A program made the position numbers and the translations under genes. This document shows positions 1 through 64,000 of a stretch of 64,000 nt of DNA, one piece after another. The stretch comes from Lepidodermella squamata (Eukaryota > Animalia > Gastrotricha): NCBI GenBank assembly GCA_047495785.1, contig JBLDXI010000007.1, positions 4,030,001 through 4,094,000 on the forward strand, given 5' to 3'. The notes beneath the pieces were generated by a model. It did not search any database, was not told the origin of the DNA, and worked only from the letters and a program-made list of their open reading frames with translations. The stretch's first letter is position 1, and every line of letters begins with the position of its first letter.

Positions 1-465
1 ACTACTACAACTACGACGACCACGACCACAAGGCCCACAACAACCACTACTACCCCTCCCCCAGCTCCACCACCTGTTATTACGCAGATAATCTACATCA
101 CGCAGACAGCAGCGCCCCCTCAGATCATCTACGTTCCAGTCCCAGCCGGGCCGCCTCAAATCATTTACGTTACGCAAACTGCCGCTCCTCCCGTTATACA
201 GGTCGTAACAGCTCCAGGAATACCTCCCCCGCAACCTCCGCCCCCTCCTCCACCTCCACCTCCAACAACTCGCATGGCTACGACTACGAAGTACAAAGTG
301 AGTGGTGGTTACTACTCGGATGGCTCGGTGGATGAAGGCTATTCAGACGTTTGGTGGATCATTGTTGTAGTCATCATCGTGTTGGGAATAATTGTAGCTG
401 CTGTGCTTATTCCATACTTCTGTTCGCCAAGCTGTGCAGGATATGCTCAGTGTCAAAGAGCCTAG
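1..465 (+). CDS. 3' part of a Thr/Pro-rich (mucin-like) single-pass membrane protein; 5' end outside window
   Basis: Frame 1 is open from base 1 to TAG 463-465: poly-Thr, repeated PPQIIY(V/I) motifs, poly-Pro, then hydrophobic WWIIVVVIIVLGIIVAAVLIPYF and a short Cys-containing tail. Confidence 0.75.
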   Translation, partial: TTTTTTTTTTRPTTTTTTPPPAPPPVITQIIYITQTAAPPQIIYVPVPAGPPQIIYVTQTAAPPVIQVVTAPGIPPPQPPPPPPPPPPTTRMATTTKYKVSGGYYSDGSVDEGYSDVWWIIVVVIIVLGIIVAAVLIPYFCSPSCAGYAQCQRA

Positions 466-807
466 CCGAACAATTTTTTGAGTGATTTTTGCAAGTAAAT
501 TCCGGTGATTTTTATATCGTATGTTTTTCAAGCAATGCCATAAAACTGCTACGAAAAATGCCCAAGCAAGATTTACAATGTTCATGCTCCAACAATACAT
601 ATCATTTTATTCATAAGGCTTTTAAAAAAATAAGAAAAATTTCGAAATGCTACAAATATAGAGATCACAGCTGCAGTAAAAATTGCATAATATAATAACG
701 CAAAACCGGAATTTGGCAAAGTTATCACAATCGGTATATGAGTAAACACAACGGATATTTCATGGATTGTAAAAGAAGTATAAAGCTGACCAGCAATTTT
801 CTCAATC

Positions 808-3479
808 TCACTCACTCGATGAATTCACCTGCAAAAATAACTGAATGAATAGCCTCCAGGTTTTCACTAGGGAAGTGACTTACCGAATTTTCCTTTGCGC
901 ATGGGCACAAGGTGCGCTTGCAGGAATCTTTCAGCGTTCGCTTGTTGTGCTTCTTAGGATTCGACGATGGCAAGCAGTTTCTCGCAAAAATTTGAGTAAG
1001 CACTAGGCAAAGAGCCACGAAAACCACCGCAACAATCGCGACCACCCACCAGTAAGCTACCAGCCACTGAGCTGCAGTTTGCGGCGCTTTCTCGCCCGAA
1101 AGAAGGGCGAAAAGTGAAGCGAGAGGTCCCTGCGAATTGACATTACGGCACTTGTGGAAAACATCGCAGAACCCTTTGAAGTTATTGCAGGGAGAACCAG
1201 AGCCTAGAACAACAGGCTGGCCTTTAGTAGTCCCATTTTGCGAAAAGCCCTGCAAAAACGCGTAGAAAGCTGCGTCGTCACTTGACGATTTAACGTTCAC
1301 AGAATTTATGCATGTATCAGAACCAGGCGGCTTGCAGGCGAGGTAGCAGTACTTATCGAAGCTTTTCTCGTCATCTGGAATAGTTTCCTGGCAACTCTCG
1401 TACGAAACGCCAGCTGAATTTTTTATCAACGCGCAAAGGGGTAGCGAACATTCCCCCTTGGAGCAAACTTTCGAATTTTCGTAGCAGAAGGTTCCATCGG
1501 GCTTGTTGCTCGACGTAGGGCATGACGCCGAGTTGGACGTACAGTAAGTAGCATCCGAGCATTCGCCAGCTGGTCGACATTGCACAGCAGCTGCGGCGGA
1601 TGCCGAGAAAAGTGAGCAAGTGCTTGAGTCGCAGCAAACGCCGTTACTGGGCGAACATTTCGCGTTGTCTTTCAGCGTGCAAGCCTTGGCGGCATCTGCA
1701 GGCCAACAGCAGTTATCGCCGGCAGCTGTACAGTCATCGGTGAAGCCGCAATCGCATATTTCCCCCTCTTCTACAATTCCGTTGCCGCATTGAGGAGCGC
1801 TGGCTGTTAGGAAACAGTTTTTCTTGTTCGAATTCGCCTCGGTCATAACTGCCTTCAAATTCGGCGCGATTGAGCTGTTTGAGCACGAAGAGAATCTCTT
1901 GTTATTCGGCCGATCTCCTGGCGTAACATAAGGGTACATAATGAAGTTCCCGGTATCGCCTCCAGGCTGGCATTCAGTTTTGTCGTGCTAGAAATTGAAA
2001 AATTAGTCGACCATTAATGAGCCTAAATCAATATTACCGGCGAGCCGAAGTTATGCCCAATTTCATGGGCAAACGTAAGGATTAAGCTGCTAACTGCAGA
2101 TCGCTTTCCGTAGTTGTTCGAGGTGACGATTCCTGTGTTGTAGCTGACGTCTTTGCCATTGATCGTCGCCCATTTCTGACAGACTCCGCCTGCGTATGAG
2201 CTTGGGTAGCCGACCCACGCAAGGCCTTGAACACCCTCGCTAAACTGCCGATGAGTCATAAGGTAAGCGAGGCAAAATTTGTCGTGGTTCAATTTAGAGT
2301 TGATGTTCAAAAACTCGGCTGAGTCAATGTTATCGCGACAGAGATCTGCGGTTGGTGACGTATTCTTCCCGTCACAGATCGTTTTAGTTGTATAGATCTA
2401 CAATTATTTCATCAAATAAAATATCCTGAGTAATGAAGAATGCAAACGAACCGCCGTCCTTGCGATTCTGAATTGATAATTCTTGAACAGTCCAGCGTCG
2501 CTCGATTCAAACGCATTTTTCGCATATACATCGTTAACGCCTTGGATAATTTGAGCGAAATATTTGAGCAGGCCTGTCCGAGCTTTGGTTTCATCCTGAA
2601 ATTTATCAAATTGTCAAGAAAAGTTAAGAAATCACCACGTGACAGGCCTTGTTATAGTCTGAGAGGAAAAGGTCCCATAACTTTGGATCTGCTTGCATAA
2701 AAACGTTGCAAATTTTAGGCGCGTCTGTACTAGCACTTGATGCTGCGGCCGTTCCAGAATCAACTGCGCGTTTTACTCGACTTGTAGGCTTGTCAACGTG
2801 TATTGGAGGTGGGTGATTTGGGTAAACCTCACTGGACACAAGTTTCAGCAGCTGCTCCCTGACTTTTTTGCTATGCCATCCACACATACCAAGCCCATGG
2901 TCCTCTTCTTCATCAGTTACTTTGGCTGATCGTTTAGATCGCTCTGTTTTAGAGCTGTGCTCATGGGGTGATTTGTGTGAGCTGTATATGATGTAGCAAA
3001 ACCGGAAATCGTGGCTGCAGAAGTCCTTGCCGAAGAGCCATTTTCCGTTTTCAATATTGTACGATTGCATGTGATTCAATGTTACAATTCCCTCAAATGC
3101 TCCGTCGTGTATTGAGCCAGAAACAGTTGAATCGGGATGATCTTTAGCAACACCTGTATACATGAACTCGGGACGGAATTTCTGTTCCAAAGGCCCGTCA
3201 GCAACTGCGTGGTCCTCGGTGAACACATTTTCCTCGTGTTTTCTCAATAGCAGCTCAAAAGAGCTGTTGTAATCAAGAACTCGAACGAAGACATGGACGA
3301 GGCCATCATTGTCAATCTCAATCTCTTGCCGCACCCGCTTGAAGTCCGGAGTCGATACAACTGCGAAAAAAATAATGGTTCAATATATCATAAACAACAT
3401 ATTCGAACCAGGTCATACCAAAGTTGAGGAGATAAGTGAGTAAACATATCGCAGTTGTAAGTCGAGCAACCACTGACAT
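808..3479 (-). CDS. ADAM10: ADAM10/Kuzbanian-like disintegrin and metalloprotease; exons 3479-3419, 3360-2636, 2595-2452, 2397-2038, 1987-884, 828-808
   Basis: Signal peptide MSVVARLTTAICLL, prodomain with Cys-switch (GMCG) and furin-like RVKR, zinc motif HEIGHNFGSP|HD, Met-turn FIMYP, disintegrin CGNGIVEEGEICDCG, GSPCNNFKGFCDVFHKCR, TM segment. All introns are GT-AG, 40-58 nt, and keep frame. The last mini-exon is less certain. Confidence 0.9.
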
Positions 3480-3754
3480 GACGTTTACACGGAAAAAACG
3501 TAAATAACCACGTAGGTATGTGATTTCTAGATAATCAAAAATCATATTTCAATTCTCTCTTGGTTTTCCACCATGTCACTAAATGTTAAAAGTCATTTCG
3601 AAGTAGATAAAGCATTGCTTTCCTGTTTCAATGACTTGATGGCAAGCATTTATTTGACGCACTAACATTCAAGAAAAGCACACAGTAAATTTTCATCATC
3701 CTCGCCCTTCCTGCAAAGAAGAATATAGAATCAGAAATACGGGCTAGGGAAGAC

Positions 3755-4000
3755 ATTGGTTTGAAGAGCTGCTGTCACTGCTGCCGTTGAATTAGGAATA
3801 AATAACGTGAGGGTAGTGTAAAAAGATTTATGGACAGGTACTCATATCATTGATTTAGCCTTCATTTCTAGCGATCTATTATGACAGTGTTTGATGGCAG
3901 ATGAGTAAACCTGTCATAGCTAGATTTCAGGGGCTAATTAAATGAACTGTCTTTCCAAGTCACCCAGAAGGAAGCAGGAAGCGTTGCCCGGTATCCATGG
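3755..4000. repeat. Left copy of 246-bp direct repeat flanking the LINE (putative very long target-site duplication)
   Basis: Base-for-base identical to 9036-9281 by visual alignment. Confidence 0.95.
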
Positions 4001-4166
4001 AATGGAATGGAATGGAATTTATTGCCGTGCCGGGACAATAATTGAATTATTAACAGACATAGAAAAAAGAAAAGAAAACACATATATTATGGATTATTGT
4101 ATCAGTTACGTGATAACCTAAACAAATGCAGTCAGCAGCTCGCAGATCTTATTTTTAATTGTTAGG

Positions 4167-7100
4167 TTAGGTTATTTTGCAAGATATGCTAAGGGCGAGT
4201 AATTCTTTTAAAGCGTAAACTAGGAGTTCGCGCTGATCGGGATGGTCTGTGTTCAGCAGATTGAACAGTTTTGACAGCTTCAGTTCATCGAAACCTGTGC
4301 GTGTACTGGCTCGGAAAGGCTTCATACTGCGGTCGGTCTTAGCACAGGACAGCATGATGTGAACGATTTGGTGCCAGCCCCTGCCCTTACCAGTGGTTAG
4401 CAGGGATTCGCTGCAGACGAGGCAAACGCCGGGTTTTAAGAATTGTGATGGTTTGAAGAGCGCGTCGCATCTGATGAGCAGTAACGTTTTTGCACATTCC
4501 AGTGGCAGATGAAGGTAGTAGGTAGCAGCCGAGTCGACAGGGCGATCAAAACTGAAGAACGGGTGAGACGAGCCGTAGTACTCACTTACTTCGCGCGAGA
4601 TTTCATTTTGGAATGCCATCTGGGTCTGCCGCTTCGCGAGATCGGTTTTTATATGGGCAGGAATGTCTGATTCGCTTAGATATTTCAGATCCAGTTTTCC
4701 GATCAGCTCGACAGCGCGGGAGCCCAGATTGCGTGGCACTTTTTTCATCCACAGCGCCGTTGTGTAGGCGTTGCCGAGCAGTGAGTCCGACGGAGCTTCA
4801 GCCATCCGAAAGTAGAAACGAATGGCGGCGAGTTGATGTGCCAGCTTTGGTGGAAGTAGGTTGAAGTCCTTCAGTAATAGGCTGTGCTTCGTCGGCGTTG
4901 GTAGCCCAAGACACCTTTTGGCGAACCGAGCGTGATCTTGAAGGTCTTTATTTCCTGCGAAAAGTCCCCAAATTTCTGCCCCATACGCGTAGGCGCCAAG
5001 CGCACAACCGTTATACAGGGAGCGCAAGGCGCTGGGAGGAAACGATCTGATGTTACTAAATAGCGATGGCAGGGCACCCACAGTACGATTTAGGCGGGTT
5101 CTAGCCTCTGTAACGGCCTTCTTATACAGCAGACGTGTGTCCAGCCAAACTCCTAGATACTTGAATTCATCAACGATCTCCAGTTTTTCACCGGCGTAGA
5201 AGAAGTCGTCTGATGAGCGAGATGGGATTTTTTGGAAGCGCATGATTTTCGTCTTCTGGATGTTCACTTTCAAGCCATTTTCAGTAGCGTAATTCTCGAG
5301 GGCTCGAAGGTAGCACTGGAGCTCGCTTGCGGATTCAGCGACGATAGCCACGTCATCCGCGTAGAGGATCGCTCTGAGTATTCTGTGGCCAAGCTGCAAG
5401 CCGCGGCCCCCAGTCTTCTCGAGGTATTCAAGCAGGTCATCAATGAAGATACTGAACAGCAGTGGGGAGAGAGGGTCACCTTGTTTGACGCCATTAGTTA
5501 CGGTGAACTCGTCACTGAAATCTCCATTCGAGTACACCCTAGCAGTGCATCCCGAGTACATGTCACCAACAACGGACAGGAAGGCCTCGGGTACGCCGCG
5601 CTTGCGTAGCTTTGCAAGCAAACGCGCGTGGCAGACGGTGTCAAAGGCTGAGCTGAAGTCGACAAAACAGCAATAAACACCGCCAGATAGACGCTCCAGG
5701 GCGTAAGCAGCAGCCATGTGCAGCACAGCGGTTGCGTCGATCGTAGAGCAGCCCGGCTTGAAGCCAAACTGTTCCTGCCGGAGAGGTGAGAAATCGTCCA
5801 GCCACTTCCGCAGTCGACGTTCGAGCAATCTGGAGAAGGCTTTTGCTACACAATTTTGCAAACATATTGGTCTGAAATTCGACACATCTGACCTTTCTCC
5901 CTTTTTGTAGATCGGGCATATAATGGCGCTTTTCCAGTTCGCAGGGAATTTTCCTTCGAAGAGAGCTCGGGTGAATAGCACTGAGAGGTAGGGCGCCAGC
6001 GTCTCCAGGTTTTCCTTGATGTCACAGAACGATAAACCGTCAGGACCTGCTGCAGAGCGGGAATTGCAGCTTTGGATACATTCGCGAACCTCATCGACGG
6101 AGACTGGGCCGGTCAGGGAAGCTTCTCGAGACTGGGGTGTTGTAGCAGTAGCAGGAGGATCCGATCTATATTTGCGCCATTGATAGTAGCCATTCACGTC
6201 CGACGTGTAGAAACGAGGTGGGCATAACCACGATTCCCAGTACCGCATGTCGCGTAGAGAGCTCAGCGTCACTGGAGATTCCCCTGATAGGACCCGCCAT
6301 CGCATTGCGAAGTCGTCAGGCCCAAGCTTGTACTTGAGTAGACCGCCCGCTGCAGCTGCCCATTGTGGCACCAGGGGGTGAAAAACGACAGGATTCTCGC
6401 TTCGAGTGATTGGGGGCAGGCGGGATATCACATTTTGAGAGAAGAGCTTGATTAGGTGTGCCCGATAGTCATTGGCAGGCGGACCAGTGCCGTCGGGTTC
6501 TCGGGCTTTCAATTTCCATATTTTGGTGGGGTTCCTGGAGAGCTCGTCGAAGGTCGCTTGGTCTTCCGCGGAAACCTTCGCCGAGTCGCCTAATTGGCGA
6601 AGTTCGAAGTTCTTTGGCCGGTAAGCAACCGATTTGTAGCCAGGCGGGAGCTTTCTCGAAGGCTTCACAGTGCACGCCTGGGTGATGCTTTGCAGGTGAT
6701 CAGCCATTTCCTGTGCTGTGTGTAGGGGGACGCAATTTAGCTCATGTATTAAGGAATTGTTAAGCTTATCTGTTTGCATGCGAAGTCTACTAGGGGGCTG
6801 CGAGCAGGGCCCGACTGCGATGCTTGCAGTTATGCGGGCATGGCCCATGCTCGCAGTACACCTTTTCACTTCGAATGCGCGTATTGATTGCGATAGGCTT
6901 ATCGAGGCAAGACCATAGTCGATCACCGAGGTGCCGATACTAGAGGAGTGAGTGAACTCTCCTTGAACATCGGGTGGATATCGGCCATTCAGGATATAAA
7001 GATTGTGCTGTTCGATGAACGAGAGGAAGTTGGCTTCATCGTGGCAATTTTGGTCGGCGCTGCGCCGTGGCGGGACACAGTTCGAGGTGACATCCGGGGT

Positions 7101-7739
7101 CTGGCCCACACGACAATTGAAATCTCCCAGTATCATCAGTTCAAATTTATCATCGTTGCAGTAAATGGTGTTCTCTAGCAGGTCATTCAGGTTATCAAAT
7201 ACCTCTCTGTGGGTTTGGTTGGTAGAGTCCGTTGGCACGTACGCAAAGATAGCATGGACCGTCGGTTGTTGGTGCCGCGGCAGAGTTACAATGCAGGTGT
7301 AATGGTTGATAAGCACGACTTCCACTGCTTGCTTGATTCCGTTTGATACATAAGCACTCATCCCACCAGATTTACGGCCGCCAGCGAGGCGGACGCCATC
7401 GGCTTCGTGTTTTTCGTACCCTTCGATCACAAGGTGCGGCGCTAGGCCGTGTGTTTCAGCAATAACAAGGATGTGGCAGCCTCCTATCGCGGCTCTGAGG
7501 TTTTCGGCGGAGAACGAGTAAGCACCGCCGATATTCAGGAAACCCACTGTGAGTATGTCGACTGGAATTCCTTGCGGATTATCATAATAAGAATTAGTAT
7601 ATACATTTTGTTTAGCCTTATCTGTTTTAGTGTGAAGCACTCGTGACCGGGGCATCATTGAAGATGTAGACGGCGGTTGATTGAACGGAGATGCCCCCGG
7701 TCCGGTAACTTCTTGCGCGTGGTAGTTGGTTAGCTTCAT
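4167..7739 (-). CDS. LINE ORF2: AP endonuclease + reverse transcriptase + C-terminal Cys/His motif
   Basis: EN motifs FLNIGG, IAETH, LGDFN, IDY. RT motifs FRPICL, QFGF, DFSSAFDTV, GVKQGDPLSPLLF, YADD, YLG. C-terminal CLVC...HIMLSC. Confidence 0.95.
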   Translation of the reverse strand: MKLTNYHAQEVTGPGASPFNQPPSTSSMMPRSRVLHTKTDKAKQNVYTNSYYDNPQGIPVDILTVGFLNIGGAYSFSAENLRAAIGGCHILVIAETHGLAPHLVIEGYEKHEADGVRLAGGRKSGGMSAYVSNGIKQAVEVVLINHYTCIVTLPRHQQPTVHAIFAYVPTDSTNQTHREVFDNLNDLLENTIYCNDDKFELMILGDFNCRVGQTPDVTSNCVPPRRSADQNCHDEANFLSFIEQHNLYILNGRYPPDVQGEFTHSSSIGTSVIDYGLASISLSQSIRAFEVKRCTASMGHARITASIAVGPCSQPPSRLRMQTDKLNNSLIHELNCVPLHTAQEMADHLQSITQACTVKPSRKLPPGYKSVAYRPKNFELRQLGDSAKVSAEDQATFDELSRNPTKIWKLKAREPDGTGPPANDYRAHLIKLFSQNVISRLPPITRSENPVVFHPLVPQWAAAAGGLLKYKLGPDDFAMRWRVLSGESPVTLSSLRDMRYWESWLCPPRFYTSDVNGYYQWRKYRSDPPATATTPQSREASLTGPVSVDEVRECIQSCNSRSAAGPDGLSFCDIKENLETLAPYLSVLFTRALFEGKFPANWKSAIICPIYKKGERSDVSNFRPICLQNCVAKAFSRLLERRLRKWLDDFSPLRQEQFGFKPGCSTIDATAVLHMAAAYALERLSGGVYCCFVDFSSAFDTVCHARLLAKLRKRGVPEAFLSVVGDMYSGCTARVYSNGDFSDEFTVTNGVKQGDPLSPLLFSIFIDDLLEYLEKTGGRGLQLGHRILRAILYADDVAIVAESASELQCYLRALENYATENGLKVNIQKTKIMRFQKIPSRSSDDFFYAGEKLEIVDEFKYLGVWLDTRLLYKKAVTEARTRLNRTVGALPSLFSNIRSFPPSALRSLYNGCALGAYAYGAEIWGLFAGNKDLQDHARFAKRCLGLPTPTKHSLLLKDFNLLPPKLAHQLAAIRFYFRMAEAPSDSLLGNAYTTALWMKKVPRNLGSRAVELIGKLDLKYLSESDIPAHIKTDLAKRQTQMAFQNEISREVSEYYGSSHPFFSFDRPVDSAATYYLHLPLECAKTLLLIRCDALFKPSQFLKPGVCLVCSESLLTTGKGRGWHQIVHIMLSCAKTDRSMKPFRASTRTGFDELKLSKLFNLLNTDHPDQRELLVYALKELLALSISCKIT

Positions 7740-7760
7740 ATGCTGCGAGCTGCGAGTATC

Positions 7761-8936
7761 CTAGGGTAGCGCTGCGCCGGCCGTTTTCGGCTGGCGTGGT
7801 CGTAGCGGCGCCAATGCAGGGAATTTTTCATCGAACTTCCCCAGGTCGGCTGTCACCTCGAAGATCCGGATGATTCCACCGATGAGGCGAGCTTCGAGAC
7901 GATTTGTAACCGTCATCCCTTTTACCGCTCGAAGGCGACTACCACGGATTTGGAAGTAGTCAGCATTTCCGGCTTTCTTCATGGCAATACCCCTGGTGTG
8001 CAGTTCTTGTGTGCGCCGTTGCTGGTCTACTGATAGCCATCGCCTGATTCCAAGAGGGGCTGTCAGGTTCTTTCGGATCGTTTCGATAGGAGCAGGGAGC
8101 TTAGCACCCAGCTTCATCTCGAGGAACACGTCCTGTCTTTGAGCTGCAGCGTCGTTTACGGCTGTCTGTTTAATACGACCACGACGACTGCACTTGAAAA
8201 TAGCGTCGAGAGGGGCTTGCAGCAGGTTAGCTATGTGGGTTTTCAGGCCCTGCTCGGTTTCGCCATCGGGTTTAGAGACGTTCTGAATAACGTAGAGACC
8301 TTCACAGCGTTCTTTGTCTTCAGATACGATGTCACCGCATGTTTTGCCCATGAAAGCAGAGAAATCTCGTCGGAAACTTTCGAGGTCCTGGTGGCAGTTT
8401 GAAGCCAATCTCGCAACGTCTGCGAAGGATGGCGTCAGGGATTGCAAACCGGGGTCTCTCGTCGCGGTCTGGCTGGGGCACTTCAACTCATCGATAGCGG
8501 TTTTGCACGCTGCTATGTCAGTGTTCAAATTGGCAAGCTGGGCGGTCAGCATTTCGTGGATTTCGCTGGCTTCCTTTACTGCGATGTTTTGAAGCTCGCC
8601 TTTCAAGGCAGCCAGCTGGTCCACGCTCGACTGCGATTGCGACATTGTTAGCATGCCGCCTTGTTGAAGGTCGGCGACCTTGCCGGGAAGTAGCTCATCG
8701 ATTAGCAGAGGGATCTTCTTCGCAATTACCGCGTCGACAGCTTGCATCATTGCCACAGGCAGGTCAGCAATCGCTTTCTCGATTTTAGACACGCGCACAT
8801 CCAATTCAGCACATGACCGGTTACCGAAACGACCACGGTGCCCTCGGAAAAGGTGGAATTCCTGCAGAAGGGTCTGGAGAACTGGGTCACCGTAGTCATG
8901 AGGCTCCCATGCGTCGTCTGGCTTGGAGCTTGTCAT
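7761..8936 (-). CDS. LINE ORF1 (coiled-coil + RRM-like region)
   Basis: 391 aa ORF ending 21 nt upstream of ORF2, heptad-rich helices, then a LYVIQNV..ET..L..I..LL...RRG..IRRWLS pattern resembling L1/CR1-type ORF1. Confidence 0.8.
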   Translation of the reverse strand: MTSSKPDDAWEPHDYGDPVLQTLLQEFHLFRGHRGRFGNRSCAELDVRVSKIEKAIADLPVAMMQAVDAVIAKKIPLLIDELLPGKVADLQQGGMLTMSQSQSSVDQLAALKGELQNIAVKEASEIHEMLTAQLANLNTDIAACKTAIDELKCPSQTATRDPGLQSLTPSFADVARLASNCHQDLESFRRDFSAFMGKTCGDIVSEDKERCEGLYVIQNVSKPDGETEQGLKTHIANLLQAPLDAIFKCSRRGRIKQTAVNDAAAQRQDVFLEMKLGAKLPAPIETIRKNLTAPLGIRRWLSVDQQRRTQELHTRGIAMKKAGNADYFQIRGSRLRAVKGMTVTNRLEARLIGGIIRIFEVTADLGKFDEKFPALAPLRPRQPKTAGAALP

Positions 8937-9035
8937 CTCAAAGTAATGTGTAAAATCACTACGGAAACAAAAAACACGGCGGGGACTCGGCGACGACGTC
9001 TCCCGCCTCAGAAAATTTAATATTCAATCGCAGAT

Positions 9036-9281
9036 ATTGGTTTGAAGAGCTGCTGTCACTGCTGCCGTTGAATTAGGAATAAATAACGTGAGGGTAGTGT
9101 AAAAAGATTTATGGACAGGTACTCATATCATTGATTTAGCCTTCATTTCTAGCGATCTATTATGACAGTGTTTGATGGCAGATGAGTAAACCTGTCATAG
9201 CTAGATTTCAGGGGCTAATTAAATGAACTGTCTTTCCAAGTCACCCAGAAGGAAGCAGGAAGCGTTGCCCGGTATCCATGG
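9036..9281. repeat. Right copy of 246-bp direct repeat
   Basis: Identical to 3755-4000. Confidence 0.95.
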
Positions 9282-9488
9282 CGACGTCAAATTACATTTT
9301 TTTCTGAATGAATCTAAATTACGTTAGTGTAATTTACACTTCAGTTCAGGTAATTTAAAAAATAAAATTACTGATCGTCACCTTTGCGAAACACCGCGCT
9401 TTGTTTTTGGTGAGATGTGAGTGGCCTGGATCCAGTTGGCAACTGCTCCCTTTTCTGAACGTGTTTGTGCAGTTTACGCCCCCTACGC

Positions 9489-11024
9489 ATGAACTCACTG
9501 GTAGTTTTAGGCTGTTTTTTGCTGGTGCACTTTGCTTGCTGCGCCGTCGAAATAACTGGTCCTGGGCTTTCTCGGTTTTTCGAAGTGCCCACTAGATACT
9601 TTTACTTGTCAATAAATGAAGACGGGCGTAACTTGACCTTCCGTGATTTCGCGAAAGGGGACCTCAAAGTCTGGCTTATGCCCATCGAGAGCGAGGGAAT
9701 GAAGCCTAAACGTTTACGCGCTACTGCTGATTTGATCTCTACGTCAGATTATACTGGCGTCGTGCGTTTCCGACTATTTGAAACCGCTCCTCTTGGCGTG
9801 AATGTCCACCTCACTTGGAAGACGGCAAAAGGTGACGAAGAATTGAAGGAATCTCCCATAAAAATCAGAGGGCCGCTATATCATGATGAATGCTACTGTC
9901 CGTTCTCCGACATGGAAAAGTGGTTCAAAGCTTTGGAGTGCCCAAATCCGCGATCAGCTGAAAATGAGTTTTACTCTCAGCTTTTCAAAGACTTGGCAGT
10001 TTTCGGCTCAATTAATATGACTGAAGTCATCAAAGAAACTGTCGAACGCCTTGGAAAGTCGCGCTATACCCACAGCTTTTGCCATTACGCTGTATTGGAT
10101 AATAAAGTCTACCGAAAGTGCTATGGCGAGCATGTTGGATTCAACATGTTTACGGACGCTTACCTTCTCGCACTCACCAGACGTGTCCGTCTACCTGATC
10201 TTTCTTTTATATCGAATCTGGGCGATTGGCCGTTGTCTCAGCTGAACATAAAGCCTCATTTACCAATAATTTCGTGGTGCGGATCTGCTTCAACTGCTGA
10301 TATTATTCTTCCTACTTATGATATTACCGAAGCTACCCTTCAAATGATGGGCAGAGTTTCTCTGGACATGATATCTGTTCGTGGGAACACTGGGCCAGCA
10401 TGGCATGATAAGGAGACTAAAGCTTTCTGGCGTGGACGAGATAGTAGGCAGGAAAGATTGGATTTAGTGAGATTCTCGCGTCTCAATCCAGAACTACTCG
10501 ACGCTAATTTGACCCATATATTCTTCTTCCGAGACAAGCTGTCTGAATTTGAACCTCTTGCGAAAACTGTTTCATTTTACGAGTTTTTCAAGTACAAATA
10601 CCAAATTAATGTCGACGGAACAGTTGCTGCTTATCGCTTGCCTTATCTGCTGTCTGGTGATTCCGTTGTATTCAAACAAGAATCTGAATATTACGAACAT
10701 TTCTACCATCGATTGAAGCCCTTTGTCCATTACATTCCGTTGAAGCACGATTTGAGTGACCTCAGAGAAATGCTGGAATGGGCTAAGACTCACGAGGAAG
10801 AAGCTCAACAAATTGCGAGAAATGCTCAATTGTTCGCTTGGGAAAACTTGCTACCTCATCACATTCTCTGCTATCACGGTGCTTTATTCGAAGAATACGC
10901 GAAGATTCAGCTTGTCAATCCTGATGAAGATATAATTAAAGAAATGGAGCTTGTTGAACAACCTAAGTCAGACTGCCAGTGCTTGCGAGACGGTGCTAAA
11001 CCGAAACAACGAGTTGACTTGTAA
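9489..11024 (+). CDS. POGLUT2: Protein O-glucosyltransferase 2/3-like (KDELC, CAP10/GT90), intronless
   Basis: Signal peptide, filamin-like GPGL...PTRYFY region, NLGDWP, FWRGRDSRQERL, KYQINVDGTVAAYRLPYLL, C-terminal RVDL ER-retention-like signal. POGLUT2 vs POGLUT3 cannot be resolved. Confidence 0.9.
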   Translation: MNSLVVLGCFLLVHFACCAVEITGPGLSRFFEVPTRYFYLSINEDGRNLTFRDFAKGDLKVWLMPIESEGMKPKRLRATADLISTSDYTGVVRFRLFETAPLGVNVHLTWKTAKGDEELKESPIKIRGPLYHDECYCPFSDMEKWFKALECPNPRSAENEFYSQLFKDLAVFGSINMTEVIKETVERLGKSRYTHSFCHYAVLDNKVYRKCYGEHVGFNMFTDAYLLALTRRVRLPDLSFISNLGDWPLSQLNIKPHLPIISWCGSASTADIILPTYDITEATLQMMGRVSLDMISVRGNTGPAWHDKETKAFWRGRDSRQERLDLVRFSRLNPELLDANLTHIFFFRDKLSEFEPLAKTVSFYEFFKYKYQINVDGTVAAYRLPYLLSGDSVVFKQESEYYEHFYHRLKPFVHYIPLKHDLSDLREMLEWAKTHEEEAQQIARNAQLFAWENLLPHHILCYHGALFEEYAKIQLVNPDEDIIKEMELVEQPKSDCQCLRDGAKPKQRVDL

Positions 11025-11129
11025 ACTTTCGAAATTGTTTTCTACGATTTTTATTGTTGCCTCAATCAACGTATGCTGCTCAATTTAAATAAATTATCTC
11101 ACGTGTTATTTGTTTATTCTTTGTTTAGA

Positions 11130-12925
11130 ATGTTAACTCGTCGTTTTGTTCAGTCGTGTGTGAATAGGCGATATTTACACAGCTGTTTGGTTTTAAGAGT
11201 TGAATCGAAGCCTGAAACCGAAGAAGACCCAGATGCAATTCGAATCCGACCTACAAGACCCTGGAAACCTCGAAATTTGGCTTGGTACGAAGAAAAATTG
11301 ACAAAATTCGCAGAGAGCAAAAATGTAATAATTTGCGCTGTGATTTTTGCCTCGTTGAATTGATGATTTTTTACAGTTGGAGAGAGCGATTCATTTAGTC
11401 GAGAATGATATGGTCAAAATCGATCGGATTCAGCCTTCCTACTACATTTTACACAAATTAATTTCAATTTGCGCGCAAGCTGGATATGTCGAAAAAGCGT
11501 TTCATTTGTTTCAACAGGTTGGTTTGAATATCCGGAAGAAAATATTCTTAAATTACGGTTTGCAATAGATGAAAGCGTGTGGATTTGAGCCTAAAAGCAA
11601 GACGTATACGTCAATGTTCAACGTATGCGCGTCTAGTCCGAATAAGACCCTAGGTCTCGAGAAATCTCATCAACTTCGAAAGCAATTCCTCGATGAAATA
11701 GCTGAGAATAAGTTGGAAGATCTGAATATCACGACGTATAAATCGATGATAAAAGCTTTTGGCCGTTGTGGCGATTTGCACACGGCTTTCGCGGCGATGG
11801 ACGAAGCGCTGGAGCGATTTCAGACGCCAGATCGCGAGTGTTTTGCCGCTTTGCTACACGCGTGTATCGAGCAGAAACACTCGGGCTTTTACTACGCGAT
11901 GCGGACTTGGACGCAAATGGTTGAAATGGGCGTGAAACCGGACATTCGATTGATAGATCTCATGCTGAGAGCTGCTCGAGATTGCACGGCTGAAAAACCG
12001 AGTGAAAACCCGAAATATCTAGCGGAAAACCGACCAAAATTGCTGAATTCTGGCGAGAATTCCGAGAAAAATGCCCTGGAAATAACTTCTTTAATCACCC
12101 CAGACCAAAAATTGTCGGTTTTCGGTGGAGTTGGCGGCATTATTGAGAAATGCAAATCGCTAGATGAAAAGCCAAATTTGAAAACTTTCAGCTTACTTGC
12201 TCAAATGTGTTTGCCTGAAGATGAGCCAAAGTTGTTTGAGGCTGCTAAGGAGTTGGATATCAAGCTTGATGAGAATTTCTTCAACATGCTAGTCGCCAAA
12301 ATGAACAAGCAGCAACGATTCGAGGAAGCAAAAACGGTATAATAAAAATTTATTTAATTTGTTGAAATTCAAGCCAATTTAATTTTTCTAGATGGTCAGT
12401 GAGATGATGCCTCAACACAATCTTTCAGCCAATTTGCATACTTATGGCTCGTTGGCGATGGGCTGCTTCGACCTAGCCGCGGCCAAGGACCTCCTCGGTC
12501 AACTCGATAAGCGAAAACTCGTGCCATCGGTTGAGATTTTCAACATTCTGCTGTTCAATTCGAAAATGAATTTCAGCCTGAAAGAATTCCTTCTAGGCCA
12601 AATGTCATCACTGGGCGTTAAACCCAACAAAAACACGATTGTTTTGATTGAAAAGTCAATCGGATATGCGAAGAAGTTGGTGCTGAAGGATCAAGAGGCG
12701 GCTAACAGTGGCAATCCAGCCGATTTGAAGCGAAAACAATCGCTGAATAAGCGGTTTGATCGGTTCACAAAATTTTACATGGATTGGCTACGAAAAGCTC
12801 CTGTTGATTTGTCTTCGGAAAAAGATCCGTTCGAGCGATTCAAAAAGCCGAAATCAGCCGAAAAGATTGATGAGGATGGCGGTGAAGATAGGGCTTTCGA
12901 TTTTGTTGAAAACAAGAAAAAATAA
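11130..12925 (+). CDS. Mitochondrial pentatricopeptide-repeat protein, PTCD1-like; exons 11130-11324, 11377-11517, 11569-12336, 12392-12925
   Basis: Arg-rich presequence-like N-terminus; PPR motifs (TYTSMFNVCA, TYKSMIKAFGRCGD, MVEMGVKPD); GT-AG introns of 51-55 nt in phase 0. Confidence 0.8.
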
Positions 12926-13028
12926 CGATTTTTTACCCAGGATTATTTTTCGAAATTAGTCTGATTTTGCTCTCTCTTGTTTGAATAGAAATTTTATTGA
13001 CTGATTATTGCTATAAATTTGCGAAGTA

Positions 13029-16000
13029 ATGAGCGAGTTGCTGTTCGACGAAGGTGACATTACGTGTGTCGGCTTCAACCAGGACGGCACTTGTATCGCC
13101 GTCGGCACGAAAACCGGCTATTTTCTCTATGCAATCAACTCGCTTGATCGCCTCGAACTCGTCTATTCACAACGTAAGTCACAGCACGAAAAAAAACCGC
13201 AGACAATCGCACTTGAGTGCGCGCCAAATTTTAATTTATAAGCACTCAGTTTGAATTAGGGCAGACATCCTGTATTAATTTATTTTCGCCCTTGTGTTTG
13301 AATAACCATCCCCAACATTCTAAAAATGTGAAGGATTTAGTTTGAAACAGAAGATCCTATTTTGAGCGCGGCATTTTTAATTTATTCTCTATTTTTAATC
13401 GTTGGGCGAATGGCTACCAACATTAAATAGCCGAAATTATGGCGAAATTATTCGGATTGATTTAAATTAAATCATCAAAATCTTCGGTTTTCTGGTGAAA
13501 TTTTCTCCCATTTAACGCGTGTGCCCAGTAGACAGCCTAAAATTATAAAAAAATTATAAATTGCGGAGCAAATATTTAATTAATCATTTGATTTATTTTC
13601 GTGGAAAATTTGATATTTTAGAATTTCTAACTATTTCTTTATTATTTTTTGTGATTCTCATCGAGTTCTGAAATTTTCTACTGGTTTTTAAACTGGATTT
13701 TAAATTTTAAATTTGTTTTAGCTAACGAGCATGTCGTGCTTGTGGAGAGGCTGTTGTCGACGCGGCTCGTCGCGCTAGTCAACCAGCTGCAGGTGCGCAA
13801 AATGCGCGTGTGCTACCTGCAACACGGCACGGAGATCGTCAACTACTCGTACGCGAACTCGATCCTGGCGATCAAGATGAACCGCCAGCGGCTGGTCGTC
13901 TGCCTCGAGGAGTCCATTTTCATCCACAACATGACCGACATGAAGATCCTGCACACGATCCGCGACACGCCGCCCAACAAGCTCGGCCTCGTCGCGCTGT
14001 CGTGCGGCTCCACCGTCGACGCGGCGTCGCTGCTCGCCTACCCCGGCTCTAGTCAGACCGGCGAGGTGCAGGTCTTCGACACCATTTCCCTCGTAAGTTC
14101 ATCCATTTTTTGTTTGATACACCTATCTATCATGTCCTGTTGCCTTTTTCATAAAAACAAATATATTTTTTCTTTGAAAAATATTGTATACTGTCATATC
14201 TTAAACTTGGCAAAAAGTAGCCATTAAAGAGCCAATGAAGGGCTTCTTAAAGTGTTTTGAGCCGCTGAACCTTTCTTTTGGCTGTGAGATGCCTCAAAAT
14301 AACTAGTGACTTCGCGGCCTCCTGCTCCATTAAAAAATACCAAGATCTTGCGTGATCCTGCGTGGTCGTTCCAAAGATTTGACTACCTAGTTTGATATTC
14401 TAGGGTATGCTAATGAGGTGTCCAAATTTTCCCAAACCTTGTGCTATTTTAATAAAATCAAGGTAAAATTCGAAAATTATCAATTTTTGGCCACATATCG
14501 GAAGCGGCGCCCCCAGATGCCCTGAACGTTTCACAGAGTTAGCATTTTTTTCTGATTTTTAGAGTGGAAAACCATGCTTTTGCCCAAAATAACTGCTTTT
14601 ACGGTATTTTGAATTTCGATCAAATAAAATTGGGCGATTCTAGGGCGTGGATTTTTTTTGGATTTTTAGGTAATTTCTCTGGTCCACTCAAAAACTGCTG
14701 AATTTGGCAGTTGGCAGCTTGCATAAATTGCGGCCAAAGAAATTGAGTTATTCAGCATTTTCAAGTTTTTATTCAATGTCTAATTTTAGGTCAATTTCGT
14801 TGAAATTTTCGTCTCACCTTTGCTTTATTAATATTCTATTAGGTATCAAAAATATCCTCCGTACTCTAACTGTGCCGAATAGCACTCACAATTATGAAGC
14901 TTCTAGCTCGTTTCTAGCTTTTTTATTTCGTTTGATGATGTTTAATGCGTTTGCGCTGAGGCTTGGCTTCTAGCCGCGCAAGCACACGCCAGCCGCATTT
15001 ATTAATGAAACAATTATCCAGCTACATTTACACCTGAAAAGTTTATTAAATATCCCGTATTATATATAAGCACAGCATTTTTATTTTCCGCGAAATTAAT
15101 TAAAATTCGAATTTGGTGGAGTTTTTTTCCTAATAATTCTTATTAATTCCTCGATTTTACCAGATTTTCAAAATCTTCTCGTAATTTTTCCAATTTTTAT
15201 TTTTATCTTAGAGAGCTGTAGCGTCTGTACCGGCGCACAACAGCCCGCTGGCGGCTATCGCGTTCAACTCGGAGGCGACGCGCCTCGCGACCGCCAGCGA
15301 GAAAGGCACCGTCATCCGCGTGTTCTCGATCCCCGAGGGCCAGAAGGTGTTTGAGTTCCGCCGCGGCGTCAAGCGCAACGTCACCATCACGTGCCTGTCG
15401 TTCGTGCTCAACTCGTCGTTTCTGTGCGCCTCCTCCGACTGCGAGACCATCCACGTGTTCAAGCTGGACGAGGCGAAGGACGTGCCGTCGGTCGCCGCCG
15501 CCAGCCACCAGCAGTCGTGGGGCGCCTACCTCACGTCGATGGTCAAGCAAACCGCCGGCTATCTGCCGTCCAATTTCGGCGAGGTTCTCCACCAAGACCG
15601 CGCGTTTCTAACCGCGAAGTTGCAGCAAACTGCCGCGAAAACCTTCTGCACAGTTAACATGTAAGTCAAATTATTGCGCTCTATCGCAAAACTCTTTTGC
15701 CGATTCCATTCGCCTGAAATTACATATCCTACTCCAGCCGAAGATTTTGGCAAGATGAAAAAATTACAGCCCAAAATATGCAATTTTTCGCATTTTCCGT
15801 TTCTTGAAATCGGTACGAAAAAGCCTTCCCTCTCAATTTTTATTTTCTTGAAATTCTCGATTTCAAGCTATGAGCCACGCAAACAAAAAAATATACGGGG
15901 TAAAGGATCGGAAGTCCATGATGAAAGGCAAAGTCCCATTGACAGAAAAAGCTTTTAATCTGCCGGGAGAATGCGGCTACAAATTCCGGAGAATGAGGTT

Positions 16001-17254
16001 CAAAATTCTCCGGTTACTAAAATACGAAAATTTCCGGAATTGTTGGCATCGGAGTTTTCTGCGATAAATTTTTCATTATTTGAGGATGAAAATTCTTCCA
16101 CCAGGTTTAATTTGAAAAAAAACGAGTTAGTTAAATTTGCTGCAAGAACAAGCAAGATAAGAAAACGATTGGACAGCTCGTTGTTTGCGGCTGTTTTACG
16201 ATTTGACCTTGAAATTTGGAGTGAGATCCCATGCGTGAAAAATCTTGAGAACGCGTGGCAAGAAAACTATAGTTTTTTGCAGTCGTGTTTTATGGGTTCA
16301 AATACTCTGAAATCTATCTAATAAGATCGATACATTGAACCTCATTGTTATAAGACGAGGCTACCTTGATTCATCAGTATTTATCTGTTATTCAACTCCT
16401 TTGGCCACCGTATCACTCTCTTTACCTATTCTTTTATTGAAGGCAAGAGGGTATTTGCTCACACCTGGCCAAGTAATAGTAGTGCTGTAGTGTGTCACTG
16501 GTATTTTTTATTGATGAAAAATAATTGACCTTCTTTTGATCACGTGTAAAGAAGGCCTCCTTGTGTGCTATTCATCGTGTGGTATTTTTTCTACCAGAAT
16601 CGCGTGCCGGTTTTTTCGCCTCTTTGTACACTCCCTCCAATTCACTTGAAGAAAGAATTCAAGCTTTAATTTGAACTAATATTTGCTCATTATTCGGACA
16701 AGTGCCGAGTGCCCCTCATTATTCGCCCAGTCTTAGTATTTGAGATCGATCGCTATTTTTCAGCAATTTTGTTAAACCTCGAACATCACTTCTTAGCAAT
16801 ACTTTTATTTGAATTTGTGAATGTTTTTTCTAGAATTGATGGCTATCCGAGACTGGTTGTGCTCACCCAAACGGGTCACCTCTACTTTTTCAACTTCGAC
16901 CTGCATGACTTGAACCAGGACCCGAATGCCGGCGCTTCGGCGAGCGGCGGGCCGGTGGGGCCGGGCGGTGGCGAGTGCGCCTTCGTGAAAATGATCCGCC
17001 TTAACCGCGACTACACGCGCCGCCTGTCCTCGGCCAACCAGACCGCCTCGACTGCGACGGCGAGCGGCCCGGTCGACGTGCCGTCGAATCCGAACGCCAC
17101 TGGCCTAAATTTGCTGTCGACGACGCCGCCTGGAGCGGCCTCGGGCCAGGCGATGAACTCGCCGGGTCGCTCATTTCAGACGTACGCCTCGGCTGTGGTC
17201 GCGCCTGCTCACCAACAGCAAGGTTCCTCCGAGTCTTTCCGGCCCATGGACTAG
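13029..17254 (+). CDS. WIPI2: WIPI1/2 (Atg18) PROPPIN autophagy protein; exons 13029-13173, 13722-14092, 15212-15660, 16834-17254
   Basis: [57 protein letters not shown] phosphoinositide motif, ETIHVFKL; consistent splice phases. Confidence 0.9.
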
Positions 17255-17288
17255 AAAATTAATTCCTGTTTAAGAAAAATTTCTTATC

Positions 17289-17531
17289 GGGTCGTTTCGC
17301 ATGAAAAGGGATGGTGTCGAATTCGATAGCCACTTAAATTAAAAAATTAAAAAATTCGAATTAATTCAATTTAAATTTTTTGAATAGAAATGGTATTAAG
17401 AAAAAATATTTTCCTTTCAAATTAGTATTCATGAATTGAAATTTGAATTTTAAAAAATTCGAAATAATTAAAAAAATATTTCTGTAAAAAAATCGAATCC
17501 TTGCCATCGTTTTTTTCATGCGAAGTGAGCC
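17289..17531. mobile_element. Small MITE-like inverted-repeat element
   Basis: Imperfect TIRs GGGTCGTTTCGCATGAAAA...GATGG and CCATC...TTTTCATGCGAAGTGAGCC around an AT-rich core. Confidence 0.45.
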
Positions 17532-18895
17532 TTGAAAAATGCTCCAAAAATCAAATAAAAATATGGCTGAAATTTATGTGGAATATTTGTGAATTTAGCT
17601 ACTATACTACTAACTCATGGGTGCAAAGGATCCATTTGACAACAAGATAACAGCCTTGTTGAGCCGAGTCCTTACTAAAACGCGCGTTTTGTGTATTGCG
17701 ATTATTATCATCTCTCACTATGTGTAAACAGCCGACTGCTTCGATATTCTATGGTTTTTGTAACACGATAACGACATTTTAGGGGCAAAATTTTGATAAC
17801 AACAAGCCTCGCAAGATTTTCGGCCAATTCGGCGACCAAAAAACGCGGCAATTTTTTCTATTCAAGTATAATAATATTATTATCATGGCTGAGATGTTTA
17901 TATTATTCTTATATAAGCTATAAGTATGTGTTTTTGAAATGTTTATATTATCAAGTCGGCCTGGTTTTTGAAACGAAAAGGTCTTCGCTTCTCTGTCGTC
18001 TCATCTCTTGCAACTCTTAAATCGGTGTTTGTCTTCAACGAAGTCTCGACAATTTTTACGTTTTCTTGATCTATCTATCTTCTCTTTTGTTCGTTGAATG
18101 AATTACGAAAAATCGCGTCTCTTATCCCCAATTTTTTTGTTGTCCTTCTGCGAAAATTTAACGTCATAAATGACTGAAATGAGGAAAATCGAATGGCGGT
18201 GATGATATAAATCACGGAAGGCTTCCTAGTTCAACAAACAGATCAGTAATAATTCCGCGTTTATAATATACCAATAATTTAATAAAATCTGAAAATTTTA
18301 TAATTAATCATTTTTTCTCTATATTTTTAGATATTATGAGAATTATTTTCCAACAAAAAATCGGCATCTCCTGGTCCCAAAGACTTCCGACGTTCGAACG
18401 ACAGCACATATGAAAATCATTGAAGAAGCTCGCTTTGCGAGTCGTAAATTATCAAAGTAGAGCCGCATCTTTAAACTTGGAATTTTCTCGATATATTTTT
18501 TATTCCCAGATAAATAGTTGCTAATTTGTCCTAATTTTTAACCTACTGCTTTCCGAAGATGTTACATAGTTGAAGCAAAGTTAGATCGATAGCACTGAAA
18601 TCGAATTTTAATTTCAATCGAATCGATGCGAAAATTTTTCGAATTTTGTTTCCAGTTCGCTCCAGTTGTTATCGATTTTTTTTCGAATTTGTGTTGGGTG
18701 TTTTCTCGAGAGATGTATTTTTCGATTTTTTCTCAATTTCAAGTTACAAAATATTAGTTTTATTCCCGTAAAATTTGAAAATTCCAGCTTAGCCTGTTTT
18801 GAAATTTGAAAGTGATTTTTTTGATAAATTTTGTTTGGGATCTTTGCTTAGGGCTGTTTTTGAGTGTTGAATCGTATCATTCCGAAAAAATTCGA

Positions 18896-21800
18896 ATGAC
18901 GTCGAACGGATCGTCAAATGGCCACGCGAACGGCCACTCGAACGGCAACGGCCACAGCCACACGAACGGCTGTTCGAACGGCCACAACAGCAACGGTCAT
19001 CACCACGCCTCAGCCCCGCAGCCCGGCTCCGTGCTCTGCATGGGCAACGCCCTGCTGGACGTGACGTTCTTCAGCGACGCCGCTTTCCTGGAAGCGCACG
19101 GCCTGAAGGCGAACGACGCGTGCCTGCTGGAACAGGAGCGTTACCAGGCGATCCACAACGATTTGCTCGCCAAGTACAAGACGGAGGACTACGTGCCGGG
19201 CGGGGCGGCTCAAAATACAGCCCGAGCGACGCAGTGGTTACTAAAAGACCACCCAGGTAAACATAAGACTCATATTGTTGTAAATTGTAGTAAATTACAT
19301 GATCTTGAATATGCGAAAATTCGTAGTTCATGAATTTTTATGATTTTTTGAAATTATTGTACGTAAAATTTGATGGAAATTTTCAGGTCTAGCTCACTAT
19401 CTCTCAATTTTGGTACTTTTTCAACCAATATTCAGATTTTGCCTAAAATTGAAATTTTTATACTTGGGTAATACCTCCCTTGAGCGAAATTTTTCTAGTC
19501 CGTTGAAGCCCAGGATAATTCTTTGGGAGTTGAACGATTTAACTTCGTTCGAAATTTCCAAGTTTTTCGTTTTTCTGATATTTTTCATCAAATTAGGCTT
19601 GTTACAGCGTGTCCCGTAATTTGAAGAACCATTTATAATTGTGCAACTTTTTACTGGGAATTTGACTAGTTTTCGTGTTTCAGTTTCATAAAACATATCC
19701 GAAGAACGGCTTCCCTTTTATCCGCGATTTTACCGAAGATATTTTTAATTTACTAGTGGAAAACCGGAAAACCCCGATTTCGGTAATTTTACCCGGTCTG
19801 TCCAAATTTCTGCGTATTTTTAATCCCATTGGCTAGTGAAATTTGAAATCTCCACACATTTTTTGGTAATGAGATGGCCTCATAGACATAATATCAGTAT
19901 AGACTGACTACTCACGAGAAAAGGGGTGTAACGCCATGGGCACCAGATGGTCTGCTGATTCATCAATTTCTTGGAGGCCAAAAATCGAAAAATTCAAAAT
20001 TTCCTCCATCGATTTCTTGGCGATGAAAGGTCGCATCAGAAAGAACCAAGTGTCATCGAATAGGTCTTATCGAGAGGAACACGGTGCTATTTTTACTATA
20101 ATTTTAATGATAAAGGAACTGTTAAAAAATTAGGATAGCAGTTTTCATATTCAGAAATAAATCATGACAACTGCTTCGAAGAAAGTTAAATTGAAGGACT
20201 TTTTCAGGAGAGTAGATTCTTCATTTCAAGAGCTATCTTTTGATACTTGGAGCGAGCTTGGATGATTTTTTCCTGATTTTCTAGGAATTTTCAATGATTC
20301 CGTCGGGAAAAAACAAAGTAAAACCACCGACCGGTTGGAGGATTCAATGCTGAACCTTTGAGCAAAGCACGTGTGACGCACACACTTGGCGCAGTTAGAA
20401 GACGTTCAGAGCAGGGTCATTCTTAAAAATCAATACAAATATCATTGTTGGAGGTTTTCGAAAATCGCAGAAAATCAGGAAAAAATCATCCAAGTTCGCT
20501 CCAAGTATCAAAAGGTAGCTGTTGGAATGAAGAATCTACTCTCCTGAAAAAGTCCTTCAATTTAGCTTTCTTGGAATCAGTTTTCACGGTTTATTTCCGA
20601 ATGCGAAAAATTCTTTCCCAATTTTTGACCAGTTCTTTCATTATTAAAATTTTGAAAAAATACTACCGTGTTCCTCTTGAAGAGATCTATCAGATGACAT
20701 TTGGTTCTTTGTGATGCGACTTTTCATCGCCAAGAAATCGATGGAGGAAATTTTGAATTTTTCGATTTTTGGCCTCCAAGAAATTGATGAATCAGCAGAC
20801 CATCTGGCGCCCATGGCGTTACACCCCTTTTCTCGTAAGTAGTCAGTCTATACTGATATTATGTCTATGGATGGCCTCCTATTTTGATTTCGAGTCATCT
20901 CAGATTAAAAAAATTTCATTTGATCTCATGAGTGTCATTTCGCAATTCAAAAAAATAGAAGGATTCTGCTAAATTTATGAATAATCTCGAAATTTGGTTT
21001 TACACATTTATGATGTTTTCTAGGTACCGTAAACTATCTGGGCTCGTTGACGGACGACAACATCGGTTCGATCCTGAAAGAAAAAGCGAAAGAAGCGGGC
21101 GTGAACGGCATCTACCAGGTGCACAACGACGGCACGCCGACCGGCTGCTGCCTCGTCATCCTGTCGGACCACCACCGCTCGCTGGCGGCCTTCCTCGGCG
21201 CCGCACTCAAGTTCAACGAGCAGCACGTGAAGGAGAACTGGAAGGCGGTGGAGAAGGCGAAGATCGCCTACATCGAGGGCTTCTTCCTGTCCACCTGCTT
21301 CGAGGCGTGCATGCTCGTGGCGCGGCACATGGTCGAGCACGCGGACAAACGGCTTTTCCTCAACCTGTCCGCCGAGTTTGTGACGAAATTCCATAAGCAC
21401 ATGCTGCTCGAAATCATGCCCTACGTCGACTGTCTCTTCGGCAACGATACTGAGGCCTGTAAGTTCTAAATGCAACAATTGGCGGGAAATTTTGGACAGC
21501 ACCATGTTTTCGAGAATTAAAAATTACTCGCAATTCAGACATTTATGATATTCAGATCGGTAGAGTTAATTTCAATTTACTGCACATTTTTGAGATTTTA
21601 CAAATTTTACCTTATTTTTGGCAATTTAAAACACTTTGTCATAGAAATAATTTTGGAGGCCTGGAATTCATTCTAAGTCGACGGACGACATGGCTAGATA
21701 GGCTTTGAAAAATATTGCTTAATATTTTTATGAATAACACATCAATACGGAAACTATACGGGTAATTTTGCGTATAAATTGAGCTTAATATGAAATTTTC

Positions 21801-22368
21801 TTGATTTTTTTAAGCGTAAGAAATTGTGGTTTGAAAATAGAAAACCTCAAAATTAACTCAAAATTTGGGGAATCAATATTCAATATTCCATATTCTCGTC
21901 ATAAATTCACTGATTCACTGACATTGAATGCAAGTCCCAAAATGCAGGAATTTTTAAATCTTCGATTTTAATGGGGATTTTCGTTCTCATTTTCCAGTGT
22001 CTTTCGCCAACGAAATGGGCTTCGGCACTGATTTGGTCGAAGTGGCGAAGAAAATCGCAGGTATGGAGAAGAAGCGCGCCGACCCGCCGCGCATCGTCGT
22101 CATCACGTGCGGCGCCGAGCCGGTGATTGTCGCCGTCGGGCCCGACCACGTGTTCCGCTCGGACGTCGACAAGCTGCCGACGGAGGCGATCGTCGACACG
22201 AACGGCGCGGGCGACGCGTTCTGCGGCGGTTTCATCGCGCAACTCATCCGCGGCAAGTCGCTGCAGGAGGCGGCGCGAGCGGGCTCGAAAATGGCCAGCA
22301 TTGTCATCCAGCGGGTCGGCTGCACGTTCCCGGCCGAGCGTCCAGATCTGGAGCAATTGTGCAAATAG
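18896..22368 (+). CDS. ADK: Adenosine kinase paralog 1; exons 18896-19256, 21024-21458, 21998-22368
   Basis: MGNALLD, PGGAAQNTAR, TGCCLV, RSL, YIEGFFL, LNLSA, FGNDTE, DTNGAGDAF (PfkB signature); phase-1 introns join in frame. Confidence 0.9.
19881..20869. mobile_element. Non-autonomous DNA transposon, CATAG...CTATG family (P-like or hAT), foldback structure, in ADK1 intron 1
   Basis: TIR CATAGACATAATATCAGTATAGACTGACTAC; long inverted arms; 8-bp TSD GATGGCCT (19873-19880, 20870-20877). It is nested in a Tc1-like MITE starting about 19605. Confidence 0.9.
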
Positions 22369-24382
22369 AAAACGCCTTCATTTTTGGTGGTAGTATCGAC
22401 TACAATAATAATTCTGAGCTGTTGAAAAATGCACACTTTAACTGTCGAGTTGAATAAAATATCAATAGATAAGAAGCAGCTTTTATTCCGACTACAAAAA
22501 TAATATGTCGTGTTAGTGATTGGAAACACTTAAAATTATCACCTCATCAATCAGTTAAAAATTTGGCTTGCTTGTTTTTGTAAAAAAAAATCATCGCGCT
22601 ATATATAGTATTAATTTTTGAAAACTCCATTATATGCATAAATCGTGCAGTCGATAACAAAAACCGTGTGCGGTGTAAAGAAATTCAGTGATGAGAAACA
22701 CTTTTCTCCGGCAATTGTAACTATCAGTAATCTTATAGTCCTGCTTTTGACATCATATGATTGTGTCGAAGCATTCTTTCTTCTGCATTGAAAAATTGTT
22801 CCCGTTGATGAATGGATATAAAATGAAATTATTGTTATTATTAATATTGAAACAATCGGTAACTACACGTATATCAAAATTATTATTACATAAACTGTCT
22901 TTATTTGCAAATTTGCAGTTTAATTTTCCGTCTTCTTCTTCTTCTTCTTCATTCGAAACAATGCGATTATATGAACCTGAGTTTTACCCGGGTTGTTTTA
23001 GCCGTGTTGAAAATACTAACAGTGCCATCTATCTATGCGCGGCTTTCGCCGTAAAATCATTGTTAATGTCTGATAATATTTTTGGAGTTTGAAAGACATC
23101 AATTTTCTGGTGTAACACCCCCGATAAATATAGCAAAAACAACATAATAAAGTTAGATATTTTGTTGAAAGAACGTGTTTTACAAATGGTTATGTTAGCG
23201 AACTCGCGCGAATTAGCTCATTATACCAGTCTACCCGTTTACCAGTATACCAGAAATATCAGAATAATCAGAGAACGAGAGAACGGACAAAATGAATTCT
23301 CATTTAACAGAATAGAAACATCATTCACATTCGAAAAATTGTCAGAGCCCGAGGTGTTGTAAGGAGTCGCTGAGAGCTTTGGGATTGGAGACGGCCACTC
23401 ACGTGTCGAAACTGTCACAAAACATGACCGAAAACAGTTGCTCTAATGAAGTAGAAATAAGTCTAATAAACAGTTTACCTCTTCACTCTGTTTCATCATG
23501 AATGCTTCGAGTTTCGAGTCAGTTATTTTGGTAACGGCGTTTGGCGTTTCTTTTACAAATTCAAGCGATTCCTTCGGGGACATTGAACTGAGAAGGAAAT
23601 GATTGGTCAATGGTCAATGGTCAATGGTATATACATTCACGGTATATCACGGAAGTACTTATTCTTTTTCTTTCTTTGCATCAGAAGTCCGGATTGCCTT
23701 TTTCCCTTTCCCTGCTGCGTAGGGAATGATGCCTAAAAACTCAGTTCTTTTTCTCAGTTGGCGGTACCTTGCTAACTTTATTATGAGTAAGATCGGCAGT
23801 TGGACAGGCAGTCACCACCTCCTAAAGAATCATTTCTTGAAATAAGTCTTGCCAAGAAGAATAAGAGCACAGCTAGAGATCGCGAACGGTGACAGGCGCG
23901 CTGTTTTTTAGAAATCATACGGCTTGACCTTGCGATATTTTTCAAAATATTGTTAGTGAATTGATGAACCAATAATGTTATTATCTAAATTACAATTTTC
24001 TTAAAAATGAAAATTATTTTGATTGTTCTACGCTGGCAGCCACGTGGTTTGGCGCCGCTTCCAATGCTGCTTCTTGAATGAAAGAAGTTGTTCCGGTAGT
24101 AAGCTTGTTCATTCAGTCTTGCTTTTGATGTTTAGCTTGCGTGTCTTTAACGAGGACCATCGTATTCTTCAATACACTCTATGCTCATGCGTCTTTGTGT
24201 AATCTTTTGTTGATCAGCTGTTGACTAATTCATCTTCATTGACCGCCTCGCTGAGGTCATGTAAACTCGTTTGACCGTTGTGCTCGTTTTGCGCATCTTT
24301 TCATTGAATTGTAAATGCTCCTCGCCTTTCACATTGCCTATAATTTGCTCTAGAATATTTATTTCCTCGCTAATTAATTATC

Positions 24383-25531
24383 ATGTCTTGCTGTGCTGCT
24401 AAAGCCGAGTAAGTTGATTCCCTTCCTAATATTACATTCGACTAAGTTGCTCCTTCATTTAGATGCGACCCGACCAAGGGCACTGGTGAAGTCCTCTGCA
24501 TCGGAAACGCTCTGTTGGACATCACCTTCTTTGCCGACACCGCTTTCCTCGAAGCTCAAGAGCTGAAGCCGAACGATGCTACCACCCTCGACAGCGACCG
24601 CTTCAAGACCATCCTCGCTGGTCTCGAGGGCCGCTTCAACGCCTCTGGCCATGTTCCCGGTGGTAGCGCCCAGAACGTTGCTCGCACCATCCAATGGCTG
24701 CTGCCCTCTGCCCCTGGTGCAGTCACCTACATGGGTGCTATCTGCACTGACCGCATCGGCAACATCTTGGTTGAGAAGGCCCGCCACTCTGGCATCAACG
24801 GTGTCTACGAAACCGTCGACGACCCGACCGGCTGCTGCTTGGTCATGGTTTCCGGCGAGCACAACGAGAACCGCTCGCTCGCTGCCTTCCTTGGCGGAGC
24901 TAAGAAGTTCTCCCTTGAATTCCTGAAGACCAACTGGTCTTACTGCGAGAAGGCGAAGAACTTCTACATCGAAGGCTTCTTCCTGCCAACCTGCTTCGAG
25001 GCGTGCAAGGCCGTTGGCAAGCTCGTCTCTGGCGATGCTAACAAGCGCTTCTTCCTCAACCTGTCCGCTGCTTACATCGCTACTGACTACAAGGACAAGC
25101 TCCTCGAGCTGATCCCCGACGTCGACGTTCTGTTCGGTAACGAGACTGAGTTCGCCGCTTTCGGCCGTGCTATCGGCTGCGGTGAAGATCTGAAAACCGT
25201 TGCCAAGGCTATCGCCACCATGCCCAAGGCCCGTGCTGACAAGCGTGTTGTCATCATCACCCAGGGCGCTGAGCCAGTCATCTACGCTGTTGGCTCGGAA
25301 GAGGTCAAGACGATTGCTGTCCCGAAATTGGCCGAGGACCGCATTGTCGACCGCAATGGAGCTGGCGATGCCTTCGTTGGCGGTTTCATTGCCAACTTCT
25401 CCCGTGGCAAGTCTCTGGACGAGTGTGTTCGTTGCGGTATTGCTACTGCTGAGATCACCATTCAACGTCTCGGCTGCACCTTCCCGACTGAGAAGCCGTG
25501 CATGGACAAGCTCGGCGCTGGTTGCTGTTAA
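24383..25531 (+). CDS. ADK: Adenosine kinase paralog 2; exons 24383-24408, 24463-25531
   Basis: MSCCAAKAE|CDP..IGNALLD, PGGSAQNVAR, NRSL, YIEGFFL, FGNETE, DRNGAGDAF; 54-nt GT-AG intron; AATAAA at about 25693. Confidence 0.9.
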
Positions 25532-26960
25532 ATGACTCAAGATTCAAAAACTTGAATGCTGAGAACTTTCAAATGATGATATATTGTATACTTGTGAGAT
25601 GATGCTCAATTGATGTGATGAAGCTTTCATGGCTCAAATTCGCTACCTCAAGAGCGTAAATTATCTCAAATCCAGTGATATAATCTCGCTGCAATAAAAG
25701 CATGTAACACTTCATTTATTTGTCTCTTATTAAAGAAGATTTGAATTACGAGTGTCAAGCTCCGAAAAACCGAGAAGCCGTGCCTAAAAAACTCAGCACT
25801 GGTTGATGTCAATTTACGTAGCGTCATTAACTGTTGTCAAAGTTTTTGAAGGAGGCGAAGGCAGGCGATCACATACAACTTCTGTTATTACCATGAATGG
25901 ATGATTCCCAATCGAGGCTATTCGTGTATATCGTACTTGGTTCAGGCTGATAATTGAAGGACAAAACCGTAGCGTGATCTTATTTCAGACACTTTATACT
26001 TCGAACTTAAATTTCTCCTCATTCCTGGTACATAGATATAAACACCCGTTCATACGCAAACAACAGCCCGGCGTTGTTTCTTCAAAATTATTGAACATTC
26101 CGGAAACTTTTCTTCTTGGCCGCGTTTGCTGGAATGAAGCAAAAAAGAATGCCCATGTCATGCGCATTATGAGGAAAACTAAAGACTAGTACCCACAGGG
26201 TGGTTCGAAACTGTCGTAGCTGCGATTCTAAACGACTGAACCGCAGCGAACGTTTTCAGTTGTTGGTCAAACGGTTTTCAACTGCGCGATTCAATCGATT
26301 CGGAAATTCAAAGGGTTTTGAAATAATTTTCTCCCGTGGTCGAGCCAGAGAGAGGCCGGTCCGTTACGAATTATCACGTGTTCCTGCCAACACGTGCGTT
26401 GATGCGCCGTATTTGTTGTCCAGCCACAATGAATTTTTGGTAGCGCGAGACTGAATTCCATGGAGGAATAGAAACATTTCTGAATTCTGAATTCAGTTAA
26501 TGATTATCCCTGTCTAAAATTTTCGGTTTACTTTTACGAAAAAATCCGGAACTTTCGATTATACCAATTCTGTCAATGGAAATTTCATAACATTTAATTT
26601 TCGCTTCTGCGCTCCAATATTACCACATTTCCTTTGATCTTATCTATTAACTTTAATTTTTGGCCGCATTTAATTCTTATTTTCCCACTGCGTACCGTAG
26701 AGGAGGGTAATTTTGGTAATTTTGGACCTGAAAATGGCCGGCCTTCTGGCTTTCCTTCTTCAATCGATGTTTTGGTGATTTTTCTCATGATTTTTCTAAG
26801 AGATGTCGGGAGAGAGTCCATTTGGGACCCGCTTTCTTCGTTCTGAAACTGAAGTCGGTTTGACCTGAGCTTTCGCCCAGGCTCCAAATGTTCGCAAAAA
26901 TTCCATTTCTCTGATATTTTTTGCGAAAATGTTACGCCATCTATTTCAATTTATTTAACA

Positions 26961-27347
26961 CAGCATGTCCCAGAAGCTGCGAAACTATTTATTAATTTGG
27001 CAAATCTTTGTAGGAAATTCAACTAATTAAATTAAATTAAACCTACTGAGAGAACATTCCATCTTTTATCTGCGATTTAACCGAATAAATGAAAAATTTA
27101 CCGGGGAAAACCCGGAAAACCCCGATGGTAACTGGTTCGGTAATAGTCAGTATTTTACCCGGTTCGACCAAATTTCTCCGGACTTATTTAATCTCATCAA
27201 CAAGTGATACACTTGATTACTATTCTCGTGATTTTTGAATTTTCCAAAACTTTTCTGGCCATGAGATGTGACTTCGTCTCTCAGTTTAGACTTACTGAAC
27301 CCTTTTCCGTGTATTTTCTTTGCTTGCGTTACTCATGGGACACGCTG
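26961..27347. mobile_element. Tc1/mariner-like MITE (about 380 bp)
   Basis: TIR CAGC(G/A)TGTCCC...GGGACACGCTG followed by TA; related copies at about 19605, 36550-36900, 39878-40218, 44491-44868 and 46040-46640 (partial). Confidence 0.75.
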
Positions 27348-27967
27348 TATATTTTTCCGAAATTTTTCCGAAGGGTATATAGGGTTCGATAGAATAAAAA
27401 TAGTTTTATTCAGCCTCTTCTATAGACTGTCGTCATTTACCGTTTTTGAAGGGTTTTGAAGGGCGAAGGCAGGCAGAGAGTATTCCTTACCTTTTCCAAA
27501 AAACTTATAGTTTTCAATCGAGTCAAAACGCGCCATTCATCTTTTTCAAAAGAAACCAGTTAAAAATCAGGAATAATTTTAATTTCAAACTCCTTTTCGC
27601 CATATAAAAATGTACACAAATTTACAGAATGTTATGAGCGGAAATTCTCTCGAATTAAAAAAAAACACGGTTTTGTCCAAAATTGCCAATCTACTATATT
27701 AGGTAACTAAATTGAATTTTATAAAATTGTCGAAAAAAAACGGATTTTGTTTGGAAATAAGCCCTTATAAATTCTGTTTGAAATGATTTTTCGCTTTATT
27801 TCCAAACGCCTTCTCCGGAAATTTTCCCGTTTTTTCCTGGGCTTGTAATCGCCTTTATTTTCTTGTCAATTGTCAGGTTTCCTCCTTGTTTAACATATTA
27901 GGTATTAGGCTATTCACAACTCATCTGCTTTATAAACAAATCCGACTTGGCTTGAGGCGAAACTTCA

Positions 27968-30900
27968 ATGTCTATCAACTGGATGATTGCATGTGCAGCT
28001 GTCGTCATTTCGACAGTACTAAAGCCATCACTCGCAACGTGGGTGCGCTGCTTCTCGCAATTCGACGATTCCTTCGACCAGATTTGCCGCCGAGACCGCG
28101 TCGGCTGTGACATTCTAGAAAGCTACAAAGTAATATTTTCAACTTCATAATTTTCCAGAAATTTGCCTGATTTGAAAATTGGCAGCGGGGCAATAAACTT
28201 AAACATCTAGCTATGTATTTCGATTAGTCATATGGAAATTCATGAATAATTTCTGATATTAAATGCAGAATTTCTGCCGACAAATCTGATATGTACGCGA
28301 TTTTCGCTGATCGCTGATACGGCCCTGATTTTATGGTCAATTTTAGGTTAGGGTCGGGGTTAGGGTTTGAGGCAAGCGTGTTTCGGGGTCCGAAATGACT
28401 AATATATGGCCAAAAATTGCGCCATTTGTAGAAGCAACAAAATTCGCGTCCATGTACGAGCATCGCTCAGCAAAATCGAAGAAGCAAATTTTGAGCTTAT
28501 TCGCAAATTACCGTTTATTAATGGGACGAATTCGCGCTAATCTGCGTGTATTAGCTTGTGAATATTTCAAAAGGTGGTCGCCAATGTTTACGATACTAAT
28601 GTGTACAATTTTTGAGATAACACATTGAATTTGTTACTGCAGATCAGAAGTTGGGTGAAATTAGAACCCTGAAATTATTAGTCTCGTGGGTACATCTCTA
28701 AGGGAACTATGTATGTAGAGGGGTAAATGATGAGTCGGTTTTAGGCTCATCCCGGAAGGTGTGTTGATCCCAGCACGTCAGATTTGTCGGCACAACTTCT
28801 GCATAATTAGGCGGATCTTCCCTTGAATTCTCCAGTCTCTGTAAGCTACCGTTAAAATTCAGCATCGAATTCAAAATCAGCGAAAAATCAGCTGAAAATA
28901 TGTACGAATTGCCAAAATCGCGTACATATGTATGGCTCTGTGTGTTGCGCCCGCGGAATTCTTAAAATCGCCGCGGTGGTGCGCTGCGGAATAATGCGCG
29001 AGTGCGCGCGATTGTTTACCTTTCTGCTTAATAGTGTGCAAAGGTGCGGTGTTAAGACTTTTGACGCGGAAACCACTATTCGCGCCGCGGAAAAATTAAA
29101 AAATAGACGCGGAAAGTAGCGATGAATCCGCGGAATTAAATCCATTAATCAGAATAACTTGGCGGCTGGTTTTTTTTGCAAAAATCATCCACTGGCCACA
29201 GAACCACTTCGTCACGTTAGCTAAACGCGGCTGATAGCAAACCGCTAGCACCTAGCGACTGGTATTAAAGCTCTATAATGGGCTAACTTTTTCGCGCAAT
29301 GTCGGCCAGATATGCCGTAAAAGGGATGTTCGCTATCGGTGCGCATGAACTGGGTGTTCGGCGGCTGCGTACCTATGGGACTCGAAATGAGTTTATACCG
29401 GACTGCGCACGAGGGTGGCTATAGTAAAACCGAAACAACCGCCCATTGCTAGCTCCTAGCACCTAATCGGGGTGGTTCGATAACCACTGAGACTGAGCCG
29501 AGCCATTTTACGACCCGTGTTACTCAGCTCTTTCCAAACGCTGGACGCTATTCCCCCGCCGACCCATTACAACATGTAGCAGTCAATTTCTTGAAAAACC
29601 GCGTTCGAATGAACCCTCTCCGTGCGCAGTTGTCACATTTTTATTGCCCTTATTGCAGGTCTGCAAGGCGCTCGCTCTCAAAAGCGGTGTTAATCCGCTA
29701 ATCCCTAATCCGCGTCTCAAGAGTTCCGCCCCTCTTCGCCGCCCTAGCCCTCTGTATTGCGCTGTTGACGTGACTCGCTACCTCAGGACACCGGGCTGTG
29801 TAAACAGCTTTGGTCAATTTTGCCGATTGTTGTCGATTTCGTTGAAGTTTTTCGAAAGTTTTTCGAAAGTTTTCACACGGCGCGCAAAAACTTGCAAAAA
29901 CTTGTCAATATCATCCATATCACATATCATCCCACTGGCTGAATTCGCTCATTTTTACGGTACCAAGAGCAACGGATATCGCTAGCGGCGCTTTGGTGGT
30001 GAAGATGTTTTACCGCCTTCTTTACCTGCGTATTACCTGACTCAGCGGCAACGGGTCAAGTCGACCCGCCGGTCACCAGTCACCTGTTGGGTCAGGTCAC
30101 CGGTCTGGTACTAGTCGTGAGACCATGAGACGTACCAGGACGCCGAGGCTTGATAAAAGGGGCAAAAACATCAGCTCGTGCCTCAAATCAATGCGACGAG
30201 CTCATGAATAATCCGTTTCGCTTTACACAGATTTTATTATAGGAGATTCGAAGCCTCGGCGTCCTGGCACGTCTCATGTTCGCGGCCGGTCAGCCGCTGC
30301 CGATTGACCGGTTTTCAACCGAAATATGTCACAAAACTCAGAAATTTTATAAATCGCGTCTTTTGTTTACTATTAGCGTCTTTTGACCGCGCGCACTCAC
30401 CGATTTCAGCGGGAAGCGATTAAATAAGCGCGGCGGATTAACATTTTGACCGCGCCTTCACAAATTCGCGGCGCGCGCACAAATTCCGCGTCCTTTTACA
30501 CATTTCAGCGTCGTGTTTACTTTGGGCGCATATGTATTTACGAATAGCCTCACTCCTAAACAAAATTAAAAAGAAATTGAAATTGAGCAACAGTTATTTT
30601 TGCTCAAGTCAAACCTGAATTGTCGAATTTTTATACTTGTTTCAGCTATCAGGCAGAGTTTACACGAACAAAACTTCGTGCATATTTGGGGTAAAACGCT
30701 TTCATCTCGCTGAATTTCTCGAGTCCTCCCTATTGGTTTGTTCAAACCCAGACTGCTCACAGCTGCTACAACCCGAAAACGCTGACCATTCGCTGTTTAC
30801 CTGGCGACATCTCTTGCCCGGCCGATTTCATTGAGGTATCATGGTAGCATTATAAATAATTTTATGTGTCTGTTTTTATTTCCGTATTCATGTTAAAGGT

Positions 30901-33900
30901 CGAGCGATTCAGGGGATTCGATTTGCTGCGAAATAGCCTGGCGGATTGCGAGAACTCGTCGAACGTACTGGTTTTTTAATTACATCATTTAGAGGGCTAG
31001 GAGCTGGGAAAGTGCCCAACCGTGGTACAATAGTAAAACCGAAAAAATGCTAGCAAGTTAGAAGATATGCATAATCGATCAACACAAGAAATTCTATCAT
31101 CCGAAATTACCCCGAAAATCGGATGGTTAAATATACATGGTGAAAACTTCCAAAATTAATCATTTCCATTTTCTCAGGTGAAAAAACAGTATATTGAAGC
31201 CCAAAGGAGTAGCCAGGATTTATTTTTGGGAGGTGATACTTTTTTTACCTGCGGCTTCAAAAATGTTGCGGTCGAAAAAACACTTAAAGGCCTACAGGGT
31301 GGCCAAAAAATTCCGCAGAAGGCGAATTCGATGCGCATCAATTTAATGAGGACTTTTAAGAAGTTGGAGAATTTCAAGCATTCTTTTGCCAATGGAACTC
31401 CTAAATTTCTTGAAACTCTTCATTAAAATGATGCGCATAGAATTCGCCTTCTGCGGAATTTTTTGGCCACCCTGTATTTGCGAGCGCGAGCAAAGCGAGC
31501 TTTAGCTTACGCTTTTGTCTTCGCCACCGTTGATGCCATTTTGCGTTGAGTACTGAGACAGGATGGTTTGACACTTTTAACATCCCTGGACGTGTTTACA
31601 CAGGAACTGAGGTATCAACGCTGTCTAAATGGTTCGAACTATGCTGCCTGCATGCCTACGTCGTTGCAATGTCCGTACGGAACGGTTGGTGGAGACAATC
31701 ATTATAATTGATTTTGCTTCTTTAGCTTTTTTGGCTGAAGCTTTAGGATTTTTGGTCAATACTAAAGTAAACGAAAGTTTAATTTTTGCTGTCTGACTCA
31801 TCGCAGGTTCCATCTCGCTCATATCGAACTCTTTCCATGTGTGCCGCCTCCTACCGTACCTTCAACTGACACTTTACAATTTATAATATAACTGGACTTG
31901 TGTGATTGCAATAGAAACGCGTCCCGTCGACAATGAGCCACACATTCGCTGTTTCAACAGGCAATCTAGTGCCTTCCTAGGCTGTCGGTTAGCGTCTAGC
32001 GGCTGCTCGAAGACTTCCAACGAAACTTCGGTACAACTATTTGTTAAGAAACTGTCAATTTCTTGAACTTTGTTATTGCTTCAGGGAATCAGTCCTAGGT
32101 CATACATTGATCGGGCACACTGTGAAAAATGGGTGAGATTTATTACTTGTATCTTATGAAGGGGAAGCAATAGCTGGCGCAATTACCAGTGTGGTGTTGG
32201 GAATCCGTATATCTGGATCTTTTTCAGAATGCAGCTGCTTGCCGGAAGGACGGCCGTGTTCAGTGCAGAAACAGGTGTCCAAGTGGTTGGAGTCTCGTGC
32301 GTACCATCATGTCAGTGTATTACTTGTTAATATCACTTTGCATCGCTAGGTCAAAGTTTTTCAAGCAACGCCGTCTTCGTTCGCAGCAGCCTATGCCGAG
32401 TGCTTGAGCTACGCAGCCGCGGTTAATCCGCGGGTAAAATTAAAGCATTGGATCAGCCGAGTCGCCCAATTTTAATTATTAATTTTTTCGTTTCGCATAG
32501 ATTCGCTTCAAGCAGTGCCTCGATCCTGTCACTTTCAATTTGGTTACTTGCGTTCGCACGATCGACAACTGCCCTGCTTCGTCTGTGAGTTGGCCAACAA
32601 TCCGTGTTCGCAAACGTTATTCTTTCCCTTAGACAAACGAATTTTCAGTTGACATCGATTTCACGACTTACGACGAATGTATCTCTGGTGAGCGTTCAGA
32701 CTTCAAACTTCCCTAAATAGGGATGTATATTATTAGCGACACTGTAAATGTTTAGATTATTCTCTGGTTAACTGAATTGGGTTAGATGGGCTGTGAAACT
32801 ATTTCGTTCACATCGAGGAAGATCTCGCACTTCGGAAAAAGTCCGAAAGTACACCGCAACGGTAAGTGTGAGAATCATGGAAAAATACGGCCAGCCAACC
32901 GTGCTCGGCTGTACTGTATTAAAAAACACTGAAGTGCGAGTTCTTCCGCGACGTGAACGAATTTGGTAAGCTCATAAAAATATTATGAAATGGCTTATAG
33001 AATTAGTAGTGAAAATGATTCGATCTACAGCTCTCATCGACTCGGAAATACAAAATCTTGGCGAACCCATGTGTATCAGCGAAATTCGGTACGTCGCAAT
33101 GACGTCCTGGAAAAGGAAATCAGTGTTGAAAAGCCCGAATGATCACGGGTTTTCCTGGCTAAATAATATCCCCGAATCCAACTTCGACTTCGAAAGTTGT
33201 TAATATCTCCGGCCACGGAGCTCCTTTTAAAATATTTTCATTTGCTAATAAAATTCGGCGGAACTAGGTTTAGGCTAAAATTTACTGTCGGATTTTGAAG
33301 TCACATCGTAATTTCAGATTAAATTATGGTATCTTATAAATCCTAGCCGGCATTCTTTTACAGCGTCGAAGCCTGCCAACTACCCACACATTCGTTGCTT
33401 CAAAAACGAATCACCATTCGAGTTTACGGGCTGTGTGGCTTCACCCGGCCAATGCCAAGCAGGACAGTCGAACGTGAAGCTTTTATTTTGCCAAGAACAT
33501 GATTCAACTCAAGGCTTTTGTTCTCTAGGCGATTGACAACAAAGTCTACAGTACGCTGGGCTTCTGCATGGCCGGCGTAAGTTTCACTAACTTGGTAAAC
33601 AAATTATCTTGATCGACCAATATTTTTGTATACAATTTGTATGAAATATGACGTTTATAAAATAACGGCCTTGTTATTCGGTATTTATGATTTATTAATA
33701 TTGGACTCGTTCAATTTTTCCTAGGATGTGCTCTACTGTATTCCGCCAAATCCCCCTAATGCAAATGCAACAGTCGGCTTCTGTCGAGCCGCGAGAGATG
33801 TCAATAGCACATGCCCGGACGGTCTTCGCTTATATCAACGATATCCTACCGGAAAAAAAATTCGTGAAACCGATGATGATCAGCCAATAGGAACGACATA

Positions 33901-36900
33901 TGATTACCCTGATAGCGGTTCATTCGGCGATCACTATGCTCAATGCCTCGAAAATCTGGTGAGTCCAAGTGATGCTAATAATTTAAGGCAGCGATTTTCT
34001 GACGACTCTTTTAGGGGCCGAGTGTAATTTGTTTGACCTCGCTGCAGCGCAAATTGGCGTTTTGTCAGAGCTCTGCTGGTGATAGCTGTGGAAATGAAGT
34101 ATTTCTGCACCGTATAGAATCACTACATCTGCATCTTTCTAAGAATCTATCAAACCAGTGGAAGCCACCGGCCCGTAGATGGCTAACCCTCCAAAAATGC
34201 TTTAGTATCTTGTCCAGGATTTTTAGGATTTCATTTTGTGTTTAACGCTAACTATCAAAATTTGGGAGATTGTATCGTAATCACCGTCGAAAGTGCATAT
34301 CTATTCGAAGAAATAATAATTGGTTTTTTTCATGCAGATTATGGGGAATGACCCTTTTTGGTTGATGTCAGAATCACATCTTAGCTAACATGCAAGACGG
34401 CGCACCTTTTAAATTCAATTTCCTCTCGTAGGCTGACAACTTCCCAGTCTAGCTTAGGTTTAAATACGACAGTGTGCTGTGTGAGGTAGTGTAACAGAAG
34501 TTCGAAGTTTTTTCGTGATTATGCTCTAACTTCAACTGATCTTCTTTGAAAGAAACTTGCCGATTGGGTTGTTTACGACAATCAATACCAGTGTATCTAC
34601 GGTTGGTTTCGAAGTCAGTTCCTAAAATCTGATTTATCGGTTGAATTTCTTTGAGAAGCACCCGCGGCTAACCTGCCTCACATTCGATGCTTCACGAACA
34701 ATACGGTTCAATGCATCCGCGACATACGCTCTTGCTCTGTTAGTATTTGATCGCCATCAACCTTTTTATTTTCATGGTTTCCTTTTTGCATATAGACTAT
34801 TTTCGATGCTACATGGATAAACACACTGGAACTGTGCAACACAGCAGTGAGTGATTAATTTTTCTATAATTATTTCTTTATTTTCTATAATAAATTTAAT
34901 AATTTGCAGATATTATAATTTTGACGTAAATTTTATCGAAAATTTCAGTTTATGAATAACTTATTAAAAATGCGGCTTGGAAAGATCAAAGGCCGATTAT
35001 TGATGCGATTAGGAATCGCGACCTAGAATTGCAGATTATAGTGATTGCACAGCGAATCGCAATCAATTCTATGTTATAATATGGAGAAGAATGATAATAC
35101 ATAAACGAGAAATATGCTTATTAGGCACAACAAACAACAACCATAGAGCTAGTTTTAAGATAGAGGTCCTACTCCTGACTAAGGCTGTAAACGCCATGGG
35201 CACCAGACGTTGTGATGAATCAGCATCGAGTGGTTGGAAAAGTAAACAAATCAGGTGATTTTTCGATTCCGGATATCGCATTCATGGCAATTTCCCCGAG
35301 GAAAAGTTTGGTGGTACCTGAGAGCGCTTTAAATGGTGAACACCACTATATTTTTTTCGAAATTTTCAGAGCAAACTAAAGCAGTGAAATCAAGAAAAAC
35401 AATTTGTTGATTTCAAATAAATTTACTTTAACTAATAATTAAATCGAAATTGAAGCGTATTTTGAATGAACCAGGTAATTCATATCAAGCTCTACATTTT
35501 GATGCTTGGAGCGAGCTTGGAAGATTTTTTCCTGATTTTCTAGAATTTTATAAATTATTCTGGTTGGTTTTTTACATTATAAAGATCGAGACTGCCCGTT
35601 GGATTCAATCCAGAATCTTTGTTGACAGCATGTGCGCCACATGCACAAGGTGTGGCTGAATTCAGTCCAGAGCTGGTACAGAGTTCGAATGTAGTGGAAA
35701 ACCATTCATTCAATAGATAAAAAAATTCCAGAAAATCAGAAAAAATTTGTCCAAGCTCGCTCCAAGCATCAAAATGTAGTGCTTGATAAGAATTACCAGG
35801 TCCATTTAAAATACGTTTCAATTTCGCTGCCAAAATGGCAGTTGTCATGTTTTATTAATCGATCGATTTCCTTTTTATGCGACTTTCCCCATTTTAAAAA
35901 TCATTAAAATTTCGCAAAAATAATCAATGTGTTCGTCCTTTCAAGGGCTATCTCGAACCGCCGGAAGTGATTGATTGTGATGAATCGTTCAAGAATAATG
36001 AGCGATCGATAATCACCTGATTTGTTTACTTTTCCAACCACTCGATGCTGATTCATCACAACATCTGGCGCCCATGGCGTTTACAGGCTTTCGTCGTTTT
36101 TACACGACGGAGGGGTACGGAGGCATTCGTTAATTCCATCTGTTGCTATCATCCATTTAGCGGCTCTGTTAAGACAAATTTTGATTACGCAACTAAAGAG
36201 TTTCAGAAAATTGAATCTTGATTTTTTCCGAAGCGTCAAGAAAGCAATTTCAAAAAGAAATTTTAAATTATATTTTCTTCTTAATTGGTACTCTGAAGTT
36301 ATTTTTACTAGTAGCCTCAATTATTTTATTCGAATATTTCGACTCGTTGAATTTTTTCGATAGGTAATTGTATTTTTGATTAAATTTACAAATTTTGCCA
36401 TTTGCCAGTCGAAAATTTGATCAGCAAAAGATTAATCGCCTATCAACCCGAACGTCGAAAATTGTTTACAATTGGTTCAGCTGATTTAGATGGCCATCGA
36501 TTGAGAATTTCGTCCTATTTTTCTAAAAAAATCCGTAACATACAAAAAAATACGTGTCCCGGAATTTACGCAAACATTTTTTAATTTTGCAAGTTTTTGG
36601 ACGTAATTTTGGAAAGAAATCCAAGGAGAATATTCAATCTTTCATCCGCGATTTTACCGAATAAATTAAAAAATTTAGCGGAGAAAACCCGGAATACTCC
36701 GATTTTAACTGCTTCGGTAATTTTCACTAAGGTATTTTACCCGGTTGGACCCCTTTCATACCCTTTCACGCCCTTTGACAAATGACATACTTGCTTACTA
36801 TTCTCATGACATTTTGAATTTTTCTTAAATTTTTTCAGCCCATGAGATTTACCTCGCATTTTAGATATTCGTCAACTATTTCCCCTGTGTTTCTATGTTT

Positions 36901-38259
36901 GATTAACTTATGGCTTGTAGTACACGGTTCGTTGCCTAGGGTGATTAATCATCCCCAATTTCGAAAAAATATTAAAAACGAAAACATCGCCGCGGCCTTG
37001 AAGAATAGAATTAGGTGACTCATTTTGACGCAAAATGCAAATATATAGCAAATTTTGATCACATTTGACAGTCAAAATATTCGGTGACATTCAAAAAATG
37101 TTTTTTTTGTTTCTCCATGGCTTTAATTTCGAGGGCCATAACCACGAAAATTTTCAGTTGGCTTAAGTTGATACAAATCCAGCCTAATAATGATTTGATG
37201 TACTAACGACTGATTTTTTTCCTGAAAAAAATAACGGCGGCATTTTTATGCCGGAAACAAATTAAAAATTGAAAATTCGCTTTTTCGCGAAAGCTCAGTT
37301 GCGTAATCAAAACAGAGCCTCGAAATAGGGGTGGCAACTGATGGCATTAACGAACGCCTCCGTAACCCTCCGCTAGTGTAAAAACGACGTTTGTCAGGAG
37401 TAGGACCTCTATCTTAAAACTAGCTCTATGACAACAACTGTTCAAAATTGCTGTCAGGATGGAAAAATGCAGCAGTTGGGAGAAAAGCGACTTCAAGCTG
37501 ATGCTTCTCTAATTTTTATATCGTTTTTTTTTCGTTCCAGGGTTTTCGGTATTGTTACGCTCAGAGCAGTGGAAACAGAATGTGTGTTGCTGCTACTCAG
37601 AATTCATCTTGCCCGGCTGGTTACGATGTGGTACTGTTTGAACGCCAGGATACACGACCTTATCATTGCTGATTTTTTTATGATTATTATAGTATGGAGG
37701 TGAAATCAGCGATACGACGGCAAGCGCGGGCTACGACAAATGTTTCATCGGAACAGCAACGGTAGACATGGATTTCTTTCTTGAATTTTACAAATCAGGA
37801 AACGTTTGCGATAATATAAAACATAAAGCATCTTTGAAGAATTCTCTTTGAACAATGCGAGAGAAATTATGCCGCCTGCTTTAATTTTTTGGGAAAAAGC
37901 GTGACTATTTAATTTAGCCAGATTTCGCAAACATTATAATTCGCAAAGAAAACACCATGTTGAGACCCGTTAGATATTTCCGTGAAAACAAAAAGTTGTC
38001 AAACGAATACCTTGCGCTACTTATTTGTTTACTCATTCCTGTTCTGCCAGATACCCCATTTCCGATGCTTTGACAGCACGACTAACGCGTTTAAGTTCTG
38101 CGCCCCGGATGGCGCTTCCTGTCCTGAATCAACGGTAAATGATCTCTGATAATCAATGATGATTTTTGTGACTTTTTCCACTCACAGCATAACCTTGAGA
38201 ATCCAAAAATCTCGTTTCAGGTGTACAAGGAGTGTGTCGATAATCAACTAGGCGACTGA
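27968..38259 (+). CDS. Secreted Cys-rich repeat protein, copy A (about 637 aa, 23 exons): 27968-28129, 30646-30690, 30752-30835, 30899-30964, 31604-31684, 31807-31855, 31915-32030, 32085-32132, 32228-32296, 32350-32433, 32501-32584, 32633-32687, 33364-33473, 33529-33576, 33725-33958, 34015-34098, 34553-34601, 34659-34738, 34796-34846, 37541-37630, 37693-37761, 38051-38134, 38188-38259
   Basis: Each exon is bounded by AG/GT and conserved in copy B while introns diverge. The joined exons (1914 nt) give one open frame: signal peptide MSINWMIACAAVVISTVLKPSLA, 12 four-Cys modules, several N-glycosylation sequons, no TM. The exon 16 donor and possible extra exons at 34300-34460 are uncertain. Confidence 0.85.
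35142..37430. mobile_element. CATAG...CTATG family non-autonomous DNA transposon in intron 19 of Cys-rich gene A
   Basis: 38-bp TIR CATAGAGCTAGTTTTAAGATAGAGGTCCTACTCCTGAC; 8-bp TSD ACAACAAC (35134-35141, 37431-37438); absent from copy B. Confidence 0.9.
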
Positions 38260-38639
38260 ATGTGACCTAGAAAGGACTATAGAGTTTAACAGCTCATTTG
38301 AAAACATTTCATTCTGAATTCCAATACGATTTCGATCCATTTTGAGTTTCGAGACTTATGCAGAATTGTAAAATCGCCTTTAAATCCACCATCGATTCGT
38401 TTTGCAGAACCAGATTATTTTCCTATTATCTCAGTTCTGGAGACAACTTCGATTCTTTCGTTGCTTATTAGTTGAATTACAACTATATTCTAAAAAAACT
38501 TTCGATGTTTTAGGCCGTTAAATTCTACAATGAATGAGAGCTATCTGCTGTTTGGCTCGACCGTGTAGCCATCGCACTCGTAGTCCAGCATTCTGTCTGT
38601 TATAATCAAAATCGGCATCGCAGAAGATATGCATTGGAA

Positions 38640-38935
38640 CCTTGGCTATTTATTTGCCTGTATGGCGCTTTCACCTACACCCTACACGAATGCTATCTGA
38701 ACTGACCGCATTGGCAGCATGGTTGCAACTCTGGCATCAACGGTGCCTCCGAAATCGTCGACGACGCGACCGGCTGCTACTTGGTCTTGGTTTCCGGCGA
38801 ACACAAAGAGAACCTCACGCTCGCTGCCATGTCACGCTCCTTCGAATTCATGAAGAATACCTGGTGGTGGCGTGTGAAGGCGAAGAGCTTCTACAATGAA
38901 GGCTAACCTGCTGGGCGGCGTGCAAGGCCATTGAG
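38640..38935 (+). pseudogene. Degenerate truncated adenosine kinase fragment (ADK2-derived)
   Basis: Matches ADK2 about 24690-25017 (CTGGCATCAACGGTG, GACCGGCTGC, GGTTTCCGGCGA, GAAGGCGAAGA, GGCGTGCAAGGCC) with deletions and frameshifts. Confidence 0.8.
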
Positions 38936-39283
38936 CAAAATAAACGCTTTCGATTTGATCAATTTATTACTTTTCTCAATAATTTTGTCACGATAAAACA
39001 GCAGGAGTTCTGCATGTAAAAACGGGCCAAATTTGACAAGAAACATCTGAATAAAGTGTGACTGATTTTAAATGCTCGAAATAGCAGGGTTGATTTTGAA
39101 ATTACAAATATATGTATATAGCTAAAAATCATGAGACGTACCAGGGGACGCGACGCCTCGATTTAAATGCCAGATTTTTGCGTTATTTTTTAATAAGGTC
39201 CGAAGGTCGTTGTAGCTAAAAATAACCTCATTGGCAGCGATCATAGACATACGTCGCATTTACACGAGCTACTTCGTAATTAT

Positions 39284-39554
39284 AATAATAATAATGGCTT
39301 TATTTATACTCCATACGACTAAACGTCTCTAACGGTTTCCCGTTTTGATGGAGTGGGCATTTTACTGCCTAACACAGACACTCAGGGAATCATGCGCACA
39401 CACAGGCTTTGCATGCCCAGGTCCGGGAGCTGGGGCGAAGCGACTTGCTCAAGGCCGCAACACTTTTTGGTGTTGCTTTGTGGGCAGCTGGAATCGAACG
39501 CACGACCTTCATGATGATGAGGGGGCGCTCGATCCACTGCGCCACTGTGTTCCC
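39284..39554 (-). mobile_element. tRNA-derived SINE with CORE-like segment and (TTA)n tail
   Basis: Minus strand: A box TGGCGCAGTGG, B box GTTCGATTCC, CCTTGAGCAAGTCGCTT, AATAAA + (TTA)n tail; 12-bp TSD CTTCGTAATTAT (39272-39283, 39555-39566). Confidence 0.8.
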
Positions 39555-39877
39555 CTTCGTAATTATCGATGTTAATTACTTCGGCTGTTGCGTCATCATT
39601 TTCACTTCAACCCAAACGAGCGCGGTTTTTAATTTTCTGTGCAATTTGTATGGGCGCTGTTAACAAGTCACTGCAAGGTGGTTTAAAACTCAAATTTTGC
39701 GGTATCAAGTAGTCGCATCTTTCGCTGTCACGTGATCTATACAATTCTCCTGCTGGCAAATGATCTATATGGTAGATTGCGCGATAATCAATTTCTTAAA
39801 AGTTGCCAAAATCCTCCTAAAATGAATTATGCCACGAATCGCGTCACTGCGGCAGTTTCAAGCAGCCCTGTATTGTA

Positions 39878-40218
39878 CAGCGTGTCCCATGAGTCCCATC
39901 TCATGGCCAGAAAATTTTAGAAAAATTCGAAAAATCACGAGAAAAGTAATCAAGTATGCCACTTGTTAATGGGATTAAAAAGTCCCGAGAAATCTTGTCC
40001 AGCCGGGTAAAATACTGAAAATTACCGAACCAGTTACCATCGGGGTTTTCCGGGTTTTCTTCGGAAACTTTTACATTAATTCTTAATTCTTTTCGGTTAA
40101 ATCGTGCGGATAAAAGATGAAATATTCTCTCGGTAGGTTTAATTTAATGAAATTAGTTGAATTTCCTACGAAAAGTCGCCAGATGACAAAACAGTTGCGC
40201 AACCTCTGGGACACGCTT
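39878..40218. mobile_element. Tc1/mariner-like MITE (inverted copy)
   Basis: TA-CAGCGTGTCCC ... GGGACACGCT; reverse complement of the 26961/44491 family. Confidence 0.7.
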
Positions 40219-41130
40219 TAATTCGAATAAATCCATGGAAAAATTCAAAAAACCAGAAAATATTGACAGTTTCAAGATTTTCTAATGATTTCCGTGGGTT
40301 TCGTTGAGCGTTCAATTTTAAAGTCCAAGCAGGAGCTAAATTTAGTTTTCTAATATTTATGAGAAAATCCTCCCTAAATTGTTTGAATTATATTGGAATA
40401 ACCATCGCCACTTTTGATCCGCTATCTAGATGTGTCGAATTTGAATATTATTTCTTGAAGCATTTGAATTATTTTACTTCAGGAAAATTCGTAAAAAAAT
40501 TCGAATTTCTTTTCATAGCAACAAAGCGAGGTGCTGGGCATGCATGTAGACCTCATTCAAGCTTATTTTGAGATATTTCTCATCGACCATATACTCGCTC
40601 CAAAGCCAAATCTTTTGAATTTGTTTTAAAAATGAATAAAACCCCGCATTCGGCCTTCCGTGAAAATGATTGCGTAACAGTGAAAGTAATTGACTTGGAT
40701 AATTATGGGTAGCCTAGTGTAAATGCGACGATAGACTGCTTACTCACGGGAAAAAGGGTGCTACGCCATGGGCACCAGACGGTCAGCTGATTCATCAGCG
40801 CTTGGAGGAAAAGTAAACAAAATATTCGATTCTTTTTTTACTGGTTCCGTGGCGGTTTCGATTTTTCCAAGGGTTTGGTTGATGGATCCAGACAGAGGAA
40901 GTCGCGAGGAACACTCTGGTAATTTTTCGAAATTTTAGAGAAATTTTAACTGGTTTTATAACTAAAAAATAAAAATGGTTTCGCAATCACAAATATTATA
41001 ATAAATTTTGTGATATATTAAGTTGAAATTGAAGCAGTTTTTAATTAGTCCAGGTAGCCCACATCGTGTTCCAAATTTCGATACTTGGAAATTATGTCTA
41101 TGGCAGCGATCGTTATTTTTCTTCTGCGAC

Positions 41131-42509
41131 CATAGATAAATAAAAAAGATAGATCTGACACGCTATAGTACATTTATGTGTGACGATATGATTCTTCAAG
41201 AGTTTTTGCTTTCTTGGTCGTGTGACCTGAAAATCACTTGTCAACATCAATATAAAAATACGGCATAATCAACGCAATTGACAAGTGATTTCGGGTGGCT
41301 ACTTCACCTCAATTTATCTCAAAACACACCGCCCCCTTCGATTTTCTCGAAAAAAATAGGGCATGTAGATCTCACCTTCAACTCAACCCTTGTCAGAATG
41401 TCCGGCCAAGGAATGGTTTTTCGCAGAGAATTTCTGAAAGAAGCATGTTTCCGCACTGTGCTTGCTTATTTGTGCTTTTTCGAGCTTTTTGCAAAAAATC
41501 GCCTGATGAATCACGACGTCACCTGCAATAATTATTTTTCACGCTACCAAAAAAACCTAGCGCCATTAAATTGATTACTGAAATGTGGAAGATTTGAAAA
41601 ATTCTAGAAAATTAATGGAAGGCCGGCCAGGAGGGCCGGTTAGGGGCGAAATCAGCATATGATTGAAACTGAGCGAAAGTAATTTCCATTGAAAGATAAC
41701 ACTCTGAAGTTCCAGAATTGGTGGTCATCGGAGATGTGGCAGGGCACTTAAGAGCGGGTGTAAAAATTACCTAAAAAGTGTGCCTAAGCACAAAACACCA
41801 TTTTTGGCTCTATTCAGTCACCTTTGCGGCAACAATTTAGTGCCCAGACATTTTCGAACCTACAAATTTTTTACATCAAACGACGCGAAATTTAGCAATG
41901 ACTCTAAATACGTCGAGAAAATGTAGCTTCGGCGACGGCAAAGTCTTAAAAAATGGAAATATAAAAAAATTCAGATTTTCGCAATAGTTTTTCACCTAAT
42001 TTTTTTAATTCAAAATTCAAATTAATATCAAATACTAATACAAATATTTTAATTTGGTTTTATTTGACACTTTTGTCGCAGGAAATCGCGTTTTAAACTT
42101 CGCGCGGTCATGTGACCAGAGATATTTGTGCGCGTTCTTGTGAACAACGCCAAATAGTATCAACTTCTCAGAATTTTCAATCGCAACCTGAGCATCCTAT
42201 CGCTCTCGGACTTTATTCTGTCCATACAATTTTGATTATTCTGTAATTTCTAAAATTAGTTTCAGCTCTTTCACACCTTGGGCGGATTTTACCTTGGCCC
42301 TCCTCCTTCGAAAAAAAACAAGAAAGCTCCAGTTGGATTCTTCAAGATAAAATTAGTTCGGAAAACATCGAAGTGGGCGTGTTTTGAGGTGAAGTAGCCA
42401 CCCGAAATCACTTGTCGTTCTTGACGAATCATTTTCGGTACACATACAAATGTACTAGCGTGTCAGATCTATCTTTTTAATAAAAAAAAATAAAATAAAA
42501 TCTTTTATT
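41131..42509. mobile_element. CATAG-family element with degraded right end
   Basis: Left end CATAGATAAA..AGATAGATCTGACACGCTA with inverted copy at about 42456-42478; internal inverted GTGATTTCGGGTGGCTACTTCACCTCAA; TSD TCTGCGAC (41123-41130, 42510-42517). Confidence 0.6.
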
Positions 42510-44490
42510 TCTGCGACCAGCAAAAATCTCATTCATGAAAATCATGTATTTACGCAAACATCAGTTTTTTGCAGTGGCCTGAATATCTCACTCTTAAAGA
42601 AAACGGCGGGTCGCGAAAATATCAGCTATTCTGTTTTCAATTTTAATTTTTATTATCGAGCAAAATCGTATCAAAGAATTAATTTCGACATGCCCATGCA
42701 AAACCTAGAAAATTCCCAAAAAAATCGGACGGGGATAAAAGTTATATATTTCGACAGCTTAGCTCATCCTGGTAAAGAAAATATTTTTTCTGGAATTTTC
42801 AGATCAAATTTTAACAATTTTTTCCGCCCCGACATAATCGACAAATTTCGATCTTCGGGATTTTTGTAGCTTCTTTGCGAATATCTAGATGACCTTGCAA
42901 AGGCCCCAGGATGACGAGCCTGGTCTCGTTCGAAAGAGCGCTAAAAGTTGTATCAGAATAAAAATTATCAAAAAATTAGAAAAATGACGTTTTTCAAAAA
43001 ATCGATTTGAAAATGGGTCGATTTTACATGCATTTAGCTGGGCGCACATGCCTCAAATAAAAAGCACAGCAATGTGGCTGTGCACATGGTGACCTTTGCA
43101 CCCTAAAATTTTGACACTATGGCAGGATCGTAAGCGTCCGATCTTTACTATTATCTATGCATGGCCCAAAATCGCTACCTCAAGAGCGTAAAATATCTCA
43201 AATCCAGTGATATAATCTCGCTGCGATAAATGCATGTAACACTTCATTTATATTTGTCTGTTATCGAAGATCTGAATTACGAGAGTCAATAGAACATGTC
43301 AACAATTGAGAAGCCGTGCCTGAAAAACAAACAGCAGAAGGAAGATTTGATTGATGATATGGTGACGATTTATCATTGTATTGACATCATTGATTAGTGA
43401 GATGTTCAAGACTGCTACCTCGGCTGAGTAAATTATTTCTTCTTCAGAAATAAAATTATCGAGCAAAGCATGAGATTGAGTAATGATTCATTCACCAAAG
43501 GCTATTAATTAGTTTGGGCTGATGATTGGAGATCAAAACTGCAGAATGTTCTCATTTCGGACAATTACTACGTTGAACTTCAATTTCTCCTCACCGTTCA
43601 ATCGCTAAAAAAACAGCCGGGCGTTGTTTCTTTAAAATTAAATCTGAAAACTCCGGAATCTTTTCTCGTGGTAGCTTTTTTGCTGGAAAAAAAGCGCAAA
43701 AGAAATTCAGGCTTATTACGAGGACAACTGAAATCTATCCACATGGTGGTTTGAAAGTGTCGCAGCTGCGAATCCAAAAGGCAGAACCGCAACAAATGTT
43801 TTCAGAGCAGCGGGTTTTTGGTTGATTGACGCGATTTTCAACTGCGCGGTTTAATCATTTCGGAAATTCCAAGGGTTGTTAAATCATTGTTGCCATCATT
43901 ATTTAAACAAAGTTAATTGCTATCGGCTGTCGTAAACTGGGAAAAATCCGAGTTACATACTTAAAAAAAGTAAAAAGTAACCTGATTTCTCCCGCAATCG
44001 CTAATGCGAGCCAAAAGGGCCGGTCCGTTACGAATAATCGCGTGCTCCATCGAACACGTGCGCTGATGCGCCTTATTTTTCCAGCCACAATGCTTTTTGA
44101 CAGCACGTGATTGAACATGTTTACTGTTTTTCCCGGTGTAAAGGTTTTGTTGGGGTGCGTTTCAAATTCATAAAAATCCGAAGTTTCGACTGTATTATCA
44201 ATTTTGTGAGTCATAGACACGAAATTCAAGTTACGCATCAGCTACAAAATGTCCCTACTTTCTTGTGATCTCATCGATCTTATCGAGTAGCCCTGCGCGA
44301 TAAATTTATTATTTTCGATTAATTATTGTCCGCATTAAATTCCGTGCGGCGTCAACTCATCCGCGGTCAACTCGTCCAGCGACAACTCATCCGAAAATAA
44401 ATGCATATTTAAATAATTATTTTTAGTGACAACTCATACGTGAAAACTGGTCCGGCTCGGCCGAGCTGTCGCGTATATGATTTGTCACTA

Positions 44491-44868
44491 CAGCGTGTCC
44501 CAGAAGTTGCGCAACTATTTTATATTTTGGCAATTTTTTCTAGGAAAATCAACTGTTTTTTTTTAATTAAACCAACCACGAGAAAATTCCATCTTTCATC
44601 CGCGATTTCACCGAAGAAGTAAAAAATTAACCGGGTAACCCCGATGGTAACTGGTTCGGTAATTTTCGTTATTTTACGCGGTTGGAACACATTTCTCCGG
44701 ACTTTTTACTCTGGACTAACAAGTGGCATACTTAATTACTATTCTCGTGATTTTTCGCATTTTTCTAATTTTTTTCGGGCCATGAGATGTGACTTCGACT
44801 CTCATTTTGGAGTTTCTGAACCATTTTCTGTGTATTATCTTTGCTTGCGTTACTTATGGGACACGCTG
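44491..44868. mobile_element. Tc1/mariner-like MITE nested in another inverted-repeat element (about 44367-44928)
   Basis: TA|CAGCGTGTCCCA...TGGGACACGCTG|TA; the outer element has inverted GTCCAGCGACAACTCATCCGAAA ends. Confidence 0.8.
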
Positions 44869-45843
44869 TAAAAATAATTATTTAAATATGTATTTAATTT
44901 CGGATGAGTTGTCGCTGGACGGGTTGACATTTCAATTCTCGCTGTTCCGTACCATTGAGGATGGTAATTTTGAACACTTCAACCGTTAAGGCTCTGACTC
45001 TGTTCAAATATTTATAAATATCTATATAATATACAATAAATAACTAAAAATCCGCTCAGCCATCTGGCTTTCCAACGTCTGGGTAATATCTCAGTATTAT
45101 CAATTCTTCATCAAATTTTGGTGATTTTTCTAAGATATATGTTGGGAGTGAATTCATTTCGTACCAGCTTTTCAGATTGTGATGCCGAAGTCGGTTTGAC
45201 CTGAGCTTTCATGAGGTCTCCAATTTTCGCAAGACGCAAGACGCGAAAATGTCGAGCAATCTATTTATACATTTTTCCGAAATTAGACCCAATGATCGTT
45301 AAATACTTAAAACTCACAGTCCCATTCCTATTCATGTGTAGCCAAATTTTCTCGTCCTACATTATTCACAAATTATAAATCGATTGAAAATCTCTATGAA
45401 AAACTTAAAACCACCAGAAACTCACAAAAATCAAAATTCGCCGTATAAAAACTTATTTCAATTTTCAGAATGTGTGGAAATAATTTTTTTCGAATCGAAA
45501 ATCATGGAATTACCCTCTTTAACTAACAACTGAAAATAAAAAATTCGTAAAAATCTGAATTTTTCGAAAAATAAACACGTCCAAAATTTAGGTAAAATAT
45601 TTCACCGCAGCACTATTTAACAGCCACATGAATTTGCCCTCATGTTTGAAAATGAATTTTCGCTTAATTTCCAAGGGTCTTCTCCGGAAACTTTCAGTTT
45701 CCAGTTTTTCCTCGATAAGCGCCTTTATTTGCTAGTCAATCGCTCTATTATATCGGGTTTTTTCTTTGTTGTACATAGGCTGTTCACAACAACTGATCTG
45801 CTTTCTACTAAACAAATCCGACTTGGTTTGAGGCGAATCCGCA

Positions 45844-48800
45844 ATGTCTATCAACTGGATAATTGCATGTGTATTTGTCGTCATTTCGACAATCCTACAG
45901 CCATCACTCGCATCGTGGGTGCGCTGTTTCTCGCAATTTGACGATTCTTTCGACCAGATTTGCCGCCGAGACCGCGTCGGTTGTGACATTCTGGAAAACT
46001 ACAAAGTAATATTTTTAGCAGATTCGACTGTAGAAGATTCAACCAATTTTATTAAATTAAACCTACCGAGAGAATATTCTCTCTTTCATCCGCGATTTAA
46101 GATTTAACAGAAGAAATTAACATTTACCGGAGAAAACCCGAAAACCCAAATGGCAGCTGGTTCGGTAATTTTCGTTATTTTGCGCGGTTGGACCAAGTTT
46201 CTCCGGGCCTTTTTAATCCCATTAACAAGCATTATACTCCCGTTTTGCAGGTCAAAGGTCACACGTGCACACGTGATCAAAACGTGTGATCAAAACACTA
46301 AAATTGTAGGTTGTTGCTAGTGTGGTAGTTTCATTTCGTCATTTCGTCACCATGAAAAAAATAAATAAAAAAAATGTTGTGAGCTGGCGTCGAACTATCA
46401 ACCTCTGGTTTCCTGAGCTATAGCTTGAACCACTAAACCACACAGGAGACACATTGAACCAGTCTTAGAATCAATTGATATAGGCCACAGTTAAAGCATA
46501 CTTCAACAAGATAGATGCACACGATTTTAAGACAACTTGCTTGCTTAGTGGTTCCAGCACTAGCACTGGCCATGAGATGTGTGATTTCGTCTCTCATTTT
46601 TGAGGTTCAGAACCCTATTCCGTGTATTTCTTTGCTTAGGGTAAATAATTCAAATGGGTGATCGTGGCGGGCCAATTTTTGTACCACAGGTAGCTCTTGA
46701 ATCTGGATAAATCCAGGTAAATTTTGGCTCTTATCGGGTCGATCATTTTTGCGTAAAACATTCGCTGAACACTTTTCCATCCATCAAAACCCTGCAATCC
46801 GTACTTCAATTTTTTCTGGTTTAAATTAAAAAACTAAAAATTAAATAAAAATTGAGATTGAGCAACAGATATGTTTGCCCAAGTCAAAACTCTAAATTAC
46901 CTAATTTTTATCTTTATTTATTTCAGTTATCAGGCAGAATTTACGCTAACAAAACTTCGTGCATTTTTGGGGTAAAACGCCTTCATCTGGCTGATTTCTC
47001 GATTCTTAACTATGGTTTGTTCGTAAAATAGACTGCTCACAGCTGCTACAACCCGAAAACCTTGACCATTCGCTGTTTACCAGGCGACATCCCTTGCCCG
47101 GCTAATTTCATAGAGGTATTGCGAAAGCATTAAACGTAATTCCATGCGCCTATTTCCATTTCCGACTATTTACTTTGAAGGTCGAGCGATTCAGGGGTTT
47201 TGATTTGCTGCGAAATAGCCTGGCGGATTGCGAGAACTCGTCGAACGTACGGATTTATTTTACATTTCAATAATTTAGAGGGCTTGAAAAAGTGTCATAA
47301 ATCGGTGCAATGGTAAATGAAAATTCTTTATGAAATAATTTATACGCAATTGGGTGTTGATGCCGGATGGTTCGACACTTTTAACAGCCCCTGGAATTTC
47401 TCCCCTTTTTATCCAGAAACTGAGGTATCAACGCTGTCTAAATGGTTCGAACTATGCTGCCTGCATGCCTACGTCGCTGCAATGTCCGCCCGGAACGGTA
47501 AGGTGGATAAATTTATCCTCTTTCGACTGAAGCTTAGGATTGGTCAATACACTATAGTTTAATTTTAGTTGTCTGACTCGCAGGTTCCATCTCGCTCATA
47601 TCAAACCCTGTCCACGTGCATCGCCTCCTACCGTAACTTCAACGGAAATTTCCAAGTTCTGATATAACTGGACTATTCTGTTGCAAATAGAAGCGCGTCC
47701 CATCGAAAATGAGCCGCACATTCGCTGTTTCAACAGGCAATCTGGTGCTTTCCTGGGCTGCCGGCTAGCGTCTAGCGGCTGCTCGGAGGCTTCCAACGAA
47801 ACCTCAGTAATGCTATTGGATAAGAAACCATCTTCTATAACTTTCTATAACTTTACTATTACTTCAGGGAATCAGTCCTAGACCATACATTGATCGAGCA
47901 CACTGTGACAAATGGGTGAGATTTATTATATCTTATGAAGCGGAAGCACTTGAGGAAGCACTTGAGGATAGCGTTGGAGGATTTCGGATTTTGTATCTGA
48001 AATTGCTCTCGGTTGTCTTTTTCAGAATGCAGCTGCTTGTCGGAAGAACGGTCGTGTTCAGTGCCGAAACAGGTGTCCAAGTGGTTGGAGTCTTGTGCGT
48101 ACCATCTCGTGGATGTATTACTTGTTAGGATTACTCTGTATCGTTAGGTCAAAGTTTTTCAAGCAACGCCGTCGTCGTTCGCGACAGCCTATGCCCAATG
48201 CTTGAACTACTCAGCCGCAGTTAATCCGCCGGTATATAGCTAATGCATTAGATAAAGGTGACTCTATTATTTCGTTTTGCCTAGATTCGTTTCAAGCAGT
48301 GCCTCGATCCAGCCACAATGAACTTGGTTACTTGCGTTCGCACGATTGACAATTGCCCAGCTTCGTCCGTGAGTTGGCTACCAATCTGTGTTCGCAAGAG
48401 TTGCTGTTTTTTTAGACCAACGATTTCTCAGTTGACATCGATTTCACGACATACGATGGATGCATCTCTGGTGAGCGTGACTTCGGACGTCAAACTTCCC
48501 TAGATAAGGATGTACCTATATTGCGGATTCTCAGAGTTATGTCCTTTAAGGAAATTCGCGTTTGAAAGCCCGAATTTACACGGCTTTTTCTAGCTCAATA
48601 ATATCCCGAATCCAATGGCGCGGCTTCGAAGTTAGTTTTAATACCGAACGCCGAGCTCATCCTAGGTTCAAACTAAAATTTACTGTCATATATTCCGAGC
48701 CACATCTTACTCTGTAATTTGTCGAAATTCCTCGAAATTCTAGGCGACATTATGATTTTCAAATCGAGGCTAATTTTTGTTGCAGCGCCGAAGCCTGCAA

Positions 48801-51800
48801 ACTATCCACATATTCGTTGCTTCAAGAACGAATCACCATTCGAGTTCACGGGTTGTGTGGCTTTACCCGGCCAATGTCAAGCAGGACAGTCGAACGTAAA
48901 GCTAAAGCGTCAAGTACATGATTAATTTCAGAGCTTTCAATCCTCAGGTGATCGACAACAAAGTGTACAGTACTTTGGGCTTCTGCATGTACGGGGTAAG
49001 TTTTACGTTTTACCGGTGTGTTTTTTAAGAATCGATTTGTTGTTTGAAATTACGGGTCACTGAAAAACAAGCTATCCACTTTATCAGAAATTTTAACCAG
49101 GTGCATTGTCAAGTCAAGCCGGTGCCTCTGCAGGTACCTGAAATTGTAAGAATTTTCTAAAATTCAGTAGTCAAAAATTAGATTATCCCGGCTTTTGCCG
49201 AAAATGGATGGTATCTGAAACCCAAAAATTGAAAAGATCATGTGTAAAATTAGTTTAAGAAGCATTGTGGAACCGCTGGTAAGTTGAACTTTGGCGCGCA
49301 CGCTGATTGGTCAATTTATCGTTGCTAATGACTCCGGAATGAAACAATTTAGTCGTGCGATCCACTAATAAAATTATTTTTTATTTATGCAAAAAATGAC
49401 CTTGCCACACCCTCTGCACGGTTTCCATTGACCACGAGCGTAAACTCCATATTAATGGTGGTAAATTGCTGCGGCAAAAGACACTTGTTGAAAAAAATCT
49501 TATGGATCGTACGACCAACATGTTTCATCCGGGAGTCATAGCAACGATCAATTGACCAATCAGCGTGCGCATTGGATTGGACTTTTAAGTGGTCACACAA
49601 TGAAGGCCAAACAGCACTCACGAAATCAGCACCATTTGCAAGAAAAAAGAAACAATTCACTTTTTAACGCTCAATTTTCAATTGTTCAGAACAGTGCTTC
49701 TCAACCTTTTTCCATTTTGGGCCATTTTTTAACTCATTTTCCATCCCTGCGGGCCGCATGACTTCGGCCCTCGCCGGCGGGCCGCTACCACTGTATTGTA
49801 AGAACACAGCGGGCCGCATGTTCATGATGTGAGCGAAATTAAACAGATATTAATGCTGTTCAGTCGCTAATTTCATTGCAATTTAAAACACAAAAAATTT
49901 AACAAAATTGGGCAATCACGAGTAAATTATCAAGTAAGTATCTAGTTTTATGAGCAATTTTTATGAGCTAACAATGTCATTTCCGCTCATCGCAAAAAAA
50001 AGAAACTAGAAAATCATAACTGGAATTTATTTACGCAAAATATTCAAGAACGGGCCTTGAGGCTTGAGGGCATTTGAAAAAATGGATTAGAGTGAATGGA
50101 CGAATAAGGGAAGGAGTGGCTTTAGTGGCATTAGTGGTGTGGTATAAACTGCGTTAAGTTCAGTGGCGTAGCCAGGATTTTTGTTTGGGGGTGACAATTT
50201 TTCACCCTCGACCTCGAATCAATTCGCGAGCGAAGCGAGCTTTAACTGACGCTTTTTTGGGCATTTTCAACCCGAAAATGGGCTTAACACTTTACGGGCC
50301 AAATACGCATATTTGCGTATACGAAATTTTGCAGAAAATGGCCGTATACGCACATTTGCGTAGGCGAAAGTGATGCTTTTTTGCGATTTTTTTCTTCATA
50401 AACTGAATGCCTAAAAATCACGAAAACTGCTTTGATTAGTCAATTAACACCTGAAAAATCTAAATGTCAAGTCAAAATCGCGATAGAATGCTTTATTGGT
50501 CGAAAAATCACTGATTATCGATTATCGATTATCGATTATCGATTTTAGTTCGACACTGAATTTTTTCTAGATTACCTATCAGATTCGCCACAATTCAAAT
50601 CGTTATCTCAATATCTTCCCCTATTTTTAAATGTGCAAGAAAGACCAGTGACAAATTAAAATCAATATTCGTAAGGGAGTTTTGGCTGCAATTTTGGGTG
50701 TTCAGTGTAATGTGGAATGCAAAGCGCGATCATAAAAAAAGCTTGCTTAAATTAAACTGCAACTCTGTTTGAGTTATTTTTTCGAATGAGCAAAATATGA
50801 ATATTTATTCTCGGTGCCTTCTCTGAGTATATGGGAATGATCAGATCCTTCCTATTTTATGGCTCCCGGGGAAGGCGGGTCAAAAAATGTTCAGAGATGG
50901 ACAAGGAAATTCAAATTTCCTTTCACCCACCTTATCCCCCGTATACGCATATGTGCGTAAATACGATTTGCAAGATGGATCCGTATACGCATTGGTGCGT
51001 AAACGCTTTTTGCAGTAAATGGCCGCATACGCACATGTGCGTAAGGCTTTTGCAATGTGGGGCCGTATACGCAAATATGCGTATCTGTTTTTTGGTTATT
51101 ACGTAATATGGGTGCATCCAAAAAATCCGGGACATCGACCACTGATCTTAGAGTTCGACCCTCTTTCAGAAAATACAATAATCTCGGGGTCGAATTTTCG
51201 GACTGGCACGTCCAAAAAGGCTCGGACGTTAAAGTGTTAAAATGCATCAAAATAGGGATGATTCATAGGAACCTTGTACTTGGACCTTAAAGCTATTTAA
51301 AAATAACTGATAACAAGGCTTTGCGGGCCGCACCCAATACAAGTTACCTATTTGAGTGCCGGGCCGCACAGAATCGGGCTGCGGGCCGCATGCGGCCCGA
51401 AAAATGAAGGTTGAGAAGCACTGGTTCAGAAAAATCAGATTAAACTCACCCGAAGTTCAGGACTCATTTTGCCAGCATGGCATGATCGGAGGTATGAATT
51501 TTATAAATCAGCAGAAAGCTTTTTTCATGAAGAATCCTACCGTGCCCAAGGCGGCACCTATAGCTAGTTACAAGTAACGGTTGATAGCTAAGTTAGTGAG
51601 GTCGACCTCATAAAGGGCGATTCAATATCGACTCGAAAATCGACGAAATATGTAGATAGGTTTCGGCAACAAACGGCTCCTTCACGTGGTCATGGCGCCA
51701 TGACCACGTGAAAGAGCGGCACGCGCAAAAATGTTGAAAACACAACAACATTTCTAAGTAAAAAGTAAAACATGCTAGTTTTCAAAAAGGATACGCGCAC

Positions 51801-54800
51801 AATTGGATCCGTTCAATTTATTCTAGGCTGCGGTCTACTGTATTCCGCCTAATCCCCCAAATTCAAATGCAACAGTCGGCTTCTGTCGAGCTGCAAAATG
51901 CCCGGACGGTCTCCGCTTTTACCAACAATATCCTGGCTCGCAACGTATTGAAAACAATTGGAAGGATAATTCAACAACTGGATATGACGAATACTTTGAT
52001 CCTGATGTTACATTCGGCGAGTACTATGCTAAATGCCTCGGAAATCTGGTGAGTCCAATTGAGACTAATGTGCCACACCGCTTTATCTGATGCCAATTTC
52101 AGCGGCCGAGTGTACCTTGTTTGACATTAAATAGCTACTTATTGGGGTTTTGCGCAGGCCCCGGAAGTGATCTTTGTAAAAACAACGCTTATGTGAGTTC
52201 TTTTACCTTGAGTTATTTCCCAATGTATATGTCGTATGGCGCGCAACAGATGAACGCTAGGGGATAGAGCTGTGCCGGTCTGAAAACTCAGAGCAACTTT
52301 TGGATCCCGTTGATTTTATTTGTTGAAAAATTATTTTTCTACAAATTAAAATTTTATACAGGATGATTTTTAATTTACGTGAAAAATGTATTTATCTTAG
52401 CAACACGATTGTAACGCTGCTACCGGCATTTACTATTTGTCAGTTGGACAGCGGCGCGCCGTGAGATCTTCATCTCGATCTTTACGCTTGAGATCGTGCG
52501 CTCGTTTGGCCTCTCGTATTTTTTCATTCGCACTGCTAGTACTTAGCCATTGATGAGATTTTTCAAAGAATGATAGTGATTACGCTACGGGTCAGGAAAA
52601 ATGATTTAAATGAGCGATTAAATGCACACCGCTAATTATCTATTGTTGGACTGTAGTGTTGAGAGCAGATAAAGGTGGCATTCAAGCAAGCTTGTTCTAT
52701 TCCACTAAAAACACATCACAAGGAATTCCTTTGTTAATTCAGTATAATTCTGACAAAAATAAAGTTAGGATACAGCTTCGACTCAAGGTTCCAGCAACTT
52801 TCGCAACGATATTTCTTAGCAAGGTTTCCCCCGACTACGTCATTATTTTTGTCACGGATTGATGAGAAAAGATGCGTTCCCATCAAGCAGTATTATGAAA
52901 AGTCATATTACCTATTTATTCTGGCACAAAAAACTCCTATTCATTTTACTAGAACATTCGATTTTTTTCAAATTTTCTTCCGGGCTTATGTAAGGACCCT
53001 TCTCTTACTGTGCGTCTCCTACTACTTCTTATCGGTCGAGAGTGAGTATCCGCAATAGGTAAGTTTTAAATTTGTAATACAATAATGCGTAGTGTGAGGT
53101 GTAACAGAAAATAGGCTATTTTTTCTTGCCCATTTTTTTATTTGTCTGATCTTCTTTGAAAGTTTTCTGCCAATTGGACTGTTTACGACAATCAATACCA
53201 GTGCCTCTACGGTTAGTTTCGAAATCAGCTCCAAAAATATGTTTTCATGGTTGAATTTCTTTGAAAAGCACCTGCGGCTAACCTGCCTCACATTCGATGC
53301 TTCACGAACAACACGGTTCAGTGCATTCGCGACAAACGCAATTGTTCTGTGAGTATTTGATCACCATCAATCAATGTTCAATGTTTATTTTCATGGTTTG
53401 CTTTGTTGCCTCTATAGAATGTTTTCGATGGTACGTGGATAAACACATTGGAAATTTGCAACACAGCAGTGAGTGGTTAATTTGTCTGCAACGACATCTA
53501 TTAATTTTTATGTTAATGTTATCCAAGGTTTTAGTTTATGAATGACTTATTAAAAACGCGGATGGCTAAATCAAAGGAAGATTAATGATGCGATTAGGAA
53601 TCGTGACATAGAATTCGGACCATCTTGATTATTATTATTATCATTTCGAAAATATATTCATGAAAAAAATATGATGGTACAAAATTCGAGGAAACAGAAG
53701 GGCACGCAGGCCACTAGCTCTGAACCGTATTGCGGGTAATGTTATAATATAAAACAGTTCTGAAGAGGGAGAATGTAAATAATCAATAATAACAATAATT
53801 GCAATCAATAATAATAATAATGTTGCAATGACAGCTTAAAAACTATAGAATAGATTAGAATATAATCAAAGCTAATGATTTTCCAATTGTTGAGTTTTTA
53901 ATCAACTGTTGTCGTTCCAGGGGTTTAGGTATTGTTACGCTCAGAGCACTGGTAACAGGCTGTGCGTTGCTGCTTCTCAGACTCCATCATGCCCGGCTGG
54001 TTACGATGTGGTATGGTTTGATCGCCAGTTTTTACACAGCGTGAACAGCAGTGCTGAAACTTGTGCTAATATAGTATGGAGGTGAAATCAGCGATTCGAC
54101 GGCGAGTGCGGGCTACGACAAATGTTCCATCGGCACAGCAATGGTAGGCGTCGAGTTCTTTTAATGAAAATTAAATTTAATTAAATTATTTGATAAATTT
54201 AAATTTTAATGAAAACTTCGACTATATAAAGCCTTTTCTACTTTCTGAGAGGAATTCGTTTGCCTGCAGAAAATGGCTTACATTGCTTCTAACCGTGTCA
54301 TTTTTCACGAAAATATAAGTATCAAGACTTGATAAACCGTTATAACTTCCGGTATCATAACATGAAAATTCCCAATATTTGTGACAAAATCGTGAATAAT
54401 AAAATTCCCGGATCTTCGCTATTTCATTTTTGAGAACTTTGAATTCGAGAATAATTGATAATTTTGCAGCCATGGTGGATATTACCGTAAAAAATTGAAC
54501 AGGCCGCAGCCATATTGCTTGAAGGGTGCCGAATAGAAATCTTTTGCTAGACTGCAACATTTTCGTATTTTATGCGGTTTGAAAGTTTGCCAAAGAAATC
54601 TTTCTCGCTAATAGGTTATATTTATTTTTGTCTTGCCAGATACCGCATTTTCGTTGCTTCGACAGCACGAGTAACGCCTTCAAGCTATGCATTCCTGATG
54701 GCGCGTCCTGCCCTGAATCAACGGTAAAACAGTTTTCACTCTGTGTAAATGCATCATTTATTCATTTTCCCACTTGCAGCAAAACGTCGAGAATGCGAAA

Positions 54801-54848
54801 GTCATATATCAATCGTACAAGAAGTGTGTCGATAATGATAATACCTGA
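45844..54848 (+). CDS. Secreted Cys-rich repeat protein, copy B (about 634 aa, 23 exons): 45844-46005, 46927-46971, 47032-47115, 47181-47246, 47417-47497, 47584-47632, 47691-47806, 47868-47915, 48026-48094, 48148-48231, 48285-48368, 48416-48470, 48786-48895, 48948-48995, 51827-52048, 52103-52192, 53163-53211, 53269-53348, 53418-53468, 53921-54010, 54075-54143, 54640-54723, 54780-54848
   Basis: Same exon structure and phases as copy A; open frame of 1905 nt; all 48 module cysteines retained; only in-frame indels. Confidence 0.85.
49692..51423. mobile_element. hAT (Charlie-like) non-autonomous element in intron 14 of copy B
   Basis: TIR CAGTGCTTCTCAACCTT/AAGGTTGAGAAGCACTG, 8-bp TSD GTTCAGAA (49684-49691, 51424-51431), subterminal GGGCCGC repeats. 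Confidence 0.88.
50288..51236. mobile_element. piggyBac-like MITE nested in the hAT element
   Basis: TTAA|CACTTTA...TAAAGTG|TTAA; internal quasi-palindromic TACGCA(C/T)ATGTGCGTA repeats. Confidence 0.65.
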
Positions 54849-55726
54849 ACAAGGCCGAACAAGGGCTGGAGTTCAACAGCTCGCTTGAATATATTTGTGT
54901 AATCCATTCATAAAGCATGAGATTTTGCTTCATTTTGAGATTTTGATCGGTGGTAGAAATCGGAATGCAATCAATTCATCCGCATTGTAGAATTTAATTA
55001 TTTTCCTAAATTGCAGTTCTGTACATACTAACTCTGTCAACTTTGGTTTCTGCCTTTATTGGGTGAAATACTCTGCAACGAAAGCGAATTTTCGATGTTT
55101 TAGGCCACTTGTTGTTACATAGTTGTTGATAGCTATCAGATATCCAACCATCGAACATGTAGCCATCTCCCTTCTTGGCCTCGATGACGTGTCCAAGCTG
55201 AGACGTGCCCGACCGTAGCATTACGTCTCTTCACCCCTCTTAACAAAACCTTCACCCCATGCGATTTTCAATGTACGTTTTCGTCAGTATGGGAATTAAG
55301 CACGTTGGTAAAACGAGTTTATTCTCGTAACGATCATCGTTTTTCCTGGCTTTTCGTATAGGTACCGCTGCTTTTCCAGCGAGTTCTACAGCAATGTCGG
55401 ACTTAACAAGCTTGCCTTAAACGGTTATTCACTATGGATAACAGTTTTTCAGTGTTTAAAGATACAGTGCACTCCCTCGATAAAGGCACTGGTTCGGGAG
55501 CCAGACCTGGTCTTTAAACAAGGGAAAGCTATAACGATAGCGTTAATTGAATGCGCTGCTCACACCATCCGATGGTTGCTGCCCCATGAACCTGCTGTCA
55601 CCTTCATTGGCCCTATCTGCACGTACCGTATTGGCATCATCTTGGTCGGGAAGGCCCGCCACTTTGGCATCAACAAAACCGTCGACCACCCGACCGGCTG
55701 CTGCATGATCATCGTTTCGCGCGAAC

Positions 55727-57227
55727 CATAGACATAATATCAATATAGACTGACTACTCACGAGAAAAGGGGTGTAACGCCATGGGCGCCAGATGTTCTG
55801 CTGATTCATCAATTTCTTGGAGGCCAAAAAACGTAAAATTCAAAATGTCAACCATTGATTTCTCCGCAATTAAAGGTCGCATCAGAAAGAACCAAATGCT
55901 ATCTGATAGATCCCTTCAAGAGGAACAGGTTAATATTTTTTTCAAAATTTCAATAATGAAGGAAATGGTACAAAATTAGGATGACAGTTTTTGCATTCAG
56001 AAATAAACTCTGAAAAATGATTCGAAGAAAGTTAAATTGAAGGACTTTTTCAGGAACACATCAAGGAATGGGTACCATTTGCGCTTTTCCCTCTTGCGCT
56101 TTCCCACTTGCGCTACCTACGCTTTCCCATTTGCGCTGCGATTTCAATTAAAATTTCAGAACATTGCCATATACGTGTAATCAGCGAGGAATTATTATAA
56201 AATGATAAATTAATATAATAGAGCTCAAAATTTAGAACAAAATTGTCAATTTTTAGGATGTTTCAAAGAAAAAGTCTCGAAGATAAAAGAGATGGAAAAA
56301 TGCCATCAAATTCGAATTTATTTAATTTTCTCTCGCACATCCACTGCAGGGAATTCATCGAGGCCCCTCGAATAATCTTGTTGATATTTGAATTTGTCTG
56401 GCATTCTTCTTGACCAGGTTGTCGACTTAGTCCTTAGTGGTGCGCGCCTTTAGATTTGGGCGGTAGATTTTTGACGTATTTTTTAAGTTTTCGCTGGCGA
56501 CCGACATAGCCTATCGCACATTATCTGTATGATGATGATCGAGCACCAGACGTTAAGATGCCTTTTTCGGCGCAATTTGTTCTATCAATTGTGCCAGCTC
56601 TAAATACCGTTTTTGGTTTGATCTGTCAGGCCATGCATACTTCATCCCGCTATGGCTTCGTCAAAGTACATGGGGTCGCGAAACAATTAGTCGTGAAGAA
56701 GAACACCTGTTCACTAGAAAAAGTTAACAATTTTGTTCTAAATGTTGAGCTCTGTTATATTATTTCATCATATTTATAATAATTCTTCATTTAATAAACG
56801 TTTTTGGCATTATTTTGAAATTTTAATTGAAATCGCAGCGCAAATGGGAAAGCGCAGGTAGCGCAAGTGGGAAAAGCGCAAGTGGGAACATACCACATCA
56901 AGAGCTACCTTTTGATACTTAGAGCGAACTTGGATGAATTTCCTCCAAGAAATTGATGAATCAGCAGAACATCTGGCGCCCGTGGCGTTACAACTTCCTG
57001 GAACCAACAACTTCCTCTTGAGGCACAGCAATCTGAAACAGCCGAGAATTGTCGCGAGGTAGTTTACCAGTACTACTACGGAATGATTGCCGCTAAATTA
57101 TCCCAGTGATCATCATTTTTGTTCTGATTTAATTTTGATACACTTTGTTGTGATTTATATACTTTAATATAAATAAATACACCCCTTTTCTCGTGAGTAG
57201 TCAGTCTATACTGATATTATGTCTATG
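55727..57227. mobile_element. CATAG...CTATG family element (same subfamily as 19881-20869) inserted in the ADK pseudogene
   Basis: TIR CATAGACATAATATCA; 8-bp TSD GCGCGAAC (55719-55726, 57228-57235). Confidence 0.9.
56066..56893. mobile_element. Mutator-like MITE nested in the previous element
   Basis: About 100-bp imperfect TIRs with TTGCGCT/AGCGCAA repeats and CGATTTCAATTAAAATTTCA; 9-bp TSD CACATCAAG (56057-56065, 56894-56902). Confidence 0.65.
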
Positions 57228-57420
57228 GCGCGAACACAACGAGAACAGCTCGCTCGCTGCCTTTCTCGGCGGATCTGTTCCCTTGAATTCTTGAAGAGCA
57301 ACTGGTGTTACTGCGAGAAGGCGAAGAACTTCTACATCGAAGGCTTCTTCCTGTCAACCTGTTTCGAGGCGTGCGAGGCCATTGGCCGAAACAATAATTC
57401 TTTCGATAAATTAGGTCATT

Positions 57421-57646
57421 TGAAGCGGATTTTTTTGATGGTATAGCGATATCATAGTAGATAATACTGCAAAAAATTAAGGCCAAGGATCCGTATACCG
57501 ACGCGTTTCGGCTTTTATTGCCATCTTCAGGGCAACAACTGGCAACAAAAATGAGGTGAGAGGCCGTACTGATTGTTGACATCTGAAATTAGCTTAATTG
57601 ATGTTGTAAATTTCTTTGTTAGACCCTGAAGATGGCAATAAAAGCC
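57421..57646 (-). mobile_element. Penelope-like retroelement remnant with inverted terminal segment
   Basis: 13-bp TSD AAATTAGGTCATT (57408-57420, 57647-57659); internal inverted repeat GGCTTTTATTGCCATCTTCAGGG / CCCTGAAGATGGCAATAAAAGCC; contains a hammerhead motif. Confidence 0.7.
57494..57536 (-). ncRNA. Minimal type-I hammerhead ribozyme motif
   Basis: Minus strand UUGCC-CUGAAGA-U-GGC-AAUAAAA-GCC-GAAA-C-GC-GUC^GGUA: core CUGANGA, helix II, GAAA, 2-bp helix III, GUC cleavage triplet, 4-bp helix I. Confidence 0.75.
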
Positions 57647-58982
57647 AAATTAGGTCATTATATTTTTTCTCAATTATCTCAATCAAACAATAAAACTGGA
57701 AGTGAAGTTTCGGGTCATGATGTCATGAGGTTTTGATCAATTTTGCGTCATTTATAAAAAATCATTTATTGTTACAGTGTTTTTTTAATTAATTAATTAA
57801 TTTATTTATTTCAAAGCTATGACACCCAGAGAGGGCAGCTCGACAAAGTTAATCATCATCATCATCATTTTATTCGTAAATGAATATTTACAGGATTAGA
57901 AGGGCAGGCCACTTACACTAACCAGATACACCAAGTTAAGTTTGAAAGGAAACAGATAATTGCAGGAAAGTTACAAAAGGATAGGACAATTGGAGATGAC
58001 ATAAATTTGAGTCAACGATAAGTAAAACGAAACAATATTACAACAACGGCAGCTCACCGTTTTTTTTACCGTGGATTAAGGAATCCATTGGTGTTGACTT
58101 TACGTTTTTTGGTGTTGACATGAAGAAACGGATAGAAAATATTGTTCGCTCGCTCGCTGCGCTCGCTCGCGATACCCTCCCTTATTAGGAATTCGCATTT
58201 CTCAACAGCCAACAATGCTTACTCAAGAATACATTTGCGAGCGAAGCGAGCTTTCGCCAACGGTTTTTCACGTAATTTTGCGTGAAAATAGTCAAAAATA
58301 GAATGGTTTTCGCGTCATGATGACGAATCTTTCTGCGGGTTGCTCTAGTGGACTTGGGCATATAATTAATCTAAGAGGGGTTCCCGTTATTTTTAAATTC
58401 TGTGGACATTTTTCAGGAGAGAGTGGCTTGAATCGAGAGCGGTATTCTATGGCGGTTAGAAGTGGTTCTCCTCAAATTCGGCCGTATTATGCTCCGGAAG
58501 AATTGTCTAGACGAGTGATTTTGAGAGATTCTACAGCTGAAAATATTCTGATTTTTTTGCATATTGTTGCGAGCAGAGTGCGAATTACCCTGCTCCGGTA
58601 TTCTAAAGAGTGACAAAACCACAGGGCACAGGGGTCCCTTTGGGTTTTTCGGTTGGGTGCCAGTTCCAGGATCCTACTTCGCACATTGATGCCATTAGTC
58701 CTGAGCCATTAGTGATTTTGATTGGCGATTTTGATTGCTGTACCTATACATTTTTCTTTGATGAAACATGAAACTTATTTTGGTGTTGACATTGACCTGC
58801 TTTGGTGTTGACATTGTCAACCCTGTCCACCCCTTAAAAAAAACTCTGATTATTATTTATTATGTAACCAGTATTGATGGTGAACGAAGAAGTACCTGTA
58901 TACGTATCAAACCTCTTCGATTTATATTTAAATTTATCATATAGGTATTTATTTTATTCATCATATAGGTATGGTAACAAAA

Positions 58983-59540
58983 TCATATAAGCCAGCGGTA
59001 TTCCGGTGGTTTCTTCTTAACAATAACGTAAAAGCTACTCGCTCCACTGGTCGTAGCCGCCGACGTGTTGCCAGTCAACGACGGCAACTTCAAATGGTCT
59101 AACCTCAACTTCTGCGGATGTTTGAACGCCACAACAGCCTTCTTCGTTGCCTGCTTCGCAAGAGCTGCCTCCTCCAGCTGTTCTTGAATGTTGCCACGCA
59201 AATCTTTTATCCACTGCATGTAGTTGAGACCATGCGGAACTTGCGGCTGCTCCATCAGACTGCGGTCGTACTTGAACCTAGCCTCAGCCATTTCGTGCTC
59301 ATAGCGCCATTCAGCCATCAGTCTAGCAGCTCGTTGCCGGTCCCAATCGATGTACTCTCTTGAAGATCGCAACTCCTTTTTAGCCTTGAATTCTAAAGCA
59401 TTTCGCCGTAGTGAAGATTTCTCCCTTTCTTCTTCGAATTCCAGCTTGTCCCGCAATTTCAACTCACGACTGGCCAGCACCACATTATCTGCAGAGCTGA
59501 AGCCAACATGCGCCTGAGAATCATAGCTTAGTGAAGCCAT
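58983..59540 (-). CDS. Hypothetical coiled-coil protein (about 185 aa), unknown function
   Basis: Long stop-free frame from ATG 59540, Glu/Arg/Lys-rich helical composition; no recognised motif. Confidence 0.55.
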   Translation of the reverse strand: MASLSYDSQAHVGFSSADNVVLASRELKLRDKLEFEEEREKSSLRRNALEFKAKKELRSSREYIDWDRQRAARLMAEWRYEHEMAEARFKYDRSLMEQPQVPHGLNYMQWIKDLRGNIQEQLEEAALAKQATKKAVVAFKHPQKLRLDHLKLPSLTGNTSAATTSGASSFYVIVKKKPPEYRWLI

Positions 59541-59791
59541 TGCAAGAGAAGGAAGGGAAAAAGGAAGATGTTTTGGGGCGTTTAATCGAACATTTCTTAA
59601 CACAAATATCTCGATTGGCTGCTGAATTATTGATGCGAGCGCTCTGGGCTTAGAAACCTCCTTTGTGCGAAAGAATCGACCGACATCGATTAAACACACG
59701 CCTTATGAGAATCGAGGACAGGTGTTCTAGCAATTAAAAATTGCTGATTCGGGCGTGTTTTCCACCATGTGGATGCCATTATCGTTTGAAA

Positions 59792-60763
59792 ATGACTAAA
59801 AAATCGTCAATTTTTCTAGTTATTCTCAGCGCTCATTTTGCAAATTTGAAAGCTTTTAGAGATAATAATGCAATCAAACATGCATGTAAGTACCGTAGAT
59901 CTGATGGAATTGCTGATTGGACCCGGCAAACATTTGTCAGCGATCAATTGAGGCTAATGTATTGCCAGTAAGTTAAGTTAGAACCCCAAAAATGGCTTAA
60001 TTCTCGCCAGCATTCCAAAAGTTGCTTCAAAGTCTATGATTCGGTATTTGGTCAAGCTGGGCAGCAAATCATCGTCAAGAGTTGAAAGTCTTCCGGTTCA
60101 CGACATGAACTTCTCATCGCCTTTCATTCACCACTTCGACCCTGGAAAGGATTTTCCGAAAATCCACCGTTACTCGAAAATCACCGTTGTTCGAAATCCT
60201 TTGGATCGACTGATTTCCGCCTGGCGGAACAAACTCACAGCTTTCAACCCAGTCTTCAATAAAGCTTACGGCTCATTCATCATCAGGCGCTTCAGGCCAA
60301 ATGCGAAGAGGCGGATGATCTTAAGAGGATACCCTGTATCTTTGGAGGAATTTTTCCGATATTTGGCTGAGACTTCACCATACAGCTACAACCCTCATTG
60401 GTTTGAAATTATATTATTAATCATTTTTTAATATTATTTTTATATTGCAGGCGGCCAATGATTGATTTGTGCTCATTTTGCTTGTTAAAATACGATTTCA
60501 TTGGGCGTCTCGAGAACGGCGGTTCAGAGATGCGAAGCTACTTCAAGGCCAAACTGCGGCTAAAATGGGTGCCCGATATGGTCACTGCCCCAGTTCGCAG
60601 CTCAAAAAGATTTAGCAGAGCCTTATCGTCTGATAAGGAAAGCACTTCGTCCTTGTTAGCAAACGCCGTGCTAAAAATTTACCGAGCTGATTACGAAGCG
60701 TTCGGATACAATTTGACAAATGATGCGATACGAGCTACGAAATTATTATTGCTGTCAGAATAA
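59792..60763 (+). CDS. Carbohydrate sulfotransferase (CHST8-14/HNK-1-like, Sulfotransfer_2); exons ?-59967, 60011-60400, 60451-60763; start uncertain
   Basis: Spliced LMYC|HIPKVAS (5' PSB), VRNPLDRLISAW (3' PB), NPHW|RP...C..C...YDFIGRLE, IYRADYEAFGY. Confidence 0.82.
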
Positions 60764-63278
60764 AAGCGAGCTCTCAGCTAAAGATTTGTTTGTTGTTTTG
60801 CACTATGAACACGTGATCATGGGCCAAATCACAGCCGTGCAATTAGCATTTTTAGCATCTTTATCCCAGCTAATTGTCTCAGTACAAACAAGACTGAGTA
60901 GTAATCCATTGTAAGCAGCAAATGACGTCATGGGCCCATGGTCGTGCATATACAGCATAGTCAGGAAACACAGGAAACACACACAAAACGCTTTAACAGG
61001 GCACCGACTTTATACACGACAACCTTAATGCGTTATACTAACCAATGCGTAGAGATGAAGTATATGCGTTGTTGCGTTACACGCATAATTTCGCCATCAG
61101 CAATACCTTGCTAGTATAAAGACCCAGCTATTTTTTAAGCGAAAAACTGCTTATAATGCCTAGGTTTCAATGCTTGGTGAAGAGGACAATGCAATCCCAC
61201 GCTTTCGCGTTACTAATAGAAAATAGAATTGCAACATTTAATGCTTACCGGCGCTCGTTTCTACATCGTGTGGGCCGAGAGCGTGAAAAATACATGCAAC
61301 AATGGCCATTGATAACAACTCGGCGCAACATCACGCCACTTCTTTTGCGCTAGTACAGGACTCTTGGTGCTCTGACCTATATATGCCTGGTGTCTCTAGG
61401 CCTCGGCTTAACTTCCGCAACCTAAATCGCTGATCGCCACCTTATTACTAACCCTTTGTCAAACATTCTAAGAATTTTACAGAGGCAATCTATAAGATTG
61501 CTATCCTATATAGCGAATCAAATTTGAATTAATCAATGCGCACGAAAAGGCAATTTCGCAGCATTTGTGAATTTAGGATTGGCCTGTATCAAAAGTTTTA
61601 CGATTCCGTAAGATGAAATATGCCAACTCATACTGCTCTCATTGTGATATCCCGCTTTGAATAGTAAAAAAAACTCGTTGCACTAGCTTAGTTTATCTTT
61701 CGGGATCGGAAAAATTGTTGATGCGGAAATTATCACAAATCCAAATTACGTGGTTTTCTGAATGAGAGTTAACCATCATTTTGAGAACCCTCAGGGCCTG
61801 GGGAAAAATAATAAAGAAATTAGCATATTATTTATTGCCTTGAATTTCGGTTCCGTTTAAATGCAATGCCTGCATCTTTCTTTAGGCCAATAATTCGGTA
61901 AATTAAACCTGATGCTGAGATCCACACAAGTCGATATTTATACAAGTCGGGTATTTCATGGCATAAGGAGGACGCATTTAATTGGGAAAGTGTGTTTGTT
62001 TATTCAGGGGTTTGCCGTGAAGCCCAGCGTTGCGAACCGATTGGGTAGCAAATTCTCGCATGAAAAGCAGGTGAATAAACATACGCCGCGTTCACATATC
62101 CTAGTCGTGTGGATTGAGCATTGATAGGCGCGACTAGTATTTTATTTACCGCAATGTATTTTCTGAAAATTTACTGATTCTCCATCCCAAGCTTTAGAAA
62201 ATGGATATTCTGTAACAGCTTTGCTTAAATTTTAGGACTAATTGCTTCAAATTATAGAAAAAGGCACCTCAATTGCGGATCATCGCATCGATCATCGCAT
62301 CGATTGAAGTGAATTCTCATAGCTATGAGATAACTCGATTTCGAGACATTTATTCGGGAAAATAGAAGAAAATCCTGAACATTATCGTGTACTCAAATTA
62401 TATGTTCTGATAATGCTTCTAAATGAAAATGACATTCCAGATCGCGATAGGGCTTATAATGTTGCAAAAATTTGTCAGGCTCAAACTGTTTTTGAAAAAT
62501 CAGAAAATGAGATCAAAATAAAGCACCGACGATGGCACGCGTTCAGCTCACCACGAGAGCTGTCACCACCTGTCCATGGTTTGATTTTTAATAGGGCGTT
62601 CTCACTTCAAAAGTTTATTTTTGAAACTTTACAATAACAAAAACTAGTTTGCTCTAGTTATCTTCAGGACTCTTATCTAACTATGTATTTTAACCTTTTA
62701 CTGTTACAAAATTTCGATGGCTAGCTTTTCAGAGTGTTAGGGACGGTGTATCACAGGCCAAGTCAGCCGTGGCATTCTCGCGATCCCCAAATTGTATTTT
62801 TTTCATACTGCGATGTATTTAATCAATATTTCAGAAATTATGAATTGCGTAGCGTGAAATGGTTCAGGTTTGGTATCACATTGCGAACCCACAACCCCAC
62901 AACCAAAAATTAAATTGTGCCTGGCTAATGACCTAATCGACACCGTTAACTGGGCCAGGTTCATTAGCACAAGCTAGCATTTTAGCTCAATTTTGCCTCA
63001 CAAATTGGAAATAGAGCTGATTAATGTAGCACGACCTAATAAACCTTCCCCCAATACTTCCTATGACCATTAATTCCTTATTTTCTTGCATCCCATACTA
63101 AAATTTGGATTGCGCTCCAAATTAAATTTCACGGCACGAGTTGTTTGCCACTCATTCATTATTAATCAATTTTCAACAACATTTACGCTCGCCGTAAAAT
63201 ACGTGAAAAAATTACTTTTGTTGTTTACATCATTTTTTTGTTTTATTTAGATACAAGATTTTATATTCGCAACTAATT

Positions 63279-64000
63279 ATGTCAAAATCAGAGGTGAAAA
63301 CCTACGCACTCGGTGATAAGGATAACATCGATGTTAGCGAGATCATCAAACCCGACAAAACGCGAACTCGCTGGGAGTATTTCATCGAAGCGCCGCAATT
63401 TCTTCAAAACCTTCTCGTGCCACTCATGAACGACAAACGCGACATGCCTATGCTGCATCTCATGTTCAACTTGACAGCCTTCATGCTACCCTACGCCATT
63501 GCCCTCTTCGTAGCCCCGATCAACATCTACTACCACATAGCTGCGGTTATTTATGTGACTCTTAACGTTGCTGTTTTTCTGAAGCGATTCGTCCTATGGA
63601 TGCATTACAGTGCTCACAAGAAGACCTACTCAAAATCTCACCCGCTCGGCCGGTTTCTCAATCACTATTGTACCGTTTTCATGTCTCCAATCTTCGGAAT
63701 TCCGCCTGGTTGTTACCACCTTCACCATGTTGTTATGCACCATTGCGAGAACAATTTATTCCCATACGACGTCAGCAGCACGGAGCCGTACGACCGCAGC
63801 AATTTCCTCCATTTCCTACACTACTTTGTCCGCTACTGGACTGCTCTGTGGATCGAACTGCCGTACTACGCCTTCAAAAAAGGCCGCTACGCCCTCATGT
63901 CTTTCGCCGTGACGTGCGAGATCACGTACCTGAGCTCCGTCTACATGTTGTACCAAATCAATGCAACAGCAACGATTTACGTTGTCATCTTGCCATTCTT
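63279..64000 (+). CDS. Membrane fatty-acid desaturase/hydroxylase-like di-iron protein, 3' end outside window (not in ORF track)
   Basis: Open frame from ATG 63279 to the window end; TM segments; His boxes HYSAH and HHVVMHH, followed by ENN..DVSST..Y.R...HF..Y. Confidence 0.8.
   Translation, partial: MSKSEVKTYALGDKDNIDVSEIIKPDKTRTRWEYFIEAPQFLQNLLVPLMNDKRDMPMLHLMFNLTAFMLPYAIALFVAPINIYYHIAAVIYVTLNVAVFLKRFVLWMHYSAHKKTYSKSHPLGRFLNHYCTVFMSPIFGIPPGCYHLHHVVMHHCENNLFPYDVSSTEPYDRSNFLHFLHYFVRYWTALWIELPYYAFKKGRYALMSFAVTCEITYLSSVYMLYQINATATIYVVILPF

Follow-up and report, generated by a model that had tools for sequence, protein, structure and literature searches.

The window, by which we mean the whole 64,000-nucleotide stretch of Lepidodermella squamata DNA analysed here, carries two expressed tandem paralogs, A and B, whose products are predicted to be secreted and to consist of four-cysteine modules alone. 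The modules belong to a family that appears to be specific to this lineage, and the two proteins probably serve as extracellular scaffolds or binders.

A blastn comparison located two collinear copies in the window, A at 27775-38309 and B at 45643-54896. Exon models were then built by comparative exon chaining and curated by hand (Table 1). Two intact 23-exon paralogs had been proposed from the letters alone, and this was borne out, down to the exact limits of the span (start 27968, end 54848): the frames are open and the splice sites are GT-AG throughout both copies, and all 22 of the 22 intron positions and phases are common to A and B. Several elements of the automatic chain were rejected. 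The micro-exons 33134-33157, 34015-34030, 34553-34617 (in the wrong frame) and 34992-35017 were dropped after three-frame inspection, and, where the chain had read through intron 9 or used a GC donor for exon 2, it was replaced by solutions that match transcript joints. The donor of A exon 2 is GTAAAA at 30690/30691, backed by such a joint. At A exon 18, another in-frame AG lies at 34656; only the acceptor leading to 34659 is common to B and present in RNA. No canonical AATAAA was found within 650 nt of the stop codon of either gene.

Table 1. Positions and content of genes A and B and of their exons in the window. X1 is the sequencing run described in the text.
Feature	Position	Strand	Content and support
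Gene A	27968..38259	+	23 exons, 639 aa; signal peptide and 12 four-Cys modules, nothing else
A exon 1	27968..28129	+	Signal peptide (about 23 aa) and module 1, Cys 1-3; exon type also opens paralogs and lectin-tipped relatives
A exon 2	30646..30690	+	Module 1, fourth Cys; X1 joint 30689/30751, GT..AG
A exon 3	30752..30835	+	Module 2a; X1 joints on both sides
A exon 4	30899..30964	+	Module 2b; X1 joints 30833/30897 and 30964/31605
A exon 5	31604..31684	+	Module 3a; X1 joint at acceptor
A exon 6	31807..31855	+	Module 3b, split codon at end; X1 loose end links exons 6-7, B-type letters
A exon 7	31915..32030	+	Module 4a, PHIRCF type; 62-bit match of module 4 to profile A2, spanning exons 7 and 8
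A exon 8	32085..32132	+	Module 4b; X1 joints 32026/32085 and 32131/32227
A exon 9	32228..32296	+	Module 5a; X1 joint 32292/32350
A exon 10	32350..32433	+	Module 5b; X1 joint 32429/32500
A exon 11	32501..32584	+	Module 6a; X1 contig with 0 differences
A exon 12	32633..32693	+	Module 6b, split codon; X1 loose end beyond is exon 13 start
A exon 13	33364..33473	+	Module 7a, PHIRCF type
A exon 14	33529..33576	+	Module 7b; profile A2 covers exons 13-14
A exon 15	33725..33958	+	Entire module 8, long variable loop; X1 contig with 0 differences; 83% of words in X1
A exon 16	34015..34098	+	Module 9a
A exon 17	34553..34601	+	Module 9b, split codon; X1 loose end past 34601 is exon 18 start
A exon 18	34659..34738	+	Module 10a, PHIRCF type
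A exon 19	34796..34846	+	Module 10b; X1 loose end is exon 20 start
A exon 20	37541..37630	+	Module 11a
A exon 21	37693..37761	+	Module 11b; conserved in paralogs
A exon 22	38051..38134	+	Module 12a (PHFRCF)
A exon 23	38188..38259	+	Module 12b and stop codon
Gene B	45844..54848	+	23 exons, 636 aa; architecture as A; B-type letters in spliced X1 contigs
B exon 1	45844..46005	+	Signal peptide and module 1a; X1 loose end joins exon 1 end to exon 2
B exon 2	46927..46971	+	Module 1b
B exon 3	47032..47115	+	Module 2a; X1 variant letters are those of B
B exon 4	47181..47246	+	Module 2b
B exon 5	47417..47497	+	Module 3a
B exon 6	47584..47632	+	Module 3b
B exon 7	47691..47806	+	Module 4a
B exon 8	47868..47915	+	Module 4b
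B exon 9	48026..48094	+	Module 5a
B exon 10	48148..48231	+	Module 5b
B exon 11	48285..48368	+	Module 6a
B exon 12	48416..48476	+	Module 6b
B exon 13	48786..48895	+	Module 7a
B exon 14	48948..48995	+	Module 7b
B exon 15	51827..52048	+	Entire module 8
B exon 16	52103..52192	+	Module 9a
B exon 17	53163..53211	+	Module 9b
B exon 18	53269..53348	+	Module 10a
B exon 19	53418..53468	+	Module 10b
B exon 20	53921..54010	+	Module 11a
B exon 21	54075..54143	+	Module 11b
B exon 22	54640..54723	+	Module 12a
B exon 23	54780..54848	+	Module 12b and stop codon

The spliced proteins are 81% identical. Each contains 49 cysteines, 48 of them in the 12 modules and the remaining one in the signal peptide, and they carry 9-11 N-glycosylation sequons. 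All 12 modules of both proteins fit the predicted pattern C-x7-14-C-x3-9-C followed by an aromatic residue, x2-6 and C. The predicted lack of a transmembrane segment or tail also held, since 19-residue hydropathy in the mature protein peaks at 1.07 and the C-terminal end is hydrophilic. All paralogs begin with a hydrophobic segment and small residues ahead of module 1; the sequence of this segment differs between them. The 48 cysteines and the splice sites are kept between A and B as claimed, and the same 48 cysteine columns are found in a third paralog, on contig C4, at 60% identity.

Transcription of the pair was assessed with X1, a 2015 sequencing run that behaves as RNA and is presumed to be RNA; its intron-less joints cannot derive from genomic DNA. 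Contigs from X1 skip 12 of the 22 introns exactly at the predicted borders, so that spliced transcripts joining the proposed exons do exist; the long introns have an X1 depth of zero. Since letters of the A type and of the B type are both present in the spliced contigs, A and B are both transcribed and correctly spliced. Exons 21-23 of A and most junctions of B were placed by conservation rather than by reads.

The introns had been described as diverged and filled with transposons, which holds with qualifications. The long introns do contain high-copy repeats, seen as DNA-run depths of 40,799 at 31320-31463 and 2,810 at 32904-33047, and only 17% of intron bases can be aligned between A and B, because the long introns differ by insertions. 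Most introns, however, are as short as 47-70 nt. Where intron bases can be aligned, they are 80.6% identical, compared with 88% for the exons. Purifying selection, also part of the original prediction, is supported by an A versus B dN/dS of 0.34 overall and of 0.21 outside modules 8-9; these two modules, which hold an indel-rich loop, reach 0.92. The transposon-rich surroundings, the repeats in the long introns and the high value of modules 8-9 would all be expected if A and B were decaying duplicates or repeat-borne, exon-like debris without function. Such an origin is nevertheless exceedingly improbable, given that 23 open exons, their splice sites and 48 cysteines are kept in both copies at a dS of 0.35, that dN/dS is low over the remaining protein and that both copies yield correctly spliced transcripts.

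The two genes had been regarded as an isolated pair, and this was not the case: the genome holds a very large family to which both belong. The exact coding motif PH(I/V)RCF occurs 317 times in the 121-Mb genome, compared with 3 times in a control. Searches for family exons returned 946 candidate matches, of which 150 were scored and all 150 were significant, and at least four further 12-module paralogs were found on contigs C4 (two), C42 and C43. Few extracellular building blocks are as common in this genome as the four-Cys domain. A profile, A2, was built from 36 single-exon modules and run by hmmsearch against the spliced A and B proteins. The best score was that of module 4 (62 bits, profile positions 2-52), followed by modules 1, 7 and 12 with 25-33 bits and module 10 with 13 bits; the matches cross exon junctions. 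Clear similarity to A2 is therefore limited to five of the 12 modules (1, 4, 7, 10 and 12); the other seven scored 0-8 bits and share the cysteine frame, with weak homology. Exon 1 of A and B, which encodes the signal peptide and the first three cysteines in a context of the type W-V-R-C-F-S-Q, has counterparts at L015, L018, L019, L020, L021 and L064. With the module used hundreds of times, a large share of the secreted repertoire of this animal is invisible to standard annotation, and these genes could be recovered with the help of a profile such as A2. The family also offers a clean case of a lineage-specific extracellular repertoire built from exon-pair modules, with a super-repeat of three modules, by tandem duplication and domain shuffling.

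The identity of the domain was examined by Pfam hmmscan with exon pieces, two whole modules (52 and 53 aa) and 36 single-exon relatives as input. In agreement with the claim that the module matches no described domain, no family reached its cutoff. EGF, Kazal, Kunitz, ShK, CBM14, WAP and TSP1, from which the cysteine spacing had been said to differ, were not listed at E values up to 1-10, and neither was Sushi/CCP (PF00084) for any of the three kinds of input. The sole score was that of Lustrin_cystein (PF14625) on exon 20 (15.6 bits, E 0.02, cutoff 27), and no Lustrin_cystein match was obtained when the whole of module 11 was tested. A PDB sequence search matched nothing. From a library of 1.84 billion representative proteins, profile A1, made from PHIRCF-type half-modules, retrieved only P0001 and P0002, both low-complexity false matches. 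Because a POGLUT2-like neighbour gene has a best identity of only 51% in the same library, the library seems to lack this animal and its close kin; the blank result for A1 is accordingly meaningful for annotated animals, not for unsampled kin. ESM Atlas feature searches with module 8 and one single-exon module gave no usable match, and literature searches by motif and description, rather than by species, returned nothing relevant. As far as these searches reach, the four-Cys domain family appears to be confined to this little-sampled lineage. The present analysis contributes a well-supported, transcribed gene pair to a domain family absent from public domain libraries.

The fold was predicted with AlphaFold. 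One single-exon module of a relative was modelled with a pLDDT of 89.2 and a pTM of 0.69, which provides the first confident fold model for the four-Cys domain. In this model, Cys1 and Cys2 sit on a beta-hairpin and Cys4 on a C-terminal helix, and two short bridges are also present. Module 8 of the window, modelled with five paralog rows, reached a pLDDT of 59 and was too poor to use; it agrees with the good model in element order alone, the strands being followed by a C-terminal helix with Cys4. Judged by the geometry of the strands and the lengths of the loops rather than by coordinates, the four cysteines probably form two disulfides, 1-4 and 2-3, that would lock the hairpin to the helix and make each module a rigid bead. 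The suggestion of a secreted, disulfide-bonded, beads-on-a-string protein is consistent with the signal peptide, the invariant cysteines and the confident model of the relative's module. Among fold matches, MbtH-like proteins (bacterial NRPS partners) are possible neighbours of the module, by shape only, and CCP structures were not present.

Some relatives of A and B in the same genome encode the module in a single exon, with a C-type lectin domain after it. Pfam Lectin_C scored above cutoff at L015, L016 and L023, and an Atlas search concurred for L016. The lectin-tipped relatives (L015, L016, L018, L020 and L023) resemble A and B in the exon that joins the signal peptide to the first module, in the PH(I/V)RCF module and in the cysteine frame. 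In these relatives few modules per gene are visible in the stretches examined and the PHIRCF module is a single exon, whereas in A and B the modules number 12, two exons encode nearly every one of them and there is no head domain. By tblastn, no C-type lectin exon (PF00059) was detected in the whole window. Nor was such an exon or any other head exon found 3' of A or B, in which the stop codon directly follows module 12. A and B are therefore a head-less, module-only class.

This arrangement recalls Sushi/CCP modules, four-Cys beads of about 50-60 residues that are joined head to tail and used both alone and beside C-type lectin domains. CCP modules stand alone in factor H, and selectins combine a C-type lectin domain, EGF and CCPs; CCP modules are often encoded by one exon or an exon pair and evolve fast outside the cysteine frame. 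The module could, instead of being a family of its own, be a highly diverged member of the Sushi/CCP, Kazal or follistatin-like, Lustrin cysteine-rich or EGF-like superfamilies. Its size, cysteine number and position ahead of C-type lectin domains are CCP-like, the weak exon 20 score points towards Lustrin, and small disulfide domains are often missed by sequence and fold searches. We consider this origin distinctly unlikely. The cysteine spacing is C-x7-14-C-x3-9-C-x10-40-C, whereas CCP modules have long first and last loops; the CCP tryptophan is missing; and the fold predicted for the module is not the all-beta CCP fold, ending instead in a helix. The likeness to Lustrin_cystein consists of a local 'C ... 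C-P-x-G-Y' in module 11a, both being repeated cysteine modules of invertebrate secreted proteins. The Lustrin repeat, however, has six cysteines including a terminal CC pair, in contrast to the four found here. Disulfide-bonded bead domains as such are an already familiar theme, and the family represents no new kind of biology.

Given that the relatives end in C-type lectin domains, the favoured role of A and B is one of recognition outside the cell or of a scaffold. The product of each gene would be secreted, would have a mass of about 68 kDa and would probably carry N-glycans; it would comprise 12 domains of about 50 residues and four cysteines each. In the relatives, the beads would form a stalk ahead of the lectin heads, and A and B would most likely work outside the cell as multivalent scaffolds or binders within the recognition or matrix system that these relatives serve, in a possible parallel to all-CCP factor H beside the CCP-plus-lectin selectins. 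Within A and B, the loop of modules 8-9, which evolves fast and is rich in indels, would be the likeliest variable binding surface. It is also possible, though less likely, that A and B have a structural part in some secreted material, be it mucus, adhesive, cuticle, egg coat or matrix, rather than being partners of the lectin-tipped proteins. They are long, repetitive, cysteine-rich and carry several sequons, they lack an enzymatic or lectin head, and several paralogs exist. However, the low-complexity, Pro/Thr/Ser-rich or Gly-rich linkers typical of mucins and adhesives are absent, and each of the 12 modules stays recognisable as itself in paralogs that are 60% identical, as would be expected of specific surfaces more than of bulk material. 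Toxins or antimicrobial effectors might likewise be secreted, disulfide-rich, tandemly duplicated and fast-evolving in one segment. For A and B we regard this as very unlikely, since some 640 aa with 12 beads are far above the size of a typical Cys-knot toxin, no toxin family was matched and the relatives carry lectin heads rather than toxin domains.

A more far-reaching version of the scaffold or binder reading appears doubtful to us: that the module is a new fold-level superfamily and the main extracellular stalk and bead of the lineage, that A and B are soluble regulators or decoys of lectin-based recognition, convergent with CCP proteins, and that the hypervariable loop of modules 8-9 is the specificity site.

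Self-comparison of the window, animal DNA from contig JBLDXI010000007.1 of the 121-Mb assembly, revealed two collinear copies (27775-38309 and 45643-54896) sharing nine blocks of 71-83% identity. The exon chain was built from exons that were open, AG/GT-flanked and in phase in both copies, and doubtful places were settled by three-frame reading. The original prediction of a duplicated 23-exon gene with all splice sites conserved held for the resulting tandem genes, A and B: GT-AG borders were found in 44/44 introns, and intron positions and phases were identical in A and B (22/22). The introns are mostly 47-70 nt long, with a few of 0.3-2.8 kb. The proteins are 81% identical, and each has 49 Cys, 48 in twelve modules and one in the signal peptide. 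Eleven modules are encoded by exon pairs ('a' with three Cys and 'b' with the fourth), and module 8 by one exon. The predicted architecture, a signal peptide plus twelve four-Cys modules with their particular Cys spacings, was recovered in both spliced products.

Two public sequencing runs contain this DNA. In the 2024 run, probably that of the source genome, introns are covered as well as exons. The 2015 run, guessed to be RNA, contains 83% of exon 15 words versus 17% of those of the 4.3-kb stretch. When its contigs were aligned over window positions 30600-34900 (gene A coordinates), depth was zero across the long introns, and joints were found at 30690/30752, 30835/30899, 30964/31604, 32030/32085, 32132/32228, 32296/32350 and 32433/32501. 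After exons 12, 17 and 19, loose contig ends matched the start of the exon that follows; loose ends also spelled the joins between exons 1 and 2 and between exons 6 and 7. Since intron-less joints are impossible from genomic DNA, the RNA guess is borne out; the run skips introns at the predicted borders, directly supporting 12/22 of them, and the gene model stands. Some contigs were A with zero differences, and other contigs carried exactly the B letter at 14 of 19 variant positions checked, demonstrating that both copies are transcribed and spliced. For exons 21-23 of A, and for the majority of junctions in B, the prediction draws on conservation and on matches to A2, a profile of 36 single-exon modules. 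At exon 18 of gene A there is a tandem NAGNAG-type acceptor, both AGs of which keep the frame; the downstream AG (exon start 34659) alone is present in B and in the transcript contig.

Synonymous divergence of the copies is 0.35 (dS). Nucleotide identity was 88% in exons. The introns had been described as diverged, which holds in that no more than 17% of their bases are alignable, but those bases are still 80.6% identical. The proposed purifying selection was supported, with dN/dS of 0.34 for the whole protein and 0.21 outside modules 8-9; A and B are genes under selection. Divergence is concentrated in modules 8-9, where dN/dS is 0.92, and the Cys3-Cys4 loop of module 8 carries indels in all five paralogs aligned.

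Module-module similarity was scored against a background of shuffled non-Cys residues with Cys positions held fixed. The mean z was 3.9 at offset three, 1.1 at offset one and 0.5 at offset two, and split-codon introns occur only before modules 4, 7 and 10; together, these observations support a three-module super-repeat.

The N-terminus of A and B is hydrophobic, with small residues at its end, and directly precedes the first module; all paralogs and relatives have a comparable hydrophobic N-terminus, though its sequence differs. As had been proposed, a transmembrane segment is lacking: no segment of the mature proteins is hydrophobic (19-residue hydropathy peaks at 1.07), and their C-terminus is hydrophilic. 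They carry 9-11 N-glycosylation sequons. Judged from sequence, A and B are likely secreted via the predicted signal peptide.

The proposed novelty of the module was assessed by database searches. Pfam hmmscan (E up to 10), run on ten exon pieces with the complete module 8 among them, gave no match above cutoff and a single sub-threshold one (Lustrin_cystein, 15.6 bits versus a cutoff of 27); two whole modules gave nothing and 36 single-exon relatives noise only. No match at E 10 emerged when all PDB sequences were searched with a profile. A1, a profile of the best-conserved half-module (PHIRCF type), returned two low-complexity artefacts and no true match among 1.84 billion representative proteins, a blank to be read with caution, since the best match there of the neighbouring POGLUT2-like gene (9465-11021) is 51% identical, across molluscs, echinoderms, annelids and cnidarians, indicating a poorly sampled lineage and a library without this animal or a close relative. 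The four-Cys domain is thus undescribed in every library searched, but it is of a familiar kind, that of disulfide-bonded extracellular repeats which have been shuffled and expanded within a single lineage.

AlphaFold2 modelled A2 with a mean pLDDT of 89.2 and a pTM of 0.69. The model contains two strands (8-13, with Cys1; 19-24, with Cys2), a pair of short bridges, and a helix spanning 46-50 that carries Cys4. The module is confidently predicted to be a compact fold, without a clear neighbour either in the PDB (Foldseek, no match at E 0.001) or in the ESM Atlas shape search (all matches below TM 0.5). Because Cys1 and Cys2 point to either side of the hairpin, and because the Cys2-Cys3 loop varies from 3 to 9 residues, the disulfides probably pair Cys1 with Cys4 and Cys2 with Cys3.

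Paralogs came to light on contigs C4, C42 and C43 in a DNA search of the genome and were modelled exon by exon; at least four 12-module paralogs beyond A and B have the same exon structure. The half-module profile gave 946 candidate places, and 150/150 scored were significant (E 5e-6 or better). The exact P-H-(I/V/M)-R-C-F coding pattern occurs 317 times genome-wide versus 3 for a reversed control; C4 (2.9 Mb) is a hot spot, with 86 among the 100 matches listed of the 317. Matches of A2 to the spliced A and B proteins run across exon junctions, which is an independent check of the splicing model and shows that the PHIRCF-type modules are of common descent. Over its full length the profile gave module 4 a score of 62 bits; scores were 25-33 bits for modules 1, 7 and 12 and 13 bits for module 10, while the seven remaining modules share the Cys frame and score weakly. 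Single-exon PHIRCF modules also lie 10-14 kb past the window end, near A and B, so the window is the edge of a larger family cluster.

At many family loci a complete module is one exon. Such genes open with an A/B-type first exon (signal peptide plus W-V-R-C-F-S-Q), and close with a module joined to a domain of the C-type lectin family (Pfam Lectin_C, 23.0, 24.5 and 31.6 bits on three loci versus a cutoff of 22.6), which at locus L016 is supported by the Atlas search as well. No lectin exon was found anywhere in the window, making A and B module-only members. Each module may be a bead held by two disulfides, and strings of beads may be stalks that present heads such as the lectin in relatives; the head-less A and B would then serve that system outside the cell, as multivalent scaffolds, binders or regulators. 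A serious rival is that A and B are structural, in mucus or matrix. Modules 8-9 carry a rapidly evolving loop, rich in indels, that is a likely variable surface. The nearest analogy in working is the CCP/sushi module, with factor H beside selectins, but tests of membership did not place the four-Cys module in the CCP/sushi family. New here are the transcript proof, the module-only 12-mer subfamily, counts across the whole genome and the first fold model of high confidence for a domain whose family, lectin-tipped relatives included, is used hundreds of times in this genome.

Coordinates of genes, family members and other features (window positions unless a contig is named)
Feature	Position	Strand	Description
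Gene A	27968-38259	+	23 exons, 639 aa
Gene B	45844-54848	+	23 exons, 636 aa
Modules 8-9	33725-34601 (A); 51827-53211 (B)		divergent region
Exon 18 acceptor, A	34656-34659		NAGNAG-type
12-module paralogs (L009-L014, L017, L021)	C4 ~203-237 kb; C42 ~1035-1040 kb; C43 ~690-709 kb
C4 paralog			complete 23 exons, 648 aa; 60% identity to A, 48/48 Cys kept
Second C4 paralog			adjoins the first, another tandem pair
C43 paralog			exons 2-23; fitting first exon ~11 kb upstream
C42 paralog			exons 1-14, followed only to exon 14
L058 modules	C7 (JBLDXI010000007.1):4103854-4103943; 4108478-4108546	-	single-exon PHIRCF
POGLUT2-like	9465-11021	+	intronless 519-aa ORF (protein O-glucosyltransferase 2, KDELC/POGLUT2); Glyco_transf_90, 300 bits
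ADAM10-like	812-1936	-	374-aa ORF; Disintegrin and ADAM10 Cys-rich domains
Two long ORFs	4167-8936	-	1190 and 391 aa
PPR ORF	11569-12339	+	257 aa; pentatricopeptide repeats
Overlapping long ORFs	24455-25540	- and +	361 aa (-), 338 aa (+); locally GC-rich
Intron repeats, A	31176-31607 (intron 4); 32904-33047 (intron 12)		very high-copy
~200 bp repeat	27009-27204; 36626-36751; 39962-40169 (inverted); 44541-44711; 46029-46229		73-80% identity among copies

Elsewhere in the window, the ADAM10-like ORF is probably one large exon of its gene, and the 361-aa ORF had no Pfam match. The intron repeats of gene A had summed contig depths of up to 40,799 and 2,810 in the DNA run, versus ~50-150 on the flanks. 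Copies of the ~200 bp repeat lie upstream of gene A, within its intron 19, in the stretch separating A from B and within intron 1 of B; the repeat probably represents a small non-autonomous transposon.
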